Shown here: positions 1-16,930 of the stretch, one piece after another | How the letters are laid out: every line of letters starts with the position of its first letter | Numbering within the stretch: position 1 is the stretch's first letter | DNA from: a virus | Taxonomy: Duplodnaviria > Heunggongvirae > Uroviricota > Caudoviricetes | DNA: 16,930 bases | Reading direction: 5' to 3' (one strand) | Virus record (IMG/VR): IMGVR_UViG_3300000279_000019 | Notes under the pieces: generated by a model | The model's database searches: none | What the model was told of the DNA's origin: nothing | What the model saw: the letters and a program-made list of their open reading frames with translations, nothing else | Position numbers and translations under genes: made by a program

Positions 1-42
1 CTCTTTTGGCTTGGCAGTGTCTATTTGACGGGCATTGAGTTT
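1..42. repeat. Terminal direct repeat, copy 1 (identical to 16889-16930)
   Basis: ctcttttggcttggcagtgtctatttgacgggcattgagttt occurs at both window ends; on the minus strand it encodes KLNARQIDTAKPKE, i.e. integrase codons 2-15. Confidence 0.9.
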
Positions 43-45
43 CAC
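1..45 (-). other. int: 5' end of integrase gene (GTG start at 45..43 plus codons 2-15), contiguous with 16930 only if the molecule is circular
   Basis: Reverse complement of 1-45 reads GTG AAA CTC AAT GCC CGT CAA ATA GAC ACT GCC AAG CCA AAA GAG, preceded in frame by a TAG stop; the same codons precede the integrase body at the right end. Confidence 0.5.
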
Positions 46-298
46 TTGGGGGTATCTCCACTAAACTGAACAGCAAATCCCCTCAATTGCTTGTAGAGTT
101 TGGGGTACTTAAATAGACGTCAAAAGACTAAAAGGGGCATTAATATACTGATTATAAGAGGTTTTTAAATACTTGAGTAGACTTGGGGAGACGTTAGAAT
201 GGTGCGATAATAGGAACAAAACATAAACAAAAAATACATTGATATTTAATGATATTTTCATATTTCATTTTTATAGATACCCCCAAAAGTACCCCCAA
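46..298. repeat. Cluster of 11-12 bp GGGGGTA-type repeats in direct and inverted orientation; candidate integrase arm-type sites (attP region) or int promoter/operator
   Basis: TTGGGGGTATCT at 46-57 and its exact reverse complement AGATACCCCCAA at 275-286; TTTGGGGTACTT at 99-110 and near-inverse AGTACCCCCAA at 288-298; CTTGGGGAG at 182-190. Lies immediately upstream of the int start codon in the circular reading. Confidence 0.4.
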
Positions 299-956
299 TA
301 AATTTTCCCTTATCCCAAACCAGGCAAAAATCGACTATCTAGCACTCTTTTTCTTCGAGCCTCAGCCTCACCGGCAGGCAATGATGAAGGGCTGGTGGAT
401 GCCCAAGGATAACCACTAGCGTGAAGTATTTTTTATTTCGCGGGTGTGAAAATTTGACGAGGTGGGTAGTCACGAACAACTGGGTTACAGAGATTATACC
501 CGCCACCACCTATGTTAATGAGGGCAATTATTAGTTGATATACCCACGCTCGTTTTCGCTTAATAGCAGAGCGTGCACAAAATTCACATATTTCCGTCTG
601 CATTCATCTATCGACACAGAAATTCGAGATAGTGGATATGATGAAACAAATCAGTGCTGACATGTGAACATGTTTTCCCTACAAAAATGACTTAAAGCAG
701 TCCATGATTCGGATCTGAAACGCATAAGTTATGGCAGGAATCTTGTTGCACATGGATTACATGTCAATAGCAAGCACGTCTCTGAATGAAGCGTAATTTA
801 ACGCAGATATTATTGAAGCTGCTTAAGCTCATACAGATAAAATTGATAAAAAAATATAAATGCTCAACCTATCTCAAACAACGAGATGAATTAATAGCTT
901 GATGGGCAATAAAATATATAAATAAAAAACACAACATTTAATATTGTAAGACTATG

Positions 957-986
957 AGCAAGGGTGTTGATAATAACACCCTTGCT
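957..986 (-). terminator. Strong stem-loop immediately 3' of the 532-aa ORF (terminator-like, no clean U-tract)
   Basis: agcaagggtgtt / gataat loop / aacacccttgct: perfect 12-bp inverted repeat starting 4 nt after the stop codon at 990-992. Confidence 0.4.
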
Positions 987-989
987 TAA

Positions 990-2588
990 TTACCAATTAA
1001 AAATATAATCTTTTATTTTAAGATACATATCAACTTTCCCAGACCATTTTGATGCACTCTCTTTCATCTTTTCAATAACATCATCAATCAGTAAGTCTCT
1101 TCCTTTTACAATCAATTGATCATCATCAATACCCTCTGGTGCAAATTCATATATGTGCATGCTTAGATTAGACTTCTGAGTATGAGGGAATGAATCTTTT
1201 TCCACACACATATCAATAAACTCATTAATAGATAGTTCTTTCTGTTTACACATCATAAGTAATAATTCGAACTCATCAATTGTTATATAGTAAATTCTTT
1301 TTAGATCAATGGGGATACTATGATATTTTTCAGATAACTCAGTTGATAAATCAGGGTTAATAAAATCCTGCACAACCATTGCATTTGATATATGATGATC
1401 CCGATGCACCACAATTAACATTGAATCTTTCGAAGATGGTTTTCTCATCTCTATTTTATTTAAGTTAAAAGCACATTCCTGACCTTGATAAATCCCTTTA
1501 ATAAAACTCTTATTCAACCTTTCCTTTAGCAACTGAGCATTATTAGATGTTTTAACGAACTTTGCAGGCTCTATTGCCTTCGAGTCAATATAAACTATTG
1601 AATCTCCCTCTGAAATAACAAAATCTACGGACTTGCAATTTTTTATTGCATTATCACTATAAATCCTCTTAACCTCCCTTTCAGTCTTAAAGTTATAATT
1701 GTACTTATCAAGAAAGCGAGAAATATAAAGTTCCATCGTCTTACCAAATTTTTCTTTATAAGATTCCTTATAGACCTGCTTGAACAATTCTGGAACTAGG
1801 TTGACAAACCCTGACTTCATGATTCTTTTGCATAATATCACTACACCATCGCCATCTAAAAACATTGGTTTACTGAGGAATGGTGTATCTTCATAATACT
1901 CAGCGGTAATGTTTTTATCCAATTTATATGGGGCAATAAAATCTCTCACACCATCAATTTTTAAGCATGTTAATTCCAAAAATCTTTTCACTTGTTCCGG
2001 ACCAAATATCGGAACCAAGTTTATTATCAAGTGTTTAAATGGAATAACCTCTGATTCTATATCAGGATTAATACATGAAATAGCGGTAAAATAACATGCC
2101 ATTTTGTAATAGTTTTCCAAATGTAAACCAGTACATTCTAAAAACTTATCTTTATAATATGATTCATCATTCAAGCAATACCAAATATACTGTCTTGTTA
2201 ATGAATTGGCATTAAATTTATCAGTTGATTGATAAAGCAACTGATTTATCACCATTCGTCTAAGGCTTAGCATAACTTTATCATCAACGATTAAATTAGA
2301 TGCTTCTAGTTGCAAGTTATAGATTAAGTTGATAATATCAACAAAATCATTTTTACTCATTTCTTTTGCAGGCTTTTTTTCCTTCATGCAAAACTTCCAT
2401 TTCATTGCCAGATAGCAACACCAAGGGAAATTGGAAACAATACCCACCTCGACATCCCTTACTTTTTGGAAGTGTTCATAAAAATTTCTCAAAAAAGAAA
2501 CATCACTAAAATATGACAATCTTTTCTTAATCGCATCAACTTTTATAGAATATGACACTGGTGTCATTGTTTTTATTGCCACGCTCAT
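990..2588 (-). CDS. Hypothetical 532-aa protein, AT-rich cargo gene, no family recognised; possible PD-(D/E)xK-like motif
   Basis: Longest ORF in the window with ATG start and AAGG about 8 nt upstream; K/N/I/Y-rich composition from AT-rich DNA, in contrast to the roughly balanced backbone; segment VDFVISEGDSIVYIDSK resembles a D...(D/E)xK nuclease core; no Walker A motif seen. Confidence 0.75.
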   Translation of the reverse strand: MSVAIKTMTPVSYSIKVDAIKKRLSYFSDVSFLRNFYEHFQKVRDVEVGIVSNFPWCCYLAMKWKFCMKEKKPAKEMSKNDFVDIINLIYNLQLEASNLIVDDKVMLSLRRMVINQLLYQSTDKFNANSLTRQYIWYCLNDESYYKDKFLECTGLHLENYYKMACYFTAISCINPDIESEVIPFKHLIINLVPIFGPEQVKRFLELTCLKIDGVRDFIAPYKLDKNITAEYYEDTPFLSKPMFLDGDGVVILCKRIMKSGFVNLVPELFKQVYKESYKEKFGKTMELYISRFLDKYNYNFKTEREVKRIYSDNAIKNCKSVDFVISEGDSIVYIDSKAIEPAKFVKTSNNAQLLKERLNKSFIKGIYQGQECAFNLNKIEMRKPSSKDSMLIVVHRDHHISNAMVVQDFINPDLSTELSEKYHSIPIDLKRIYYITIDEFELLLMMCKQKELSINEFIDMCVEKDSFPHTQKSNLSMHIYEFAPEGIDDDQLIVKGRDLLIDDVIEKMKESASKWSGKVDMYLKIKDYIFNW

Positions 2589-3193
2589 AAAAAACCTTTT
2601 ATGATAAACATAGAGAAATATTTTATTTAAAAATTATCAAATACACGTTAATAAATATACATTTTTTAATTTTGCGTGCAACCCTATCCCCAATCAATAC
2701 AAAATATTGTGCACACAAAATTGAAGAAGCCTATAACTATAGGTGCCTACTGACACCTATCAAGAAACTTGTTCACCCCCGACACAATTTAATTTGGCGT
2801 AGCTCACAATGTTCTCCTCAGCACACCTACCCCCCACTTTATAGGACAGTTTTCATGCAGTACATGCATAAACAAAAGCTCATCAGTTCTGGTGGTTCCT
2901 CACCACGAACATGCAGATAATACCTCAAAACATCATGTAACAATGTTGGCATTACGCCACCAGCCACAAAAAAGCCCTACCCTTAGGCTTAATGTTTGGC
3001 TTGGCTGTTGGCTTACTATAACGCCCCGCTCACCGTCGCAGCCTGTTCGGTTTCCGCCACTGATACGGCCTCACATCATCATGCTGATAGATGTCGACGG
3101 GCTACCAGTACCATTTGCTCACCAACCCCATATTTTCCATGTTAATCTTCTCTTTCCACATGCTTTGTATGGTAATAAGCAAAAGGAAAAATG

Positions 3194-3448
3194 ATGAACA
3201 CTAAGGTGAAAGAAGCAGTAAAATGTTGGGCTTCTAGTCCAACGTGGTTTAGCAGGCATCCAATGGATACGGCGGAGTTCCGACGGGCTGTTTCAAATCT
3301 CAAGCGCATTACCCCTACCCCATCTTTCGAAGAAATCAAAGAAGCGATCATGTTCTTTGTTTCCGATGCGCCAACAATGCTAGGTACGCCGTCGGATATT
3401 CCTCAGGCGGTTCATGACTTCGCTGGAAAAATTTATAACAAGCTGTGA
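3194..3448 (+). CDS. Hypothetical small protein (84 aa)
   Basis: AAGGA at 3183-3187 with 6-nt spacer to ATG 3194 (an ATG at 3191 is also possible); TGA at 3446-3448; followed by a hairpin terminator. Only confident plus-strand gene in the left half. Confidence 0.55.
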   Translation: MNTKVKEAVKCWASSPTWFSRHPMDTAEFRRAVSNLKRITPTPSFEEIKEAIMFFVSDAPTMLGTPSDIPQAVHDFAGKIYNKL

Positions 3449-3454
3449 GCAAAA

Positions 3455-3475
3455 TGCGGGCTATCCCAGCCCGCA
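3455..3475. terminator. Bidirectional hairpin between convergent genes
   Basis: tgcgggct / atccc / agcccgca, an 8-bp GC-rich stem; A-run on the plus side gives a T-run after the hairpin for the minus-strand transcript. Confidence 0.5.
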
Positions 3476-3482
3476 TCCCTAA

Positions 3483-3665
3483 TTAACGCCGTAACTTGTT
3501 TGGCTTCGTCCATTGGTACGCCTTTTCGTTTTCCCGCCGCTGGTGGCGTTCCTGTTGCAGCACAACGGAAACAGGCGCTGAACACCTGTTAATTTTGCTT
3601 GCTGGTTGTTTGATTCCGGCAATGCTGCGGATCATCTCCAGCATATCGGCTTCGGTGATGGTCAT
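3483..3665 (-). CDS. Hypothetical small protein (60 aa), downstream partner of the 193-aa membrane protein
   Basis: ATG at 3665 preceded by AGGAAA with a 4-nt spacer (sequence taggaaacctATG); earlier in-frame ATGs at 3692 and 3686 lack an SD. Product MTITEADMLEMIRS..., basic C-terminus. Confidence 0.45.
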   Translation of the reverse strand: MTITEADMLEMIRSIAGIKQPASKINRCSAPVSVVLQQERHQRRENEKAYQWTKPNKLRR

Positions 3666-3714
3666 AGGTTTCCTATCAGCACTCATATCCAATTAATAAG
3701 TTCAATACAATGGA

Positions 3715-4296
3715 TTATCCCGTTTTAGTGACTAACCATTGCAGAATAACGATAATTAAATATGTTAATGTGCCAGTTCCAAGAAGTATTAATAATTGAT
3801 AGCAACGTAGGGCAATATTACTAATCGATTTTTGCATCACGATATTCACTGGCTCAGCCACACACTCTTTAGATCTTATCGATAGAATACTTGGAACTTC
3901 TCTATTTATTGATAATATTTCACATTGAATAGACTCACCAGGTGCAAGGCTTTCAAACTTGATAATATAGCGACCATCCTGTTCAATATTTTCTTCAAAA
4001 TGGTGGACAGGCCAAAAATTAATATGCATTGGCTTATAGTTAAAAACCAATGAGATATTAGTAGCACTTTCTCGCCCTTCATTAACAAGAATAATAGATC
4101 GTGTATACACCAACTGTGAATTAGATATTACCTCACCATTGGCATTCCGTAAGGGTTCATTGAGAAGAAAAGTAAATCCATGCTGATAACCATAGGATAA
4201 CTTTGCCTTGCTTTTAAATCTGTTATTCAGTATCCATGTTAAAATCGTTATAAAAAAAGAAAATAGTTCTTTCCCATAAAGACTAAAAAAACTCAT
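3715..4296 (-). CDS. Hypothetical membrane protein (193 aa) with N- and C-terminal hydrophobic helices, AT-rich cargo
   Basis: GAAGGA SD 6 nt before ATG 4296 (GTG at 4299 also in frame); hydrophobic stretches FSFFITILTWIL and LLILLGTGTLTYLIIVILQWLV flank a roughly 140-aa soluble domain; AT-rich like the 532-aa gene. Confidence 0.65.
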   Translation of the reverse strand: MSFFSLYGKELFSFFITILTWILNNRFKSKAKLSYGYQHGFTFLLNEPLRNANGEVISNSQLVYTRSIILVNEGRESATNISLVFNYKPMHINFWPVHHFEENIEQDGRYIIKFESLAPGESIQCEILSINREVPSILSIRSKECVAEPVNIVMQKSISNIALRCYQLLILLGTGTLTYLIIVILQWLVTKTG

Positions 4297-4430
4297 CACA
4301 CATTTCCTTCAGTAATCTGATTCTGCTGTCAAAGCTACCAGCACTATAGTCATTCATCCACATTGCGACAAGAAGGTTACAGCACGTCCAATCACACCTT
4401 AGGAAATCTTAGGGGGCTGGTTGACACTTT

Positions 4431-4687
4431 CCGGCTTAAGACCTTAATAAATCTTAATATCGCAGGTTGACACACTTGACACTTTTTCGCGAAAAACCTT
4501 AGCATTTCTAAGCATGGCAACTTGACATTTTTCGCGGTTTTTTCGGCTTTTTGACGTGGTAAATCTGGCACAAACCCAGTAATTGCGGGGCTTACAGCGA
4601 GGTTGACACTTTTTCGCGTTCAGAGTGTAAAGTGTCAACCTGGCAAGCTGTCAACCTGGCAAGCTGGCAAGCTGCTCAACTTGACAC
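4431..4687. repeat. Array of TTGACAC(TTTTTCGCG) repeats with a tandem 16-bp repeat; candidate binding-site array (packaging recognition or regulation)
   Basis: TTGACAC at 4431, 4467, 4476, 4603, 4681; TTGACATTTTTCGCG at 4522; TTGACG at 4551; inverted GTGTCAA at 4633; tandem gtcaacctggcaagct at 4634-4649 and 4650-4665 plus a partial third copy. No credible ORF spans it. Confidence 0.6.
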
Positions 4688-4696
4688 TTTTTGATG

Positions 4697-5224
4697 TCAT
4701 TGATGGTCTGATTTTTCCCACTCAGCCAGGGCGTTTAACCCGGCTTCACTCCATGATTCCGGTTCATCGGGATAATCACCTGCAACATAGCAGAGTTCGC
4801 AACGCAGCATACGAATTGCCAGCCTGGCATTACCTCGCAAATTGTATTTTTCAAAGTAATGCTGCCCTTCATCATCCTCAAGGCAGATAGCACCATCATC
4901 AAGAAAGTGCACTTCCCAGCCTAATTCCCCGGCTGCATACAGCACACGCTGCTGTATGCCCTCGTCCGTTACTGGCGCAGGAATTTTACCGTCTCTGGCC
5001 TTAACTGCTTTCCAGAACTCGCCCCATGTCATTTCCAGCGTTCTTTCTGGCCACATTTCAGAAATGGTGCCTTTCCCCTGTGCTGGTGGGCTGTTCCGCT
5101 GCTCTGTCGCTTCCACATCAATTTTTTTACCGGACATGACCACTTCGCCTTTCTCGAGCCAGTCGTAAACTGTCTGGCGGCTTACGCCTTTGTATTTGGC
5201 GTATTCGGCTTTACTCATCAACAT
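4697..5224 (-). CDS. DNA-binding protein with N-terminal lambda Nu1-like (terminase small subunit-type) winged HTH; possible packaging-redirection or regulatory protein
   Basis: GAGGTGA SD 5 nt upstream of ATG 5224; N-terminus SKAEYAKYKGVSRQTVYDWLEKGEV closely parallels Nu1 KKQLADIFGASIRTIQNWQEQGMPV; acidic C-terminal half. Confidence 0.55.
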   Translation of the reverse strand: MLMSKAEYAKYKGVSRQTVYDWLEKGEVVMSGKKIDVEATEQRNSPPAQGKGTISEMWPERTLEMTWGEFWKAVKARDGKIPAPVTDEGIQQRVLYAAGELGWEVHFLDDGAICLEDDEGQHYFEKYNLRGNARLAIRMLRCELCYVAGDYPDEPESWSEAGLNALAEWEKSDHQ

Positions 5225-5323
5225 GTAGCTCACCTCATGCATATACGATAAAAAATAATTTCATGCGGAAAGGGAATGCGTTGTGGGTATGGAGGAAAGG
5301 GGCAATAACCGCCCCTTACTGAT

Positions 5324-5596
5324 TCAGTTGCGCCAGGATGGCTGGCTAAGCGTGGTTTTCATTACATCATTGACGACCTGTTTTACGATTTCTGTGTTGG
5401 CAGTCGTGCTTTCAACATCAACAAAGCCATAATCGCCAATTTCCACCGTCAGGGATTCCAGTTTCTTCCCTAGAGCATCAGGCAACTCTCCACTGAACCG
5501 ATGCTGAAGATTTTCCACCAGCAACGCCCTGAATGCCTCGCTGTTCTCTTTTTTCTGCCATAGCTGGCGTTTATCCACTCTGATATTTAATTTCAC
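5324..5596 (-). CDS. Hypothetical protein (90 aa)
   Basis: GTG start with AGAGGTGA SD 5 nt upstream; GTGA overlap with the stop of the upstream 55-aa ORF (translational coupling). Confidence 0.5.
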   Translation of the reverse strand: MKLNIRVDKRQLWQKKENSEAFRALLVENLQHRFSGELPDALGKKLESLTVEIGDYGFVDVESTTANTEIVKQVVNDVMKTTLSQPSWRN

Positions 5597-5760
5597 AGTC
5601 TCACCTCTTTAAGTGCCTTATCCATCAGTTGCCGAGCGATAACATGAATCGACGGTGCCACACCAAGCACAGATTTCTGACGCTCTTCGTCCTGGATGCG
5701 TTGCAGGGCTTCGATCTGCCTCCGGGAAAGTAAAACTGGCTTTACTCCGTGATTTTTCAT
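5593..5760 (-). CDS. Small putative DNA-binding protein (55 aa), Arc/ribbon-helix-helix-like guess
   Basis: ATG at 5760 preceded by AGGGA; product MKNHGVKPVLLSRRQIEALQRIQDEERQK...; the longer 107-aa version upstream is Cys/Asn-rich and looks spurious. Confidence 0.5.
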   Translation of the reverse strand: MKNHGVKPVLLSRRQIEALQRIQDEERQKSVLGVAPSIHVIARQLMDKALKEVRL

Positions 5761-5924
5761 GATGATCCCTTCTGAATGACAATAATTGCAATTATTGCAC
5801 AAATTGAAATGATACCAGAGACAATTGCAATAAATGAAACGAAAAGCATCAATAAACCAACCTTCGGCACTGAATGCTCTGATTTTTCTGCAAAGGTATG
5901 GCAGATGTTGGTGCATGCAAACAT
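5757..5924 (-). CDS. Possible small hydrophobic membrane peptide (start uncertain)
   Basis: ORF ends with ATGA overlap onto the 55-aa gene; C-terminal 30 aa MLFVSFIAIVSGIISICAIIAIIVIQKGSS is one TM helix; candidate starts GTG 5996, ATG 5924, ATG 5849 all have weak or no SD. Confidence 0.3.
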   Translation of the reverse strand: MFACTNICHTFAEKSEHSVPKVGLLMLFVSFIAIVSGIISICAIIAIIVIQKGSS

Positions 5925-6038
5925 AAAGGCAATAGCAGAAGAAGCAGCGGGGAGTGAAAAGGGGAAGTTTTTATAAATACACGATTGTCGCCTCACTGCA
6001 GGTTAACAGCCACAAGCTCCATGATAATAACTTGTTAA

Positions 6039-6362
6039 TTATTTCATCAGATTTTTCATTATTTGCGCGATTGAGTACACAAGCAAAAACTCGGCAGCCG
6101 CAAGAGTATAAAAAACATAAATTCGCTTAGCCCACCGACGATGAAAGAACTCCTCAGCATGGCCGGATGTTCGAGATACAAGCCATGCACCTACTGCACA
6201 CAGAGCAGGTGCAATGAGCACAGTTATAAACCAGATTGTGATGCCCATCCCATGCCTACTGATAATAGCCATTGGTATTGCAAAAATGAATGTTAGAGCA
6301 GCATTAGCTAATAGAATATCTTTTAAAGTATTTTCAATTAGTTTTGCTAGATTATCTTTCAT
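6039..6362 (-). CDS. Small inner-membrane protein (107 aa, about 3 predicted TM helices)
   Basis: ATG 6362 with GGGGGA SD; hydrophobic segments LLANAALTFIFAIPMAII, ITIWFITVLIAPALCAVGAWLV, IYVFYTLAAAEFLLVYSIA. Confidence 0.65.
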   Translation of the reverse strand: MKDNLAKLIENTLKDILLANAALTFIFAIPMAIISRHGMGITIWFITVLIAPALCAVGAWLVSRTSGHAEEFFHRRWAKRIYVFYTLAAAEFLLVYSIAQIMKNLMK

Positions 6363-6393
6363 CTAATCCCCCACGTTGAACATTAATATATAA

Positions 6394-6414
6394 AAGCCCC
6401 TTACTAAGGGGCTT
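6394..6414 (-). terminator. Intrinsic terminator-like hairpin downstream of the lipoprotein gene
   Basis: aagcccctt / act / aaggggctt GC-rich stem; on the minus strand it is followed by TTTTATATATT. Confidence 0.5.
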
Positions 6415-6426
6415 TGCACGGATTGT

Positions 6427-7569
6427 TTAAAGGGAACTTTTTTTCGCCCCTTCAATTTCTGCCTGACAAATTTCGTCATTTGTAAATGAGTACTGCAGAT
6501 AGACATATCCCTGAGTGGAATTGTTCGCTCTGGCCTCAATAGATATAGTATCAATATTGTTTTTTAATGGTATTTCTTTTGTTCCCTTCCATGTGGCAGA
6601 TAAGAAGCGTTCTTTTTTGTTTAGCCCCCTCATCCAGTCCTGAGGATCTTTCCAAATTGAACCAGCCAGCAAAAAGTCTGTAGTATCAGCCTTTCCATAC
6701 AGAGAACTTAAAGAATTACTCAATTCTTCAAACTTGGATTTAAGAGCCAATCCATAGCTATCAGTATCAATATTTTTTCCTAAAGCCCGTATTTGACATA
6801 AACCAGCTTTCGGGGAGATCAGCAAACCATACATTTCAAAATCTGCGTTTTGCTTCGGTAATTTATCAGAAGTATACAGATTCACACTGTCTGGTAGTGG
6901 CTTGAGCTTAGCACCGATCATATCTTCGATGTTTTTCTGTGTAAGACCGGCTTCTAAGCCAAACGGACCATCCGCTGGCGGGAGTAAAGGAAGTTGCTCT
7001 TGGGAATTTTTGGCTGTTACTTCCGTTTCAGTACTGTTTTTTGCGTCATTAGCTTGTACTGATGCCAGCTTAACTTCAGCGAGGCCATACTTGGCTGTGA
7101 GGTACTTTTGCTGCAACATTGCCATGGTCTGCTCTTCAGTGGCAACAGTAGATAATTTTAGTACCTTTATCAGACCACCACTATACTGACGAGCATCAGC
7201 TTTGGCTTCGTTGATTTTTGCATCTAAGCTGTCAATTTCAGTTTTAATTGAAGCCGCAAGCTCAGGATCAGGTTTTACTCCAGATACAACAACATCAATT
7301 TTGGCACCTGATTCAATAGCATTAATACGCTGTTCCAAAAGCGCTTTATTAGTTCCTAATATTTCCAGTCTTGCTGTTGTCAGATTTTTTATCAACCCAC
7401 CAGAAAACTGCTGGTCAACTTCCTTAGCTGCTGATATTTCACCTTCCGTTTGCGACAGTTCAGCTTTAAGAGCAGCTACTTCCTGTTTCTGTTCTGGAGT
7501 TAACTCTTCTGGCCCACATCCGGTTAACATTACTATACCGACTAATGTTGCAATTAAAGTTTTATTCAT
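6427..7569 (-). CDS. Lipoprotein (380 aa) with coiled-coil N-terminal half and internal repeat
   Basis: Signal peptide MNKTLIATLVGIVMLTGC with lipobox L-T-G-C; repeated motif Q(F/Y)SGGLIK(N/V)L; long alpha-helical, charged region; C-terminal domain of unknown type. Confidence 0.75.
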   Translation of the reverse strand: MNKTLIATLVGIVMLTGCGPEELTPEQKQEVAALKAELSQTEGEISAAKEVDQQFSGGLIKNLTTARLEILGTNKALLEQRINAIESGAKIDVVVSGVKPDPELAASIKTEIDSLDAKINEAKADARQYSGGLIKVLKLSTVATEEQTMAMLQQKYLTAKYGLAEVKLASVQANDAKNSTETEVTAKNSQEQLPLLPPADGPFGLEAGLTQKNIEDMIGAKLKPLPDSVNLYTSDKLPKQNADFEMYGLLISPKAGLCQIRALGKNIDTDSYGLALKSKFEELSNSLSSLYGKADTTDFLLAGSIWKDPQDWMRGLNKKERFLSATWKGTKEIPLKNNIDTISIEARANNSTQGYVYLQYSFTNDEICQAEIEGAKKSSL

Positions 7570-7703
7570 ATCCCTATTCCAAATGAAAATATTCAGATTA
7601 ATCTTATCAGGAACCCAGATGCAATTGAATATTCATCTGCTCAGCAACGTAGTAGATTTCCTCAGAAAGCATCAACAAAAAACCAAGAGAATCCCATCCT
7701 CTG

Positions 7704-7991
7704 TTACTGACTACAATTGTTCTTTTTTTGGTATTTCCTGAATGCCTCACCATTGGGCTGATGTAATCCCATCCCGGCATGTGCCCGGCTGATGGTTTCG
7801 CGCATCTCCCCGAAATTATCCTGCCTTGCTGGTGGGCGTGCTGCCTTGTGGATACATTCCGCGCGACGTTTTGCCGCCTGTTCCCGTGCCTTGTCATCAT
7901 TCGCCAGCATGATGACCTCAGCCCACCGCGCCGCCGCTCTCCGGTACAGACCACGCGCTTCCAGTGCTTCCGCTTTGCTGTCGTGAATCAT
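7704..7991 (-). CDS. PerC-like small transcriptional regulator (95 aa)
   Basis: ATG 7991, 4-nt overlap with the FinO-like gene stop; segment AEALEARGLYRRAAARW and C-terminal MGLHQPNGEAFRKYQKK resemble what I recall of the PerC/Pch family; assignment from memory only. Confidence 0.5.
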   Translation of the reverse strand: MIHDSKAEALEARGLYRRAAARWAEVIMLANDDKAREQAAKRRAECIHKAARPPARQDNFGEMRETISRAHAGMGLHQPNGEAFRKYQKKNNCSQ

Positions 7992-8530
7992 GCGCCTATT
8001 GTCTCCTTTGCTGCCCGGCGCTGGCGTTTGCGCTTCTCATTCAGCGCCACCAGCCGCGTTTCTGCGTCCTGTTGTTCCTGTGGTGTCACCTCGCCGCACG
8101 GCTGGCCTTTCAGGTCGTAGCGTACCCCACCAGCCATTAAGGCGCGGTAATAGCGCGGACACTGCGCATAAGATGCCAGCGTCGCACGCAATGCCCCTGG
8201 CCCGAATGCCAGCCCCCTGACGGCGAGATCCTGCATCAGGTCGTCGAATATCCCCACCTTAAGCGGCTTCAGTGCTTCCCGGCTGAATAAGTCAGGCCAC
8301 AACTCAGTGAGGCGGTTAACGCGCCTGCGGTTTTTGCGCTGGCGTTTGGTCATATGCCGCCACGGTGTCGCCCCTGTAGGCTTCTGCTGCGCTTTCTGGT
8401 TACCGGGCATCACTTTATGCGCCGATGTGGTTTTATCCTGCTCCTGTGCCGCCTGCGTCGTTTTCTGCGGCGTGCCGTAAATACCTTTTGGTTTTCTGTT
8501 AATGGTCAGCTTAGTCATGCTTTGCCCCAT
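7988..8530 (-). CDS. FinO/ProQ-domain RNA-binding protein (180 aa) with basic N-terminal extension
   Basis: Segment LTELWPDLFSREALKPLKVGIFDDLMQDL...LRATLASYAQCPRYYRALMAGGVRYDLKGQPCGEVTPQE aligns by eye with the ProQ N-terminal domain (LAERFPHCFS..ARPLKIGIFQDL...LRSALRLYTSSWRYL...RVDLDGNPCGELDEQ); alternative start ATG 8518. Confidence 0.7.
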   Translation of the reverse strand: MGQSMTKLTINRKPKGIYGTPQKTTQAAQEQDKTTSAHKVMPGNQKAQQKPTGATPWRHMTKRQRKNRRRVNRLTELWPDLFSREALKPLKVGIFDDLMQDLAVRGLAFGPGALRATLASYAQCPRYYRALMAGGVRYDLKGQPCGEVTPQEQQDAETRLVALNEKRKRQRRAAKETIGA

Positions 8531-8539
8531 CGTTACAAC

Positions 8540-8874
8540 TGTCTACCAACTGTCTACCGATATAATTGATTGATTTATTTAATGTTATTAACACATAACA
8601 AAAAAACAATCTGCAAACTGTCTACCAACGGTCTACCGCATTAATACATTGATAATTAATGATTTTTACTAAATGGTAGACAGTGTAGACAGTTAAAAGA
8701 GAAATTTAAAAAATGCCCCCTTAACTATCTGTTTTTTATATACCCCCCGTGGTTTAGGAATATAGAAATAACTGTCTACCTCTCTACCACATTGAAAATA
8801 TCTTTATAATTCAAAATATTAATTGGTAGATGGTTGGTAGAGGGTTAAGTGAATCTGTCTACCAACCGTCTACC
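8540..8874. repeat. Origin of replication: iteron array of (T)GTCTACC octamers in both orientations with an AT-rich spacer
   Basis: TGTCTACC at 8540, 8551, 8619, 8773, 8856; GTCTACC at 8631, 8868; inverted GGTAGACA/GTAGACA at 8675, 8685; GGTAGA at 8825, 8836; pairs spaced 11 bp; AT-rich block 8560-8615; lies directly 3' of the primase gene. Confidence 0.7.
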
Positions 8875-8901
8875 TTTACGTTTCAGCTTATAAATTTCGT
8901 A

Positions 8902-10707
8902 TTATGTTCTGTCGTTAATCCCTGTAGCTGCTGGCAACCAGCCATCAGCATCATCATCTAACAGAACATTTGTTATCACTCGCCCTTTATCCGGGCCTTT
9001 AGTGCATTTAGCCCGCTTATACTCCTTTCCGTATTCCGCCATAGCTCCTGGCATATCAGTACCAAAGCGTGTCAGTGATACTGGTTTTCCCAGGCCATGC
9101 GCTGACATATAGGCTAAATAAGCATGATACAGGTATCGCCTCGGGCTAAATGGCACTATTTCCGCATTGCCCACCATCATTCCTTCACATTTAACCAACG
9201 ACATCAGATAGCCGCAAAAGTCCACCAGTGAATCACCTTCGCGCTTTATCAACAGCGCTTCTTCTGATTTTTGCTGCTCATAAAGTAGTCTTTTAGCTTC
9301 GTCCTGGTCGGTAAATCGTGTTAGCAAATGGCGAATCACTACCGCCAGTTCGCCTTCTATCTTTTCCGCCAGCATGGGATCGCGTTCGTTCTCCGGTACG
9401 ACCTCAGAGAAATTAAATATCACCCTACGACGCGAGATCCCCCCGCTTCGGTCACTGAATGACATGGCGTTATTGTTTACCGCAAGCACTACTGCCGGAA
9501 TACGTGTGGAGTAGGGGGCTTTATGTTTCGGATCAATTGCCACCTTGTCGCCGCCAGTAATTGCCTTAATTCCTGCACCATCGCCAGCGTAGCGAGTCAT
9601 ATCCGGCATGATAATCAGCGAAAAGCCAACTACTAACGCGCGTTCCCTTGCGTCTTCCAGAGCCTTCATGCTTGCCGATACTGTGTTGGCCTTACCCGCC
9701 AGCATGGTACAAATCTCAGCCATCACACTTTTACCGCTTCCGCCTGGGCCTGTTACCTCAAGGAATAACTGCCAGTCGTACCGGTTCGCCAGCACCATGA
9801 ATAATGCCGCCAGTACGCGATCAGCTTTACGATCATTATCTGCCACCGAACGACGCAGCCACTTCCAGAAATTCGGCGCATGTGTTGCCAGCGTTTCCCC
9901 CTCTGCTGGTGGGCTGAACGGTAATTCACTGGCATTTAACAACCAGTCATTTTTGTTATGCTCCCGAAAATTTCCCGTCCGGGTATCAAATACCCCGTTA
10001 CTGAATCCAATAAGATTCCTGTCTGCCCCGCCCATAACAGGCAGGCTCAATTTCATTGTGTCTACGGCAAATTTAATGGCGTTTTGCGAATAACTGATTC
10101 CAGCATCAATAAAAATCTTCGCCATAGACCGCTGGAGTTCCTTATCAGATACAGGCACCCAGACAATTCCGTTGTAATGGTGAACTACATCAGAATCATC
10201 ATTTATAGCCAGTGCTCTTCCATAATATTCAAGTAACACTTCCCCTCTCTGGCTGGCTCCCATCTGATTTAGTGCTGGCCTGGATAGGTCAATATTTTTT
10301 GTGGCTAATTTCATCGCTGAAACTTCCCCACTCTCTGCCTGTTCGCGGATCCGTTGCAGGTAGTCGCGCCAGTTTTCCGGCTCCCGGTCGGTGATACCTT
10401 TGTATAATTTCGCGTCCTGTACACCAGCCAGCGCCAGCTTTTCAGCAATAGCATTGATCTGGATTGGCTCTATCTCCCCCGCGAGATAGACACGCGCAAA
10501 GCGGCGTTCATCGTCGACAATGCGGATATTCGCCAGGTCTGCCAGTTGCTTTGGCCCCAGGTAAACAGGAGGCACGTTATCGCCGTGTTTTCGTCCTTCG
10601 CTTTCAATCCAGTGTTGAGCATGGGCGTAAGCATCCGTCCCGGCAAAAATGATTACCTCGGTGAATTTATCCTTCGGCTGATATTTTAAATTCGGTGCGT
10701 TTTTCAC
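8902..10707 (-). CDS. P4 alpha-like primase/helicase (601 aa)
   Basis: GTG start with GGAGG SD 6 nt upstream; Walker A GPGGSGKS; D5_N-like FSNGVFDTRTG motif; general architecture typical of phage/plasmid P4-family primases; iterons immediately downstream. Confidence 0.85.
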   Translation of the reverse strand: MKNAPNLKYQPKDKFTEVIIFAGTDAYAHAQHWIESEGRKHGDNVPPVYLGPKQLADLANIRIVDDERRFARVYLAGEIEPIQINAIAEKLALAGVQDAKLYKGITDREPENWRDYLQRIREQAESGEVSAMKLATKNIDLSRPALNQMGASQRGEVLLEYYGRALAINDDSDVVHHYNGIVWVPVSDKELQRSMAKIFIDAGISYSQNAIKFAVDTMKLSLPVMGGADRNLIGFSNGVFDTRTGNFREHNKNDWLLNASELPFSPPAEGETLATHAPNFWKWLRRSVADNDRKADRVLAALFMVLANRYDWQLFLEVTGPGGSGKSVMAEICTMLAGKANTVSASMKALEDARERALVVGFSLIIMPDMTRYAGDGAGIKAITGGDKVAIDPKHKAPYSTRIPAVVLAVNNNAMSFSDRSGGISRRRVIFNFSEVVPENERDPMLAEKIEGELAVVIRHLLTRFTDQDEAKRLLYEQQKSEEALLIKREGDSLVDFCGYLMSLVKCEGMMVGNAEIVPFSPRRYLYHAYLAYMSAHGLGKPVSLTRFGTDMPGAMAEYGKEYKRAKCTKGPDKGRVITNVLLDDDADGWLPAATGINDRT

Positions 10708-10994
10708 TTCTTACCTCCCGCAACCAACATTGCCCGGATTTTTTTAATATTCGTGGCTGCACGTCTCGCCACTGCCTGTTGTTTGTTTTCCACCAGAATA
10801 AAATCACGCTCAAACTGACGGCGCGGCATTACGCAGTCATATTCGTAAGCCTCACGGCGGTAGGTGATATTGCCTGGCGTAACGTGACGAATAACCACTC
10901 GTCCCCCACGTCTGGTGTCGCGGTAAATATCTCCGTGTCTGATTTCAGGCCGAGAGAGACCGCTGGCAGTAAAGCCAGAATTTTTCCTTTTCAT
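10704..10994 (-). CDS. Hypothetical basic protein (96 aa), last small ORF before primase
   Basis: ATG 10994 with AGGAAAA SD; stop overlaps the primase GTG (GTGA coupling); Arg/Lys-rich. Confidence 0.5.
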   Translation of the reverse strand: MKRKNSGFTASGLSRPEIRHGDIYRDTRRGGRVVIRHVTPGNITYRREAYEYDCVMPRRQFERDFILVENKQQAVARRAATNIKKIRAMLVAGGKK

Positions 10995-10998
10995 GGTT

Positions 10999-11199
10999 TT
11001 ATTTTCCTGTCAGCAGTTCCGGTTTTATTTCTGCACGAATACAGAGTTCAGAAAAAAATTCAGGAGAACCCACAATCTCATTACTTTTCAGTCGGCATTG
11101 TGATTTCACTTTTTCTTTATCAAGGTAAACCAGCACGCGTCCGGTGAAATCATCTGGCACATTAAGCACTACGGGTACATGCGCTTCATGATTATGCAT
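10999..11199 (-). CDS. Hypothetical protein (66 aa)
   Basis: ATG 11199 with GGAGGA SD; 8-nt overlap with upstream ORF. Confidence 0.45.
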   Translation of the reverse strand: MHNHEAHVPVVLNVPDDFTGRVLVYLDKEKVKSQCRLKSNEIVGSPEFFSELCIRAEIKPELLTGK

Positions 11200-11425
11200 G
11201 GCTTACATCCTCCAGAGATTTTCTTCTGTAACGCGTCTCTGCCACATATTCAGCATAGTCCGACGCAATACTAAGAATCATTTCACCCTCTGACTTGTAG
11301 CCACTGGTATTGATAAGAAAATATGCAGCTTTCATCATGTCAGCAATGCTCAACAATGCGCCCGATGTATCTTCCGGTGCGCCATCAAACTCCTGTTTCA
11401 GGGAATTAAAACGATCATCACGCAT
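11192..11425 (-). CDS. Hypothetical acidic protein (77 aa)
   Basis: ATG 11425 preceded by a G-rich SD; overlaps neighbours on both sides. Confidence 0.5.
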   Translation of the reverse strand: MRDDRFNSLKQEFDGAPEDTSGALLSIADMMKAAYFLINTSGYKSEGEMILSIASDYAEYVAETRYRRKSLEDVSHA

Positions 11426-11783
11426 GTTTACCCCCCTGAATGACCTGATAACCGCAACTGGTCAGCAATTCGATAAATTCCGGCAGTGTGCCGAAACAGC
11501 AATCATCACGCAGACGTTCGCAGGATACTTCAACGCCGTTTTCGTAGTGACTCACCATACACCCGGTAAAATGCAGATCATCATCGTGATGGCACGTTGA
11601 CGGCTTAATCAGTCGCGCACGTTCCGCCAGTTCCAGCAATGCTTCAACGCTTCCGGCAATTGCACCATCCGGCAGGTGATAATTACTTACCACGCGTCCA
11701 TTCTCCACGTTGACCAGTAGCTGCCCGGAAAATATCTCGTCAAACTGAATGCTGTTAAGGTCAGAAATTGACAGGTTATGCAT
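11418..11783 (-). CDS. Hypothetical protein (121 aa)
   Basis: ATG 11783 with AGGAGG SD 6-7 nt upstream (the track ORF starts further up at 11801 without an SD); product MHNLSISDLNSIQFDE... Confidence 0.55.
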   Translation of the reverse strand: MHNLSISDLNSIQFDEIFSGQLLVNVENGRVVSNYHLPDGAIAGSVEALLELAERARLIKPSTCHHDDDLHFTGCMVSHYENGVEVSCERLRDDCCFGTLPEFIELLTSCGYQVIQGGKHA

Positions 11784-12000
11784 GGTGCACCTCCTGTACA
11801 TCAGCCATGATAATTTTTCCGGCCTTATCCAGTGCCTGATCGGCTTTCAGCTGCACAAATGCTAAATAATGGGAGATGCATTCTGATTCTCTGGCTGCGT
11901 GTTTATGCGCCACACCAGCGATAGCAGAAATCTCAATAAGTGAATCCATCAGCGTTTTGATAGCGTCTACCGCTGCATCAGGCCATGTTGCATTACACAT
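11776..12000 (-). CDS. Hypothetical protein (74 aa)
   Basis: ATG 12000 in an ATGTGTAA overlap with the upstream gene stop; coupled to the next gene by ATGCATAA. Confidence 0.5.
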   Translation of the reverse strand: MCNATWPDAAVDAIKTLMDSLIEISAIAGVAHKHAARESECISHYLAFVQLKADQALDKAGKIIMADVQEVHHA

Positions 12001-12358
12001 GCTCCACCTCCTGGCGAATACGGGCAGCGAATACCATCACGCAGCCATCAGGAGATTGCTGGCGTGCTTCCTGTTCGCTGGTGGCCTCGATGTGAATCAC
12101 GCGCGGTTGTGCCGTACTCAGGGCGATAAAACGCCAGATAAAATTGTTTTCGCATTTCTGAATAAACAACGTGTTTTCTTCGCGCCCTTTCCATGTTGCC
12201 GAGATATAGCCCATGTCATTGAGCATCTCGCAGGCATCAACCAGCGTATCGGCGGCTACATGAACAGTGTTTTTACCGTCAGCCATGCAATCACGGTGCA
12301 CCGCCAGGAAGGTGTATATAAATTTAGGGTGAGTTTGGGTATGCTGTGCCCCAGCCAT
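11993..12358 (-). CDS. Hypothetical protein (121 aa), first gene of the replication operon
   Basis: ATG 12358 with GAGGT SD about 5 nt upstream, located at the C-terminal end of a 512-aa open frame whose upstream part I consider spurious; product MAGAQHTQTHPKFIYTFLAVHRD... Confidence 0.5.
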   Translation of the reverse strand: MAGAQHTQTHPKFIYTFLAVHRDCMADGKNTVHVAADTLVDACEMLNDMGYISATWKGREENTLFIQKCENNFIWRFIALSTAQPRVIHIEATSEQEARQQSPDGCVMVFAARIRQEVEHV

Positions 12359-12447
12359 AATCGTTACCTCATTTAACGGTTTGGTTAGACGCCCCGCTAC
12401 TGCCGCAAACAGTTCGGGGCGTTGTCGTTTATATCCTCTTACTGAGG

Positions 12448-12523
12448 TGTGATTTAAATTAAATTTAACTGAATCACAGGTCAAGTATTTTTTGTGATTC
12501 TTTTTTGTGTATACTGAATCACA
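12448..12523. promoter_or_regulatory. Two dyad-symmetric operators TGTGATT-N17-AATCACA in the divergent promoter region
   Basis: TGTGATT 12448-12454 / AATCACA 12472-12478 and TGTGATT 12493-12499 / AATCACA 12517-12523, 45 bp centre to centre; TATACT -10-like hexamer at 12510-12515; sits between the divergent RHH-like gene and the replication operon. Confidence 0.55.
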
Positions 12524-12545
12524 TCTTTTGTTTAGGAGAATGCAC

Positions 12546-12851
12546 ATGGCAAAAAACACTATCAACGACAAATCAAAACAGATTTCAATTCGTATCCCAC
12601 ATGATGCTTTTGAAGGCATGGAATCCGTAAAACTGGACGGCGAAAGCAACGCCGGATTCATAGTAACCGCCATGCGTGGTGAGATCGCCCGCCGCCAGGC
12701 AGAAGGAAGCGGAGAAAATCCCCTAGTTTCTTCGCTCAATGCACTGGCGCAGGTGGAAAAAATCGGAGTCAAAGCTGTCGAGGAGATCGGGCAGCTCGTC
12801 ACCGTCGCACGTGAAGAACTCCAGCGCCGCAAGGCCAAAGAATCAGAATAA
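12546..12851 (+). CDS. Putative ribbon-helix-helix-type transcriptional regulator (101 aa), candidate master repressor of the element
   Basis: AGGAG SD 8 nt upstream of ATG 12546; N-terminal KQISIRIPHDAFEGM resembles an RHH beta-strand/helix start; only plus-strand gene here, divergent from the replication operon and adjacent to the dyad operators. Confidence 0.55.
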   Translation: MAKNTINDKSKQISIRIPHDAFEGMESVKLDGESNAGFIVTAMRGEIARRQAEGSGENPLVSSLNALAQVEKIGVKAVEEIGQLVTVAREELQRRKAKESE

Positions 12852-13523
12852 TAACTATCATCGCCGTGGTGTGAGGAACTCCGGCGCATTGCTTTACAGG
12901 TACACAGAATGACCAACAAAGAATCGACCAATACACCATCACCGGCACGGAAAAGACAGCGCAGAAAGATAGCGTACGAATATGAGTCAGACAGATTCGC
13001 GCCCTGTGCGTTTATCCTTGAGAAATTCCTTAAAGAGTACAGGCGCACAAAAATGGGGTCGCATACCTGGAAAACATCGCGGCATGGCAATGTTAAAGAG
13101 CAGGAATAGCCCACCAGCAAGCCAGCACACTGATCACATTGCCCACCAGCCGCAAATCTGGCATTGTTGGCGATGTGTTCAAGTGTGTAGCTTTCCCACT
13201 GGTGGCCCTCTGCGGTCGCCTTTGTTTTATCCAGAACGAAATTAGACATCAGATTGATCATCACCTTGCGACCTGACAAAATCGCATCAGTCGCGCCACC
13301 AGCAAAATTTTTTGCTTTCCGGACAGCGTGACCAACGACATTTTGCAGCAAAATATTCTGCATTTCTGGCGTGCTGTAGTAACGGTGATCAGCGCCTTCA
13401 CTCTGTGCGACCACAACGCTATAATCTGCCTCGTAGACAGTAAGCAATATGGCGCAGTAGGCTATTCGTTCACAAAGGCGCTCCGGCAACGGGGCGCTTT
13501 CTCTTTTTGTAACGGTCAGAGCG

Positions 13524-14372
13524 TTACACATGGCTGTTTTCCTCCATGCGACGGGCTAACCAACGCTGCGAAAGACGAATTAATTCAGCTTTCCGCTGGT
13601 GGTAGTCCAGGCCTAACTCAATCAGCGTGATATTGCTCTGCTCAAGGTAAGAAAGGTGCTCAAGCTGCAACGTGCTCATGTGGTCGCGTGGTTCGCCTGT
13701 GATGCCGTTCGCCTGCGTCCACTGTTTTGCAGTCATGCCACCCAGCACGATACGCGCCAGCATATTGGCTTCCGTGGTGTAGTGGTGCTGGAGTGTGTTT
13801 TTACCCAGTTCAGCCCGGTACGCCTCCAGCGCGGCACACATCGGCTTAAAGTAGCTGGCAACGGAGATACGGGCTTTCAGTTCCCGGCGTAACGCTGCGG
13901 AACGCACTGGCGCTACCTTGTGTAGCTCCTCCTCGCATTTGATGAAGTACTGACGAACGGCGCGGCCCTGTTCGGTGCGCTCGACCATCGCCAGTTCTTT
14001 CGCCATGTTCGTGGAGATCAAATAGTCTTCACTGCGACGATCACCGCCGCGCTTTGTTGTCCAATCAAAATCAAACTGTTCAATATTTACACTTTGGTTC
14101 CCCCGTTTCGGGGAATCAAAGTACAAATTATCTACAACTTCAAAATCCACGCCCTTTTTAAATCCGTACTCATCAATGCGTCCTTTAATCCAGGTTGTGA
14201 AATCACGCTTCACACCCAGCGCCTTATGCAACGCTCTGGCGCTAACAATATTGGTTTCACGTCCGCCAATAACGCCGGAAATAACCGGGATAATTTCGCC
14301 GAAATTTTGCAGATTCTGGTTTTCAGGCCGAACGAAGCCCTGCCCCTGTACGGGCGTTTTTCGCTGTTTCAT
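13524..14372 (-). CDS. AntA/AntB-type antirepressor-like protein (282 aa)
   Basis: ATG 14372 with AGGAG SD; segment IIPVISGVIGGRETNIVSARALHKALGVKRDFTTWIKGRIDEYGFKKGVDFEV and later MAKELAMVERTEQGRAVRQYFIKCEE match the AntA-family pattern as I recall it. Confidence 0.65.
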   Translation of the reverse strand: MKQRKTPVQGQGFVRPENQNLQNFGEIIPVISGVIGGRETNIVSARALHKALGVKRDFTTWIKGRIDEYGFKKGVDFEVVDNLYFDSPKRGNQSVNIEQFDFDWTTKRGGDRRSEDYLISTNMAKELAMVERTEQGRAVRQYFIKCEEELHKVAPVRSAALRRELKARISVASYFKPMCAALEAYRAELGKNTLQHHYTTEANMLARIVLGGMTAKQWTQANGITGEPRDHMSTLQLEHLSYLEQSNITLIELGLDYHQRKAELIRLSQRWLARRMEENSHV

Positions 14373-14450
14373 AAAAACTCCTGCTATCGAATTAAGTTAC
14401 TTTTTATTTGCTGGTGGATAGTTGGGGCTTCTGGCCCCGTAGCCATTTAA

Positions 14451-14648
14451 TCAGGTAGCTGTTCCGCGTGATTCCGCAATACGCTGATTAATCCACTCGT
14501 CAATTTCACTCTCAACGAAAGCAATAGCTCGCGAGCCAATTTTAACTGATGCAGGAAATTTACCTTGCCCCATAAGGCGATAAATCCATGCCTTGCTATA
14601 TCCAGTTCTACGCTGAACTTCCGTTAAACGAATAAGAGAGTTTGCCAT
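14451..14648 (-). CDS. alpA: AlpA-family regulator / excisionase (65 aa)
   Basis: AAGGTGA SD; LIRLTEVQRRTGYSKAWIYRLMGQGKFP...VESEIDEWINQR aligns with E. coli AlpA ILRLPAVIQKTGMARATIYDWL...IEAEIDEWLSQR. Confidence 0.8.
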   Translation of the reverse strand: MANSLIRLTEVQRRTGYSKAWIYRLMGQGKFPASVKIGSRAIAFVESEIDEWINQRIAESRGTAT

Positions 14649-14850
14649 ATATTCACCTTGTAACGTCTATAAAGGTGTACATAGCTTGCATTAAGAAAAG
14701 TGATATTTATAGATGCTTACCATTATGAATGGCGAATACCATTTCAGTGAAATAGCTCCACCTTTTTTTAATAATGGCGTTTACTATTTTAAGTATCATG
14801 CTGACGTGAAACACGAAGAAAAATTACTGTTCTTACGATTTAATCTGCAT

Positions 14851-14888
14851 TGGTGGTTACTTTTTTTTGAAAGGAAACCACCATTTTT
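14851..14888 (+). terminator. Hairpin plus T-run on the plus strand in the alpA / 238-aa intergenic region
   Basis: tggtggtt / 17-nt loop / aaccacca followed by TTTTTCTGG; no credible plus-strand CDS upstream; a possible sigma70-like promoter TTGCAT...TATAGA lies near 14680-14715. Confidence 0.35.
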
Positions 14889-14903
14889 CTGGAATAGCGA
14901 CCA

Positions 14904-15620
14904 CTATTTAACTTTTTGTTTTTTTGGTCTTCTACCAATACGCTTCAGATGTTCAGGCCTTAAAATCAGATTCACAGCCCTAGCAACATTAGAACCCGCC
15001 CCCCTTTTTTTCAAATATTCAAGTACCTCATGCTCTGTCGGAGCCGTCTGTGGGTCATCTGGGTCATACGTCGACCATAGTTCTCTTATAGCATCCTGCA
15101 CATACTCCAACCCATCACTCTTATGCCCATAAGTACACAAATACTCGTCAGGATTAATTACCTGATGAGATGATTCAATGATTGCTGGCGGATTAACTTC
15201 CTTAACAGGTATAGGGCGAGGGCATCTCGCAAAATCAACGCTCTCATTTTTTATCCACTCATATAAAGAATGGCGACTAATTAAAGTTTTATCCTTGCTT
15301 ATCTCATATGCACGATCGGTCAGTTGCGCTGATGTCAGACGTTTGTACTCAATATCACAAACATTTCCCCAATTATCGTATTCAACTATTTCAGAGGTAC
15401 ATTCAACAGGAGTTAAGACACCACGACGGATGGCTGTTACCATTCCATTAGCCAACCCCCATGCCATTTTCCAACGTTCATGTTTATTATCTCTGACATG
15501 TTCAAGAGTAGGGTAATCATAAGGATCAATTCCGGCCAACAATAAAGCGGCCTGGGTGATAGAAAACTCCTGTACTGTTCGCCAGTGGGATAAGTCAGGA
15601 ATGTTTTCCACAATTGGCAT
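14904..15620 (-). CDS. Hypothetical protein (238 aa) between int and alpA
   Basis: ATG 15620 with GGGGGAG SD (the track M at 15635 is a TTG codon); basic C-terminal tail RIGRRPKKQKVK; no family recognised. Confidence 0.6.
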   Translation of the reverse strand: MPIVENIPDLSHWRTVQEFSITQAALLLAGIDPYDYPTLEHVRDNKHERWKMAWGLANGMVTAIRRGVLTPVECTSEIVEYDNWGNVCDIEYKRLTSAQLTDRAYEISKDKTLISRHSLYEWIKNESVDFARCPRPIPVKEVNPPAIIESSHQVINPDEYLCTYGHKSDGLEYVQDAIRELWSTYDPDDPQTAPTEHEVLEYLKKRGAGSNVARAVNLILRPEHLKRIGRRPKKQKVK

Positions 15621-15718
15621 ATTCTCCCCCTTCAAGCGGTCTAATGTTAAGGCCGAGCCAGCTCTGTTTGCATCAGCCTTTTTAGGTGCTCAAAGTCTAC
15701 TACTGTATACTCAACCAG

Positions 15719-16930
15719 TCACCCGCATTTTCCGAACTCACCATGCACCACATTTCCGCCATGCTCGAGCGAATCCATATAGTCGGCATACCACTGGAGC
15801 ATCTCCCGGCGACCATCCAGATATTGCGCATGGTTGTATGTGCCACGAATTGAGTTTTTATCGACGTGTGCGAGCTGTGTCTCTATCCACGCGGTGTTAT
15901 AGCCCTGCTCATGCAAAATGGTGCTCATGGTGTGCCGGAATCCATGACCAGTAACCTTTCCGTTATAGCCGATGCGTTTAAATACTTGGTTTATGCTAGC
16001 CTCGCTCATTGTTTTCCTTGGATCATTACGGCCGGGAAACATAAGCGGATAATTGCCAGTTAATTCTTTAATCTGCCCAATAAGCGAAAGAGCCTGCTTA
16101 GACAAAGGCACCACATGAGGGCGACGCATTTTCATCCGTGAAGCAGGTATCTCCCAGATAGCCTTGTTGAGATCGATTTCATCCCATAATGCACCGCGCA
16201 GTTCGCCAGTCCGCAAACCGGTGATAATCAGTAGACGAGCCGCCATAACAACCAATGCACTTCCTGAGTAACTGGACAATGCCTTGAAAAAATCAGGTAA
16301 TTCTTTGGCTGTGAGGAAAGGATAATGATTAGATTCATGACCTTGCATCGCGCTGGTGAGATCCGGTGCAGGGTTATACTCAGCACGTCCAGTGACAATT
16401 GCATAGCGGAAAACTTCCCCGCATCGCTGCCTCACTTTTTTGGCTTTTTCGGTAGCACCGCGCCCCTCGATGCGCCGCAGCACATTCAGCAGTTCAAGTG
16501 GTTTGATTTCGGCGATTGGTTTTTTGCCAATGTAAGGGAACACATCTTTGTTGAAGGCTTCGAGGATGTCTGAAGCATAACCAGCAGACCATTTTTTTAA
16601 TTTGCTGCTGTGCCACTCAAGGGCAATATCTTTGAAGGTGCTGTTTAACTGCGTTTCCCGGGCAATCTTTTCCTCTCGTTTCGCTTCCATCGGATCGATA
16701 CCCCCAGCGATCCCCCTTTTAGCTTCTTCACGTTTTGCACGAGCATCAGCCAAGGTAACTTCAGGATACACACCTAGTGCTAACAGCTTCTCTTTACCAG
16801 CTACACGATATTTGAAGCGCCAATATTTTCCTCCACTAGGTTTTACCAAGAGATACAGACCACCACCATCAGCCAGCTTGTAAGCCTTCTCTTTTGGCTT
16901 GGCAGTGTCTATTTGACGGGCATTGAGTTT
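15719..16930 (-). CDS. int: Tyrosine integrase, P4-type (5' end runs off the window; start codon found at 45..43 in a circular reading)
   Basis: N-terminal KLNARQIDTAKPKEKAYKLADGGGLYLLVKPSGGKYWRFKYRVAGKEKLLALGVYPEVTLADAR is the conserved P4-integrase N-domain; C-terminal catalytic region with HGFRHT and LAHVD motifs and a tyrosine near the end; the track M at 16849 is an internal TTG. Confidence 0.9.
   Translation of the reverse strand, partial: KLNARQIDTAKPKEKAYKLADGGGLYLLVKPSGGKYWRFKYRVAGKEKLLALGVYPEVTLADARAKREEAKRGIAGGIDPMEAKREEKIARETQLNSTFKDIALEWHSSKLKKWSAGYASDILEAFNKDVFPYIGKKPIAEIKPLELLNVLRRIEGRGATEKAKKVRQRCGEVFRYAIVTGRAEYNPAPDLTSAMQGHESNHYPFLTAKELPDFFKALSSYSGSALVVMAARLLIITGLRTGELRGALWDEIDLNKAIWEIPASRMKMRRPHVVPLSKQALSLIGQIKELTGNYPLMFPGRNDPRKTMSEASINQVFKRIGYNGKVTGHGFRHTMSTILHEQGYNTAWIETQLAHVDKNSIRGTYNHAQYLDGRREMLQWYADYMDSLEHGGNVVHGEFGKCG
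16889..16930. repeat. Terminal direct repeat, copy 2 (identical to 1-42)
   Basis: Exact 42/42 identity with positions 1-42; repeat may extend beyond the window edge. Confidence 0.9.

What the first reader, a model, noticed from the sequence alone, without database searches (positions are those of the whole stretch)
1..16930. Satellite-like element without any virion structural or capsid-remodelling genes
I see integration, regulation, replication and a possible packaging-recognition module, but no capsid, scaffold, Sid/Psu-like, terminase large subunit or lysis genes. If the element is mobile it must rely entirely on a helper phage, with roughly a quarter of its length given to AT-rich cargo of unknown function.
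Basis: inference. Interest (0 to 1): 0.5.

Follow-up and report, generated by a model that had tools for sequence, protein, structure and literature searches.

The report
Capsid-less phage satellite carrying GapS1 defence
This is a 16.9-kb E. coli phage satellite (a phage-inducible chromosomal island) at the tRNA-Thr gene that has integration, control and replication genes but no virion genes, and carries an anti-phage defence gene; the type is already known, so it is a fairly ordinary find with one uncharacterised conserved module worth testing.

Summary
Pfam, PHROGs, NCBIfam and PADLOC scans of 34 ORFs, plus AlphaFold models of the two largest unassigned backbone proteins, found no capsid, scaffold, portal, protease, large terminase, lysis or Sid/Psu/Delta homologue.

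The element is a Gram-negative PICI.
- It is integrated at tRNA-Thr (thrW).
- It shares integrase (96%), AlpA (83%) and the att core with EcCIMP1, a PICI shown experimentally to be mobilised by a helper phage.
- It is syntenic with EcCICFT073 from alpA to PerC.
- It has an iteron origin just downstream of a D5-type primase-helicase.
- It has only three of the five SatelliteFinder PICI core components, so it is a 'Type C' PICI. That class is abundant, known and poorly characterised.

Two corrections.
- The window is shifted by about 200 bp. Its 42-bp terminal repeat is the 5' end of two integrase genes, not att.
- The AT-rich cargo is not all unknown. Its main gene is GapS1, a validated anti-phage defence, and it sits in a slot that holds other defence-like genes in sister elements.

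One new point: a 175-aa winged-helix protein is followed by an array of AAGTGTCAA repeats. This pairing is conserved in more than 80 satellite-sized contigs and occupies the position of rppA-cos in EcCICFT073. It is a candidate packaging-specificity module, not yet proven.

The parts
1..45 (-). 5' end of a truncated second integrase gene (int') belonging to the neighbouring degenerate MarR/vat island; not part of the element
   Evidence: Identical to codons 2-15 of the full integrase. In the 99.6% identical record, RefSeq annotates an Arm-DNA-binding pseudogene here.
46..205 (.). Upstream region of int'; duplicates the integrase-to-tRNA spacer of the element
   Evidence: Read side by side with L001 21220-21393.
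206..215 (.). attL core GATAATAGGA (reverse complement TCCTATTATC), a copy of the 3' end of tRNA-Thr; attR lies outside the window to the right
   Evidence: the core occurs once in the window. In L001 the two cores are 16,900 bp apart. In EcCIMP1 they are 19,963 bp apart, which is the published size.
990..2588 (-). GapS1 anti-phage defence protein (PD-(D/E)xK family), AT-rich cargo
   Evidence: NCBIfam NF047931, E 6e-132, 441 bits against a cut-off of 320. RefSeq gene name gapS1. Function taken from bioRxiv 10.1101/2023.03.28.534373.
3191..3448 (+). 85-aa hypothetical protein in the cargo region
   Evidence: Annotated in RefSeq relatives. No family hit apart from a marginal PHROG match.
3483..3692 (-). 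Small hypothetical protein (about 60 aa), weakly similar to the last gene of EcCICFT073
   Evidence: tblastn 30% identity, E 2e-5, to L006 20371-20652. phrog_1561 E 1e-5.
3715..4299 (-). 194-aa protein with hydrophobic N- and C-terminal segments (predicted membrane protein), accessory, function unknown
   Evidence: Translation. No hit in Pfam, PHROGs, NCBIfam or PADLOC. Present in only 5 of 80 related loci.
4300..4696 (-). Non-coding array of AAAGTGTCAACC repeats (copies at 4420, 4475, 4602, 4680; inverted copy at 4630), with the palindrome TTTTTCGCGAAAAA and 8/16-bp tandem repeats; candidate cis site for the adjacent winged-helix protein (packaging signal or operator)
   Evidence: The same motif is about 600-fold enriched downstream of homologous genes in 80 loci.
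4697..5224 (-). HTH-175: N-terminal winged-helix DNA-binding domain of the Xis / small-terminase (lambda Nu1) / Rpp class, plus an unmatched C-terminal alpha/beta domain; candidate packaging-specificity or regulatory protein
5324..5596 (-). 90-aa hypothetical protein
   Evidence: No family hit. Found in 14 of 80 related loci.
5593..5760 (-). 55-aa conserved small protein (inside ORF 5593-5916); travels with HTH-175
   Evidence: Found within 8 kb of HTH-175 homologues in 62 of 80 loci. 47% identical to a small gene after the primase of EcCIMP1.
6039..6362 (-). 107-aa predicted multi-pass membrane protein, accessory
   Evidence: Translation. No family hit. Found in 11 of 80 loci, always with the lipoprotein.
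6427..7569 (-). 380-aa lipoprotein (signal peptide with LTGC lipobox, two coiled-coil repeats, C-terminal alpha/beta domain); exported, so not a capsid-assembly factor; followed by a strong terminator at 6415-6393
7704..7991 (-). PerC-family transcriptional regulator
   Evidence: Pfam PF06069, E 1e-31. 52% identical to EcCICFT073 PerC and 48% to EcCIMP1 PerC.
7988..8530 (-). ProQ/FinO-family RNA-binding protein, in the slot where EcCICFT073 has an SSB
   Evidence: Pfam PF04352, E 2e-23. Comparison with L006.
8539..8874 (.). Replication origin: at least 10 CTGTCTACC iterons in both orientations around AT-rich DNA, directly downstream of the primase gene
   Evidence: 16 window-wide matches, 10 of them in this interval; 0 of 200 shuffles reach 16. 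The layout is as described for Gram-negative PICI origins (PMC6092414). The iteron sequence co-varies with the primase allele in related loci.
8902..10707 (-). Primase-helicase (Pri-Rep): D5_N, DUF5906 and Pox_D5 domains
   Evidence: Pfam. phrog_864 E 1e-156. 43% identical to EcCICFT073 Pri over its full length and 49% to the C-terminal part of P4 alpha.
10704..10994 (-). DUF4222 protein, conserved directly upstream of the primase
   Evidence: Pfam PF13973. 52% identical to the EcCICFT073 counterpart. Found in 57 of 80 loci.
10999..12000 (-). Four overlapping small early genes (66, 77, 127/121 and 74 aa), function unknown
   Evidence: phrog_340, 24341, 2512 and 5146, all of unknown function. 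Two have EcCICFT073 counterparts.
11993..12358 (-). Icd-like protein (121 aa); the rest of the 512-codon ORF 11993-13531 is most likely a shadow of the + strand genes
   Evidence: NF033153 and PHROG hits fall only in the last 50 residues.
12507..13109 (+). Divergently transcribed pair: YlcI/YnfO-family gene (to 12851) and a 66-aa gene (12909-13109), followed by + strand terminator-like hairpins at 13201 and 13475
   Evidence: phrog_6522 E 8e-57 and phrog_21027 E 6e-31, both full length. Terminators. The same pair occurs in EcCICFT073.
13524..14372 (-). AntA/AntB-type antirepressor
   Evidence: Pfam PF08346, E 8e-24. phrog_5817. 60% identical to the EcCIMP1 antirepressor.
14451..14648 (-). AlpA, the likely master activator of the island cycle
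   Evidence: Pfam PF05930, E 2e-19. 83% identical to EcCIMP1 AlpA, which is required for excision and transfer.
14904..15635 (-). Variable accessory gene (238-243 aa, no known family) in the int-alpA slot
   Evidence: No hits. Sister elements hold unrelated proteins of 265, 251, 340 and 143 aa in this slot.
15719..16930 (-). P4-type tyrosine integrase; its GTG start codon lies 1-3 nt beyond the window
   Evidence: Pfam Arm-DNA-bind_3, Phage_int_M and Phage_integrase. RefSeq CDS in L001. 96% identical to EcCIMP1 Int.

Best explanation
The element is a phage-inducible chromosomal island (PICI) of the Gram-negative, AlpA-controlled kind, about 16.9 kb, integrated in the 3' end of tRNA-Thr (thrW).

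Shown here by sequence:
- It carries only the integration, regulation and replication core: Int; AlpA, AntA and PerC; a D5-type primase-helicase with an iteron origin.
- It has no virion, capsid-size, large-terminase or lysis gene.
- Its distal AT-rich quarter is an exchangeable cargo slot that here holds the GapS1 defence gene.

Inferred from the experimentally studied relatives EcCICFT073 and EcCIMP1:
- A helper phage entering lytic growth switches on alpA.
- AlpA activates the leftward operon.
- Int excises the island at the GATAATAGGA core.
- Pri-Rep replicates it from the iterons into concatemers.
- The DNA is packed by the helper's own terminase into unmodified helper capsids, as multimers or by headful, and is released by helper lysis.

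My hypothesis for the recognition step: the conserved 175-aa winged-helix protein binds the AAAGTGTCAACC array just downstream of its gene and steers the helper terminase to island DNA. This would be the counterpart of RppA plus cos1 in EcCICFT073.

In the lysogenic state the cargo protects the host. GapS1 does this by capsid-triggered dormancy. The lipoprotein and membrane proteins may also contribute.
For: Chromosomal context and att site.

Core genes.

Origin: (16 iteron-like sites in the window, 10 of them in 8539-8874; 0 of 200 shuffles reach 16). It lies directly 3' of pri, as PMC6092414 describes.

Synteny and homology with EcCICFT073: AlpA 38%, YlcI pair, Icd-like, DUF4222 52%, Pri 43% over its full length, PerC 52%.

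Integration and control module shared with EcCIMP1: Int 96%, AlpA 83%, AntA 60%. The helper-dependent excision and transduction of EcCIMP1 are published. Its authors also found no capsid-morphogenesis or terminase genes.

Absence of structural genes.

Cargo exchange on a 95-99% identical backbone: GapS1; or two unknown proteins of 329 and 123 aa; or a DUF4747 pair; or methyltransferase + DUF262 + HEPN nuclease. This matches published immune hotspots at the 5' and 3' ends of PICIs (PMC11364771).

HTH-175 plus array:
- The motif occurs at 6.3 per kb in the 600 nt after the gene, against 0.01 per kb elsewhere, in 80 loci down to 38% protein identity.
- The DNA-binding domain is nearly invariant.
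- The motif stays constant while the origin iterons change with the primase allele.
- In EcCICFT073, exact lambda cosN sites flank rppA at the equivalent position.
- The fold class is shared with lambda TerS and RppC.
Against: No experiment exists for this element. Helper dependence is inferred from relatives that share only part of the gene set: EcCIMP1 has a different primase and late module, and EcCICFT073 has a different integrase and late module.

No lambda, P2 or P22 packaging sequence is present, and no phage in the collection shares the array. The helper and the packaging mode are therefore unknown.

The HTH-175 fold matches excisionases as well as it matches TerS or Rpp. The profile match to RppA covers only 32 columns at 30% probability. 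No viral protein matches the full length.

Some sister copies carry frameshifted primase or AntA genes, so decay occurs in this lineage.

By SatelliteFinder criteria the element has 3 of 5 PICI core components. The authors of that tool considered this class too ambiguous to call.
Confidence: 0.75

Rival explanations
1. It is a decaying, no longer mobile island: a former satellite or cryptic element now kept only as a chromosomal defence island at thrW.
For: The element sits in a tandem array next to a degenerate island with a truncated integrase. Sister copies have a frameshifted primase (H1) or AntA pseudogenes. Type C PICI-like clusters may be defective (PMC10085698). EcCIMP1 itself transduces at a very low rate.
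Against: In this window every backbone ORF is intact: Int, AlpA, AntA 282 aa, primase 601 aa. The iterons and both att cores are preserved. Copies 99.4-99.6% identical occur in a human urinary isolate and in an avian O78:H4 strain. The same backbone sits with and without the neighbouring vat island.
Confidence: 0.12
2. One of the unassigned proteins (55, 90, 66-127 or 243 aa) is a capsid-size or assembly-interference factor with no detectable relatives.
For: Known remodelling proteins are small and family-specific (my knowledge of the families). Examples are SaPI CpmB, P4 Sid (244 aa) and the recently described Rcm (PMC12409344 abstract). Nine ORFs here have no assigned function.
Against: There is no similarity to P4 Sid or Psu and no PHROG head or packaging family apart from the N-terminal HTH. 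The 243-aa gene lies in a slot that holds unrelated genes in sister elements. The small early ORFs lie upstream of the primase, not in the late region. EcCICFT073 is reported to use full-sized capsids.
Confidence: 0.15
3. HTH-175 and its repeat array are not a packaging device. They could be a transcriptional switch for the downstream cargo genes, a second excisionase/recombination directionality factor, or a partition-like system for the episomal form.
Against: Four to six sites spread over about 280 bp in a fixed forward/inverted/forward layout are conserved although the cargo behind them differs. The array is 4 kb from att. The position matches rppA-cos in EcCICFT073. The element otherwise lacks any packaging signal.
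Confidence: 0.4
4. It is a P4-like satellite or a capsid-forming PICI whose characteristic genes were missed.
For: The integrase, AlpA/Vis and helicase part of the primase are 37-49% identical to those of P4. The primase gene is 77% identical in DNA sequence to that of the cfPICI deposited as phage vB_KppS-Ant.
Against: There are no sid, psu, delta or epsilon homologues and no P2/P4 cos sequence. There is no capsid, portal, protease, connector, TerS or TerL as in vB_KppS-Ant.
Confidence: 0.02

Closest known systems
EcCIMP1 (E. coli MP1 PICI; Pick, Stadel & Raivio 2025, PMC11773190)
   Same: Same insertion site (tRNA-Thr between proA and the MarR/vat island), same att core and the same int' remnant next door. 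Integrase 96%, AlpA 83%, AntA 60%, PerC 48%, and the 55-aa small gene 47% identical. No recognisable capsid-morphogenesis or terminase genes. Same 'Type C' status.
   Different: EcCIMP1 is 19,963 bp. It has a TOPRIM/DUF927 primase and a late region with P22-like ejection-protein and DUF2824 genes shared with its helper Kapi1, plus a second alpA. It lacks HTH-175, the repeat array, the lipoprotein, ProQ and GapS1.
EcCICFT073 (prototype Gram-negative PICI; PMC6092414, PMC6739421)
   Same: Same order: int, alpA, divergent YlcI pair, Icd-like, small ORFs, DUF4222, primase, iteron origin, PerC, late genes, small last gene. Identity is 35-52%. A winged-helix protein next to a cis site lies at the distal end.
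   Different: EcCICFT073 sits at another site with a 25% identical integrase. It encodes capsid-like and head-decoration-like proteins and RppA, flanked by exact lambda cosN sites. The window has none of these and no lambda cosN. Instead it has ProQ, a lipoprotein, HTH-175 with its own repeats, an antirepressor and GapS1.
'Type C' PICI class of SatelliteFinder (de Sousa et al. 2023, PMC10085698)
   Same: Integrase, AlpA and primase-replicase are present. The capsid-morphogenesis and TerS components are not detected, and there are no forbidden tail, holin or portal genes.
   Different: That class is a bin defined by what is missing and also catches P4-like elements. This element is distinguished from P4 by the absence of sid, psu, delta and epsilon.
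Satellite phage P4
   Same: Tyrosine integrase of the same family, a Vis/AlpA-type regulator, an alpha-type helicase, an Icd-like region, a tRNA insertion site and a defence cargo slot near the packaging site.
   Different: No Sid/Psu capsid-size genes, no Delta or Epsilon, no P2-type cos. The origin lies directly after the primase gene.
Helper-embedded PICIs of Klebsiella (PMC10111431)
   Same: Homologues of HTH-175 (57% identity) with the same downstream repeats lie at the distal end of primase-bearing islands inserted in prophage late regions.
   Different: Those islands use a different, short integrase and insert into phage capsid or tail gene clusters rather than into a tRNA gene.

Membership tests
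PICI (Gram-negative, AlpA type) | Tyrosine integrase at one end and site-specific insertion flanked by direct repeats | tested here: met
   Integrase domains. GATAATAGGA cores at 206-215 and in tRNA-Thr.
PICI (Gram-negative, AlpA type) | alpA regulator downstream of int | tested here: met
   PF05930, E 2e-19, at 14451-14648. 83% identical to the functional EcCIMP1 AlpA.
PICI (Gram-negative, AlpA type) | Primase-replicase gene with an iteron origin immediately 3' of it | tested here: met
PICI (Gram-negative, AlpA type) | Mostly unidirectional transcription away from int | tested here: met
   All backbone genes are on the - strand except the small YlcI pair, which is also divergent in EcCICFT073.
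PICI (Gram-negative, AlpA type) | No phage tail, lysis, portal or connector genes | tested here: met
PICI (Gram-negative, AlpA type) | Capsid-morphogenesis component (SatelliteFinder core iv) | tested here: not met
   No hit in any library. EcCICFT073 has capsid-like and decoration-like genes at the corresponding place.
PICI (Gram-negative, AlpA type) | Small terminase or Rpp-type packaging component (core v) | tested here: inconclusive
   HTH-175: phrog_57 TerS match limited to residues 5-48. Fold class shared with TerS, RppC and Xis. hhalign against RppA gives 30% probability. No PDB sequence match.
PICI (Gram-negative, AlpA type) | Induction, replication and high-frequency transfer dependent on a helper phage | not testable with these tools
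   Shown only for the relatives EcCICFT073 and EcCIMP1.
P4-like satellite | psu-delta-sid operon and epsilon | tested here: not met
   tblastn of all window proteins against P4 at E <= 1 gave no match to these genes.
P4-like satellite | P2-type 19-nt cos | tested here: not met
   0 matches with up to 3 mismatches. The cos sequence was taken from memory.
Capsid-forming PICI | Own capsid, protease, portal, head-tail adaptor/connector, TerS and TerL | tested here: not met
   None detected. Contrast with vB_KppS-Ant, which has them all.
GapS1 anti-phage system (cargo gene) | Single protein matching the GapS1 family model above its curated cut-off | tested here: met
   NF047931, 441 bits against a cut-off of 320, covering profile positions 1-455 of 455.
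GapS1 anti-phage system (cargo gene) | Intact PD-(D/E)xK active site and protection against phage | not tested
Activity of E. coli homologues is published.

The most novel reading that the evidence does not exclude
The 175-aa winged-helix protein and the AAAGTGTCAACC repeat array that always follows its gene may form a previously undescribed packaging-specificity module. The module is present in at least 80 satellite-sized viral contigs, in 167 of 5,426 complete E. coli genomes, and in Klebsiella helper-embedded islands. It would explain how PICIs without capsid, TerS or Rpp genes ('Type C') get their DNA into helper capsids. The diverging C-terminal domain would track the terminase of different helpers.
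Probability: 0.35. Interest if true: 0.6.

Novelty: new member of a known kind. Interest (0 to 1): 0.35.

Why it matters
Thousands of 'Type C' PICI-like clusters in enterobacterial genomes are left unclassified because they lack the known hijacking genes. Only one of them, EcCIMP1, has been shown to move, and its packaging mechanism is unknown.

This element adds a clean, intact example. It combines the EcCIMP1 integration module with an EcCICFT073-like replication backbone, which illustrates modular exchange among satellites.

It also shows a satellite that depends on helper capsids while carrying GapS1, a defence triggered by phage capsid protein. That raises the question of how the helper avoids triggering it.

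The practical gain is a concrete, widely conserved candidate for the missing packaging step: a gene plus a cis site. Deletions and terminus mapping could test it directly.

Tried and rejected
- **The 42-bp terminal direct repeat as att.** Rejected: it is the 5' coding end of int and int'.
- **Known packaging sites.** Lambda cosN, P2/P4 cos and P22 pac (the last two taken from memory) gave no match.
- **Rfam on the whole window.** No match at E <= 0.1.
- **PDB sequence search.** Nothing meaningful for the 181-aa and 380-aa proteins.
- **tblastn of both proteins, and blastn of the repeat array, against 50,697 phage records.** No match.
- **Whole window against phages.** Only a primase match, to a record that is itself a cfPICI.
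- **ORF 11993-13531 (512 aa) as a large unassigned protein.**
  - Only its last 50 residues match a family (Icd-like).
  - Its middle is the exact in-phase complement of two + strand genes that have full-length PHROG matches and their own terminators.
  - I therefore treat it as a shadow ORF, although the frame stays open in diverged relatives.
- **The repeat array as a second, P4 crr-like set of replication iterons.** The window iteron and the array motif are similar, but this was rejected: iterons change with the primase allele while the array motif is constant.
- **An attP test in metagenome contigs.** Not attempted: the tandem junction in the window has the same sequence an attP would have.

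Full report
**What is in the window.** Nearly all long ORFs lie on the minus strand. Profile searches assign the following:
- a P4-type tyrosine integrase (15719 to the right end)
- AlpA (14451-14648)
- an AntA/AntB antirepressor (13524-14372)
- an Icd-like protein
- four small PHROG-only genes
- a DUF4222 protein
- a D5-type primase-helicase (8902-10707)
- a ProQ/FinO protein
- a PerC regulator
- GapS1 (990-2588)

There are no tRNA genes and no Rfam matches. Between the primase stop codon and the ProQ gene, 10 of the window's 16 CTGTCTACC-like sites lie within 336 bp, in both orientations, around AT-rich DNA. None of 200 shuffles reaches 16 sites. This is the origin layout described for Gram-negative PICIs (PMC6092414).

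**Where it sits and where it ends.** The window is 99.6% identical to a stretch of the E. coli K56-43-un chromosome and 99.4% identical to one in an avian O78:H4 strain. In those records the element lies next to tRNA-Thr (thrW) and proA. A MarR/vat island lies on its other side.

The perfect 42-bp repeat at the two window ends is the 5' coding end of the integrase and of a truncated second integrase that starts the neighbouring island. The start codon of the full integrase falls just outside the window.

The real junctions are a GATAATAGGA core at 206-215 and its partner inside tRNA-Thr, about 180 bp beyond the right end. In the near-identical record the two cores are 16,900 bp apart. The window is therefore the element shifted by about 200 bp.

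**The observation.** No ORF matches a capsid, scaffold, portal, protease, connector, tail, large terminase, holin or endolysin family. The libraries were Pfam, PHROGs, NCBIfam and PADLOC.

Against phage P4, only the integrase, Vis/AlpA and the helicase part of alpha match. Sid, Psu, Delta and Epsilon do not.

I modelled the two largest unassigned backbone proteins with alignments of homologues.

The 512-codon ORF at 11993-13531 is best read as a 121-aa Icd-like gene fused to a shadow of two plus-strand genes. Those genes have full-length PHROG matches and their own terminators.

One limit remains: small family-specific capsid-size factors cannot be excluded by homology.

**What it is.** The gene order matches EcCICFT073 with 35-52% protein identity: int, variable gene, alpA, antirepressor, divergent YlcI pair, Icd-like, small ORFs, DUF4222, primase, iteron origin, PerC, late genes, cargo.

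The integration and control end is nearly that of EcCIMP1, with Int 96%, AlpA 83% and the same att site. EcCIMP1 is excised and transduced only in the presence of phage Kapi1. It needs alpA and int for this. [quoted passage not shown]

By the SatelliteFinder definition a PICI has five core components: integrase, regulator, primase-replicase, capsid morphogenesis and TerS. This element has the first three, which makes it 'Type C'. That class holds more than 6,000 clusters, which the authors left unclassified. The EcCIMP1 authors place their element in the same class.

It is not P4-like. It is not a capsid-forming PICI, even though its primase gene is 77% identical in DNA sequence to that of a cfPICI deposited as 'phage vB_KppS-Ant'. 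That record carries capsid, portal, connector and both terminase genes.

**Cargo.** Positions 216-4299 are 35.8% GC against 46.4% for the rest, and make up 24% of the element. The main gene is GapS1 (441 bits against a cut-off of 320).

GapS1 is a single-protein PD-(D/E)xK defence. It is triggered by phage capsid protein and causes dormancy, and E. coli homologues have been shown to protect (bioRxiv 10.1101/2023.03.28.534373).

On backbones 95-99% identical, the same slot holds one of the following instead:
- two unknown proteins
- a DUF4747 pair
- a methyltransferase + DUF262 + HEPN-nuclease set

The int-alpA slot also holds unrelated genes in sister elements. Both positions are published PICI immune hotspots (PMC11364771).

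**The candidate packaging module.** Directly after the stop codon of the 175-aa gene lies a 400-bp non-coding stretch. It has five copies of AAAGTGTCAAC(C), four forward and one inverted, together with palindromes and short tandem repeats.

Homologues of the protein occur across Enterobacterales (103 clusters). In Enterobacter islands and Klebsiella helper-embedded islands the same motif follows the gene.

I examined 80 loci from IMG/VR, most of them on contigs of 10-20 kb.
- The 9-nt motif occurs 277 times in the 600 nt after the gene and 5 times in the other 840 kb.
- The layout is fixed: forward at +8, inverted at +30-60, then two to three forward copies.
- This holds down to 38% protein identity.

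The DNA-binding domain is nearly invariant while the C-terminal domain diverges. The origin iterons change with the primase allele while this motif does not, so the array belongs to the winged-helix protein and not to the replicase.

In EcCICFT073, two exact lambda cosN sites flank rppA at the equivalent position. RppA is the winged-helix protein that retargets the helper terminase (PMC6739421). Together this makes a packaging-specificity role plausible.

The evidence is positional and comparative only.
- The fold matches excisionases equally well.
- The profile match to RppA is limited to the helix-turn-helix.
- No known cos or pac sequence is present.
- No phage shares the array.

The module is found in 167 of 5,426 complete E. 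coli genomes, always on the chromosome.

**Mechanism, with status.**

*Shown by sequence:*
- site-specific insertion at thrW
- an intact integrase, AlpA, antirepressor and primase, plus the iteron origin
- no virion or lysis genes
- an exchangeable defence cargo

*Inferred from relatives:*
- the helper switches on alpA
- excision, then replication to concatemers
- packaging into unmodified helper capsids
- release by helper lysis

*Hypothesis:* HTH-175 bound to its array directs the helper terminase.

**Verdict.** The finding is real and correctly read, but it describes a known kind of element. I rate it as a new member of a known kind, interest 0.35. The residual value lies in the conserved, untested protein-plus-site module, and in the pairing of a capsid-dependent satellite with a capsid-sensing defence.

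Noticed in passing
window 1-215 and 16889-16930: The window ends in a perfect 42-bp direct repeat that is really the 5' end of two integrase genes in a tandem island array at thrW. Because the neighbour's integrase upstream region is a near copy, the attL junction in the window has the same sequence an excised attP would have. Junction PCR or read mapping could therefore be misread.
   Followed up: yes
window 11993-13555 (- strand); L006 11752-13050: A stop-free frame of 520 codons stays open in sister elements (520-536 codons) and in EcCICFT073 (433 codons, about 37% identity). Its middle is the in-phase complement of two + strand genes with strong PHROG matches. It is probably a shadow ORF, but the openness of the parts outside those two genes is not explained.
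   Followed up: partly
window 7988-8530: A ProQ/FinO-family RNA chaperone gene sits right after the origin, where EcCICFT073 has an SSB. This hints at RNA-based control in this island. No partner RNA was identified and Rfam gave no match.
   Followed up: no
window 6039-7569: A 380-aa lipoprotein and a 107-aa membrane protein form a pair followed by a strong terminator. The lipoprotein family is 60-99% conserved across many Enterobacterales genera but occurs in only 11 of 80 related loci. It may be a surface or exclusion function. The well-modelled C-terminal domain (residues about 200-380) remains unassigned.
   Followed up: partly
L009-L011 (Klebsiella), around 6500-9700 and 18700-20500: Klebsiella islands carrying the HTH-175 homologue lie inside prophage late regions. 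Between primase and HTH-175 they contain a second copy of Dit-like, Pam3_gp18-like and baseplate/spike-like genes that also occur in the adjacent prophage tail cluster. These may be satellites carrying tail-tip genes, or tandem prophage remnants.
   Followed up: no
L015 (LR881103.1, 'Escherichia phage vB_KppS-Ant'): A 16.5-kb record deposited as an induced prophage has integrase, primase, capsid, portal, connector, TerS and TerL but no tail or lysis genes. It is a capsid-forming PICI filed among phages.
   Followed up: partly
L018-L097, 450 nt after the primase genes: Origin iterons fall into discrete types that follow the primase allele: CTGTCTACC, CTGTTCACC (contains the TGTTCACC that I recall, from memory and not checked here, as the P4 type I origin repeat), ACGTCTACC, ATGAACACC and GGTATACAC. 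This is a ready-made set for studying replicase-origin specificity in satellites.
   Followed up: partly
window 13524-14372: The C-terminal part (residues 187-271) of the AntA antirepressor matches PADLOC candidate defence family PDC-S22 (E 2e-10). Sister copies of this gene are pseudogenes in two genomes.
   Followed up: no
window 990-2588: GapS1 is reported to be triggered by a phage major capsid protein, yet it rides on an element that needs helper capsids. Either the helper capsid is not sensed or expression is timed to avoid it.
   Followed up: no
H36 NZ_CP083263.1 about 1.99 Mb; H38 NZ_CP195143.1 about 1.40 Mb: Partial copies of the HTH-175 module lie at other chromosomal places, next to a DUF2213 gene or next to abgA. 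Up to four places occur per genome, so the module also travels on islands with other integration sites.
   Followed up: no

Follow-up and report, generated by a model that had tools for sequence, protein, structure and literature searches.

The question raised by positions 46 to 298 of the DNA analysed here, a stretch of 16,930 nucleotides that we refer to as a whole as the window, is what function may be served by a group of GGGGGTA-type repeats that lie in both orientations upstream of an integrase gene. A reading of the letters without database searches (the sequence-only reading) had taken them for candidate attP arm sites or for an operator set for int. We conclude that the repeats are very probably arm-type sites for the N-terminal domain of a P4-family integrase, flanking a 16-bp core derived from the tRNA gene thrW at the seam between two islands, a conclusion that draws on comparison of this window with related genomes, integrases and attachment sites.

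The 12-mer at 46 to 57 (TTGGGGGTATCT) recurs as AGATACCCCCAA at 275 to 286, the two 12-nt arms being 100% complementary, and the exact inverted match proposed for these positions was found. A second inverted pair, 99 to 110 (TTTGGGGTACTT) and 287 to 298 (AAGTACCCCCAA), is 92% complementary over 12 nt (11 of 12 positions); the pairing earlier placed at 99 to 110 and 288 to 298 was accordingly recovered as an inverted match, whereas 99 to 110 is not kept as an arm motif in relatives. In addition TACCCCCAA forms a direct tandem repeat at 278 to 286 and 290 to 298, with a period of 12 bp, and has a one-mismatch copy at 99 to 107. With at most one mismatch allowed, TTGGGGGTA occurs eight times in the window against 2.93 copies expected, and four of these eight fall within 46 to 298 (Poisson P for at least four copies in 253 bp, 1.5e-7), whilst only four of 300 dinucleotide shuffles of positions 1 to 340 produced an exact inverted repeat, with separated arms, of 12 nt or more. 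The bracketed DNA is AT-rich as described, with a GC fraction of 0.27 across 111 to 274 and 0.14 across 216 to 274, compared to 0.44 for the window, and the placement upstream of int is likewise borne out by an int frame on the minus strand that runs out of the left end of the window. The proteins that bear on the function of the repeats are encoded as follows.

1 to 45, minus strand: int2, the first 15 codons of a second integrase gene of the P4 family, from a GTG start at 45 to 43, the rest lying beyond the left end of the window
15719 to 16930, minus strand: int1, integrase gene of the GapS1 island, 404 aa, with the start codon alone beyond the window end
14451 to 14648, minus strand: AlpA-family HTH protein (Pfam Phage_AlpA, E = 2.4e-19)

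The translation of int2, VKLNARQIDTAKPKE, is the N-terminus of a 404-aa Int, and its 15 in-window codons are identical to those of int1. Part of the window is duplicated, 1 to 41 being the same as 16890 to 16930, the 5' ends of both int genes. In the genome K56-43-un int2 is a 336-bp fragment with the annotation 'Arm DNA-binding domain-containing protein', MarR and vat come after it, and the gene is truncated in the closest genomes. The int1 product contains the Pfam domains Arm-DNA-bind_3 (1.5e-19, at the N-terminus), Phage_int_M and Phage_integrase; its residues 2 to 99 align with the solved arm-type binding domains 3JU0 and 3JTZ/3RMP, from the HAI7 and HPI integrases, with E values of 3e-21 to 9e-28 (9e-28 for 3JU0), and its N-terminus shares the pattern MKLNARQ...GGGLYL...YWR.KYR with P4 Int. 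We propose, on the strength of these matches, that the int1 product is the protein that binds the GGGGGTA sites, and that the AlpA-family protein, judged by its family, is the likely excision or directionality factor of the island. A further candidate arm site, CTGGGGGTA at 16699 to 16707, was rejected: it encodes A-G-G-I within int1, and its position differs from that of the internal repeat in P4.

The window is an island of the E. coli chromosome, and its closest genome, K56-43-un, is 99.6% identical over the whole window; a megablast search of positions 1 to 1000 against a phage collection gave no match. Between the two int starts lie genes for the AlpA-family HTH protein, AntA, an Icd-like protein, a D5_N/DUF5906 primase, ProQ/FinO, PerC and GapS1. 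The same island occurs in two contexts, namely upstream of the vat island and as a solo copy, the latter in APEC E123 in the order proBA, thrW, int1 ... gapS1, core, LysR fragment, paoD, and thrW lies approximately 165 bp beyond int1 in the related loci L002 and L003. Scans of the window for tRNA genes (ARAGORN) and against Rfam gave no match, a 16-nt tRNA fragment being invisible to either, and it was comparison with thrW in related genomes that revealed the following core.

[quoted passage not shown]
198 to 204, minus strand: putative strand-exchange (overlap) region CACCATT, placed from the G/GG difference and the end of partner identity

The core, TCCTATTATCG(G)CACCA, is present at both ends of the element: in thrW on the attL side, compared from L002 20890 onwards, and on the attR side at 200 to 215 of the window and 4006 to 4021 of L002. 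Whilst the copy at the far end of the solo island (L002) is followed by chromosomal DNA, the 16-nt core in the window adjoins the upstream region of the second int. Of 5426 complete E. coli genomes, 948 match at least 80% of an empty site that was rebuilt in silico by joining the chromosomal flank to thrW; among the genomes listed the match is contiguous, with 100% identity over 600 nt. This proves the ends of the island and places the crossover inside the core. The comparison with the empty chromosomal site that had been suggested as a check on the sequence-only reading has thus located the crossover core at 200 to 215, flanked by GGGGGTA motifs, and it corrects the earlier impression that no tRNA-like 3' end is visible nearby and that the target may not be a tRNA gene, for 200 to 215 corresponds to the 3' end of thrW, the gene at which the island is inserted. 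In each of the four attR cores compared there is one G where attL and the tRNA carry GG, indicating a crossover 3' of that G, and identity between the recombining partners stops after CACCAT(T); strand exchange would on these grounds fall within CACCAT(T), at 198 to 204.

On either side of this core the window can be divided between two elements.

216 to 298: P arm of the approximately 17-kb, satellite-like island that carries GapS1
1 to 199: P' arm and start of the second, homologous int (the vat-island int)
990 to 2588: GapS1 gene, the last gene between the two int starts

In ATCC 25922 thrW leads straight into a P' arm that does not differ, over the stretch compared, from window positions 1 to 199; an intact GG core takes the place of 200 to 215, and beyond the P' arm come a truncated int, MarR and vat. 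The int2-side arm is matched at 99% identity or better by ATCC 25922 and some 400 other genomes; the direct junction between thrW and this arm is found in ATCC 25922 and, by annotation, also in most of the entries sampled, and hybrid junctions spanning both arms in 61 genomes. The solo island carries the same P-arm pair as the window. Judged by these genome comparisons, positions 46 to 298 are the seam of a tandem array of two elements inserted one after the other at thrW in the E. coli chromosome, and the junction is a chromosomal hybrid in which the attR of the GapS1 island is fused to the attL of the vat-associated int; the partners at 46 to 57 and 275 to 286 consequently belong to two different elements. 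The attP-arm layout proposed earlier therefore stands in so far as arm-type sites surround a crossover core, but not as the attP of a single element, free or otherwise, since its arms come from two, with 216 to 298 from the GapS1 island and 1 to 199, as ATCC 25922 indicates, from the vat-island int. This arrangement arose when the GapS1 island (approximately 17 kb) integrated into the thrW of a strain that already held the vat island with its homologous int.

The individual sites of the region, read from the start of int2 towards the far end of the P arm, are these.

46 to 57, plus strand: probable promoter-distal arm-type site of the P' arm, reading TACCCCCAA on the int strand directly before the GTG, inverted relative to the tandem pairs
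56 to 59, minus strand: putative Shine-Dalgarno GGAG of int2, read from the sequence
78 to 86, minus strand: TTGAGGGGA, what is left of the P' tandem pair TTGGGGGTActtTTGGGGGTA after decay, with one 12-bp unit deleted and two substitutions
99 to 110, plus strand: GGGGTA-like copy with four Gs, in E. coli-type P' arms only
151 to 156, minus strand: candidate -10 box TATAAT of an int promoter, inside the P' arm and conserved in many closer relatives
232 to 244, minus strand: IHF-like site TATCAATGTATTT in the AT-rich P-arm spacer, from a pattern scan (consensus WATCAANNNNTTR, last base off)
275 to 286, minus strand: probable core-proximal arm-type site of the P arm, TTGGGGGTATCT, GapS1 island, 62 bp from the core
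287 to 298, minus strand: probable core-distal arm-type site of the P arm, TTGGGGGTACTT, GapS1 island, in 12-bp tandem with 275 to 286

When the attP is rebuilt from the solo island and read towards int, the P pair TTGGGGGTActtTTGGGGGTA comes first, then an AT-rich stretch of 62 bp that includes the IHF-like TATCAATGTATTT, and the core; these are followed by 113 bp with the TATAAT, the P' pair TTGGGGGTActtTTGGGGGTA, approximately 20 bp with GGAGG, then TACCCCCAA and the GTG. In four thrW islands the distance between the P pair and the core is 60 to 62 bp. Of the four thrW P arms compared, three (those of the window, L011 and AR_0014/L009) have TATCAA at a place similar to that of the IHF-like site, and the fourth, from strain B1, does not.

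On the P' side of the window, alignment by eye of positions 1 to 216 with L002, where an int of this type has an intact attL, identifies the sequence at 78 to 86 as the decayed middle pair. The same decayed arm adjoins thrW in ATCC 25922, where int2 is a fragment, and the decay fits the pseudogene state of int2 in related genomes; this half of the 46 to 298 bracket may thus no longer be functional. The copy at 99 to 110 is doubtful as an Int arm site, since in most other genera the equivalent place reads TCTATTGAAA, the middle unit of a TCTAC/TCTAT/TCTAC series in 10-bp phase; these phased units are better candidates for sites of the directionality factor (AlpA family) than for sites of Int. 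TATAAT or TATACT is found at the position of 151 to 156 in many closer relatives, whilst a generic sigma-70 scan returned weak and different candidates, with no more matches than in shuffled sequence, so that it is the conserved TATAAT by itself that points to a promoter here. The GGAG at 56 to 59 shares two bases (56 and 57) with the 12-mer at 46 to 57 and lies, on the int strand, just upstream of its TACCCCCAA heptamer core (46 to 54); GGAG or GAG is kept at this Shine-Dalgarno position in relatives.

A scan of one genome per species yielded 80 loci, spread over about 40 genera of Enterobacterales and encoding Int proteins 63 to 100% identical, and provides a footprint of what is conserved around such int genes. 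The exact tandem P' pair is kept at 66 of the 80 loci, with a 12-bp period that is invariant in all 66, and the start-proximal inverted T[A/G]CCCCC lies 1 to 4 nt before the start codon at 76 of 80; in most loci the P' pair ends some 30 to 33 bp before the start codon, and the flanks diverge freely. The sixth base of the heptamer is the same at all three P'-side sites, being T/T/T (GGGGGTA) at 40 loci and C/C/C (GGGGGCA) at 25 with no mixed case, counts from which independent switches between T and C cannot be enumerated because the arm domain and the arms may move together by recombination. Moreover, in each of the five elements with both ends known the two arms, P and P', agree in their variant: the GapS1 island and that of strain B1 are of the TA class; those of NWU_3 and of AR_0014, the latter 50 kb long, and P4 are of the CA class.

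The variant of the site is matched by the sequence of the integrase. In an alignment of 67 integrases (approximately 404 columns) only columns 29, 50 and 53 separate the two classes perfectly, with L versus E at 29, L versus R at 50, and L, I or V versus F at 53, all within the arm-binding domain; P4 Int carries the CA-class signature. Two E. coli Ints of opposite class are near-identical from about residue 100 onwards and heavily different before it. Taken as comparative evidence, this co-variation makes a strong case for reading of the heptamers by the Int arm domain, although a single-sequence AlphaFold model of Int residues 2 to 101 had a pLDDT of 55, too low to place residues 29, 50 and 53. 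Both classes share the same tRNA cores and both are present at thrW in E. coli, and we tentatively suggest, as a real possibility that falls short of a favoured one, that T or C in the heptamer together with L29/L50/L53 or E29/R50/F53 may define two orthogonal arm-recognition classes within the P4 integrase family. Were this so, it would constitute a natural minimal recognition switch in which Glu and Arg read the C:G pair, and mutual excision between tandem or co-resident elements could depend on it. The start-proximal copy might also double as one arm of a hairpin acting on translation or as an attenuator. A literature search that stopped short of the primary P4 and HPI papers found no mention of a T/C class tied to residues 29, 50 and 53, a search by motif string returned unrelated primer matches only, and the all-or-none class may be the sole new element of this analysis.

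The hairpin just mentioned could also be put forward as an explanation in its own right. The second GGGGGYA repeat would pair with the start-proximal TRCCCCC in the int mRNA to give a GC-rich stem of 7 to 8 bp, with the Shine-Dalgarno sequence in its loop and a 3' arm ending 1 to 4 nt before the start codon, so as to attenuate read-through from the tRNA promoter or to block translation. RNAalifold applied to 20 diverse relatives predicts exactly that helix, with a compensatory change from U-A (14 sequences) to C-G (6 sequences); there is precedent in ICEKp1, where stem-loops in the 5'-UTR of a P4-family int damp tRNA-driven transcripts (PMC13023037), and a hairpin in the RNA would produce just as well the T/C co-variation that links the start-proximal copy to the second P' repeat. 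Such pairing cannot, however, account for the first repeat of the pair, which is equally conserved and co-varies but cannot pair at the same time, nor for the P-arm pair, which lies more than 15 kb from int when the element is integrated, has no complementary partner, and nonetheless shows the same variant in five of five elements. The variant also tracks residues of a DNA-binding domain, and the potential to form a hairpin arises automatically wherever an inverted arm site stands beside a direct pair. We accordingly regard an RNA element as an unlikely explanation of the repeats, and one that may coexist with a role in DNA; the hairpin would be at most an addition to it.

Considerably less probable, and in our judgement very improbable, is a reading in which the repeats serve transcription alone, as an operator set for int to which Int, AlpA or some other regulator binds, and play no part in recombination. 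The P' sites do lie between the conserved TATAAT and the start codon, and integrases are known to repress their own promoters (PMC7286903, PMC2951348), as described for P4 Int (PMC7286903, citing Pierson & Kahn 1987 and Piazzolla 2006) and for IntI of PAI-I536, which is autorepressed (PMC7286903). Nevertheless the sites stand symmetrically about the proven crossover core and at conserved distances from it, P4 has this layout too, annotated there as attP arms, and a purely regulatory reading fails because in the integrated state the P pair is approximately 17 kb from int1, at the far end of the island. As a secondary role of recombination sites the operator function named in the sequence-only reading is plausible: the P' sites lie downstream of the likely promoter and ahead of the start codon, so that Int bound there would be expected to reduce expression of its own gene, and autorepression of int through these sites may be expected by analogy with P4 Int and IntI of PAI-I536 and with the overlap of attL and promoter described by Panis et al.

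Finally, that the repeats are functionless, whether by chance and composition or as a by-product of duplication on tandem insertion, is excluded by the comparative sequence data: the window is indeed part-duplicated (1 to 41 and 16890 to 16930) and a lone 12-nt inverted repeat turns up in about 1% of shuffles, but the clustering of the motif has the Poisson probability given above, the motifs are kept across about 40 genera whilst their flanks diverge, and the solo island has the P-arm pair too.

For the preferred explanation, arm-type sites of a P4-family integrase, the mechanism would be as follows. Int monomers would bridge the complex, each with its N-terminal domain on an arm site and its C-terminal domains on a core half-site; the AT-rich spacers would bend, so that the arms fold onto the core to form an intasome, and strand exchange would then proceed within CACCAT(T), where the tRNA ends in CCA.

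The analysis fixes the exact ends, the core and the probable Int-binding sites of a thrW-borne, satellite-like island that carries a defence gene (GapS1), and shows that such islands can be stacked in tandem beside the vat pathogenicity island, which is of use in annotating island boundaries and in predicting which junctions stay excisable. As a by-product it provides a comparative set of about 70 integrase/arm-site pairs in which an all-or-none T/C switch is tied to three arm-domain residues, and thereby a testable hypothesis of how P4-family integrases read their arm sites, which could aid the design of orthogonal integrase/att pairs.

Several characterised systems bear on this interpretation. 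The lambda attP (P1, P2 and P'1 to P'3, with an IHF-bent intasome) resembles the site described here in having a heterobivalent Int, arm sites that flank a short core, and AT-rich, bendable spacers, and function is generally described as depending on contacts between the N-domain and the arms (PMC2951348, PMC8138268). Lambda differs in its arm-domain family, in the sequence, number and spacing of its sites, and in having its core outside a tRNA gene. In KplE1 (IntS/TorI) the int promoter region lies inside the P' arm of attL, as does the candidate promoter here, and occupancy of the arm sites can repress int (PMC2951348), overlap of attL with Pint being a general route to autoregulation (PMC2951348, Panis et al. 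2010), although IntS is unrelated to int1. IntF of K-12, at thrW/ptwF, shows 23-fold autorepression (Panis 2010, PMC2951348); this CP4-6 system was considered as a homologue and rejected, the BLASTP match having an E value of 1e-4 over 53 aa and the region upstream of IntF being without GGGGGYA repeats, and as IntF is unrelated to int1 it is usable as an analogy only. ICEKp1 resembles the present locus in having a P4-family int beside a tRNA gene with a 5'-UTR able to form stem-loops (predicted in our case), which in ICEKp1 attenuate tRNA-driven int transcripts in a setting of state-dependent promoter switching (PMC13023037); the hairpin predicted here differs in that it consists of the arm sites themselves.

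The closest model is phage P4 itself (GenBank X51522; Pierson & Kahn 1987, as cited in PMC7286903), in which features annotated as 'attP arm sequence repeat' surround a core formed by the 3' end of a tRNA. The P4 P pair, GTGGGGGCACAA and AAGGGGGCATAT, is a tandem located 53 bp from the core GAGTCCGGCCTTCGGCACCA; the P' pair, TTGGGGGCATAA and TTGGGGGCATCT, is a tandem 112 bp past the core; and an inverted TTGGGGGCACAT, 15 bp past the P' pair, abuts the MKLNARQ start of int. Number, orientation and spacing are as in the attP of the GapS1 island (62, 113 and approximately 20 bp here, against 53, 112 and 15 bp in P4), both P arms are tandem pairs with a 12-bp period, both cores are tRNA 3' ends closing in ...GGCACCA, and TTGGGGGTATCT of the window is TTGGGGGCATCT of P4 with a single C-to-T change. 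The proposal that these were candidate attP arm sites is in this way upheld by repeats whose sequence and layout match those established in the closest model system, by the crossover core that they flank, and by their co-variation with the Int arm domain across some 70 relatives. The differences are that the target is thrW (core TCCTATTATCGGCACCA) here and leuX in P4; that the sixth base of the heptamer is T with L29/L50/L53 in Int here, and C with E/R/F in P4; that P4 annotates no equivalent of the repeat at 99 to 110; and that the GapS1 island is without the P4 genes sid/delta/psu or alpha, having instead a D5-type primase, AntA, ProQ, PerC and GapS1. Unlike the attP of P4, moreover, the site in the window is a chromosomal hybrid of two elements, one arm of which has decayed. 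It belongs nonetheless to the well-known family of P4-type attachment sites, the mechanism of which is known and to which the present locus adds none that is new.

Every attR-side core examined, i.e. at the island end distal to int1, the island integrase gene, carries one G fewer than thrW (TCCTATTATCG-CACCA).

Cores at attR compared with thrW
200-215: window
4006-4021: L002, the locus giving the tRNA side and the far side of the island
24312, ~150 and 30181: related loci L011, L093 and L098, respectively

Since all of these lack one G, the comparison implies a 1-nt deletion in the element-borne core relative to attB, and exchange 3' of this deletion. At the two ends of the window, positions 1-41 and 16890-16930 are identical, and both copies are the opening codons, in direct orientation, of two homologous int genes. 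Because both window ends hold the same int start, the GapS1 island is flanked by a direct repeat reaching past the att core, and could on this basis be deleted by homologous recombination without Int.

Features of the island and its flank
990-2588, minus strand: GapS1-family anti-phage gene, the final gene ahead of the P arm
957-986: perfect 12-bp inverted repeat (AGCAAGGGTGTT / AACACCCTTGCT, 6-nt loop), from a repeat search
8902-10707, minus strand: intact D5_N/DUF5906 primase, 601 aa
14451-14648: island-encoded AlpA-family protein
~88-125, minus strand: TCTAC / TCTAT / TCTAC units, with the putative promoter on one side and the P' pair on the other
16699-16707, minus strand: CTGGGGGTA inside int1, encoding A-G-G-I

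In related islands of the same backbone the position of gapS1 is held by other genes, among them DUF4747, an ORF named 'orthopoxvirus A36R' and hypothetical proteins, which suggests a cargo hotspot adjoining attR. The inverted repeat, 4 nt past the end of gapS1 (stop codon 990-992), is a likely terminator. Next to the P arm lies a conserved non-coding block (300-990, ~690 bp), whose longest ORF is at most 56 aa and in which an Rfam scan gave no convincing match; window 198-732 is found again in many genomes at ~87% identity, with no feature annotated there. The primase is frameshifted in K56-43-un, the genome closest to the window, whereas the window copy is not, and the latter may therefore still be replication-competent.

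The TCTAC / TCTAT / TCTAC units, in 10-bp phase (e.g. acgTCTACtaacaTCTATtgaaaTCTAC), are kept across genera (L013-L092, ~60-100 bp upstream of int), with a spacing typical of directionality-factor sites. The copy of CTGGGGGTA within int1 was considered as an arm-type site and rejected as probably a coding coincidence: the phage P4 record also annotates an arm-type repeat within int (3621-3632), whose codon position is not the one seen here.

Other elements also use thrW. At some hybrid junctions, in E. coli ET650 and NWU_3 (L007, L008), the thrW fragment upstream of the core is longer, starting from the anticodon loop, and phage tail genes lie upstream, indicating that phages using a longer thrW core stack in tandem with P4-type islands. 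The K-12 thrW element CP4-6 (L012, MG1655 295696-297400) has a thrW fragment, ptwF, of ~46 bp, and no GGGGGYA repeats were found in this IntF/ptwF region. Its integrase, IntF (466 aa), is unrelated to the island's Int, indicating that at least two unrelated integrase lineages, with phages in addition, target thrW in E. coli.

Follow-up and report, generated by a model that had tools for sequence, protein, structure and literature searches.

Organization of the gapS1 locus

In this work, a stretch of viral DNA of 16,930 nucleotides (IMG/VR record IMGVR_UViG_3300000279_000019; this whole stretch is referred to as the window) was analyzed around a long AT-rich open reading frame near its left end. 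The features that are needed below are the following.

200..215, distal att copy tggtgcgataatagga of 16 nt, which lacks 1 nt but otherwise matches the tRNA-Thr(cgt) 3' end when compared with the intact tRNA-Thr next to the integrase in the K56-43-un locus
about 317..2968, no strand assigned, AT-rich gapS1 cargo module, a stretch common to none of three related satellites
957..986, minus strand, perfect 12-bp hairpin with a 6-nt loop (sequence and RNAfold), 3 nt past the gapS1 stop codon
990..2588, minus strand, gapS1 coding sequence from ATG to stop, 532 aa (ORF list and translation, NCBIfam NF047931, RefSeq gapS1)
1254..1703, minus strand, approximate bounds, PD-(D/E)xK (restriction-endonuclease-like) nuclease domain, residues ~296-445
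1578..1682, minus strand, catalytic motif E303 ... D322 ... D335-S-K337, by alignment to D313...D326-A-K328 of GAPS1
1680..1682, 1623..1625, 1584..1586 and 1578..1580, minus strand, codons of E303, D322, D335 and K337, respectively
2736..2763, minus strand, promoter-like site TTGATA-16-TATAGT with 10/12 matches (consensus scan), ~150 nt upstream of the gapS1 ATG
2972..2990, minus strand, terminator-like hairpin with a T-run (consensus scan only), upstream of gapS1
15719..>16930, functional integrase at the opposite end of the element, ~13 kb from gapS1

The same coding sequence coordinates are annotated by RefSeq in near-identical genomes. Because about 7.8% of random codons would be stops at the composition of this ORF, an open frame of 532 codons is not a product of chance (~1e-19 by arithmetic from the composition). 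As the initial annotation had pointed out, the gene is far more AT-rich than the backbone, with a GC content of 30.9% vs 45.9% in the region 2900..16930 and 43.8% in the whole window; a value of ~0.30 is kept throughout 750..2750. A Walker A motif is absent from the 532-aa protein, in line with the earlier reading that it has no P-loop. On the other hand, the gene is not the longest ORF of the element, as had been thought, since the D5-type primase gene (8902..10707) encodes 601 aa.

Both flanks of gapS1 (215..989 and 2589..~2970) are non-coding, and no RNA family was found by the Rfam scan of the window. The perfect hairpin that had been noticed after the gene has a local fold energy of -20.1 kcal/mol. 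Since it is followed by no T-run (U-tract) and the terminator scan made no call there, a function can only be proposed: it is possibly a terminator or a stabiliser of the mRNA 3' end. Upstream of the gene, promoter-like sites are no more numerous than expected from shuffled sequence of the region, and the site at 2736..2763 is therefore only a candidate promoter of gapS1. The terminator-like site at 2972..2990 could insulate gapS1 from the backbone genes. Together, these two upstream sites would be compatible with gapS1 forming an independent transcription unit.

The PICI-like satellite and its exchangeable cargo

The context of the gene is seen best in E. coli K56-43-un, in which the locus is 99.9% identical and the element starts at tRNA-Thr(cgt) beside proA. 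The integrase comes first, followed by a 243-aa protein, AlpA, AntA, an Icd-like gene, several small genes, D5-type primase, ProQ/FinO, PerC, a lipoprotein and, in the last position, gapS1. AlpA was recognized by PF05930 (2.4e-19), and the primase carries D5_N/DUF5906/Pox_D5 domains. The att copy at 200..215 is the far end of the satellite, which gives an element of ~16.9 kb. No virion structural proteins were found in the Pfam and PHROGs scans of the element. Judged from its int-alpA-primase layout and the att repeats at a tRNA gene, the element is a Gram-negative satellite of the PICI type (PICI-like). Two other assignments were considered and rejected. What the element has in common with P4-like satellites is limited, in kind, to an Icd-like gene and a D5-type primase, and psu, delta and sid are absent according to Pfam and PHROG searches of the larger backbone ORFs and RefSeq. 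In the case of a GMT island, GmtY, GmtZ and GmtX are missing from both the window and the 38-kb annotated locus, and there is a single tyrosine integrase at the tRNA.

The first 215 nucleotides of the window duplicate the 5' end of the integrase gene, the region upstream of int and, over 16 nt, the 3' end of tRNA-Thr. The copies in 1..~206 belong to the truncated integrase of an adjacent vat island, and the arrangement is that of tandem islands at thrW, in which a vat/MarR island whose integrase is truncated comes after the satellite. The earlier statement that gapS1 lies next to int/att is thus partly right: the distal att copy and the integrase remnant adjoin it, whereas the functional integrase is ~13 kb away.

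The bounds of the cargo module were taken from blastn comparison of window positions 1..6000 with three related satellites (L002, L003 and L004). Homology resumes at 2969 in L002; in L003 and L004 it is limited, within 1..6000, to 198..297/316 and then to the region from 4419/4465 onward. Between attR and the backbone, satellites with the same backbone carry nothing (QML220601), PARIS (94EC) or two uncharacterized proteins (ST361). Thus, gapS1 is exchangeable cargo at the attR end of the satellite, and the proposal that it occupies a variable slot holds. That satellites carry defense cargo is an established principle.

In E. coli 94EC, the PARIS genes are located at 4703..6659 of L003 (AriA 3e-43, AriB 4e-22). 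In E. coli ST361 (NZ_CP103704.1), two adjacent uncharacterized genes encoding 259 and 275 aa lie at the attR end (L004 5122..6729), in a region which corresponds to window ~317..4418. Neither protein has a significant match in Pfam, NCBIfam or PADLOC, and this two-gene cassette is a better candidate than gapS1 for an undescribed defense system. If the end of the satellite is truly a hotspot, with PARIS, GapS1 and the ST361-type cassette among its occupants, it would be a productive place for new systems.

Membership in the GapS1 family

The 532-aa protein matched the NCBIfam model NF047931 "antiphage_GapS1" with an E-value of 6e-132 and 440.7 bits (curated cut-off 320 bits) over the full length of the profile, with residues 20-478 covering profile positions 1-455 of 455. 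When window positions 600..3000 were compared by megablast with 5426 complete E. coli genomes, the region was found in six chromosomes at 99.2-99.9% identity, and in four of these the RefSeq PGAP label is "gapS1: GapS1 family protein". An exact-sequence look-up placed the protein in a 271-member cluster at 90% identity, the representative of which is likewise named gapS1; 10 contigs encode exactly this protein. The family is large, because an exhaustive profile search (E up to 1e-3) retrieved 1228 clusters at 50% identity. Homologs are 525-534 aa long, and the ORF in the window is intact and full length. The system consists of a single gene, given the non-coding flanks, the neighbors that vary among loci, and the homolog that was cloned alone (Table S4 of Mahata et al.).

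Other collections were less informative than NCBIfam. Nothing significant was obtained for the 532-aa protein in Pfam (best TPD PF14811, 19 bits vs a cut-off of 27) or in PADLOC-DB 2.0.0 (2023 models); the latter miss is explained by the absence of the GapS1 family from those models. In PHROGs, solely an unnamed family was matched (phrog_14259, 9e-18).

On the basis of its sequence, the ORF is assigned as gapS1, with a full-length product that falls into the published GapS1/GAPS1 family. The proposal of a single-gene anti-phage defense is therefore borne out by a full-length match to a defense family rather than to a characterized family of another function. The claim that the protein is novel and cannot be placed has to be abandoned: the family is published, the gene is named gapS1 in RefSeq, and a near-identical E. 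coli allele, differing at one of 380 comparable nucleotides, was already tested against phages. Hence, an orphan-looking gene turned out to belong to a named and experimentally supported defense family that the standard annotation pipeline already labels.

Homologs (22% identity, 93% coverage) are present in Klebsiella phages Kp4845-2 and in 16 other phage records. They occupy the far left terminus of Klebsiella phage genomes of 35.5 kb (e.g., OK490395.1, 142..1611). This distribution fits the published bias, in which K. pneumoniae holds most GAPS1 homologs (Mahata et al., bioRxiv 10.1101/2023.03.28.534373).

Active site and predicted structure

The family was defined in the paper on GMT islands by Mahata et al. 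(10.1101/2023.03.28.534373), and its founder is GAPS1 of Vibrio parahaemolyticus RIMD 2210633 (WP_005477165.1), a single protein whose C-terminal domain is of the PD-(D/E)xK type and in which the substitutions D313A and K328A abolished defense. The active-site segment of GAPS1 was reconstructed by translating the published mutagenesis primers, and reads ...DNKIQGKVV-D313-FLHQRNGTSIFI-D326-A-K328-GVEPNQKI. The corresponding segment of the window protein, ...KNCKSV-D322-FVISEGDSIVYI-D335-S-K337-AIEPAKFV, aligns with it without gaps. Therefore, the nuclease core that the initial annotation had picked out (VDFVISEGDSIVYIDSK, residues 321-337 of the 532-aa protein) coincides exactly with the experimentally validated active site around D313 and K328.

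An alignment of 33 sequences was built from the window protein and 32 homologs with 24-88% identity. D322, K337, A338 and P341 are invariant in it; position 335 is occupied by D (29 sequences) or E (the other 4), and E303 is kept in 32/33. The motif put forward from the sequence is thus conserved among homologs. The N-terminal half was compared with the nuclease domain, since a sensor would be expected to vary more. The entropy per segment is similar throughout the protein, with residues 141-225 and the last ~40 residues somewhat more variable, and conservation did not point to a particular sensor segment.

The AlphaFold2 model calculated from the same alignment is of high confidence, with a pLDDT of 87.9 and a pTM of 0.88. 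The first ~295 residues are mainly helical, an alpha-beta-beta-beta-alpha-beta core follows, and the C-terminal region is helical again. In this core, E303 opens a helix, D322 stands directly before strand 323-327, and D335 and K337 end strand 330-337. According to the model, the C-terminal domain has a restriction-endonuclease-like nuclease fold. A defense nuclease was therefore correctly predicted from AT-rich cargo at a satellite end together with a D...DxK motif. When the protein and the 33-sequence profile were used as queries against the PDB, no chain was found at E below 0.2, so that the GapS1 family is without a solved structure.

Published function and its relation to this allele

Most of the functional information about the family comes from the Vibrio founder. 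T7 mutants that escape Vibrio GAPS1 map to the capsid protein Gp10, and Gp10 alone causes growth arrest in the presence of Vibrio GAPS1 while viability is kept (Mahata et al., 10.1101/2023.03.28.534373). The same study showed that three cloned E. coli homologs protect from coliphages, including EGQ2075554.1, which acts on diverse coliphages. Moreover, the native E. coli homolog in ZH142-A is required for defense, with growth arrest at high MOI, and the identity between Vibrio GAPS1 and the E. coli homologs was given as 24-29% (Mahata et al.).

The allele in the window is closely related to one of these tested homologs. In the readable part of Table S3, comprising the first 380 nt, the window ORF differs from EGQ2075554.1 by one mismatch (G247A, V83I). 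Among the alleles of the 90% cluster that have I83, P0003 is the commonest (68 contigs). It is separated from the window protein by four substitutions in 532 residues (V83I, N159S, R308K and K507N), all outside the catalytic positions. Extending the comparison beyond the first 380 nt to the remaining 70% of the gene by means of P0003, the window allele is very probably at least 99% identical to EGQ2075554.1. The other two cloned E. coli homologs, EJP5250929.1 and WP_152927281.1, have 18-23% identity in their N-terminal parts and are members of different GAPS1 subgroups. WP_001526660, WP_135543965 and WP_250854948 do not occur in the readable parts of the supplements of Mahata et al. The Vibrio GAPS1 gene gave 0 matches when the sequence of its cloning primer was scanned over genome contigs, and the exact founder is absent from the best 150 of the 1228 representatives in the profile search. 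No published report of biochemical nuclease activity or of a substrate was found for any member of the GapS1 family.

Proposed mechanism and alternative explanations

We consider it highly probable that gapS1 is a single-protein anti-phage system carried as cargo at the distal (attR) end of an int-AlpA-primase (PICI-like) satellite at E. coli tRNA-Thr, and that it acts by the same trigger and arrest mechanism as the rest of its family. GapS1 would be made from its own promoter and held inactive. During infection it would recognize a phage structural protein; for the Vibrio founder, this is Gp10, the major capsid protein of T7. Recognition would switch on the C-terminal PD-(D/E)xK phosphodiesterase (D322, D335 and K337, with E303), a nucleic-acid target would be cleaved, and the growth of the cell would be arrested in a state of dormancy, not death. 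The arrested cell would then leave the phage cycle incomplete. The present analysis shows that the protein belongs to the family, that it has a nuclease fold and a conserved catalytic motif, and that its gene lies in a cargo position; the protection of E. coli from coliphages by a near-identical allele has been demonstrated in the literature. The capsid trigger and the dormancy would apply to this allele by homology. Since both were shown for the Vibrio protein, which is 24-29% identical, this allele may sense something else.

The main alternative is that GapS1 works as a restriction-type nuclease, which degrades incoming phage DNA directly, with no sensing of a protein and no dormancy. We regard this as unlikely, because the T7 capsid protein alone is sufficient for growth arrest with Vibrio GAPS1, in the absence of phage DNA, and point mutants of the capsid escape. 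Furthermore, gapS1 has neither a methyltransferase nor any other partner for self-protection beside it.

According to another view, gapS1 would serve the satellite itself, either in interference with a helper phage or in addiction and stabilization of the island, and defense against other phages would be incidental. The location of the gene, at one end of a satellite with the int-alpA-primase layout, is in agreement with such a role, as is the TerS-like HTH protein that the satellite encodes, and interference of satellites with their helpers is well established. However, the contexts of homologs differ widely, with examples in GMT islands and at the termini of Klebsiella phage genomes, and satellites with the same backbone either lack gapS1 or have PARIS instead, which indicates exchangeable cargo and not a function in the life cycle. 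A cloned homolog alone also protects E. coli (Mahata et al.). A primary role in the service of the satellite is thus very improbable, and we favor general anti-phage defense. That gapS1 is a decayed or silent copy, inactive in this strain, might be suspected from its rarity (6 of 5426 complete E. coli genomes), the degraded neighboring island with its truncated int and IS1 pseudogene, and the frameshifted satellite primase of K56-43-un, but it is hardly credible for an intact ORF of full length among homologs of 525-534 aa, with all catalytic residues present, which six genomes keep at 99.2-99.9% nucleotide identity and whose exact product occurs on 10 contigs of its 271-member cluster.

With gapS1 regarded as an anti-phage system, a further speculation concerns the helper phage, on the capsid of which the satellite probably relies for its own transfer. 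This GapS1 allele might ignore the capsid protein of the helper yet fire on competing phages, so that the satellite would discriminate helper from non-helper; we put this forward only tentatively, as an idea with a rather low probability.

Comparison with other defense systems

Vibrio GAPS1 and the window protein belong to the same curated HMM family, are both single proteins and have a D...(D/E)xK motif of the same spacing. The genetic settings are different, as Vibrio GAPS1 is encoded in a GMT island (VPaI-6), whereas gapS1 in the window belongs to an int-alpA-primase satellite at tRNA-Thr. Satellites, PICIs and prophages are not mentioned by Mahata et al. (10.1101/2023.03.28.534373) in their main text. 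Beyond that main text, the present analysis places gapS1 in a hotspot of PICI-like satellites that is common with PARIS, and adds an extended structural similarity to Upx.

Upx (PDB 9wuf) is a single-protein defense nuclease of 1212 aa with dual PD-(D/E)xK domains (Nat Commun 2026, PMC13099982). In contrast to its two nuclease domains, GapS1 has one recognizable core in 532 aa. The GapS1 model is predicted to resemble Upx over 341 residues with an aligned identity of 8-11%, and Upx was detected neither by the GapS1 sequence nor by the 33-sequence profile in the PDB searches at E below 0.2. Upx would therefore be at best a structural analog or a distant relative of GapS1 and not a member of the same family. 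The GapS1 model and the 341-residue similarity may help in approaching the substrate, the sensor domain and the structure of GapS1.

PARIS (AriA/AriB) resembles GapS1 as satellite cargo and in its abortive or growth-arrest type of defense. Nevertheless, it is a two-gene system of an ATPase and a TOPRIM/DUF4435 protein, and is unrelated in sequence to the single-protein GapS1. The PD-(D/E)xK catalytic fold is common to GapS1 and to type II/IIS enzymes and nickases such as N.BspD6I, HindIII and the cleavage domain of FokI. Unlike restriction endonucleases, GapS1 has no cognate methyltransferase or known sequence specificity, and the founder is activated by a phage protein.

Other features of the element

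Several further observations were made in the backbone of the satellite. Just 3' of the D5-type primase gene, at window ~8535..8888, there are three iteron-like copies of AACTGTCTACCAAC(T/G)GTCTACC, which are probably the replication origin of the satellite. The primase gene itself (8902..10707, minus strand) is intact in the window and annotated as frameshifted in K56-43-un (L001 26301..28107). A second group of repeats lies within ~4476..4704, an intergenic region where the homology with sister satellites resumes. It comprises the 8-bp tandem repeat TGGCAAGC, present five times at ~4633..4688, and three copies of TTGACACTTTTTCGCG starting at ~4476, 4603 and 4689.

The 181-aa protein encoded at 4697..5242 (minus strand) has an N-terminal HTH and a weak match to the terminase small subunit (phrog_57, 2e-6); the same HTH also weakly matches excisionase-type HTH models. 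This protein may be a packaging-redirection factor of the satellite. The 512-aa ORF at 11993..13531 (minus strand) is unannotated in the RefSeq relatives, overlaps small annotated genes (Icd-like, YlcI/YnfO) and is probably spurious. The composition of the element is mosaic, with a GC peak of 0.60 at 7750..8500, in the PerC and ProQ/FinO genes, vs 0.30 in gapS1.

Follow-up and report, generated by a model that had tools for sequence, protein, structure and literature searches.

A one-gene accessory cassette in a PICI-type satellite of Escherichia coli encodes a widespread, uncharacterised membrane-anchored protein that is a candidate phage-defence factor

The window analysed here is the whole 16,930-nt stretch of IMG/VR record IMGVR_UViG_3300000279_000019. 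It carries two neighbouring small genes, which encode proteins of 193 and 60 residues. The original prediction read the two genes as a membrane-effector module, reminiscent of abortive-infection or exclusion systems. The distribution of the genes refutes this reading. Empty sites and scattered occurrence identify the 193-aa gene as an autonomous, horizontally mobile cassette of a single gene. In its behaviour the cassette resembles both the accessory immune cargo of PICIs and temperate-phage morons: the family is unannotated, the place is familiar. The 193-aa gene remains a reasonable defence candidate, and natural controls for it are conveniently at hand.

Both ORFs, on the minus strand, have the same annotation in RefSeq (WP_000007757, WP_000156295) in a 100%-identical genome, the E. 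coli K56-43-un chromosome (stretch queried: 3400–4400). At this locus, the annotated genes of the island comprise an integrase, an AlpA-type small HTH regulator, AntA/B, an Icd-like fragment, DUF4222, a primase, ProQ/FinO, PerC and several unknowns. A 181-aa HTH protein of the island shows weak similarity to small terminase subunits (TerS-like). No phage structural genes were found in the island, either in the RefSeq annotation or in Pfam and PHROG scans of the late-region proteins. In E. coli the element is integrated at tRNA-Thr/proA and is flanked by the yagU-IS1-vat-MarR island. With an integrase, an AlpA-type regulator and a primase, with tRNA/att integration, and without phage structural or lysis genes, the window is assigned by its gene content and insertion site to the PICI-type phage satellites at tRNA-Thr/proA. 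EcCIMP1, a PICI that was mobilised experimentally by phage Kapi1 (PMC11773190), resembles the window element in att site, flanks and integrase type. In contrast, EcCIMP1 has a different late module, and it lacks the 193-aa gene.

Immune systems are reported at the 5′ or the 3′ end of PICIs (PMC11364771). As in other PICI accessory regions, the variable cargo of the window element lies at the end distal to int, and both small genes were correctly placed in the cargo region, at the cargo end of this mobile element. The terminal slot of the window satellite is occupied by GapS1 (Table 1), which has been validated as a single-protein anti-phage defence (bioRxiv 10.1101/2023.03.28.534373). In different strains of the lineage, the slot adjoining the 193-aa gene holds GapS1, an Old-family nuclease or bSEFIR. 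The lineage has two independent cargo slots, one on each side of a small backbone gene. Immune hot spots of PICIs have reportedly been described by the Penades group. Among the described PICI immune systems that were checked (PADLOC, NCBIfam, Pfam), none matched the 193-aa gene.

Table 1. Features of the window around the 193-aa gene, in window coordinates
Feature	Position	Strand	Basis or remark
GapS1 anti-phage defence gene, terminal cargo slot	990–2588	minus	NCBIfam NF047931, E 6e-132
Second, independent indel cassette	3087–3538		85-aa ORF, hairpin, replacement 3′ end of 60-aa gene
85-aa ORF	3191–3448	plus	Inside second indel cassette
Hairpin followed by UUUUG, likely intrinsic terminator	~3451–3479	minus	RNA fold −21.9 kcal/mol, z −2.9
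60-aa satellite-backbone gene	3483–3665	minus	ORF call, RefSeq; internally shortened relative of phrog_1561 / phrog_7271
SD AGGA of 60-aa gene	3671–3674	minus	5 nt 5′ of ATG
AT-rich accessory cassette (~721 bp, 34% GC)	3672–4392	minus	Promoter-like site, SD and 193-aa gene; empty-site blastn
193-aa membrane-anchored protein gene	3715–4296	minus	ORF call; RefSeq; homologues; AlphaFold2
SD AAGGA of 193-aa gene	4305–4309	minus	8 nt 5′ of ATG at 4296; read from sequence
Sigma-70-like promoter candidate TTGTCG-17-TATAGT	4343–4371	minus	Inside cassette, ~47 nt upstream of start codon; consensus scan
Repeat-rich backbone spacer, TerS-like gene to insertion point	4394–4696		Left flank of empty site

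Alignment by blastn against satellites without the cassette placed its boundaries at 3666/3672 and 4392/4393, exact to about 6 bp. In the empty site of EC11, window position 3665 is joined to 4394 via 5 bp, and in that of F9792 position 3671 is joined to 4394. SCU-104 carries the cassette and F9792 does not, and both have the same downstream cargo (a DUF4747 protein and a 198-aa protein). The spacer that forms the left flank keeps about 90% identity whether or not a satellite has the cassette; it contains repeats, for example TTGACACTTTTTCGCG at 4476 and 4603. The cassette is thus variably present, as a single unit, among otherwise collinear satellites, and its GC content is 34% versus 46% for the satellite backbone. 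These empty sites demonstrate that insertion of the ~721-bp cassette took place directly before the start codon of the 60-aa gene.

The two genes were said to differ in base composition, and they do: GC content is 32.8% for the 193-aa gene and 51.4% for the 60-aa gene. The description of the pair as AT-rich consequently holds for the former but not for the latter. The promoter candidate of the 193-aa gene matches the consensus at 9 of 12 positions, and matches of this quality are no commoner in the region than in shuffled sequences. The same sequence is kept upstream of the gene in the homologous locus L004, and partly in L006. An alternative in-frame GTG at 4299 would give a protein of 194 residues. 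An Rfam scan of 2500–5400 gave no RNA family.

The 193-aa gene also occurs far from this lineage of satellites. A different satellite, at the fis locus in Hafnia, ends with this gene, and so does another satellite next to yfgJ-xseA. In Serratia the gene is solitary among core genes near rpoD, and on one further contig it lies near an integrase. Two P2-like elements, the Yersinia phage vB_YenM_324 and the circular Pantoea phage-plasmid pESL4.2, have it at their att-proximal end. No homologue of the small protein was detected by tblastn beside the 193-aa gene in Hafnia, Serratia, the Yersinia phage, Pantoea, L010, L011 or L013, and the gene stands alone in Hafnia, L013, Serratia, vB_YenM_324 and pESL4.2. 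Directly after its stop codon, a terminator composed of a hairpin and a T-run could be read from the sequence in L005, L007, L011, L016 and L017.

Metagenomes were sampled with a degenerate DNA pattern based on FNWKP..N.WP, a motif of the family. It hit 82 loci, of which about 80 are true family members. Clustering of the neighbours at these ~80 loci revealed no recurrent partner, and the clusters consisted of duplicate contigs only. About 7–10 of the 142 neighbouring ORFs matched defence models, a modest share as a raw count. The neighbours include type I RM, bSEFIR, SngA, PDC-S21/S60, integrases and transposases. A search with the narrower alignment A1 retrieved 2 genome loci and near-identical IMG/VR satellites.

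The family search with the 193-aa protein returned 591 matches at E ≤ 1e-3 (clusters at 50% identity), nearly all of them 180–210 aa long, and full-length homologues reach down to 25% identity. A second protein search with the broad family profile added almost no members, and two single-protein scans of viral sequences gave no match. The pN/pS ratio of the gene is 0.23–0.46. The gene is under purifying selection and is conserved at full length in about 590 clusters. Residues N72, P135 and G173 are invariant in all 105 members compared, and G173 sits in the C-terminal helix. The family occurs widely in metagenomes of soil, marine and freshwater origin, and an obvious defence neighbour is lacking at many of these loci.

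Nothing had been recognisable in either gene by sequence, and this impression is borne out by the scans. Pfam (E ≤ 0.1), NCBIfam, PADLOC and the annotated PHROGs gave no match for the 193-aa protein, a Pfam scan of 105 relatives yielded one spurious match only, and a sequence profile search of the PDB with the family found nothing. Neither protein matched a model at E ≤ 0.1 in PADLOC-DB v2.0.0 and the NCBIfam antiphage models (dated 2023 and 2026). A literature search by accession returned no paper, and likewise none on phage vB_YenM_324. In these databases, the 193-aa family is uncharacterised and carries no existing annotation.

The AlphaFold2 model of the 193-aa protein (pLDDT 83.7, with 13 homologues as input) consists of a helix at residues 2–27, a 9-strand beta-sandwich at 33–141 and a helix at 160–192. 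The description of a soluble domain between two hydrophobic terminal helices is thus upheld, and the protein is predicted to be membrane-anchored. A classical Kyte-Doolittle TM score is reached by the C-terminal helix only (2.16 over residues 167–185). The uncharged run of the N-terminal helix is short (L11–L23), and across the family the N-terminal hydrophobic stretch has a median of 13 uncharged residues. The N-terminal helix may be interfacial rather than membrane-spanning. The beta-sandwich fold is a generic one, which often mediates protein or glycan binding.

Lysine and arginine residues are distributed very unevenly in the family. Among 105 members, a mean of 5.0 K/R flank the beta-sandwich versus 1.3 in the two tails, and 104 of the 105 have more K/R on the domain side than on the tail side. 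The N-tail is acidic, and 3–4 K/R follow the hydrophobic stretch. Because of this charge distribution, the positive-inside rule by itself predicts an N-out/C-out protein, in which the beta-sandwich of about 110 residues would be cytoplasmic and both terminal helices would tether it to the inner membrane. Cysteines are not conserved; the domain has no Cys at all in 36 of the 105 members, and no conserved Cys pairs are present. A periplasmic Ig-like domain protein with a signal peptide was also considered. The charge distribution, the acidic N-tail and the lack of conserved Cys pairs argue against it, and on this prediction the candidate was rejected.

As a tentative reading, with a little less than an even chance of being right, the 193-aa protein could be a one-gene membrane factor for phage exclusion or abortive infection, in which the sandwich would act as sensor and the helices would compromise the membrane. 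Validated defence genes in the neighbouring slot make this role the most plausible guess. The argument is thus guilt by association, drawn from genomic context, and no homology in Pfam, NCBIfam, PADLOC or PHROGs links the protein to phage defence. In the proposed mechanism, a quiescent satellite would produce the protein by means of the gene's own promoter. At the inner membrane face, a phage component would be recognised by the cytoplasmic beta-sandwich. Assembly of the TM helices, the second of which contains the invariant Gly, would then collapse the integrity or the energisation of the membrane, and the infection would be stopped. Co-transcription with the 60-aa gene would be incidental read-through, since the cassette has lost or lacks a terminator of its own in this element.

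A broader proposal treats this protein as the founder of a family of one-gene anti-phage systems that is both new and widespread (~590 clusters, Proteobacteria and metagenomes), spread by satellites and P2-like phages, with a sandwich that senses and helices that permeabilise or de-energise the membrane. It is plausible but on balance doubtful. Among the defence systems checked, the helix-clamped, Ig-like sensor-effector layout is undescribed. The mechanism proposed above takes Cap15-type effectors as its analogy, compared by description. Cap15 of CBASS has two TM helices and a small beta-barrel, and it depends on an adjacent cyclase or signal-generating gene. Both proteins would couple a small beta-rich cytoplasmic domain to TM helices whose oligomerisation could disrupt the membrane. 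However, the helices precede the domain in Cap15-type effectors, whereas they flank it in the 193-aa protein; and the former need a cyclase partner, whereas the 193-aa family has no conserved neighbour and no PADLOC match. No CBASS or Pycsar model was found among the top neighbour matches. A TM effector of CBASS or Pycsar type was rejected, as no partner gene lies beside members of the 193-aa family.

Holins were considered as well. They are small (~60–150 aa), consist mostly of TM helices and are encoded in lysis cassettes. In the 193-aa protein a beta-sandwich of ~110 residues separates the helices, and vB_YenM_324 has its holin-endolysin-spanin cluster far away from the gene. A holin was dismissed on these grounds.

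An alternative to the membrane-compromising factor is superinfection exclusion without abortion, in which an inner-membrane protein blocks phage genome entry (for example by interference with the channel, the tape measure or ejection proteins) and the cell survives. T4 Imm, P22 SieA and HK97 gp15 block genome entry in this way without killing the cell. SieB of lambda and P22 (PF14163), SieA, Imm and gp15 are like the 193-aa protein in their small size, their membrane anchoring and their lack of an enzymatic domain. The position of the gene also suits this reading: satellite ends and the att-proximal end of P2-like temperate phages, where this moron lies, are classic places for Sie genes, and temperate-phage exclusion genes are likewise morons with their own promoter (here a candidate) and terminator near prophage or satellite ends. 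EcCIMP1-type PICIs add to superinfection immunity, via unknown genes (PMC11773190), but EcCIMP1 itself does not carry the 193-aa gene. No Sie or Abi family, including SieB PF14163, was matched in Pfam by the window protein or its 105 relatives, or in PHROGs by the window protein. To our knowledge, no Sie protein has a TM–beta-sandwich–TM layout. Moreover, the only sizeable domain is predicted to be cytoplasmic, off the periplasmic route of the incoming DNA. We consider this alternative unlikely.

A role outside defence is improbable to a similar degree. The protein might serve the cycle of the element itself (lysis timing, interference with the helper, anchoring linked to packaging), or it might confer a trait of the host envelope or of lysogenic conversion. 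The wide metagenomic occurrence, often with no obvious defence neighbour, the Serratia copy among core genes near rpoD and the generic fold with its frequent binding functions are consistent with such a role. On the other hand, satellites of the same lineage are otherwise intact when the gene is missing, and therefore the gene is dispensable for satellite architecture. In the P2-like phages it lies outside the lysis and packaging cassettes. Its patchy distribution, AT-rich foreign composition and defence-cargo neighbourhood suit a conflict gene better.

The module of the original prediction, in which the 60-aa protein would be a sensor, antitoxin or regulator required by the 193-aa effector and the two would be co-transcribed to a shared terminator, is very improbable. 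Its local evidence stood up well. The genes are on the same strand, and the small ORF, placed 20–50 nt downstream with a good SD, starts 49 nt after the stop codon of the 193-aa gene with AGGA in front of its ATG. There is no terminator between the genes, and the only hairpin sits after the 60-aa gene, as claimed, so that the two genes probably share a transcript end in this element. This hairpin was not flagged by a consensus terminator scan, its T-run being short. The 193-aa gene is present in 15 of 5,426 complete E. coli genomes, and in all 15, as in Citrobacter, the two genes are adjacent. Because of this constant adjacency, a lineage-specific interaction of the two genes keeps a small probability.

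The wider distribution decides against the module. The 60-aa gene occurs in 129 of the 5,426 genomes, in 168 places, and in 114 of the 129 it is found without the 193-aa gene, with precise empty sites. A pair that is not conserved together in related elements had been named in advance as the result that would refute a module. Conversely, the 193-aa gene lacks a small homologue in at least seven independent contexts and in the ~80 metagenomic loci, and in other contexts it has its own terminator. A toxin-antitoxin-like pair with the 60-aa gene was likewise rejected on distribution. The two genes are adjacent because the cassette was inserted upstream of a 60-aa gene that was already there. The operon-like layout has the same cause, since the 193-aa gene terminates itself elsewhere.

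The origin of the 60-aa gene points in the same direction. The small ORF had been required to have homologues, and it has them. Residues 3–34 of the protein match positions 1–30 of phrog_1561 (93 in total; E 7.7e-6), and the C-terminal residues 34–60 match the end of phrog_7271. A 96-aa relative, P0036, matches phrog_1561 from end to end (E 5e-47). Compared with phrog_1561, the window copy has lost about 36 central residues, which correspond to two of three predicted helices, and its 3′ end has been replaced by a junction of the second indel cassette (3087–3538). By these alignments, the 60-aa gene is an internally deleted derivative of the 93-aa phrog_1561 family. The structure model of a longer relative is of low confidence (pLDDT 60) and shows three helices.

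By tblastn, the small protein itself was found in the one satellite lineage only. A 94-aa version is the terminal gene directly after a DUF1441 TerS-like gene in another satellite, and in F9792 and EC11 the 60-aa gene directly follows the packaging region. This gene order, together with the empty sites, establishes the 60-aa gene as part of the satellite backbone, a shortened last gene of the packaging-proximal operon that is older than the cassette insertion. Its identity as a truncated member of phrog_1561, found after TerS-like genes in other satellites, speaks against the module. Constraint on the 60-aa ORF is doubtful, because its pN/pS of 0.6–0.9 rests on very few differences, and such weak constraint also speaks against the module.

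The reading of the 193-aa ORF as spurious, non-functional coding potential in AT-rich junk DNA, to which the missing annotation in every database scanned might lend some colour, has a negligible probability and is refuted by conservation: 193 open codons at 33% GC are very unlikely by chance, and the 591 homologous clusters keep length and motifs, with pN/pS of 0.23–0.46 and a confident fold.

Should the 193-aa protein prove to be a defence or exclusion factor, the catalogue would gain a minimal single-gene system that works without an enzyme, and the two separate cargo slots of this PICI lineage could be mined for further candidates. E. coli SCU-104 (with the gene) and F9792 (without it), whose satellite ends otherwise match, provide a natural test set. 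If it is not a defence factor, the locus would still illustrate that cassette insertion can place two genes side by side before a common terminator in a cargo region, and it would point to an unannotated family of about 590 clusters that merits a Pfam entry.

The second indel cassette of the window (Table 1) is independent of the first. It is missing in F9792 and 357900, in which sequence like that of 3000–3086 abuts position 3539 directly. The C-terminal 16 codons of the 60-aa gene are duplicated at 3033–3080.

Related satellites carry different cargo in a slot (990-2588 in the window; its equivalent in loci L002, L003, L004, L006 and L114) that lies downstream of the small gene, a 60-aa backbone gene of the satellite. 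In 357900 this slot is empty. The DUF4747 protein and the 198-aa protein that occupy the slot in F9792 and SCU-104 had no PADLOC match, and this pair is a further defence candidate. An independent second indel cassette was observed (3087-3538), which contains the 85-aa ORF and a hairpin terminator and is absent from F9792 and 357900. The 3' end of the small gene is a replacement supplied by this cassette, and a duplicate copy of the last 16 codons of the gene is found at 3033-3080.

A repeat-rich spacer (4394-4696) separates the TerS-like gene from the AT-rich cassette that carries the 193-aa membrane-protein gene. The spacer is about 90% conserved among related satellites, whether the cassette is present or not. 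Packaging (cos/pac) sites or binding sites for TerS or a regulator may be located within it.

Features of the satellite, of related satellites and of a P2-like phage (positions in the window unless another source is given)
Feature	Position	Strand	Remark
GapS1	990-2588		slot cargo in the window
Old-family nuclease			slot cargo in EC11
bSEFIR			slot cargo in Citrobacter
DUF4747 protein + 198-aa protein			slot cargo in F9792 and SCU-104
85-aa ORF	3191-3448	plus	weak phrog_3439 match; inside the second indel cassette
Repeat TTGACACTTTTTCGCG	4476 and 4603; 81% copy at 4681		spacer
Repeat GGTTGACAC	several copies		spacer
8-mers TGTCAACC/TGGCAAGC, alternating	4633-4672		spacer
Inverted repeat	4597-4612/4629-4644		spacer
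Primase gene	8902-10707		601-aa ORF, GTG start
512-aa ORF	11993-13531	minus	uninterrupted
Family-member region	27038-28809		Yersinia phage vB_YenM_324 (L016)

P2-like phages also encode relatives of the 193-aa protein, with the gene placed in the att-proximal region beyond those for the tail and baseplate. Its neighbour in Yersinia phage vB_YenM_324 codes for a YfbU-domain protein. Pantoea pESL4.2 (L017), which also carries a family member, is recorded as a plasmid but has the appearance of a circular genome of a P2-like phage.

Two further ORFs of the window were compared with the RefSeq annotation. The gene corresponding to the primase is marked as frameshifted in the identical genome (1,807 nt span), and the Citrobacter relative is intact with 601 aa. 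The 512-aa ORF, a putative coding sequence in a region where either strand may be the coding one, had no Pfam match. On its own strand the RefSeq annotation is limited to a C-terminal Icd-like fragment; the opposite strand carries YlcI/YnfO-family and hypothetical genes. Within the span of this ORF, the sign of the AT skew reverses at about 12600-13200.

Follow-up and report, generated by a model that had tools for sequence, protein, structure and literature searches.

HTH175 and its adjoining two-motif repeat array as a candidate packaging-specificity module of an enterobacterial PICI satellite

Here we propose that the gene for a 175-aa protein, HTH175, and the repeat array directly behind it form the packaging-specificity module of a PICI, a functional analogue but not a homologue of Rpp plus cosB, and we give this reading a probability of roughly 0.55. 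It rests on the position of the module, on homology of a single domain and on the sharing of a motif with phages, all read from sequence. In the mechanism we envisage, the small-terminase-like winged helix of HTH175 would bind the S sites (GAAAAAGTGTCAAcc) of the array, and the interleaved M2 motifs would imitate a sequence that a helper-type headful phage carries within its small-terminase gene, probably as its pac signal. Since S would be read by HTH175 and M2 would imitate a helper sequence, each S-M2 unit could bring the satellite protein and the helper terminase together on satellite DNA, and packaging would then start at the array and run in the direction of the island genes. As helper, a headful (pac) phage is more probable than a phage of the lambda cos type. 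We consider it possible, though with the odds against it, that HTH175 represents a second, evolutionarily independent family of packaging-redirection proteins, one for headful helpers, in which a TerS-type head is joined to an orphan domain and the protein draws the terminase of the helper to a chimeric pac site made of satellite-specific sites interleaved 1:1 with copies of the helper pac motif.

Many Gram-negative PICIs have been classed as possibly defective for want of a recognisable packaging module, a status that the EcCIMP1 study gives its own island too (PMC11773190). HTH175 with its array would close this gap in a set of islands found across Enterobacterales and in about 3% of complete E. 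coli genomes, with cargo that includes defence (GapS1) and virulence regulators (PerC). If the packaging reading is true, it would show that packaging redirection arose more than once, with different protein architectures. It would also supply a testable pac-site candidate for a common family of E. coli temperate phages, and a compact sequence, the array plus one gene, that might be used to engineer transducible DNA.

A complete PICI and the slot of its putative packaging module

The window, by which we mean the whole stretch of 16,930 nucleotides that was analysed, is filled almost exactly by one mobile element, a complete PICI satellite of 16.9 kb that sits at tRNA-Thr and is a sibling of EcCIMP1. 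In a 99%-identical E. coli chromosome from RefSeq, hereafter the twin genome, the island is flanked by tRNA-Thr next to proA on one side and by a vat/MarR island on the other, and TCCTATTATC repeats bound it. The genes run leftwards on the minus strand, beginning with a P4-type integrase, the AlpA-type regulator that adjoins it, an AntA/B protein and a D5_N/DUF5906 primase, continuing with ProQ/FinO and PerC genes and several unknown genes, and ending with HTH175, the array, a 194-aa ORF, a 69-aa ORF and the GapS1 defence gene. The island thus has the features that define Gram-negative PICIs, namely integrase, AlpA, a primase with adjacent origin, unidirectional genes and att repeats. Neither virion structural genes nor terL were found in the 16.9-kb window, so that the capsid-less satellite suspected in the original prediction turns out to be a whole PICI; Rfam and tRNA scans of the window gave no matches. 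The parts of the island that frame the module are as follows.

206-215, minus strand: distal att core TCCTATTATC, the island end; core identical to that of EcCIMP1 (PMC11773190)
3483-3692, minus strand: small terminal ORF, 69 aa, conserved, ending ...YQWTKPNKLRR; homologue of the last ORF of EcCICFT073 (BLASTP E 6e-7)
3715-4299, minus strand: 194-aa ORF between the array and the small ORF; cargo, outside the core module; absent in six relatives
8531-8901, no strand: island replication origin (context, outside the module), with an 11-bp iteron AACTGTCTACC in at least 12 copies, in both orientations, and an AT-rich core

EcCIMP1 is a PICI that was excised and transferred by phage Kapi1 in experiments (PMC11773190); our island shares its att site and carries a near-identical integrase. 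The authors of that study found no packaging module in their island (PMC11773190), and HTH175 is absent from EcCIMP1. The origin occupies the 371 bp directly downstream of the D5_N primase gene, an arrangement also found in other PICIs (PMC6092414). Profile searches with the 194-aa ORF gave no family match, and we regard this ORF as an insertion because the small ORF starts directly after the last M2 in six relatives. In loci of Klebsiella, Serratia and Pantoea, too, the array is followed by this small ORF.

The end of the island corresponds in position to that of the model PICI EcCICFT073, whose overall gene order is the same and which closes with cos1, rppA, cos2, a 93-aa ORF and attR. Here the corresponding series is HTH175, the array, the insert and the 69-aa ORF homologous to the 93-aa ORF, so that HTH175, like rppA, is the second-to-last PICI gene before the homologous small ORF. 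The same slot in a STEC island holds a DUF1441 small terminase followed by a scaffold homologous to the array; this protein shares 65% identity with small terminases such as those of phages vB_EcoS-606R10 and PhiR40_1, and 60-62% with the mEp460 and Ayreon proteins. In phage Ayreon itself, which has a DUF1441 TerS, the ends showed no resemblance to the array scaffold. Moreover, Klebsiella helper-embedded PICIs carry a DUF5681 gene directly after the array, and the phage homologues of DUF5681 lie just upstream of terL. Satellite small terminases, including SaPI TerS and the DUF1441 and DUF5681 proteins of sibling islands, thus resemble HTH175 in their island slot and presumably in their purpose, the steering of the helper terminase to satellite DNA. 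They differ from it in being true TerS homologues, whereas HTH175 has only the class of DNA-binding domain in common with them.

The HTH175 protein and its S-site array

HTH175 consists of two folded parts, encoded as listed here.

4697-5224, minus strand: gene for the 175-aa protein HTH175, stop codon 4697-4699; in the ORF list, and RefSeq CDS WP_000930136 in the twin genome
5093-5224, minus strand: N-terminal winged helix-turn-helix, residues 1-44
4709-5044, minus strand: C-terminal alpha/beta domain, residues 61-172, an orphan fold

The enclosing ORF spans 4697-5242 on the minus strand. The gene is real, and the start at 5224 agrees with the RefSeq call in the twin genome, where the product is labelled a hypothetical protein. 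All 112 HTH175 homologues are likewise unnamed and all belong to Enterobacterales; 12 of the 15 invariant columns fall within residues 5-35, and the remainder of the protein is divergent. The AlphaFold model (pLDDT 87.6) predicts a winged helix (1-44), a disordered linker and an alpha/beta domain (61-172), the last of these with mixed alpha/beta topology, six strands and a pLDDT of 93-97.

Profile comparison shows that residues 1-40 of HTH175 have their homologue in the DNA-binding end of a small terminase of Nu1 type. The alignment of the family profile covers residues 1-39 of the TerS of Serratia phage BZS1, itself of the Nu1 type (hhalign 96.7%, E 3e-10), and residues 1-42 of HTH175 match phrog_57 of PHROGs, 'terminase small subunit' (E 5e-6). 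The original prediction of a Nu1-like N-terminus therefore holds for the BZS1 type but not for lambda, since the probability against the lambda-type Nu1 of the CFT073 prophage is only 3%. The profile search for Nu1-type domains proposed at that stage yielded the phrog_57 match; Pfam, however, returned only HTH_17, below threshold (21.8 bits versus a cutoff of 27). TIGR01764 likewise stayed below its cutoff (20.8 versus 28.8). All TerS matches end at residue 42. No phage homologue of full-length HTH175 was found, the sole phage match being the N-terminus of BZS1 TerS, and the C-terminal domain has no convincing structural or sequence relatives beyond its own small family and no TerS relatives.

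The likeness to Rpp does not extend to sequence homology beyond the helix. BLASTP against RppA (L139:22660-23094) gave E 0.06 over 35 residues, hhalign against RppA gave a probability of 25%, and phmmer of HTH175 against the PDB did not find RppC at E up to 1. Because what follows the first 40 residues is an orphan alpha/beta domain, we do not regard HTH175 as an Rpp relative. In addition, HTH175 shows no similarity to Terminase_2 TerS, and an Rpp-style heterodimer formed by domain mimicry is therefore not indicated.

Downstream of the gene lies the array, with its S sites and central segment.

4396-4696, no strand: non-coding array of two interleaved motif types; no CDS in the RefSeq twin
4681-4687, plus strand: S site TTGACAC, 10 bp after the stop codon, overlapping nothing else; invariant in 14 related arrays
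4633-4672, no strand: tandem 16-mer region, contributing one partial site (GGTTGACAG); not present in 13 related arrays
4625-4638, minus strand: two overlapping-adjacent S sites of opposite orientation (TTGACAC and TTTACAC)
4603-4609, plus strand: S site inside the exact 16-mer TTGACACTTTTTCGCG
4576-4597, minus strand: central conserved segment CTGTAAGCCCCGCAATTACTGG between both site clusters; kept in HTH175 arrays and DUF1441-TerS islands
4522-4528, plus strand: S site TTGACAT, 17 bp before M2 copy 1
4467-4482, plus strand: two adjacent S sites, TTGACAC at 4467 and at 4476
4421-4427, plus strand: S site, 16 bp before M2 copy 3

Counting both strands, the window contains 14 copies of TTGACA, eight of them within 4396-4700, where the density of the hexamer outside this interval would predict about 0.11 (P about 5e-13, Poisson, post hoc). 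TTGACAC is found on the plus strand at 4421, 4467, 4476, 4603 and 4681, and TTGACAT at 4522; the minus-strand sites comprise 4632-4638, TTTACAC at 4625-4631 and TGTCAA at 4649. The 16-mer TTGACACTTTTTCGCG is present exactly at 4476 and 4603, and the extended consensus in gene orientation, which we name the S site, is cgcGAAAAAGTGTCAAcc. The original prediction of a repeat array in both orientations is borne out by these counts, with two corrections: its start at 4431 cut off the last unit, as the array reaches 35 bp further to 4396, and a second repeated motif, M2, which proved informative, was missed. The tandem 16-mer (4633-4664) that it also noticed exists, but as a 24-bp duplication confined to this lineage; 13 related arrays lack it.

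The linkage of array and gene extends across genera. In 17 of the 20 loci that we compared, the 300 bp immediately downstream of the gene are filled with clusters of GTGT(C/A)AA / TT(G/T)ACAC, and arrays occur in at least ten genera (Escherichia, Klebsiella, Serratia, Pantoea, Rouxiella, Raoultella, Buttiauxella, Pseudocitrobacter, Lelliottia and Enterobacter), even at loci where the HTH175 proteins share only 35-40% identity overall. Comparison of 14 E. coli-type arrays shows invariant sites separated by drifting spacers. The array holds seven S cores in 300 bp, compared with at most one per 300 bp in control islands and phages. The 21-nt composite motif ACGAAACCGAYAGSTTKACAC has 14 matches in IMG/VR, 13 of them next to an HTH175 gene, and a search for the paired-site pattern in the same collection recovered some 40 further HTH175-array loci; the other matches to this pattern, about 54, come from unrelated AT-rich phages with GTGTCAA repeats of their own. 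A BLAST search of 50,697 phage records with the array as query gave no match, no S array was seen in phages of INPHARED or IMG/VR, and scans of IMG/VR place the array only beside the gene. Of the 19 matches to the central segment in IMG/VR, the 18 that were examined all lie in satellite loci already identified, and none in a phage.

The DUF1441 islands indicate how the two motif types may divide the work. The region after the DUF1441 gene is homologous to the array and keeps M2 and the central segment GTAAGCCCCG-AATTACTGG, with the S positions changed from AAAATGTCAAG to ACAATGATCAGG and from AAAAGTGTCAAG to AAAAATGACAGG. S thus varies with the resident protein and M2 stays, a pattern that fits S being read by the satellite protein and M2 by an outside factor.

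M2 and the small-terminase genes of Terminase_2 phages

M2 has the form YTAAG-N5-YTAAGG, also written T(A/T)AG-W4-NN-TA(A/G)GG. All three copies in the window lie within the array and in gene orientation, where 0.06 would be expected by chance.

4496-4511, minus strand: M2 copy 1 (TTAGAAATGCTAAGG); the surrounding 28 bp (4488-4515) match phage terS at 26 of 28 positions
4441-4456, minus strand: M2 copy 2 (TAAGATTTATTAAGG)
4396-4411, minus strand: M2 copy 3 (TAAGATTTCCTAAGG)

Every copy stands 16-17 bp after an S site, and the distal half of the array therefore consists of three S-M2 units. The 26/28 BLAST match around copy 1 (E 0.03) lies in the terS gene of E. coli phages, of which vB_EcoS-666R9 is an example, and runs in the same orientation as the gene of the island. 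The TerS of these phages belongs to Terminase_2, and its partner TerL to Terminase_6N/6C, a large terminase typical of headful packagers. A 19-mer from this region, ATGCTTAGAAATGCYARGG, has 96 matches in IMG/VR, of which 46 lie in Terminase_2 terS genes, 31 in HTH175 arrays, four in DUF1441 islands and 15 elsewhere. Among this last group is at least one further array of satellite type, whose repeats are different.

Conservation inside terS points to a signal in the DNA itself. To guard against circularity, 63 distinct terS homologues (48-100% identity) were gathered by means of other peptides, and among these the codons of the motif are fixed (AGA 63/63, AAT 63/63, GTT 62/63), while invariant residues flanking them change their codons synonymously and freely. 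AGA makes up only 9.6% of the Arg codons elsewhere. Fixed codons next to neighbours with free synonymous change are the signature of a DNA-level signal inside terS. The variants CTAAGAAATCCTAAGG, TTAAGAAATGTTAAGG and ATAAGAAATGATAAGG preserve a direct repeat of 10 bp, in which the first base co-varies. The pac sites of headful phages usually lie inside terS, as in P22 (PMC11226127), and the M2 sequence within the phage terS is, judging from these patterns of conservation, probably the pac signal of that phage. Our literature search found no description of the pac site of the Terminase_2 phage family; if the reading of a chimeric pac site is true, M2 (YTAAGAAAT-NN-TAAGGTT) would reveal it for phages present in about one sixth of E. 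coli genomes. The island and a Terminase_2 phage occur together in 7 of 32 IMG isolates, which is not above the background of 16.5%. A separate likeness of M2 copy 2 to the P22 pac site, with which it shares AAGATTTAT, was rejected, since a one-base gap breaks the published pseudo-pac pattern and we therefore take the likeness as coincidence.

Alternative explanations and known systems

The main rival to the packaging reading, which we consider unlikely, is that HTH175 is an ordinary transcription factor of the MerR/excisionase type, a plain regulator for which the array serves as a multi-site operator of the small ORF or of an antisense promoter. The winged-helix fold class is common to lambda TerS, RppC, excisionases such as Xis, MerR regulators and BldC; the sub-threshold matches to HTH_17 and TIGR01764 lean the same way, as do the position of the small ORF, which in relatives lacking the insert begins directly behind the final unit of the array, and one promoter-like match, TTGACA-18-TAGCAT, at 4476 on the plus strand. 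However, nine sites and three M2 copies spread over 300 bp go far beyond what a simple operator needs, and promoter-like sites are not enriched (4 found versus 4.5 expected). Moreover, regulation leaves unexplained both the triple copying of a motif internal to phage terS and the terS genes or remnants that replace or follow the module in relatives.

We believe it to be improbable that the array and protein serve for interference only, as a decoy that titrates or blocks the helper terminase and does nothing for the packaging of the island. Rpp blocks the phage as well as promoting its island (PMC6739421), the M2 copies could be a sink for helper TerS, and some interference with the helper might accompany the activity proposed here. 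Against a pure decoy, the island contains no other recognisable packaging signal, the module occupies the slot of packaging determinants in three related islands, and the conserved orientation and fixed S-M2 spacing of 16-17 bp would be needless.

Still less credible is a recombination directionality factor whose sites in the att arm make up the array. The best structural matches of HTH175 do include Pukovnik Xis, RdfS, Cox and AlpA-family excisionases, but some 4.2 kb, including cargo, separate the array from the att core at 206-215, its sites hold their place relative to the gene and not to att, and the island already has its AlpA-type gene by the integrase. Finally, a second origin, a P4 crr-like cis-replication region or a sigma-70 promoter cluster, two of which had been entertained in the original prediction, has next to nothing to recommend it beyond the short repeats in both orientations and the identity of TTGACA with the -35 consensus, because a canonical origin with an iteron unlike the S motif adjoins the primase at 8531-8901, conservation reaches well beyond the hexamer (GG...CTTTTTCGCG), other genera use TTTACAC, and promoter-like sites show no excess.

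The packaging reading, which was the central idea of the original prediction, is accordingly the best supported, on the indirect evidence of the rppA/cos position, the TerS domain, the cross-genus array and the pac-like motif; what did not hold up in the original prediction are its cos details. A cohesive-end site nearby had been suggested there, but no GGGCGGCGACCT within 2 mismatches and no lambda cosB-like sequence was found in the window, and EcCICFT073, analysed as a positive control, shows two exact cosN copies (GGGCGGCGACCT) flanking rppA. That no cosN-like cleavage site was found in the window counts against the packaging reading.

By analogy, the module would work like Rpp with cosB and like Nu1 with cosB, while belonging to neither family. 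Rpp redirects the helper small terminase to the island's own cosB (PMC6739421). RppA and RppC are, like HTH175, small satellite proteins with an N-terminal TerS-like winged helix, and the invariant S15-R16-Q17-T18 of HTH175 aligns with R21-T22 of RppA, mutation of which abolishes cos1-directed packaging (PMC6739421). The C-terminal halves differ, being alpha/beta in HTH175 and in Rpp a helical coiled-coil dimeriser, with a three-helix region and a long coiled-coil helix (PMC6739421). The island end of EcCICFT073 also combines satellite-specific recognition DNA with a helper-derived element, which is cosN/cosQ there and would be M2 here. In contrast, its recognition DNA lies 5' of the gene and the HTH175 array 3', and its helper is a lambda-type cos phage, where a headful phage is the likely helper here.

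As a composite packaging signal with short-repeat clusters on both sides of a central segment, the pac site of phage P1 may resemble the array in layout; it differs in its motifs and proteins and in being a phage site, not a satellite site. The P1 pac has been described, as cited in PMC11260489, as seven hexamer repeats in two clusters.

Lambda Nu1 with the R sites of cosB, and likewise the Serratia cos phage vB_SspM_BZS1, share with the module an N-terminal winged-helix DNA-binding domain and an array of short repeats by the packaging start. HTH175 differs from Nu1 and BZS1 TerS in having neither the oligomerisation nor the TerL-binding parts, and no terL follows its gene. In BZS1, nine GGTAACA repeats lie at 48-297 beside the cos end, with none in the next 2.9 kb, and terS starts 75 bp from the cohesive end, within these repeats. 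The BZS1 terS and its GGTAACA repeats form a close parallel to GGTTGACAC.

Island boundaries and replication origin

The window (1-16930) is essentially one complete 16.9-kb PICI, located at tRNA-Thr on the proA side, and in the twin genome, a 99%-identical E. coli chromosome, it is adjoined by a vat/MarR island. The published EcCIMP1 has the same att core and integrase as this PICI, whereas the late regions of the two islands differ.

Features of the island discussed in this part
206-215: att core, TCCTATTATC
990-2588, minus strand: GapS1-family antiphage protein, 532 aa (NCBIfam NF047931, E 6e-132)
3715-4299, minus strand: 194-aa ORF
8531-8901: replication origin
11993-13531, minus strand: 512-aa ORF that looks spurious

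Directly after the primase gene lies a textbook replication origin, in which the 11-bp iteron AACTGTCTACC occurs at least 12 times, in both orientations, on either side of an AT-rich stretch. The segment assigned to the 512-aa ORF is a P4-like 'Bro/immunity' zone; in place of this ORF, the RefSeq annotation has a YlcI/YnfO gene on the plus strand and an Icd-like pseudogene, and no Rfam family, C4 and isrK included, reached threshold there.

Distal cargo gene and a probable cargo ORF

The GapS1-family gene is satellite cargo, positioned at the distal end between the proposed packaging module and att. In addition, the 194-aa ORF, which matches no known family, forms an insertion that separates the array from the conserved small ORF (3483-3692, minus strand). 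Since it is missing from six related islands, we believe that this ORF is probably also mobile cargo.

Repeat arrays and small-terminase sequences elsewhere

Two phages carry repeats inside their small-terminase genes: nine copies of GGTAACA in phage BZS1 (48-297) and five to six TGCGCAGA-like repeats in phage vB_EcoS-666R9 (3200-3330). These genes are unrelated to each other, and in both the repeats coincide exactly with a low-complexity Lys/Gln/Asn-rich linker following the DNA-binding head, which suggests that the coding sequence itself contains the binding sites. Another satellite-type array, in locus L027 (7400-7640), combines about six TTTTGCGTACC repeats and the same 19-mer of the second array motif, M2; after it comes a remnant that looks like the N-terminal part of a small terminase (..NTDAAKHGERS..). 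In Serratia (L004), too, such a remnant lies after the array, at around 10780-10860.

Relatives with DUF1441 or DUF5681 genes

The STEC313 island, which encodes a DUF1441 TerS, contains a lambda-cosB-like stretch (..TTTATGAAAATTTTTCGGG..CCGTTCTTCTTC..) at around 5740-5850 on the minus strand. Unlike in lambda, the expected cosN position before this stretch holds the non-lambda sequence GGGGTACGGGTACGCG; the stretch may serve a different lambdoid helper as its cos site. ON470578.1 (16,180 bp) and ON470618.1 (14,852 bp) were deposited as 'Escherichia phages', yet are PICI-sized, and the DUF1441 small terminase is encoded in both; possibly, they represent satellites whose DNA was sequenced out of preparations of virions. 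Module relatives also occur in two helper-embedded PICIs of Klebsiella pneumoniae (L002 and L003), integrated within a prophage major-capsid gene beside E217-type tail genes, and their DUF5681 gene is intact in L002 and carries an internal deletion in L003.

Follow-up and report, generated by a model that had tools for sequence, protein, structure and literature searches.

Several envelope proteins that act against phages are encoded by phages themselves. The phage lipoproteins Cor (phi80, HK022 and N15) and Llp (T5) have an outer-membrane-type signal, are encoded near tail genes and act from the periplasmic side. [quoted passage not shown] According to the Hendrix/Juhala definition, which is summarised in the same paper (PMC3594210), a moron is inserted between otherwise adjacent genes, has a deviant base composition and its own terminator, and is expressed from the quiescent element by its own promoter. 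Here, we compare with these systems a locus that encodes a 380-aa lipoprotein and a 107-aa membrane protein, located in a viral sequence of 16,930 nucleotides (IMG/VR record IMGVR_UViG_3300000279_000019), the whole of which is called the window below. To judge from the sequence, the locus was inserted as accessory DNA, with its two genes, into a classical PICI-type phage satellite of E. coli located at thrW, and phage exclusion by the lipoprotein is our leading guess for its function. The coordinates of all features are listed in Table 1.

Table 1. Features of the cassette and of the surrounding satellite in the window
Feature	Coordinates	Strand	Evidence or remark
Accessory cassette, about 1.85 kb, between perC and small backbone ORFs	5841..7689	-	Sibling satellites, GC
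107-aa small membrane protein	6039..6362	-	Translation, hydropathy
Intrinsic terminator of the lipoprotein gene, AAAGCCCCTTAGTAAGGGGCTTT and T-tract	6393..6415	-	Terminator scan, 10-bp stem
Lipoprotein ORF, 380 aa	6427..7569	-	Translation
C-terminal alpha/beta domain, residues 196-380	6430..6984	-	GPFGL motif, GSIW..P.DWM motif, co-varying Cys258/Cys368
Variable linker, predicted disordered, residues about 162-195, LPLLPP at its end	6985..7086	-	pLDDT, alignment A1, dN/dS
N-terminal stalk module, two tandem helical hairpins, residues about 24-161	7087..7500	-	AF2 secondary structure, internal repeat
Lipoprotein signal peptide with lipobox LTGC, residues 1-18	7516..7569	-	Translation, alignment A1
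Purine-rich ribosome-binding region GGAATAGGGA, upstream of the ATG at 7569	7571..7580	-	Sequence; conserved across homologous loci
Predicted extended -10 element TGaTAAGAT (TG 7609-7608, hexamer 7606-7601)	7601..7609	-	Conserved motif
65-aa ORF, counterpart of the HTH regulator annotated in 55989	14451..14648		In window
Integrase ORF	15719..16849		In window

The satellite and its inserted cassette

Besides the integrase and the 65-aa ORF, the window encodes antA, a D5_N/DUF5906 primase, ProQ and PerC. In strain 55989, the element is located at thrW, adjoining proA; Rfam and tRNA scans of the window itself returned nothing. When compared with the classical PICI definition as used in PMC13612085, the element shows int, alpA, primase/replication genes and a tRNA-adjacent site, and virion structural and lysis genes are missing. 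A related PICI at thrW, EcCIMP1, has been validated experimentally (PMC11773190). Carriage by a satellite or prophage had been considered earlier, and the element is a satellite of the classical PICI type with int, alpA, antA, primase, ProQ and PerC and without structural genes.

In two sibling satellites, L017 (EcPF14) and L018 (258E), the alignment with the window stops at position 5840/5810 and is taken up again at 7690/7730, a gap bridged by only 17 or 178 bp. In both, perC abuts a 55-aa ORF, and the DNA from 5841 to 7689 is additional in the window. The GC content of this cassette is 0.37-0.44 versus 0.46-0.61 in the flanks. Three of the characteristics of a moron are therefore present: insertion between adjacent genes, a deviant base composition and an own terminator. 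The two genes are accessory cargo rather than backbone, as is seen from their absence in sibling satellites that have the same flanks. For PICI-type satellites, this position after perC represents a second variable slot, beside the known terminal defence hotspot.

The lipoprotein gene appears to form an autonomous unit of predicted promoter, ORF and terminator. About 32 nt upstream of its ATG lies a TGnTA(A/G)GAT motif, and the block TGnTA(A/G)GAT...GGGATAGGGAnATG, in which the motif is combined with a Shine-Dalgarno sequence, is kept in 11 of 13 genomic contexts, whose DNA farther upstream is unrelated. This promoter-like block and a terminator accompany the lipoprotein gene in satellites, in siphophage prophages and at orphan loci near tRNA attachment sites. 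A generic sigma-70 scan that requires a -35 element reported no promoter at the lipoprotein gene. Since there is no terminator ahead of the gene, read-through from perC is possible. As anticipated, the lipoprotein gene is followed by a terminator and then by the gene for the three-TM protein. The stem of this terminator is shared with Klebsiella and its loop is different, and a hairpin with T-tract, of differing sequence, was found after the lipoprotein stop codon in at least 11 of 17 contexts (counted by eye).

Architecture of the two proteins

The lipoprotein starts with MNKTLIATLVGIVMLTGC, in which the lipobox (L15-T16-G17-C18) is preceded by a basic n-region and a hydrophobic h-region (MNK-TLIATLVGIVM-LTGC), the arrangement of a bacterial lipoprotein with lipobox consensus [LVI][ASTVI][GAS]C. 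The predicted lipidated residue is Cys18, and the residue at +2 is Gly19. The lipobox that had been recognised earlier held up in the translation and in alignment A1, since Gly-Cys-Gly-Pro does not vary across 25 homologues with identities down to 59%. A lipobox-like motif is found in 208 of the 403 family members that bear the C-terminal domain. The signal peptide lacks the Asp+2 inner-membrane retention signal, and the 380-aa product is therefore expected to leave the cytoplasm, to receive its lipid at Cys18 and to be directed to the outer membrane in a Lol-dependent manner, the sorting being predicted by the E. coli +2 rule. Three of the four proteins with Asp at +2 have a short spacer, but this correlation between Asp+2 and a short stalk is only a weak hint because most short-spacer variants carry other +2 residues.

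The mature chain is modelled as a two-hairpin stalk of ~140 residues, followed by a flexible linker of ~30 residues and a compact alpha/beta domain of 185 residues. Structure prediction had been named as a check, and it returned a hairpin stalk (AF2) and a confidently folded C-terminal domain. The stalk helices comprise residues of about 25-52/58-87 and 102-126/133-161, and each hairpin turn contains one copy of the repeated motif, QFSGGLIK at residues 54-61 and QYSGGLIK at residues 128-135. Local alignment of the internal repeat scored 76, compared to 27.6 +/- 5.1 in 2000 shuffled sequences, none of which reached 76 (z = 9.4). The best PDB sequence-profile match of the stalk is a designed antiparallel coiled coil (E = 2e-4). 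Of the earlier description of a coiled-coil repeat region, the helical character and the twofold Q-F/Y-SGGLIK motif stand, and 'coiled coil' is better replaced by two antiparallel helical hairpins. In other proteins, the stalk module is joined to other C-terminal domains, for example a VasI or peptidoglycan-binding domain. The linker has a pLDDT below 50 at model residues 163-193 and forms the most variable columns of alignment A1. Between E. coli and Klebsiella, at a dS above 1, the lipoprotein has a dN/dS of 0.05, indicating purifying selection; the value is 0.18 for the linker versus about 0.05 for the folded domains, and 0.02 for the stalk.

The C-terminal domain (residues about 196-380), which had been described as distinct, proved to be so, with a mean pLDDT of 95.4 and a pTM of 0.89 when modelled by itself. 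Its invariant residues are GPFGL, Y, D, GSIW, R, W and N. Cys258 and Cys368 co-vary and probably form a disulfide, and stand-alone homologues have signal peptides. Both the co-variation and these signal peptides point to action outside the cytoplasm. Neighbours of the fold are periplasmic binding or immunity-type proteins and one phage lipoprotein. The Mog1/PsbP-like and 'double-wing' periplasmic proteins DcrB, LpqN, MTC28, PA1624, RhsI1 and YdcD are among the closest known systems. No profile in the libraries searched matched the domain, and a PDB sequence-profile search gave chance antibody matches. When 62 diverse homologues of the domain were compared with Pfam, PHROGs and NCBIfam, no consistent family emerged, and none of them matched a PHROG or Pfam profile with a lipoprotein or exclusion annotation. 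A Foldseek search of the PDB with the full-length model returned nothing below E = 0.05.

The 107-aa protein has hydrophobic segments at residues of about 16-35, 38-63 and 81-101, and its ORF is preceded by the Shine-Dalgarno sequence GGGGGA. The hydropathy profile predicts an N-in topology with a basic cytoplasmic loop at residues 64-80 and hardly any residues exposed to the periplasm. This protein is also under purifying selection (dN/dS = 0.16, E. coli versus Klebsiella, dS above 1) and evolves faster than the lipoprotein. Its family is narrow, consisting of 17 clusters that are exclusively from Enterobacteriaceae. It matched nothing in Pfam, PHROG, PADLOC or NCBIfam, the known exclusion families HK97 gp15/YebO, T4 Imm and P22 SieA/SieB included, and gave no tblastn match in 50,697 phage genomes. 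The lipoprotein and the three-TM protein do not form a conserved pair: a terminator separates the genes, and the small protein is missing or degraded beside lipoprotein orthologues of 62-88% identity. In Yokenella, it is degraded; it is missing beside the 88%-identical lipoproteins of Enterobacter bugandensis and Pseudenterobacter, in all lipoprotein relatives at or below 70% identity and in the prophage copies. Because several lineages thus keep the lipoprotein without an intact small protein, the latter is not an obligate partner, and we rejected an obligate pair.

Distribution and database searches

The cassette is present in 113 of 5426 complete E. coli genomes (2%), among them the pathogens O104:H4, 55989 and APEC, in which the lipoprotein gene was found, and the 4-kb region around the cassette is matched in 331 of the 5426 genomes, mostly via ProQ-PerC. 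In Enterobacter satellites, the lipoprotein gene is located immediately 3' of the primase gene. In siphophage prophages, homologues lie in the tail module beside the tape-measure gene (loci L016, L037, L044, L050, L051, L052 and L055, and also L088 and L091), and in L052 the homologue occupies the position that the exclusion moron gp15 has in HK97, with the tail chaperones on one side and the tape-measure gene on the other. A filamentous prophage of Vibrio cholerae carries the C-terminal domain without the stalk at its end, and the domain by itself is also present in integrase or defence-like islands. Viral contigs of IMG/VR contain 54 loci of the lipoprotein family. About 2450 clusters (50% identity) match the 380-aa query via one or both modules, and the hosts include the environmental taxa Marinobacter, Shewanella and Sulfurimonas. 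On the evidence of these gene contexts, the lipoprotein family is borne repeatedly by mobile elements at classical moron positions.

The lipoprotein gene is also found as an orphan. In five species, it is intact and lies 0.26-1.6 kb from tRNA-Thr(CGT) or tRNA-Gly(CCC), and tblastn with two integrase queries detected no integrase at these loci. In Enterobacter and Pseudenterobacter, the gene lies beside proA and the remainder of the island is lost.

The 380-aa lipoprotein matches no Pfam, PHROGs or PADLOC family, with zero Pfam families at E <= 0.01 and no matching model for the lipoprotein family in PADLOC-DB 2.0. With NCBIfam, only matches at the level of the signal peptide were obtained, with LpoB (17.4 bits versus a cut-off of 110.6) and the SA0632 lipoproteins. 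Homology to a housekeeping lipoprotein family, named beforehand as a result that would count against an exclusion role, was looked for in Pfam, PHROGs, NCBIfam, PADLOC and PDB sequences, and none was found; a housekeeping role was also rejected in view of the patchy distribution, which is bound to mobile elements. Membership of the Cor, Llp, Bor or TraT families was rejected because homology is lacking and the context is wrong. A tblastn search of 50,697 sequenced phage genomes gave no match for either the lipoprotein or a diverged prophage homologue. The literature searched on PICI lipoproteins, on satellite exclusion and on the accession, including PMC11773190 and PMC13612085, contained nothing on the 380-aa protein.

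Proposed function and comparison with known systems

The 380-aa lipoprotein is, on our best reading, a lysogenic-conversion envelope protein that would most likely block phage entry in the periplasm. The stalk and linker would allow the C-terminal domain to reach deep into the periplasm, a reach that is taken from a medium-confidence model (helix pLDDT about 70-80). There, the domain may bind a tail-tip or DNA-ejection component of the incoming phage, or an envelope factor needed by that apparatus, and genome entry would be blocked for phages other than the helper, which would amount to superinfection exclusion at the entry step. The host cell would be the beneficiary of the lipoprotein. Since the gene is carried by prophages too and outlives decayed satellites, the host cell probably does benefit, and such a benefit would account for the intact gene that remains when the rest of the satellite has gone. 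The 107-aa inner-membrane protein would be a separate, lineage-restricted passenger that is not needed by the lipoprotein, and it may act as a second entry-blocking factor. Taken together, a PICI accessory insertion with an autonomous lipoprotein moron, superinfection exclusion at entry and a separate small passenger is our best explanation of the locus, which we put forward tentatively and with considerable doubt. Against exclusion, there is no homology to a known exclusion protein in PADLOC, PHROGs, Pfam or NCBIfam, the lipoprotein and its diverged prophage homologue are without match in the 50,697 phage genomes, and the moron status fits serum resistance, toxin immunity and envelope homeostasis equally well.

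The tethered C-terminal domain might instead neutralise a toxin or enzyme that acts in the periplasm, such as a T6SS/Rhs effector, a colicin or other bacteriocin, or lysozyme or another peptidoglycan hydrolase, and protect in bacterial competition rather than from phage. We consider this unlikely; the combination of an adjoining cognate effector and homology to an immunity family, by which T6SS/Rhs immunity is recognised, was not found for the 380-aa protein. A fitness or virulence factor of the lysogen that is unrelated to phage or toxins, conferring serum or complement resistance like Bor/Iss/TraT, adhesion, or LpoA/LpoB-like stabilisation or remodelling of the envelope, is improbable too. 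It is in line with the intact orphan genes after satellite decay in several genera, the strong purifying selection on the lipoprotein, the presence of the gene in O104:H4, 55989 and APEC, and a layout of anchor, long spacer and globular domain that resembles LpoB-type regulators in architecture only. However, Pfam gave no match to the Lambda_Bor, TraT or Lpo families, the similarity to LpoB is limited to the signal peptide, the patchy distribution (2% of E. coli genomes) follows mobile elements and not pathotypes, and the hosts include the environmental Marinobacter, Shewanella and Sulfurimonas.

The other two alternatives give the small protein a part. If the C-terminal domain of the lipoprotein docked on the three-TM inner-membrane protein, the two could form one trans-envelope device, for example an injection block. 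The genes are indeed adjacent and co-oriented, with the intervening hairpin conserved between E. coli and Klebsiella at a dS above 1, and relative to the sibling satellites both were gained or lost together. Such a two-component system is nevertheless very unlikely in view of the terminator between the genes, the nearly complete lack of periplasmic exposure of the small protein (hydropathy), the difference in family size (17 clusters versus about 2450 for the domains of the lipoprotein), and the many lipoproteins, namely those of E. bugandensis, Pseudenterobacter and Yokenella, the relatives at or below 70% identity and the prophage copies, beside which the small protein is missing or degraded. 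Class I holins are exemplified by lambda S107, which the small protein recalls in its size and three TM segments, and an outer-membrane lipoprotein beside a membrane protein superficially resembles a spanin pair, so the genes could be imagined as a lysis cassette for release of the satellite. This is extremely improbable, as there are no PHROG or Pfam matches to holins, spanins or endolysins and no endolysin gene in the element, the small protein ends with KNLMK, without the charged cytoplasmic tail that holins typically have at their C-terminus, the lipoprotein stands alone in decayed islands, and the prophage copies lie in tail and not lysis modules. With homology lacking and the context wrong, a holin/spanin cassette was rejected.

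If exclusion at entry is the function of the lipoprotein, its C-terminal domain may define a large unrecognised family of periplasmic anti-phage entry blockers, found in satellites, siphophage and filamentous prophages and defence islands of Proteobacteria. In enterobacteria, these would be presented from the outer membrane by a modular helical stalk, to which other periplasmic effector domains such as VasI or peptidoglycan-binding domains can also be joined, and they would act on the siphophage tape-measure/tail-tip ejection complex. This extension is speculative and rather doubtful. Anti-phage catalogues consist mostly of cytoplasmic nucleases, NTPases and abortive-infection modules, and envelope-level exclusion is under-represented in them. 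The gene is cleanly delimited with a predicted own promoter, circulates in satellites and prophages, survives as an orphan and encodes a confidently folded domain, which makes it a cheap and well-defined candidate for plaque, adsorption and injection assays. Even with a function other than exclusion, the family would remain of note as an envelope factor of lysogenic conversion that is widespread and present in O104:H4, 55989 and APEC strains.

Among described proteins, LpoB and LpoA resemble the lipoprotein in that a long spacer links the lipid anchor to a globular domain, which needs to cross the periplasm, but these are outer-membrane-anchored activators of inner-membrane PBPs encoded by housekeeping chromosomal genes, and their spacer is disordered instead of helical. 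Bor/Iss and TraT are likewise outer-membrane lipoproteins of resident mobile elements that benefit the host cell, by serum resistance or surface exclusion, whereas the 380-aa protein differs in size and fold and has no Pfam match to Lambda_Bor or TraT. Among viral structures, the C-terminal domain is matched best by a protein of Erwinia phage Midgardsormr38 (BFVD A0A5Q2F5G3; Foldseek E = 3.4e-7, TM about 0.6, 180 of 182 residues), which is also annotated as a lipoprotein, but its sequence identity is 16% and it has no helical stalk. Cor and Llp follow the same general logic of a moron-encoded envelope lipoprotein; they have about 60-80 residues and target FhuA, whereas the 380-aa lipoprotein is five times larger and consists of a helical stalk and a profile-less domain. 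The lipoprotein, a candidate for an exclusion role, is unrelated in sequence to HK97 gp15, a small YebO-family protein that spans the inner membrane once. What the lipoprotein gene has in common with gp15 is that it is an accessory insertion of deviant base composition, with its own terminator and predicted promoter, that encodes an envelope protein, and that at least seven prophage lineages have a homologue of it beside the tape-measure gene.

The satellite island and the insertion

The window proved to be an E. coli chromosomal island with a whole-length identity of 99.4-99.6% to the islands of K56-43-un and APEC E123. In 55989, this island is bounded by tRNA-Thr (thrW, adjoining proA) and the pao/yagU genes, and the region of the lipoprotein and small membrane protein genes is 99.9% identical to 55989 and the O104:H4 outbreak strains. 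Judged from its sequence, the gene layout is that of a classical PICI satellite as defined before (PMC13612085), with a mosaic backbone, and none of the annotated genes in the window is a structural or lysis gene. A related thrW PICI, EcCIMP1, has been validated experimentally (PMC11773190).

Both genes are missing from sibling satellites that share ProQ-PerC and the downstream ORFs. Alignment placed the extra DNA at 5841-7689 against EcPF14 and at 5811-7729 against 258E, and its GC content is 0.37-0.44 versus 0.46-0.61 in the flanks. The surrounding 4-kb region was matched by 331 complete E. coli genomes, mostly via ProQ-PerC, and only 113 carry the insert. In an alignment of the sequences 5' of the lipoprotein gene, taken from 13 different contexts, similarity started about 50 nt before the ATG, the sequence farther upstream being unrelated, and 11 contexts shared the block TTCCTGnTA(A/G)GATTAATC...GGGATAGGGAnATG, which is predicted to comprise a TGn-extended -10 element and the Shine-Dalgarno region; a generic -35/-10 scan called no promoter at this block. 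Past the stop codon, most of 17 contexts have a hairpin and a T-tract, and the hairpin sequences differ. The conserved 5' block and the recurring 3' hairpins indicate that promoter-like element, ORF and terminator travel together, and this, combined with the deviating GC content and the presence/absence polymorphism, makes the gene fit the classical moron definition (PMC3594210), its promoter being a predicted one.

Several neighboring features deserve mention. A putative 66-aa ORF, hypothetical in RefSeq, spans the left boundary of the insertion. The primase has 601 aa with D5_N, DUF5906 and Pox_D5, and the same position in 55989 holds a different primase (710 aa, DUF927), the lipoprotein region nonetheless being nearly identical. 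The 181-aa protein, kept in all sibling satellites 3' of the small ORFs, has an N-terminal HTH_17/excisionase-like motif and matches the PHROG 'terminase small subunit' (2.2e-6); it is a candidate packaging-redirection (Rpp-like) protein. The 512-aa ORF overlaps the end of antA by 8 nt, runs antisense to a region where RefSeq has YlcI/YnfO on the opposite strand, and terminates where RefSeq has a short, co-oriented Icd-like gene, of which it is probably no more than an artefactual upstream extension. In the terminal slot, the GapS1-family gene is named gapS1 by RefSeq in K56-43-un and APEC E123, and an ORF about 1.1 kb upstream encodes 194 aa, is hydrophobic in a stretch near its C-terminus and matches no family. 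The cargo of this slot differs among sibling satellites, the 55989 pair having what we take to be the composition of PARIS. The terminal slot is the defence hotspot proper, separate from the perC-proximal slot of the lipoprotein, and the lipoprotein insertion shows that PICI satellites have another slot for cargo.

Features of the window and of compared loci (L001, 55989; L017, EcPF14; L018, 258E)
Feature	Position	Strand	Remark
GapS1 anti-phage gene, in terminal cargo	990-2588	-	NCBIfam NF047931, 6e-132
194-aa ORF	3715-4299	-	
181-aa HTH protein	4697-5242	-	resembles small terminase subunit
Small ORFs		-	beside 181-aa HTH protein
66-aa ORF	5776-5976	+	
Small membrane protein	6039-6362	-	107 aa
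Intrinsic terminator	6415-6393		
Lipoprotein	6427-7569	-	
Predicted extended -10	TG 7609-7608, hexamer 7606-7601	-	conserved block
PerC	7704-7991	-	
ProQ/FinO	7988-8530	-	
D5_N/DUF5906 primase	8902-10707	-	
512-aa ORF	11993-13531	-	
AntA antirepressor	within window	-	
65-aa ORF	14451-14648	-	counterpart of helix-turn-helix regulator annotated in 55989
Integrase ORF	15719-16849	-	
Primase, 55989	L001 15105-17237		
Terminal slot, 55989	L001 8226-10182		AAA ATPase + DUF4435 protein
Terminal slot, 258E	L018 2781-5499		SIR2 protein
Terminal slot, EcPF14	L017 3255-5243		RNA-binding-domain protein
Terminal slot, two tRNA-Gly/other-site islands	L073 2936-3481; L074 241-786		SieB
Stand-alone gene, Vibrio cholerae	L013/L014 7001-7585		194 aa; ~1 kb after zot, end of integrated filamentous phage
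Stand-alone gene			beside FRG/AAA_13/EVE genes
Stand-alone gene			int-excisionase-polymerase island
Stand-alone gene			integrase/AAA_15/UvrD-DUF2726/ParE island
Stand-alone gene			adjoins nSTAND3, S8 peptidase, SNF2 helicase
Stalkless variants	L053 5842-6558; L055 5881-6558		225-238 aa
Stalk, Paracoccus plasmid match H29	NZ_CP115770.1 71238-71708		
Orphan copies near tRNA-Thr CGT	L076, L078, L079		
Orphan copies near tRNA-Gly CCC	L077, L081		

Architecture of the lipoprotein and its modules

The 380-aa product begins with MNKTLIATLVGIVMLTGC and has the LTGC lipobox of the original prediction, with Cys18 and Gly at +2. Both copies of the repeated Q-F/Y-SGGLIK motif were recovered, QFSGGLIK at residues 54-61 and QYSGGLIK at 128-135; they are nearly invariant among homologues, and in the AlphaFold model each sits where a helical hairpin turns (helices about 25-52/58-87 and 102-126/133-161). 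The two hairpins form a genuine tandem repeat (z = 9.4, 0/2000 shuffles), and among PDB sequences the profile matched only a designed antiparallel coiled coil (E = 2e-4). Beyond a variable linker that is predicted to be disordered (about 162-195), the anticipated separate C-terminal domain was borne out as a compact alpha/beta domain (residues 196-380; pLDDT 95.4 and pTM 0.89 when modelled in isolation from a 62-sequence alignment). Of 62 sequences, 38 have both Cys258 and Cys368, and the two are usually lost together, consistent with a periplasmic disulfide. The gene also ends as foreseen, in a strong intrinsic terminator, of which the stem is kept and the loop differs between E. coli and Klebsiella, followed by an ORF that is preceded by a good ribosome-binding site and encodes three hydrophobic segments. 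Between these two genera (dS > 1), the lipoprotein has a dN/dS of 0.05 and the small membrane protein one of 0.16.

The C-terminal domain was not recognised by Pfam, PHROGs or NCBIfam (62 members searched), nor the window lipoprotein by PADLOC. An exhaustive search with the lipoprotein returned about 2450 clusters at 50% identity, a large domain family without a profile match in the libraries searched. Many of these are secreted proteins that comprise nothing but the C-terminal domain, at a length of about 196 aa (Marinobacter, Shewanella, Vibrio, Sulfurimonas), and all five stand-alone genes inspected lie in mobile or defence-like neighbourhoods, that of Vibrio cholerae at the position taken by accessory toxin genes in CTX-type phages. 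Conversely, the two-hairpin stalk is fused to T6SS VasI in P0191 (365 aa; PF11319, E = 4e-9) and occurs in a Paracoccus plasmid protein annotated as peptidoglycan-binding, which suggests that it is a reusable lipoprotein module. In some prophage copies a short linker replaces the stalk; in two such copies the +2 residue is Asp (LAGCD and LVGCD), the inner-membrane retention signal of E. coli. This hints that the domain's site of action may be reachable from either membrane, the family-wide correlation being weak. Since the domain occurs alone, and the stalk occurs with other domains and can be replaced, the domain is best read as the functional core and the stalk as a delivery or tethering module.

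Carriers and persistence

The lipoprotein family is widespread in Enterobacterales and annotated everywhere as hypothetical. Homologues lie directly 3' of the primase in Enterobacter hormaechei satellites (69% identity), in a degraded thrW island of Klebsiella (88%) and in a chromosomal variable region of Pantoea, and IMG/VR viral contigs contain 54 lipoprotein loci. Lambda-like prophage tail modules carry the gene close to the tape-measure gene in Xenorhabdus, in six further IMG/VR lineages (L037, L044, L050, L051, L052 and L055) and in Pantoea and Proteus (L088, L091). The L052 homologue, flanked by the tail chaperones on one side and the tape-measure gene on the other, occupies the slot that in HK97 holds the exclusion moron gp15 (PMC3594210).

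Intact orphan copies lie 0.26-1.6 kb downstream of tRNA-Thr(CGT) or tRNA-Gly(CCC), both satellite attachment sites, in representatives of five species, for which tblastn with two integrase queries found no integrase. The gene also adjoins proA in Enterobacter bugandensis and Pseudenterobacter, where the remaining island is gone. The orphans near tRNA genes appear to be all that is left of decayed satellites, one gene each, in five genera. An intact gene that persists under purifying selection once its vehicle has decayed speaks for a benefit to the cell and not to the satellite life cycle. The lipoprotein carries a lipobox, is predicted to be exported, and is built of stalk, linker and globular domain; its gene forms a self-contained, horizontally mobile unit that hosts retain.

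Possible function and relation to known systems

Gly at +2 points to outer-membrane anchoring. From helix lengths we estimate that the two stacked hairpins would reach about 8 nm and the linker up to about 10 nm, so that the domain could operate deep in the periplasm, where its role would be binding rather than catalytic. Superinfection exclusion at the DNA-entry step is the most likely function, which we propose tentatively. It is favoured by the moron position next to tape-measure genes, by the range of carriers (satellites, prophages and defence-like islands) and by the precedents Cor, Llp and gp15. Immunity to a periplasmic toxin or lysozyme is rather unlikely; the defining features tested for T6SS immunity proteins were absent. 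The modelled domain resembles periplasmic binding or immunity-type proteins at the level of fold, which does not by itself make it a member. Its best viral model is an Erwinia phage Midgardsormr38 lipoprotein (E = 3.4e-7, TM about 0.6, 16% identity). A fitness or virulence role unrelated to phages seems equally doubtful.

That lipoprotein and small membrane protein form a joint device is improbable. The latter's family comprises 17 clusters of at least 67% identity, all in Enterobacteriaceae; it is found with the lipoprotein in E. coli, E. ruysiae and Klebsiella, is degraded in Yokenella, and is absent beside 88%-identical lipoproteins (Enterobacter, Pseudenterobacter) and all more distant copies. 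It lies beyond the lipoprotein terminator, and hydropathy leaves almost nothing exposed to the periplasm. We regard it as a passenger in its own right that shares the insertion, and it could block entry like small inner-membrane exclusion proteins. A lysis function is very hard to credit; the tested defining features of spanins and holins were absent, as were those of Cor/Llp, Bor, TraT and gp15/YebO. Although it belongs to none of their families, the lipoprotein, as an exclusion factor, would work like known moron-encoded envelope proteins; the concept is unsurprising, yet the protein represents a large domain family in a form that is clearly delimited and amenable to experiment.

Follow-up and report, generated by a model that had tools for sequence, protein, structure and literature searches.

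Fillol-Salom et al. [quoted passage not shown] We mapped the inserts of these plasmids from the primers to the EcCICFT073 locus, which is L003 in our set of relatives. The pri-ori insert corresponded to L003 8738-10847 and the pri-delta-ori insert to L003 9045-10847, and the 307 bp deleted in the latter were the iteron region after pri. The intergenic stretch after pri carries 11 copies of NTCTACC (L003 8810-9033), and all 11 are contained in the deleted 307 bp. One of the primers, EcoCFT073-pri-4c (supplement of PMC6092414), contains GGTAGACAGGGTAGACAG, which was located in CFT073.

The other described system to which the present locus can be compared is P4. The P4 record annotates 'ori type 1 repeats', of which the sequence is TGTTCACC, extended to CTGTTCACC. 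The replication region of P4 is bipartite, with ori and crr about 4.5 kb apart. In the work of Flensburg and Calendar in 1987 and of Ziegelin et al. in 1993, P4 crr is reported to be needed in cis without being the place of initiation.

The DNA analysed here is a stretch of 16,930 bp, called the window below, and positions refer to it unless a locus is named. It contains a cluster of short repeats at 8541-8874, which is very probably the vegetative replication origin of a Gram-negative PICI integrated at thrW/proA. By analogy, we take it to be a further example of the kind of origin already demonstrated in EcCICFT073.

Gene order and distribution of the island

Nearly all long ORFs of the window are on the minus strand. 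The genes that define its context are listed below.

15719-16849, minus strand: tyrosine integrase (Pfam)
14451-14648, minus strand: AlpA, Phage_AlpA (Pfam)
13524-14372, minus strand: AntA (Pfam)
10704-10994, minus strand: DUF4222 (Pfam)
8902-10707, minus strand: alpha-like initiator gene ('Pri-Rep'), 601 aa (Pfam D5_N, DUF5906 and Pox_D5; PHROG 864)
7988-8530, minus strand: ProQ/FinO-family ORF (Pfam)
7704-7991, minus strand: PerC (Pfam)

The order on this one strand is int, AlpA, AntA, Icd-like, DUF4222, Pri-Rep, the repeats, ProQ and PerC. Thus int, alpA and pri-rep are followed by accessory genes such as perC, all in the same orientation, which is the context of a PICI. The parallel with EcCICFT073 holds gene for gene over int, alpA, the Icd-like gene, DUF4222, pri-rep, ori and perC, but the next genes in EcCICFT073 code for a hypothetical protein and SSB, whereas the window has ProQ/FinO. 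Because the gene order matches that of EcCICFT073 and the published PICI layout (PMC6092414), the element is identified, from its gene content, as a Gram-negative PICI of E. coli.

A P4 satellite was considered as another identity of the element and was rejected, since psu, sid and delta gave no hits in the scanned ORFs, there is just one iteron cluster and the primase domain of P4 is missing. The search for psu, sid, delta and epsilon covered 19 ORFs with Pfam and 10 ORFs with PHROGs, some small ORFs lying outside the scan, and none of the four gave a hit.

E. coli 537-20 has a region identical to that of the window, flanked by tRNA-Thr/proA on one side and by the pao genes on the other. The thrW/proA site is absent from the E. 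coli PICI sites in Table S1 of PMC6092414. When 8400-9000 (601 bp, including gene ends) was used as the query, 261 of 5,426 complete E. coli genomes gave a match, and all matches were on chromosomes. The origin region alone was matched in 122 of the 5,426 genomes. A phage database searched with 8400-9000 gave no match. The present assignment would locate the origin of an island that is widespread in E. coli. Considered purely as an origin, the region is ordinary.

In some genomes, up to five places matched 8400-9000, for example in NZ_CP122722.1 (ETEC1747). Such multiple matches suggest that several related islands are present per cell, and raise the question of cross-talk among their origins.

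Within the island, the 512-aa ORF at 11993-13531 (minus strand) had no Pfam hit, and residues 441-512 alone matched PHROGs annotated as Icd-like or 'transcriptional repressor'. In the corresponding area, E. coli 537-20 is annotated with a partial Icd-like pseudogene and other small genes, and with a frameshifted AntA beyond them. Therefore, this is a variable part of the island.

Iterons and AT-rich spacers downstream of the initiator gene

The region 8541-8874 is intergenic, between the stop of the 601-aa ORF (8902) and the start of the ProQ/FinO ORF. Read in the sense of these genes, the first iteron of the cluster lies 28 bp behind the stop of the 601-aa gene, and the last one is 11 bp short of the ProQ/FinO start. 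Exact GTCTACC occurs nine times in the window, and eight of the nine copies are within 8541-8874. The expected number is 0.65, and none of 200 dinucleotide-preserving shuffles of the whole window reached nine. The only copy outside the region (11965-11971, plus strand) is isolated inside a coding region and is probably there by chance. Four further copies with one mismatch bring the number in 8541-8874 to 12, and these are grouped as six pairs. The copies are phased by 11 bp in four of the pairs (A, B, E and F), and pairs C and E are inverted. The extended consensus of the iteron is (A)ACTGTCTACC(A). The G+C content of the region is 32-33%, versus 47-62% in the flanks, and the region has three AT-rich spacers bounded by iterons, each of which holds one of the least stable 30-mers of the window (ranks in the list).

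8541-8558, plus strand: iteron pair A, GTCTACC twice (8541 and 8552), 11 bp apart; outer pair beside the ProQ start
8559-8619: AT-rich spacer 1; 4th least stable 30-mer; one IHF consensus match
8620-8637, plus strand: iteron pair B, GTCTACC twice (8620 and 8631), 11 bp apart; left arm of convergent module 1
8638-8674: AT-rich spacer 2, 37 bp, inside convergent module 1, from pair B to pair C; 10th least stable 30-mer; candidate unwinding site
8675-8690, minus strand: iteron pair C, GTCTACC and GTCTACA (8675 and 8684), 9 bp apart; right arm of module 1
8691-8773: iteron-free centre, 83 bp, with two C-runs; the place of the >>> 30 <<< cluster in most relatives
8774-8788, plus strand: iteron pair D, GTCTACC and CTCTACC (8774 and 8782), 8 bp apart; left arm of module 2
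8789-8824: AT-rich spacer 3, 36 bp, inside convergent module 2, from pair D to pair E; 2nd least stable 30-mer; candidate unwinding site
8825-8842, minus strand: iteron pair E, ATCTACC and CTCTACC (8825 and 8836), 11 bp apart; right arm of module 2
8857-8874, plus strand: iteron pair F, GTCTACC twice (8857 and 8868), 11 bp apart; outer pair, on the side of the initiator stop

An earlier note on this DNA had counted about 12 copies of an octamer, several of them in pairs with 11-bp phasing and some inverted, in agreement with the 12 copies, four 11-bp pairs and two inverted pairs found here. It had also placed an AT-rich block directly downstream of a primase gene. The richness in A+T and the position of the cluster were borne out; the single block turned out to be three spacers, and the name 'primase' is doubtful because the zinc-ribbon/TOPRIM primase domain of P4 is missing from the protein.

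The repeat statistics and the local instability of the DNA support the structure of an origin. As is characteristic of PICI origins, the cluster is directly 3' of pri-rep and its iteron pairs bracket AT-rich DNA. EcCICFT073 shares the immediate 3' location, the flanking of AT-rich DNA by sets of iterons and the iteron core NTCTACC; CTGTCTACC is visible in its primer EcoCFT073-pri-4c. No DnaA box was found in 8541-8874, and a scan of the whole window with Rfam returned no family, giving no support for an sRNA or a ProQ-partner RNA. The IHF consensus WATCAANNNNTTR has three matches in the whole window, of which two sit in origin spacers, at 8563-8575 and 8642-8654 (minus strand). These two matches are a weak hint, and in such AT-rich DNA they may be an effect of composition.

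For comparison, we fetched 80 loci of relatives, with one genome per species. Most relatives with a short N-terminus (PICI-type), including EcCICFT073, showed a near-palindromic layout in the first 350 bp after the initiator stop: [>> 42 <] 22 [>>> 30 <<<] 22 [> 43 <<]. This layout was kept across genera and across three iteron sequences (L005, L008-L010, L013, L014, L019, L023, L030 and L003). Convergent modules, with 42-47 bp between the inward-facing iterons, are also present in the relatives. The layout of the window in gene sense is << 21 [>> 43 <<] 90 [>> 44 <<] 68 <<. It comprises two modules of convergent iterons 154 bp apart, the 83-bp iteron-free centre between them, and extra outer pairs. 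It differs from the common layout and from EcCICFT073 in having no central >>> 30 <<< cluster, and this speaks against the origin reading.

Six E. coli variants, with 91-95% identity to the window in the origin region, have the same six-pair layout. Among these six close variants, 15.5% of the iteron columns and 18.5% of the spacer columns were variable; the difference is not significant, and sequences of about 93% identity are too close to separate the two. In one of the six (L084, E. coli FDAARGOS_1058), three tandem 11-bp units are present where the window has two, at 8537-8558 (pair A), so that the copy number differs by exactly one unit. None of the relevant papers had the iteron strings in its text.

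When compared with P4, the 9-bp iteron CTGTCTACC of the window differs from TGTTCACC solely by a swap of the central TC to CT. TTCACC does not occur in the 600 bp after the initiator gene of the window, where the iteron is TGTCTACC. Lying immediately 3' of the alpha gene, the cluster has the location of crr and not that of ori. Both crr, with two (>>> 42 <<), and the window have convergent iterons about 42 bp apart in two modules of direct repeats. P4 differs in that its crr is followed by a small hypothetical ORF and then by att and int, and in that ori is separate from crr, whereas the window has a single cluster. By position and module layout, then, the predicted counterpart of the cluster in P4 is crr, not ori. 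What is new here, as judged from sequence comparison, is that PICI origins are clearly akin to P4 crr, which would tie the two more closely than the literature does, where the homology is called distant.

These results bear on the remaining claims of the earlier note, which had described the region as an iteron origin with P4-like octamers. The two-base transposition relative to the P4 iteron is the TC-to-CT swap seen in comparison with the P4 record. Its proposal of a related but distinct alpha-type specificity gained support from the homology and the covariation described in the next section. The comparison with P4 ori and crr that it called for was carried out: the iterons are indeed related, the counterpart is crr instead of ori, and no second cluster was found. 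Its main reading, an iteron origin, was supported by homology, location, covariation and EcCICFT073; the element that carries it is a PICI and not a P4-like satellite.

Initiator protein and covariation with iteron type

The 601-aa protein consists of an N-terminal part of about 125 aa, D5_N (aa 156-285), an SF3 helicase P-loop domain (aa 319-427) and a C-terminal origin-binding domain. The ORF is intact, and its Walker A motif is GPGGSGKS. Residues 141-592 aligned with residues 322-769 of P4 alpha, that is, with its helicase and origin-binding parts, at 49% identity over 453 residues. The parts of the gene referred to below are as follows.

10333-10707, minus strand: N-terminal alpha/beta domain, aa 1-125, in place of the 320-aa primase domain of P4 alpha
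8932-9237, minus strand: origin-binding domain, aa 491-592; phmmer match to PDB 1KA8, E=6.4e-19
8974-9018, minus strand: covarying segment K564-I578 (KRAKCTKGPDKGRVI), from the alignment with iteron types

The structure 1KA8 is the crystallised origin-binding domain of P4 alpha, which was described as a winged helix in its publication. The initiator of EcCICFT073 has the same three-part build as that of the window. The two proteins can be aligned over the full length, including the N-terminal domain, at 44% identity overall; for the body of the binding domain alone, the identity is 36%.

The N-terminal domain separates the protein from P4 alpha. Residues 1-140 gave no alignment to the 320-residue primase domain of P4 alpha, and the zinc-ribbon/TOPRIM primase domain (EGYATA motif) is absent from the 601-aa protein. 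The N-terminal domain matched nothing in Pfam or NCBIfam, and profile-profile comparison with P4-type primase domains was also negative. Its fold weakly resembles TOPRIM primase domains, and the canonical acidic residues are not conserved. Among the relatives, the core of helicase and binding domain bears three different N-termini: the one found here, a second one about 120 aa long, and the primase of the P4 type. The domain of aa 1-125 was also found fused to AAA_25/RepA-type helicases and to DUF927 proteins. It is a movable module. Going by the domain content, 'primase' is probably a misnomer for the 601-aa gene.

Every fetched locus with enough downstream DNA was enriched, in the 600 bp after the initiator stop, for one type of iteron of the form (C)TGTNNACC. 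Four types were distinguished: TGTTCACC, TGTCTACC, TCCACC and TGTCCGC. Most loci have the TGTTCACC type, as in P4; the TGTCTACC type is found in the window, in EcCICFT073 and in six others. The third type appears as (G)TCTCCACC or GTCCACC, and the fourth as CTGTCCGC.

When the C-terminal domains were aligned, nearly all of the domain was conserved except for a stretch of 10-15 residues that follows 'EYGKEY' and precedes a conserved [ST]N. This variable segment sorts perfectly with the iteron type, and the rest of the protein does not. The motifs of the segment are as follows.

TTCACC iterons: K[QHYLN]G[ILM]R
TCTACC iterons: KG[RV]xx, often with a CT[KR]GPD insertion
TCCACC iterons: [KR]GNxx
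TGTCCGC iterons: RGRIQ

The domain of the window and those of TTCACC-type relatives were 82-86% identical outside K564-I578 and 13% identical inside it. Between the window and EcCICFT073, which has the CTAC-type iteron, the rest of the binding domain was 36% identical, and the KG[RV] motif was common to both. We consider this covariation to be the strongest in-silico evidence that the 601-aa protein would read these repeats, and it suggests that the K564-I578 region is the seat of iteron specificity. The finding that iteron types throughout the family go with a short segment of the protein appears to be new. The segment is, tentatively, probably the beta-hairpin 'wing' of the winged helix. This placement comes from a low-confidence AF2 model made from a shallow alignment, with pLDDT 50, and from the published winged-helix description of 1KA8.

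Proposed origin function and rival explanations

The reading of 8541-8874 as an origin is supported because protein homology, conserved location, covariation of the segment with the iterons and the published function of EcCICFT073 all point to it. Sharing its position directly 3' of the alpha gene with P4 crr, and like crr made of two direct-repeat modules of convergent iterons, the cluster might also be a cis-acting enhancer, to which the protein binds while replication starts at a separate origin elsewhere. A scan that recovered the separate ori of P4 as a control, however, detected just the one iteron cluster in the 16.9-kb window and no further one in the PICI-type loci. In EcCICFT073, moreover, pri and the downstream 307 bp alone sufficed for plasmid maintenance at the restrictive temperature. 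A crr-like enhancer is thus improbable. Transcriptional control is another function that was considered, because pair A ends 11 bp upstream of the ProQ start codon and terminator prediction on the minus strand gave none behind the initiator gene. The cluster would then be an operator or promoter array for ProQ and PerC, bound by a transcription regulator or by an autoregulating alpha-like protein, and would have no origin function. Promoter-like sites, however, were not enriched in the region over shuffles (3 found, 1.8 expected), and the cluster follows alpha-like genes whatever comes next, as EcCICFT073 and P4 differ in this respect. The covariation of the repeats with the DNA-binding domain of the initiator also argues against such an array, which we regard as very improbable as the sole function; the cluster may have a regulatory role on the side.

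Satellites do carry cos/pac sites of their helpers, and the initiator gene is truncated in some copies of this island family in E. coli. These facts would suit a site for packaging (cos/pac) or recombination, or a remnant that has decayed and now lacks a function. On the other side, no lambda-type cosN was found, the integrase gene is about 7 kb distant, the initiator ORF, Walker A motif included, is intact, and the six-pair layout is maintained among the E. coli variants. A packaging or recombination site or a remnant is hardly probable at all.

If the cluster is the origin, replication could proceed as follows. Upon induction by a helper phage, the island would express the 601-aa alpha-like protein, and its C-terminal winged-helix domain would bind the (C)TGTCTACC iterons. 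Pairs spaced by 11 bp would place two such domains on one face of the helix. At the 36-37-bp AT-rich spacers bracketed by the convergent pairs B/C and D/E, SF3 helicase rings would assemble and open the DNA; both the melting site and the order of these steps are proposals. Priming would probably be performed by host DnaG or a helper primase; an outside primase is proposed because the P4-type primase domain is absent.

More tentatively, the alpha-like initiators of P4-like satellites and of Gram-negative PICIs may constitute one family of mutually orthogonal initiator-iteron pairs, with at least four iteron types, in which the short hairpin before [ST]N would set the specificity and could be swapped independently of the rest. 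We put this forward as a possible view, short of a probable one. If it is true, co-resident satellites would avoid cross-talk in replication, and the recognition code would be small and engineerable. The island of the window would then represent a variant form, in which unwinding takes place at two modules and the initiator has lost primase activity, so that a primase of the host or helper is needed. The covariation itself provides a testable idea of how origin specificity changes, and bears on the compatibility of co-resident satellites and on orthogonal replicons.

An unrelated cluster of repeats was noticed at 4396-4696, between the ORFs at 3715-4299 and 4697-5242 (both minus strand). It contains about seven copies of (G)GTTGACAC(TTTTTCGCG) on both strands, three copies of ACCTTAGGAAATCTTA spaced by 45-55 bp, and, at 4633-4672, an 8-bp tandem repeat of TGGCAAGC/TGTCAACC. 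The ORF at 4697-5242 matched HTH_17 and, weakly, the N-terminal part of small terminase subunits. The cluster at 4396-4696 may be a site for packaging or an array for a regulator.

Follow-up and report, generated by a model that had tools for sequence, protein, structure and literature searches.

The six small minus-strand genes that run from position 12358 to 10704 of the window (the whole 16,930-nt stretch of DNA analysed here) into a primase gene with a GTG start probably constitute a translationally coupled early operon, carried by a PICI-type phage satellite of E. coli at the tRNA-Thr gene next to proA and laid out like the left operon of P4. The operon is of an already known kind; it is ordinary, and the functions of its genes are largely inferred.

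Features of the operon and its surroundings (positions in the window)
Feature	Position	Strand	Support or remark
Candidate operon terminator, long hairpin and U-rich tail just 3′ of the primase stop	8794–8879	-	18-bp stem
Primase/helicase (D5_N, DUF5906, Pox_D5), 601 aa, GTG start, last in the coupled chain	8902–10707	-	Pfam; phrog_864 DNA primase, 1e-156
ORF6, 96 aa, DUF4222/RgdR family	10704–10994	-	PF13973, 69.8 bits (cut-off 27); phrog_285
ORF5, 66 aa, single phrog_340 unit, paralogue of the ORF3 N-terminal half	10999–11199	-	phrog_340, 5.7e-18
ORF4, 77 aa, C-terminal half of the 154-aa family	11192–11425	-	phrog_24341, 7.5e-47; phrog_2512 positions 78–154
ORF3, 121 aa, internal tandem duplication of the phrog_340 unit	11418–11783	-	phrog_340, 2.4e-27
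ORF2, 74 aa, N-terminal half of the 154-aa family (phrog_2512/phrog_5146)	11776–12000	-	phrog_5146, 1.7e-48
ORF1, 121 aa, Icd/Kil-family protein	11993–12358	-	NF033153, 81 bits (cut-off 25)
Stop-free frame, 512 codons, 3′ end is ORF1	11993–13531	-	eta-like by analogy with P4 eta/kil
Hairpin in the 5′ leader, GC-rich (ACGCCCCG/CGGGGCGT)	12389–12422	-	inverted repeat I4; present in the MFE fold
Divergent control region	12443–12523		repeats D1, I1, I5
YlcI/YnfO-family gene, divergent from the operon, antisense inside the long frame	12537–12851	+	NF041551, 64.8 bits; phrog_6522, 6e-57
AntA-type antirepressor	13524–14372	-	PF08346, 84.5 bits; stop codon overlapped by the long-frame start
AlpA-family regulator	14451–14648	-	PF05930, 69.4 bits

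The four junctions from ORF1 through ORF5 are 8-nt overlaps of the form ATGNNTRA (ATGTGTAA, ATGCATAA, ATGCGTGA and ATGCATAA, in that order), each with a GGAGG or GGGGGG Shine-Dalgarno site upstream, and ORF6 enters the primase gene through a 4-nt GTGA overlap. The first-pass annotation had every junction overlapping, which holds for five of the six and fails at the other because ORF5 and ORF6 are separated by a 4-nt gap (TAA-AACC-ATG). When the window is taken together with six other E. coli islands, 16 junctions overlap by 8 nt, 4 by 11 nt and 2 by 4 nt, while the gap before the DUF4222 gene is always 4–6 nt and the overlap into the replicase gene always 4 nt. The 8-nt overlap at the 3′ end of the Icd-like gene is conserved in Klebsiella, Pectobacterium and phage P4 as well. 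Each start codon has a Shine-Dalgarno site of its own and lies 8 nt (once 4 nt) inside the preceding gene or 4 nt past it; a ribosome that finishes one gene can therefore move on to the next, and so reach the primase.

That six small genes precede the primase is upheld by purifying selection, by identical boundaries and by these recurrent junctions. Pairwise dN/dS values lie between 0.10 and 0.55 across all six ORFs (0.15 for codons 1–72 of ORF1, 0.21–0.29 for ORF2, 0.10–0.37 for ORF3, 0.18–0.55 for ORF4 and 0.21–0.39 for ORF5), the same boundaries are called in 10 independent assemblies, the proteins occur in identical form on 300 to more than 1000 E. coli contigs, and all six belong to PHROG families. 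The idea that several of them are chance or decaying frames, untranslated in a cryptic island, is already largely refuted and strikes us as very improbable. It could draw on the RefSeq label of partial pseudogene given to ORF1 in strain 537-20, on the many truncated, fused and internally deleted variants, and on the restriction of ORF2–ORF5 relatives to the enterobacteria. However, the pseudogene flag stems from over-long reference proteins, dN/dS is far under 1 for all six ORFs, the ORF1 extension included, and a GGAGG- or GGGGGG-type Shine-Dalgarno site stands at every junction except ORF5-ORF6; moreover, exact sequences are retained on hundreds of contigs and the PHROG E values range from 1e-18 to 1e-48. 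Among three opposite-strand ORFs that we checked, two have no family support and the third has a single weak match.

The earlier statement that none of the proteins is identifiable has to be given up: ORF1 is Icd/Kil-like (E = 5e-23), ORF6 is a DUF4222 protein (E = 1e-19), and ORFs 2–5, assigned to PHROGs that carry no function, collapse to two families. ORF1 is built of a canonical Kil-type N-terminus (MAGAQHTQTHPKFIYTFLAV), an insert of about 50 residues and an Icd-like domain (aa 73–116), and it matches phrog_6196 and phrog_1743. P4 Kil belongs to NF033153 and phrog_1743, both shared with ORF1, and the N-termini of the two proteins are homologous and align. ORF1 may be named a putative cell-division inhibitor of the Kil/Icd type. 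Overexpression of P4 Kil reportedly kills the cell. Structure prediction and a fold search, the check initially proposed for each ORF, yielded for ORF1 an AF2 model (pLDDT 64) with two beta-beta-alpha-beta units and no convincing fold match.

ORF6 belongs to the same Pfam family as RgdR (ECs1581, OI-51, E. coli O157:H7). With the 99-aa DUF4222 protein of O157:H7 it shares 52% identity, and that protein, too, is placed between small ORFs and a replicase. The RGD motif carried by the O157:H7 protein, as by RgdR, is replaced by HGD in ORF6. RgdR affects LEE and motility gene expression; the RGD motif has been reported as required for its activity, and an R20C variant as inactive for type III secretion activation. 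Another DUF4222 gene, c1493 of CFT073, is cited as an RgdR variant. Whatever the type of replicase, the gene that directly precedes it encodes a DUF4222 protein in 13 of 14 E. coli islands, the window among them.

Between these two identifiable ends, ORFs 2–5 appear to be four fast-shuffling accessory cassettes. ORF2 and ORF4 are the halves of one 154-aa protein, unsplit in other islands, with ORF3 lodged between them: ORF2 aligns with residues 1–73 of the unsplit 154-aa protein in strains 488, FWSEC0003 and O157 C1-057, and ORF4 is 65–71% identical to residues 78–154 of the one in strains 488 and FWSEC0003. The two halves of ORF3 align to each other with a score of 47, which 0 of 2000 shuffles reached, and its N-terminal half is 34% identical to ORF5 (E = 1e-5). 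The start codon of ORF3 is the ATG at 11783, 7 nt downstream of an AGGAGG; neither RefSeq nor the other gene callers use the mechanical first ATG (11801). Many in-frame deletion variants of ORF3 exist, and its Cys and His residues are not conserved. Natural fusions join ORF3 to ORF4 (196 aa) and an Icd-like protein to the 154-aa protein (219 aa). ORF4 is predicted to form three helices (pLDDT up to 75 in the AF2 model), and the model of the ORF3-ORF4 fusion (pLDDT 56) was too poor for a fold search. Profile searches among 1.84 billion representatives returned only 37 relatives of ORF5, and ORFs 2–5 gave no match in PDB, Pfam, NCBIfam or PADLOC. Roles in helper derepression or host interference, as first suggested for these ORFs, are plausible. 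The array is a mosaic whose exchange points lie at the conserved SD-ATGNNTRA junctions: a part is shared by 1410 of 5426 E. coli genomes, 80% or more by only 27.

The island around the operon carries a PICI gene set: int, AlpA, AntA, primase, ProQ, PerC and a TerS-like HTH protein. AlpA is the usual master activator of Gram-negative PICIs (PMC6092414, PMC11773190). We compared the island with two of these, EcCICFT073 (PMC6092414) and EcCIMP1 of E. coli MP1 (PMC11773190). Its attachment site, tRNA-Thr beside proA, and its layout match those of EcCIMP1, the mobilisation of which has been shown by experiment, whereas the island of the window is known here from its sequence. The two have in common an AlpA-type HTH protein, AntA, an Icd-like gene, a run of small ORFs, a primase and PerC, and the integrases appear to be related, judged from their consecutive RefSeq accessions. 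In EcCIMP1, however, the six small ORFs (64–200 aa) differ in size and order, the replicase is of the TOPRIM/DUF927 type, the DUF4222 gene follows AntA, and an 'ash family' frame lies upstream of the Icd-like gene. The architecture of the window is shared with 13 further E. coli islands, and the part running from the Icd-like gene through the small ORFs to the primase is also found in Klebsiella.

The operon had first been likened to the early operons of P4-type satellites. As a structural analogy this is right, and closer than was known at the time, given the 8-nt overlaps and the NF033153 family shared by P4 Kil and ORF1. In the left operon of P4 (eta/kil - epsilon - orf151 - orf106 - alpha), as in the window, the first gene is Icd-like (NF033153) and forms the 3′ end of a long frame starting near an upstream gene of the AlpA/Vis type, small genes are joined by 8-nt overlaps (kil-epsilon and epsilon-orf151), and the last gene encodes a primase. 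Strictly, however, the element is not of the P4 type and has a Gram-negative PICI layout instead: we found no homologues of epsilon, Sid, Psu or Delta in the island and no CI/C4 RNA. Unlike P4, the window also has no isrK RNA, its ORFs 2–6 belong to PHROGs other than those of epsilon, orf151 and orf106, and its long frame has no Phage_ASH domain and runs for 512 codons, antisense through two plus-strand genes, against 199 in P4.

We did not expect ORF1 to lie nested in a long frame opening at the AntA stop codon; most of the relatives examined show the same, and P4 eta/kil is a parallel case. Between the ATG of this frame and the AntA stop codon there is an 8-nt overlap (GGAGG-N8-ATGTGTAA), and the frame passes through the promoter region of the operon itself. 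The other two minus-strand frames have 22 and 25 stops where this one has 0, and the probability of 0 stops in shuffled segments is 0.0004–0.07, depending on the segment. Of 14 E. coli loci (window counted), 10 have a matching frame that is open for 325–536 codons; it is open for 348 in Klebsiella and for 217 in P4. It is not universal, since it is short in the other four E. coli loci (102–145 codons) and in Pectobacterium (93). From the P4 sequence we recovered the eta frame, with its three Met starts and 197–199 codons, which corresponds to Pfam Phage_ASH; the long frame of the window has no Pfam or PHROG match, and its amino-acid sequence is unconstrained where the opposite strand has no plus-strand gene. 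Opposite YlcI, its openness may be explained in part by the composition of YlcI, which has no Tyr and few His or Gln. Translation of eta in P4 is said to protect transcripts against Rho.

Upstream of ORF1, a candidate promoter of the operon has a -35 TTGACC (12484–12479) and a -10 TAATTT (12461–12456). It matches the consensus weakly and remains a candidate, because the consensus promoter scanner did not call it. The control region also contains operator-like repeats, ACTGAATCACA in two copies and the inverted pair TGTGATTC/GAATCACA, and the divergently encoded YlcI/YnfO-family protein is a possible repressor of the operon. Downstream of the leader hairpin come CUAACCAAAC, a GAGG Shine-Dalgarno site and the ATG of ORF1. 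The block 12299–12425 is about 79% identical to unannotated DNA of phages mEp460, Klebsiella P12620-1 and Morganella IME1369_01, in which the stem of the hairpin is changed on both sides. At the other end of the operon, the stem of the candidate terminator became visible in an Rfam alignment that is in other respects a spurious match.

How might such an operon work? Induction of a helper would lead to AlpA-dependent or derepressed transcription and thereby to expression of the whole chain. The Kil/Icd protein would then cause division arrest or cell death, the variable middle cassettes may mediate interactions with the helper, the host or rival phages, DUF4222 would assist or regulate the replicase, and the primase would replicate the island. 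Translation of the long frame, by analogy with P4 eta, may shield read-through transcripts from alpA-antA against Rho.

It is possible, though we think it doubtful, that the operon is mainly an abortive-infection or superinfection-exclusion module, in which the small ORFs sense or relay an incoming phage protein, the Icd-like protein acts as effector of death or arrest and the primase is a required partner; this overlaps with the satellite-operon reading and does not exclude it. In E. coli ECOR61, an operon with the same annotated layout brings about phage-triggered cell death, probably through an Icd-like protein (Silas et al., bioRxiv 10.1101/2023.04.06.535777), and the only functional data for an operon so arranged point to this role. 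Transposon suppressors of the death triggered by orf24, from a T7-like accessory region, hit an Icd-like gene (121 aa) and the two small ORFs that follow it, the first of which overlaps the Icd-like gene by 8 nt; all six linked genes, primase included, were needed for reconstitution, and removal of the Icd-like gene abolished the effect (10.1101/2023.04.06.535777). The P4 satellite of ECOR15 likewise gave suppressors in its AlpA, Icd-like and primase genes. Fast cassette turnover fits an arms race, and in strain SCU-101 the plus-strand slot beside YlcI holds an annotated abortive-infection gene. However, because transposon insertions have polar effects in a coupled operon, suppressors in small ORFs need not mean that these act; the ECOR61 authors describe reconstitution in a laboratory strain as weak, and the same type of operon is needed for normal satellite replication. 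The likeness to the window is one of annotation, gene lengths and overlap pattern, the two small ORFs of ECOR61 having 61 and 63 aa against 74 and 121, and no PADLOC model matches the six ORFs or the primase.

ORFs 2–6 could instead be accessory replication proteins (that bind the origin, load the helicase or control the primase), directed at neither host nor helper. Their position directly upstream of the replicase gene and their coupling to it would fit, as would the 4-nt overlap of DUF4222 with the replicase, kept in 13 of 14 E. coli islands (window counted) despite changes between D5 primase, DUF927 and RepA helicase. We nevertheless find this unlikely: the number (1–6) and identity of the middle ORFs vary freely beside the same replicase types, unlike essential partners, EcCIMP1 has its DUF4222 gene next to AntA and not to the primase, RgdR, the one DUF4222 protein studied, acts on LEE and motility genes, and the searches showed no likeness to known loaders or initiators. 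Still less likely is a toxin-antidote pair stabilising the island, with the Icd/Kil protein as toxin and ORF2, or ORF2 with ORF4, as neutraliser. The reported lethality of P4 Kil, the coupling of the Icd-like gene to the next ORF, which is the most conserved junction (P4, Klebsiella, Pectobacterium), and the natural 219-aa fusion all speak for such a pair. Yet the ORF after the Icd-like gene differs entirely between islands (74, 106, 121 or 154 aa, or P4 epsilon), unlike a specific antidote; epsilon is annotated with a different known role, helper derepression, and no TA family match was found.

A further known system to compare is the immI operon of phage P1 (c4 RNA - icd - ant), from which the Icd family takes its name. 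There, as in the window, translation of a regulated operon begins with a gene for a division inhibitor (a putative one in the window), which is linked to an antirepressor gene. In the window, however, AntA lies upstream and not downstream, and there is no c4 RNA. Our BLAST search did not reach P1 Icd itself. In another island, E118, a second Icd-like gene is preceded by the c4-a1b1 plus C4 arrangement.

The early operon that precedes the primase on this island is of a known kind: RefSeq annotates it, it occurs widely, and systems related to it are already being studied. What we add here is a reduction of its families, a split gene, a mosaic organized by the gene junctions and a conserved eta-like frame, and none of these findings overturns current views. 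The coordinates and junction strings of the six small genes (ORF1 to ORF6) were correct in the first-pass annotation, with the exception of one junction. Indeed, the ORF1/2, 2/3, 3/4 and 4/5 boundaries are 8-nt overlaps (ATGTGTAA, ATGCATAA, ATGCGTGA and ATGCATAA, in this order), each with a GGAGG or GGGGGG Shine-Dalgarno sequence, and ORF6 runs into the primase through GTGA. The statement that every junction overlaps thus holds for the ORF1-ORF5 chain and for the ORF6/primase boundary, but not for ORF5 and ORF6, which are separated by a 4-nt gap (TAA-AACC-ATG). A junction block, CAGGAGGTG..C-ATG-NN-TRA, is repeated at the ends of ORF1, ORF2, ORF3, ORF4 and the upstream gene AntA.

Features of the early operon and its surroundings, in window coordinates
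Feature	Position	Strand	Size or remarks
ORF1	12358-11993	-	121 aa
ORF2	12000-11776	-	74 aa
ORF3	11783-11418	-	121 aa; AGGAGG 7 nt upstream of ATG
ORF4	11425-11192	-	77 aa
ORF5	11199-10999	-	66 aa
ORF6	10994-10704	-	96 aa
Primase	10707-8902	-	601 aa; GTG start
Candidate promoter	intergenic region	-	TTGACC-17-TAATTT, read in the sequence
Operator-like repeats	12443-12523		ACTGAATCACA twice, 45 nt apart; inverted TGTGATTC/GAATCACA arms
Candidate terminator	8794-8879	-	18-bp hairpin and U-rich tail directly after the primase stop
Integrase	15719-16849		

We conclude that all six ORFs are protein-coding, because their exact proteins are found in public collections, each on ~300 to more than 1000 contigs, because ten independent assemblies with the exact ORF1 carry the same six calls with the same boundaries, because dN/dS against diverged homologues is 0.10-0.55 for every ORF (~0.15 for codons 1-72 of ORF1), and because ORFs on the opposite strand lack family support here, with the exception of one weak PHROG match opposite the Icd domain. 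That match (phrog_4106, 2.6e-5) is made by a 166-aa plus-strand ORF at 11876-12376, antisense to ORF1, and phrog_4106 probably groups shadow ORFs that lie opposite genes of the Icd-like type.

None of the six had at first been considered identifiable, a view that fails at both ends of the chain. Residues 73-116 of ORF1 match the Icd-like family NF033153 of NCBIfam at 81 bits, for a cut-off of 25, and the 65-aa Kil protein of phage P4, which reaches 76 bits with the same model, shares a PHROG with ORF1. P4 Kil is the C-terminal part of the obsolete P4 'cI' ORF, and it is because of this obsolete annotation that PHROG labels the Icd/Kil families 'transcriptional repressor'. The N-termini can be aligned as well (MAGAQHTQTHPKFIYTFLAV in ORF1 and MATTLTPSHPEFVFVFAAV in P4 Kil), and the Icd-like versions of Klebsiella and Pectobacterium resemble the ORF1 N-terminus; between this N-terminal motif and the Icd domain, ORF1 carries an insert of ~50 aa. 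Its AF2 model (pLDDT 64) contains two beta-beta-alpha-beta units, and fold searches with this model gave best E-values of 0.17 (Foldseek, PDB) and 0.036 (BFVD), both too weak to use. A tandem repeat at the sequence level was rejected, as 238 of 2000 shuffles reach the score and only the predicted secondary structure repeats. A scan of genome contigs with ORF1 returned 3 loci only and a tblastn search against phages one match, and a concatenated ORF1+2+5+6 query brought back only long proteins, all of them over-extended Icd-like calls.

At the other end, ORF6 matches PF13973 (DUF4222) at 69.8 bits, for a gathering cut-off of 27. The one studied member of this family, RgdR of O157:H7, activates the LEE via Ler and represses motility, and an RGD tripeptide at about residue 20 is reported to be necessary for T3SS activation (PMC10877973). 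The O157 protein is 52% identical to ORF6 and occupies the same slot, directly before a RepA helicase. The tripeptide is absent from this position of ORF6, which reads IRHGDIY against FTRGDIY in the O157 protein.

Judged by sequence, the four ORFs in between belong to only two families. A single protein of 154 aa, present in strains 488, FWSEC0003 and O157 C1-057, is made of ORF2, a 5-residue linker and ORF4, and its gene still contains, in frame, the internal Shine-Dalgarno sequence and ATG of the ORF4 part; in the window, ORF3 is placed between the two halves. ORF3 is itself an internal duplication of a unit borne once by ORF5, a score reached by none of 2000 shuffles. Natural fusions also exist, joining ORF3 to ORF4 (196 aa) and the Icd protein to the 154-aa protein (219 aa). 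The ORF3/5 family has just 37 relatives among 1.84 billion representatives, and the ORF4 family is restricted to Escherichia. Sorted in this way, the six 'hypotheticals' amount to four families whose evolutionary logic is clear, namely a Kil/Icd effector, a split gene, a duplicated unit and an RgdR-type protein.

A zinc finger in ORF3 was rejected, its Cys and His residues not being conserved and its Cys-rich middle being missing in natural variants, and the armadillo-repeat PDB matches of the same protein are low-complexity noise. A PDB sequence search with all six ORFs returned nothing usable, and the model of the natural ORF3-ORF4 fusion (pLDDT 56) was not good enough to search for folds or to read an interface from it.

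How general is this organization? We compared the window with 13 further E. coli islands. All but EcCIMP1, the PICI of E. coli MP1, show one pattern (12 of the 13), in which an Icd-like gene of 64-153 aa, sometimes in two copies, is followed by one to five small ORFs, a 4-6 nt gap, a DUF4222 gene, a 4-nt overlap and a replicase, which is a D5 primase, a DUF927 protein or a RepA helicase. The exception, EcCIMP1, has six small ORFs and carries its DUF4222 gene after AntA. A Klebsiella locus includes an Icd-like gene, two small ORFs and a primase, and the 8-nt overlap following the Icd-like gene is conserved in P4, Klebsiella and Pectobacterium. Of 5426 complete E. coli genomes, 1410 contain part of the 2-kb query, so that satellites of this kind are present in about a quarter of them, and just 27 contain at least 80% of it. 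Breaks in the shared sequence coincide with ORF junctions (query positions 597, 788-826 and 1406), and the Icd domain is the most widely shared piece. From these comparisons we infer that cassettes could be swapped in register at the short conserved SD-ATGNNTRA junctions; such an exchange would explain how one gene came to be split and how duplications and fusions arose.

The nature of the island itself calls for a choice between a P4-type satellite, whose early operons had first been cited as the pattern matched, and a PICI. The 2-kb segment is 100% identical to the chromosome of E. coli 537-20, where the island lies between tRNA-Thr/proA and the pao genes and contains int, a hypothetical gene, an AlpA-type HTH gene, AntA, YlcI/YnfO on the opposite strand, the operon, ProQ/FinO and PerC. 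A Gram-negative PICI is expected to have its integrase, AlpA and primase or replicase co-oriented in an island of ~15 kb at a tRNA or fixed site, with no structural or lysis genes of a phage, and the island agrees with this description. A weak TerS-like HTH protein is encoded at 4697-5242, and the window ORFs scanned gave no match to capsid, tail, lysis, Sid, Psu or Delta proteins. P4-like satellites, as de Sousa et al. 2023 reportedly define them, have homologues of epsilon, Sid, Psu and Delta together with a P4-family alpha primase. Here, ORFs 2-6 show no homology to P4 epsilon, orf151 or orf106 by BLAST or PHROG, and the primase, in which D5_N, DUF5906 and Pox_D5 domains are found, scores 95.8 bits with TIGR01613, under the cut-off of 108.7. 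EcCIMP1, whose mobilisation by phage Kapi1 has been demonstrated experimentally (PMC11773190), shares with the window both the site and the order of AlpA-type HTH, AntA, Icd-like gene, six small ORFs and primase. Given this gene content, the lack of Sid, Psu and Delta matches among the ORFs scanned and the likeness to EcCIMP1 in site and order, we file the island, as far as its sequence can tell, as a Gram-negative PICI with a P4-like early operon rather than as a P4-type satellite. The analogy drawn with P4 nevertheless holds. AntA (13524-14372, 282 aa) is intact in the window but carries a frameshift annotation in 537-20, where the operon is otherwise identical; the C-terminal part of AntA matches the PADLOC candidate PDC-S22 (E 2e-10).

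The consensus promoter scanner made no call at the candidate promoter of the operon. The leader is composed of a GC hairpin, then CUAACCAAAC, then a GAGG Shine-Dalgarno site. A block at 12299-12425, covering the leader hairpin, the Shine-Dalgarno site and the first ~20 codons of ORF1, is ~79% identical to unannotated DNA of the phages mEp460, Klebsiella P12620-1 and Morganella IME1369_01, and the hairpin stem shows changes on both sides. This block may be a mobile regulatory module or a remnant. The copy in the lambdoid phage mEp460 adjoins a hok/sok locus, with the ORF cut to 14 codons. A sub-threshold Rfam match to an R1162-like plasmid antisense RNA at 12351-12424 on the minus strand (19 bits, E 0.47), which shares a hairpin-UAACCA..AAC..AUGGCU pattern, is probably due to chance. 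The 8794-8879 hairpin, picked up only through a spurious Rfam match (Plastid-psbM), is likely the terminator of the operon.

Control by an antisense RNA of the CI/C4 type, as known from P4 and P1, was considered for this island and rejected. Rfam finds C4 in P4 and in the E118 island and none in the window, even with the leader alone and E-values up to 10, and neither P4 CI nor E118 C4 has meaningful complementarity to the window leader. With no C4/CI RNA at hand, immunity, if any, has to depend on a protein, and the divergent YlcI/YnfO gene would be the obvious candidate. The E118 island (locus L011, 3519-4176) contains two tandem Icd-like genes, the second preceded by c4-a1b1 targets and a C4 antisense RNA in the arrangement known from phage P1; a single operon thus combines the two styles of control, one using the RNA and one not.

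The frame of ORF1 does not begin with ORF1. It is open for 391 codons further, up to an ATG at 13531, which lies in an 8-nt overlap with the AntA stop codon behind a GGAGG of its own, giving 512 codons in total (11993-13531, minus strand), antisense to the YlcI/YnfO gene and to a 66-aa gene. Kil-type ORF1 thus makes up the 3' end of a longer frame, whose start codon lies upstream of the candidate promoter of the operon. Over this span the frame has no stop codon; the other two minus frames contain 22 and 25. The shuffle probability of finding none is 0.012 for the promoter and leader segment, 0.017 for the segment antisense to YlcI, 0.07 for that antisense to the 66-aa gene and 0.0004 for 13110-13531. 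The frame is open over 325-536 codons in 10 of the 14 E. coli loci (window included), some of which are just 75-80% identical in DNA, and over 348 codons in Klebsiella; in four of these E. coli loci the first in-frame stop upstream is the one that ends the AlpA-type gene. Four E. coli loci and Pectobacterium have a short version of the frame (93-145 codons). Is a protein being conserved, or only an open frame? In the parts that face no gene on the plus strand, residues are not conserved and dN/dS exceeds 1 (few changes), and a family search with the long frame gave no match, Phage_ASH included. This suggests that selection acts on openness and not on the protein.

A precedent exists in P4, where the Kil frame has 217 open codons and three Met codons (MMM) giving 197-199 aa. 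This 197-199-aa frame we take to be the eta gene as in Forti et al. 1999, the sequence check covering ORF sizes and start codons, and its translation from the upstream promoter is said to prevent Rho-dependent termination in P4. P4 Eta matches PF10554 (Phage_ASH) at 3.8e-23, and Phage_ASH corresponds to the middle of Eta (8330-8704 in the P4 sequence), over the isrK-like and C4/CI RNA genes; 'ash family protein' annotations in PICIs therefore mark eta-type frames. The conservation of Phage_ASH may largely reflect the RNA genes. Unlike P4 eta/kil, the window frame has neither Phage_ASH homology nor an embedded CI/C4 or isrK RNA. By analogy with P4 eta, its translation would protect read-through from alpA-antA against Rho. 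The long frame is what many 'Icd-like' database entries of 200-600 aa represent, and the RefSeq pseudogene flag on ORF1 in 537-20 probably stems from such over-long calls.

The operon would represent the induction-time programme of the satellite, in which the Kil/Icd protein would halt division or kill the cell, the variable cassettes would handle helper, host or rival phages, and the DUF4222 protein would act together with the replicase, translational coupling fixing the stoichiometry and shielding the long transcript. It is the early operon that would determine whether the satellite spreads, or the cell is arrested or dies, once a helper phage has infected. A parallel is offered by the ECOR61 cell-death operon, in which death is triggered by the phage accessory protein orf24, suppressor insertions hit an Icd-like gene of 121 aa and the two small ORFs that follow it, reconstitution needed six linked genes including a primase, and removal of the Icd-like gene abolished the effect (Silas et al., bioRxiv 10.1101/2023.04.06.535777). 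According to the coordinates of its Supplementary File 5, the 121-codon Icd-like gene ends in an 8-nt overlap, as in the window. The likeness of the two operons is one of layout (an N-terminally extended Icd-like gene, overlapping small ORFs, a primase). No PADLOC-DB 2.0 component model matches the six ORFs or the primase. The analysis joins three literatures which, in the papers considered, do not refer to one another: on P4 kil/eta, on RgdR and PerC virulence regulation, and on the ECOR61 cell-death screen.

A more far-reaching reading, which we hold to be rather improbable as a whole, is that of a modular phage-sensing death or arrest array combined with a long frame serving as a conserved, sequence-independent Rho shield. 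The conserved Kil/Icd effector and the replicase may bracket exchangeable small 'sensor' cassettes, and the long frame may be translated solely to guard read-through transcripts crossing the antisense repressor gene. If true, the swapping of sensor cassettes would explain why the 154-aa gene is split, units are duplicated and natural fusions occur, and the P4 eta mechanism would be generalised to PICIs without a CI RNA.

Two further places in these islands drew our attention. At the far end of the window, a 532-aa ORF (990-2588) matches phrog_14259, and its counterpart in 537-20 (locus L001, 2417-3785) is annotated as shorter genes of 330 aa and 123 aa; this site may be a variable cargo slot. 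The SCU-101 island (locus L029), which has a short eta-like frame of 140 codons, carries an annotated phage abortive-infection gene on the plus strand, in the slot next to YlcI/YnfO (3491-4401), and this slot may be a hotspot for defence cargo.

Follow-up and report, generated by a model that had tools for sequence, protein, structure and literature searches.

From sequence comparison we infer, with a probability of about 0.7, that a 101-aa protein of the YlcI/YnfO family, encoded in a PICI-type satellite island of E. coli, is a ribbon-helix-helix (RHH) repressor which silences both the replication operon of the island and its own gene. The window, i.e. the whole stretch of DNA analysed (16,930 nucleotides), is such an island located at tRNA-Thr, with int, alpA, antA, icd-like and primase genes. 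The main support comes from the comparison of about 100 related loci, in which the repeated DNA sites around two divergent promoters change in step with residues 11-15 of the regulator across nine classes, against a background of constant promoters and an otherwise constant protein. This covariation supports the regulator/operator pair at divergent promoters that had been proposed in a reading of the DNA letters made before any database search (the sequence-only reading).

The island and its divergent promoter region

A 99.8% identical copy of the island lies at tRNA-Thr, beside proA, in E. coli strain K56-43-un. The order of genes on the minus strand is integrase, a 243-aa ORF, alpA, a gene for an AntA-type antirepressor, then, past the plus-strand regulator gene and a 66-aa ORF, the icd-like gene, four small overlapping ORFs, DUF4222, a D5_N-type primase, ProQ/FinO, PerC, unknown genes and GapS1. 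The island has int, alpA, a D5_N primase and a tRNA att site, which, together with a lack of virion and lysis genes, are the marks of Gram-negative PICIs; neither virion genes nor P4 sid, delta or psu were recognised among the scanned window proteins or in the RefSeq annotation of the near-identical island. As annotated, the layout is that of the Gram-negative PICIs of the EcCICFT073 type. Helper-phage induction and packaging have been shown in the literature for the relatives EcCICFT073 and EcCIMP1. Islands of this kind carry defence genes, and GapS1 is present in the window; PADLOC, run over the GapS1 gene and its neighbours, gave no recognition. The genes which are of importance for the switch are the following:

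8902-10707, minus strand: D5_N-type primase gene, downstream of the icd-like gene, the overlapping small ORFs and DUF4222
11993-12358, minus strand: icd-like gene (121 aa, Icd-like domain at residues 73-116), first of the putative leftward operon
12546-12851, plus strand: regulator gene (101 aa), its ATG six bases after AGGAGA (12534-12539)
12909-13109, plus strand: 66-aa ORF downstream of the regulator gene, annotated in RefSeq relatives (phrog_21027)
14451-14648, minus strand: alpA (Pfam Phage_AlpA, 2.4e-19), pointing toward the switch and convergent with the regulator gene
13201-13220, plus strand: second terminator-like candidate, in the direction of the regulator gene
13475-13500, plus strand: terminator-like hairpin for the rightward transcript, with the same hairpin in EcCICFT073

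The start of each leftward gene overlaps the stop of the one before it, from 12358 as far as the primase gene, so that they likely constitute one operon. The icd-like/DUF4222/primase synteny is held in loci L001-L007 and L171. The regulator gene had been described as the only plus-strand gene of the island backbone. Its strand was confirmed, but it does not stand alone, since the conserved 66-aa ORF follows after a gap of 57 bp and is probably co-transcribed with it; this ORF is replaced or missing in some related loci that retain the switch.

Between the regulator gene and the icd-like gene two putative operators and two predicted promoters are interleaved:

12448-12478, no strand assigned: putative operator O_L, arms 12448-12454 and 12472-12478, lying over the spacer, -10 and start region of P_L
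12456-12484, minus strand: predicted leftward promoter P_L, -35 TTGACC (reverse complement of 12479-12484), 17-nt spacer, -10 TAATTT (reverse complement of 12456-12461)
12493-12523, no strand assigned: putative operator O_R, arms 12493-12499 and 12517-12523, flanking the -10 of P_R as the mirror image of O_L
12510-12515, plus strand: -10 TATACT of the predicted rightward promoter P_R, inside the spacer of the second dyad, with a predicted start at about 12522

Both operators have the form TGTGATT-N17-AATCACA with 0 mismatches and lie 45 bp apart, start to start. The twin dyads of the sequence-only reading are thus exact, and they are the sole ones in the 16.9-kb window, in which no further match was found even with 2 mismatches allowed. 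Shuffled sequence contained a mean of 0.15 such matches, and only 1 of 200 shuffles reached two. Four of the six TGTGATT heptamers in the window fall within the two dyads, whose half-site centres are 24 and 21 bp apart, and the right dyad arms extend into an 11-nt direct repeat, ACTGAATCACA. The overlap with a -10-like hexamer, likewise noticed at the outset, corresponds to TATACT in the second dyad. The first dyad overlaps the leftward promoter too, of which that reading made no mention.

The predicted start of P_L lies at about 12449, from where transcription would read into the icd-like-to-primase operon. The CTTGAC block of this promoter is conserved in all related loci, a promoter-like site at the same position (7-10 of 12 matches) was present in 7 of the 8 classes scanned, with locus L016 differing, and a generic promoter scan of EcCICFT073 independently gave P_L as TTGACG-18-TATAGT. 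The -35 region of P_R is T-rich and poor, without a recognisable -35; the block TTTTGTGTATAnT, which includes the -10 TATACT, is conserved in most classes about 36 nt upstream of the regulator ATG. P_L and P_R stand back to back, and at each of them the -10 sits in the spacer of the local dyad, the arms of which occupy about -29 to -23 and about -5 to +2 relative to the predicted start. Judged from these predicted starts, the mirror-image geometry is the one expected of operators occluding RNA polymerase.

Covariation of the sites with the regulator protein

The comparison covered about 100 related loci (7 loci from complete E. coli genomes, 10 from other genera and 80 from IMG/VR, plus EcCICFT073), and the class of a locus was defined by the eight residues after a conserved Lys-Ser in the regulator. 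The E. coli homologues of the regulator are 74-90% identical overall, with the differences concentrated in residues 2-17, and the nucleotide similarity of the window to the other variants starts at 12590, which is codon 15. Around the constant promoter blocks the same positions are taken in each class by a repeated motif peculiar to it. The class motifs were read off the same data, so the assignment of classes to sites given here is descriptive:

KQISIRIP, 32 loci: TGTGATT (class of the window)
QSLTARIP, 25 loci: TGTAAG
QMTTIRVP, 20 loci: GTGAGATA(TA)CA
QLTTVRVP, 18 loci: GTGTGTTTC
QKLQARAP: TGGATTCCA
QMKNIRFP: TGT-N-ACA palindromes
QQINARFP: GGGATTCA
RQKTARVP: GTGACTCCCACC
QALKARVP (EcCICFT073): GGTGTGGCCCAC

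A 95-nt operator region from any of the four large classes has about 4 copies of its cognate motif and none of the motifs of the other three; the background is 0.01-0.12 per 95 nt. The geometry of the sites differs by class, being that of inverted repeats in some and of direct repeats in others. The same pairing of protein and site recurs outside E. coli: Yersinia pekkanenii has TGTGATT-N17-AATCACA twice, with different spacers and a protein that is only 64% identical, Xenorhabdus and Photorhabdus have GTGTGTTTC/GAAACACAC in common with E. coli, and Enterobacter soli shares TGTAAG with it. Among 11 distinct sequences of the window's class, Yersinia included, 0 of the 28 arm columns vary, as against 10 of 34 columns in the spacers, 6 of 14 between the dyads and 22 of 30 upstream. 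For the first dyad of the QLTTVRVP loci, variation was found in 2 of 18 arm columns and in 14 of 15 spacer columns. The sequence-only reading had staked its claim on the presence of the dyads in related elements, and loci of the same class do keep the arms, while other classes carry sites of their own. As regards coding sequence, the swapped cassette contains nothing but the N-terminus of the YlcI-like protein. The covariation points indirectly to side chains of its predicted beta-strand as the readers of bases in the short repeated sites.

The regulator matches NCBIfam NF041551 (YlcI/YnfO N-terminal, DUF3950) over residues 9-50 with 64.9 bits (curated cut-off 30, E 5e-18), which places it in the YlcI/YnfO family; it also matches phrog_6522. 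Both families are without an assigned function. No Pfam match was obtained for the regulator at a threshold of 0.01. An AlphaFold model built with 45 homologues (pLDDT 85) has an extended segment at residues 11-17, helices at 19-28 and 35-53/55, a less confident linker and a helix at 59-100, and modelling of the N-terminal 56 residues alone gave the same picture, with pLDDT of about 86-93 for the N-terminal elements. The models thus display the N-terminal beta-strand followed by two helices that is typical of RHH proteins, the strand pairing being possible only in a dimer. Moreover, pairwise hhalign comparisons set residues 8-30 of the regulator in register on residues 5-27 of P22 Arc (E 9e-4) and residues 12-25 on residues 7-20 of Mnt (E 0.022). 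The Arc alignment superimposes Q12, S14 and R16 of the regulator on Q9, N11 and R13 of Arc, which are the base-contacting side chains in the Arc-operator complex. R16 is invariant across the family, and residues 12 and 14 vary between classes. A below-threshold match to Pfam PF07704 (Rv0623-like transcription factor), presumably an RHH-type antitoxin family, was seen in 34 of 45 members (best E 1e-3), and in their sources some homologues carry the label CopG- or Arc-like.

The RHH-like character claimed for the protein in the sequence-only reading is supported by the modelled strand and two helices and by the register with Arc and Mnt, but not by the fold searches. A sequence search of the PDB gave no match to any RHH protein, a structure search with the full regulator model recovered long helices only, and the search with the N-terminal model yielded one transcription-factor/DNA complex at E 8.6; no RHH fold appeared in either structure search. 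Taken together, there is good but not conclusive support for a ribbon-helix-helix-like protein. The C-terminal part can be read in two ways. A PDB profile search placed it on the helix-hairpin-helix of the Hef nuclease (E 0.006), and I73 and G74 are invariant in the family at a point where AlphaFold draws one continuous helix; the region may be either an oligomerisation helix, as modelled, or a helix-hairpin-helix, as the Hef match and the invariant Ile-Gly suggest. Short natural forms without the C-terminal part exist in EcCICFT073 and in loci L037, L041 and L017.

Proposed control of the replication operon

In the mechanism that we propose, one regulator dimer would bind each 7-bp site, a mode for which the RHH protein omega of pSM19035 offers a precedent, the four sites being arranged as two dyads, two sites per promoter, and the long C-terminal helix would probably join dimers into a higher oligomer. 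Occupancy of the dyads would shut P_L of the icd-like/DUF4222/primase (replication) operon and limit the regulator's own promoter P_R, which would amount to autoregulation, and in this way the integrated satellite would be kept quiet. The role in maintenance versus replication is suggested by the promoter geometry. Induction would act on or over the switch. In EcCICFT073, AlpA is the helper-phage-induced activator, its over-expression alone leads to excision and runaway replication which needs pri, and a reporter fused to ORF3 is expressed in an alpA-dependent manner. EcCICFT073 carries the module, with a 59-aa YlcI/YnfO protein (C_RS30120) divergent from an Icd-like gene that is followed by small ORFs, DUF4222 and the primase. 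Because AlpA alone induces this island, AlpA would be expected to act on or over the switch, and the simplest route of derepression would be AlpA-driven transcription through the regulator gene, antisense to it, into the replication operon. No minus-strand (alpA-direction) terminator was detected between antA and the regulator gene. Given replication upon AlpA alone, the regulator does not appear to be an insurmountable lock and may be a modulator rather than a master switch. Several switch-bearing loci are devoid of antA, and for this reason AntA is unlikely to be a general, dedicated antirepressor.

A second layer of control is suggested by a conserved hairpin pair between P_L and the start codon of the icd-like gene:

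12340-12434, plus strand: candidate cis-antisense RNA with two hairpins
12340-12345, plus strand: -10-like TATGCT of the RNA candidate
12353-12386, plus strand: stem-loop 1, whose loop carries the anti-Shine-Dalgarno CCUC
12388-12423, plus strand: stem-loop 2, with a U-rich tail on the plus strand only

Its sequence is antisense to the icd-like transcript over the 5' UTR, the ribosome-binding site and the start codon. RNAalifold, applied to 21 diverse sequences, gave 23 pairs, 12 of them with compensatory changes; in the second hairpin alone such changes were found in 10 of 14 pairs. Strand specificity is indicated by 241 of 252 cells that pair on the plus strand (31 as G·U) as against 210 when read as minus, and by one pair of the first hairpin which is G·U in 19 of the 21 sequences. 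The plus strand at 12351-12436 folds with z = -4.4. A TAnnnT element is located at a fixed distance upstream, as TATGCT in the window and as TGGTATGAT or TGGTATAAT elsewhere; in the window this -10-like motif overlaps conserved His-Thr codons. Rfam scans of the switch region, both at the gathering threshold and with E up to 5, recovered no known family, C4 and isrK being absent. Judged from its conserved pairing, the element resembles a cis-antisense RNA, about 85 nt long, that would cover the Icd-like ribosome-binding site. The ProQ/FinO gene of the island suggests a pairing analogous to that of FinP and FinO, with only partial co-occurrence, as the ProQ/FinO homologue accompanies the switch on only about 22 of 80 contigs.

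Four other explanations of the dyads have to be weighed against a YlcI/YnfO repressor. That they are a chance or mutational by-product without function has a negligible probability; only the short length of the arms speaks for it, and the comparative data refute it, as the shuffles predict 0.15 matches, the arms stay the same from one genus to another as the spacers change, and the sites are class-specific in nine classes. It is also very improbable that another factor, be it AlpA, host CRP or a product of the leftward operon, binds the dyads and that the YlcI-like protein does something unrelated. There is a resemblance between the TGTGA and TCACA cores and CRP half-sites, but here these would be 21 bp apart instead of 6, and other classes lack any TGTGA; CRP sites are ruled out on both grounds. 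AlpA is the sole experimentally established regulator of such islands; however, loci L004 and L005 encode an identical AlpA protein (WP_000737991.1) and have different sites, so AlpA cannot read these sites and is excluded as the specificity determinant. The confinement of the coding part of the swapped cassette to the YlcI-like N-terminus argues against this whole group of candidates.

A further reading, also hardly probable, treats the regulator and the 66-aa ORF as a toxin-antitoxin module, in which the dyads would be merely the autoregulatory operator of an RHH antitoxin. RHH antitoxins of about 100 aa that are autoregulated through inverted repeats are common, and the weak PF07704 match in most family members fits with this. 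The 57-bp gap between the genes and the loss or replacement of the downstream ORF in loci that retain the switch led to the rejection of such a module; moreover, one operator belongs to the divergent replication promoter. More weight, although still a minor one, is due to the possibility that the regulator binds the sites without being a replication repressor, as an autoregulator only, an activator of one promoter, or an RHH protein of the partition type (omega/ParG-like). P_R has no -35, and relative to its start the right arm of O_L is at about -47, a workable position for an activator; lambda CI, which is an activator at PRM, offers a parallel for an O_L-bound protein activating P_R. The heptad is identical to the omega consensus, and AlpA alone is enough to induce EcCICFT073. 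On the other hand, each dyad overlaps a promoter at its -10 and start region, which is the usual position for occlusion. A ParA-type ATPase was not found among the window proteins compared with Pfam, NCBIfam and PHROGs or in the RefSeq annotation of the near-identical island, and the four sites are spaced out rather than forming a contiguous array of 7-10 heptads.

The module with the repressor that we favour over these readings is common. Of 5426 complete E. coli genomes, 650 have a match to the window's version (71 covering most of its length) and 1000 to the Nissle-type version (385 covering most of it). In the literature searched, no identification of a repressor for EcCICFT073 was found, and searches for YlcI, YnfO, DUF3950 and PICI with ribbon-helix-helix returned nothing functional. 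A 2023 survey places Bro-N proteins and immunity RNAs in the zone from alpA to the replication genes, and its text, searched for YlcI, Arc and repressor, contains no mention of a YlcI-like protein. A broader proposal is tentative and, taken as a whole, rather doubtful: the YlcI/YnfO protein could be the missing resident repressor of Gram-negative PICIs, diversified into at least nine "immunity" classes by the swap of a cassette of about 140 bp (four operators plus the recognition-strand codons), forming a double lock with a FinP-like antisense RNA, opened by AlpA-driven convergent transcription, and present in EcCICFT073 and a large fraction of E. coli genomes. If true, it would supply the resident repressor that current accounts of these phage-inducible islands lack. 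Even the narrower claim offers a concrete repressor candidate, together with its DNA sites and within the model island EcCICFT073, which makes an open question testable, and gives the DUF3950 family a testable function. The natural specificity classes form a series for studying how RHH proteins read DNA and could supply orthogonal repressor/operator pairs. Since islands carry defence genes such as GapS1, their control matters for the ecology of phages and bacteria.

Comparison with known systems

Named relatives of the regulator are K-12 YlcI (DLP12) and YnfO (Qin), DUF3950 proteins of the same NCBIfam N-terminal family; the motif TRNIRFPNQMIEQI of K-12 YlcI is the same. These proteins have 64-77 aa and are encoded beside cos/nohD of lambdoid prophages, and inspection of K-12 ylcI in DLP12 for twin dyads revealed none that were obvious. 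The published PICI EcCIMP1 has the same att site and similar modules but is without the regulator gene, hence the regulator is not universal in this group of islands. The island does not group with the P4-like satellites, which are marked by psu, delta and sid and by a CI/C4-type immunity RNA; those three genes were not recognised among the scanned window proteins or in the annotation of the near-identical island, and Rfam gave no match to C4 or isrK. The C4/CI immunity RNAs of P1 and P4 are made from the sense strand, in contrast to the antisense candidate described here; in P1 an icd-type gene is under RNA control. Another parallel is FinP of F-like plasmids, which folds into two hairpins and faces the 5' UTR and ribosome-binding site of an operon's first gene; the short two-hairpin RNA candidate of the window has the same placement.

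The Stl/Rpr repressors of SaPIs are divergent from the satellite replication operon and silence the island (PMC6092414). The window's regulator is likewise divergent from the replication operon and has a presumed silencing role, but Stl is encoded on the integrase side, in the same orientation as int, whereas this regulator is opposite to int. Stl is a helix-turn-helix protein, apparently of a different fold class, and induction in the Gram-negative model goes through AlpA instead of the helper-phage derepressor protein of Stl/Rpr; the regulator is Stl-like by position only and does not group with the SaPI-type Stl/Rpr proteins. The RHH protein omega of pSM19035 binds as one dimer per non-palindromic heptad 5'-WATCACW-3', in either orientation, at sites overlapping promoters (PMC9499535). 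The window arm AATCACA fits this consensus exactly, which may be a coincidence. Omega needs contiguous heptad arrays and a ParA ATPase, whereas the window has four isolated heptads at 21-24 bp, and the proteins and annotation named above yielded no ParA; heptad sequence is the only feature shared with the omega/ParG-type centromere binders, to which the regulator does not belong.

In the immI region of P22, Arc and Mnt are RHH repressors at the divergent Pant and Pmnt promoters, and Mnt has a C-terminal helical oligomerisation domain. Like the regulator, both are small proteins with an N-terminal beta-strand and two helices, their operators overlap divergent promoters, and their FNLRWPREV (Arc) and FNFRMPMEV (Mnt) segments are in register with the regulator motif xIRxPxD/E-V. 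The similarity in sequence is marginal, resting on the pairwise hhalign match to Arc with no match at database level, and the half-site centres of Arc and Mnt lie about one helical turn apart, in contrast to the wider spacing in the window. Moreover, Arc and Mnt control an antirepressor gene, whereas the window's switch faces the icd-like and primase genes and antA is located elsewhere, behind alpA. By analogy, the logic of the switch would nevertheless be that of an Arc/Mnt- or CopG-style autoregulated repressor at divergent promoters.

The switch in published islands and in tandem

The same switch is present in EcCICFT073, the prototype Gram-negative PICI, at the following position:

L171 (CFT073, NC_004431) 10474-10853, equal to record 1380473-1380852: EcCICFT073 switch

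The YlcI/YnfO protein of this island comprises 59 aa, carries a recently added locus tag (C_RS30120), and is accompanied by repeats of its own (GGTGTGGCCCAC, two copies). EcCIMP1 (L098, E. coli MP1), another published PICI, occupies the same tRNA-Thr site as the window island; its integrase is near-identical to that of the latter, and alpA, antA, an icd-like gene and a PerC gene are present as well. EcCIMP1 lacks a YlcI-like gene, and its core genes all lie on a single strand.

Two related loci are characterized by a doubled switch:

L037 and L041, 1760-1939 and 2501-2806: two switch modules in tandem

These modules lie ~740 bp apart and belong to different specificity classes, and the regulator of the first is a short form of 59 aa. 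The leftward-promoter -35 of the second has been mutated from TTGACC to TTTACC or TTTGCC, as if this module were decaying.

The icd-like gene and a candidate antisense RNA

Window 11993-12358, minus strand: gene of Icd-like domain protein (PHROG matches, RefSeq name)
Window 12340-12434, plus strand: candidate cis-antisense RNA, ~85 nt (two hairpins, U-rich tail, -10-like element)

The Icd-like protein matches phrog_6196 and phrog_1743, labelled 'transcriptional repressor', and is named a cell-division inhibitor in RefSeq; the annotation of some genomes gives the gene as truncated or as carrying internal stops. Its 5' UTR, ribosome-binding site and start codon lie opposite the candidate RNA. 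Compensatory changes were observed in both hairpins, numerous G·U pairs occur in them on the plus strand only, and the -10-like element is conserved. Rfam gave no match for this candidate.

Other genes of the island

Window 7988-8530, minus strand: ProQ/FinO-family RNA chaperone gene, 3' of the primase gene
Window 7704-7991, minus strand: PerC-family regulator gene, 3' of the primase gene
Window 990-2588, minus strand: GapS1 gene (532 aa, anti-phage defence), as annotated in RefSeq relatives
Window 4697-5242, minus strand: gene of a 181-aa protein
Window 109-440 and L001 (a related locus) 418-753: integrase Arm DNA-binding domain fragment

A ProQ/FinO homologue is found in about 22 of the 80 switch-carrying IMG/VR contigs. 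The GapS1 gene, which PADLOC 2.0 did not recognise, lies at the accessory island end of low GC (~31-33%). The N-terminus of the 181-aa protein weakly matches small terminase subunits (phrog_57, E 2e-6), and this may be an Rpp-like packaging-redirection protein. The integrase fragment is placed at the far island end, which suggests the remnant of a second element in tandem.

The regulator and its operator arms

Window 12720-12800: C-terminal region of the regulator (residues 59-85)
Window 12472-12478 and 12517-12523: arm AATCACA

The C-terminal region, in which I73-G74 is invariant across the family, matches the helix-hairpin-helix (HhH) motif of Hef nuclease (PDB 1x2i, E 0.006); however, the AlphaFold model shows one continuous helix. 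This region may be a coiled coil or an HhH. The arm is identical to the heptad consensus WATCACW, to which omega of pSM19035, an RHH protein, binds (PMC9499535). This identity may be a coincidence, or it may reflect convergent recognition via Ser/Thr and Arg on the beta-strand.
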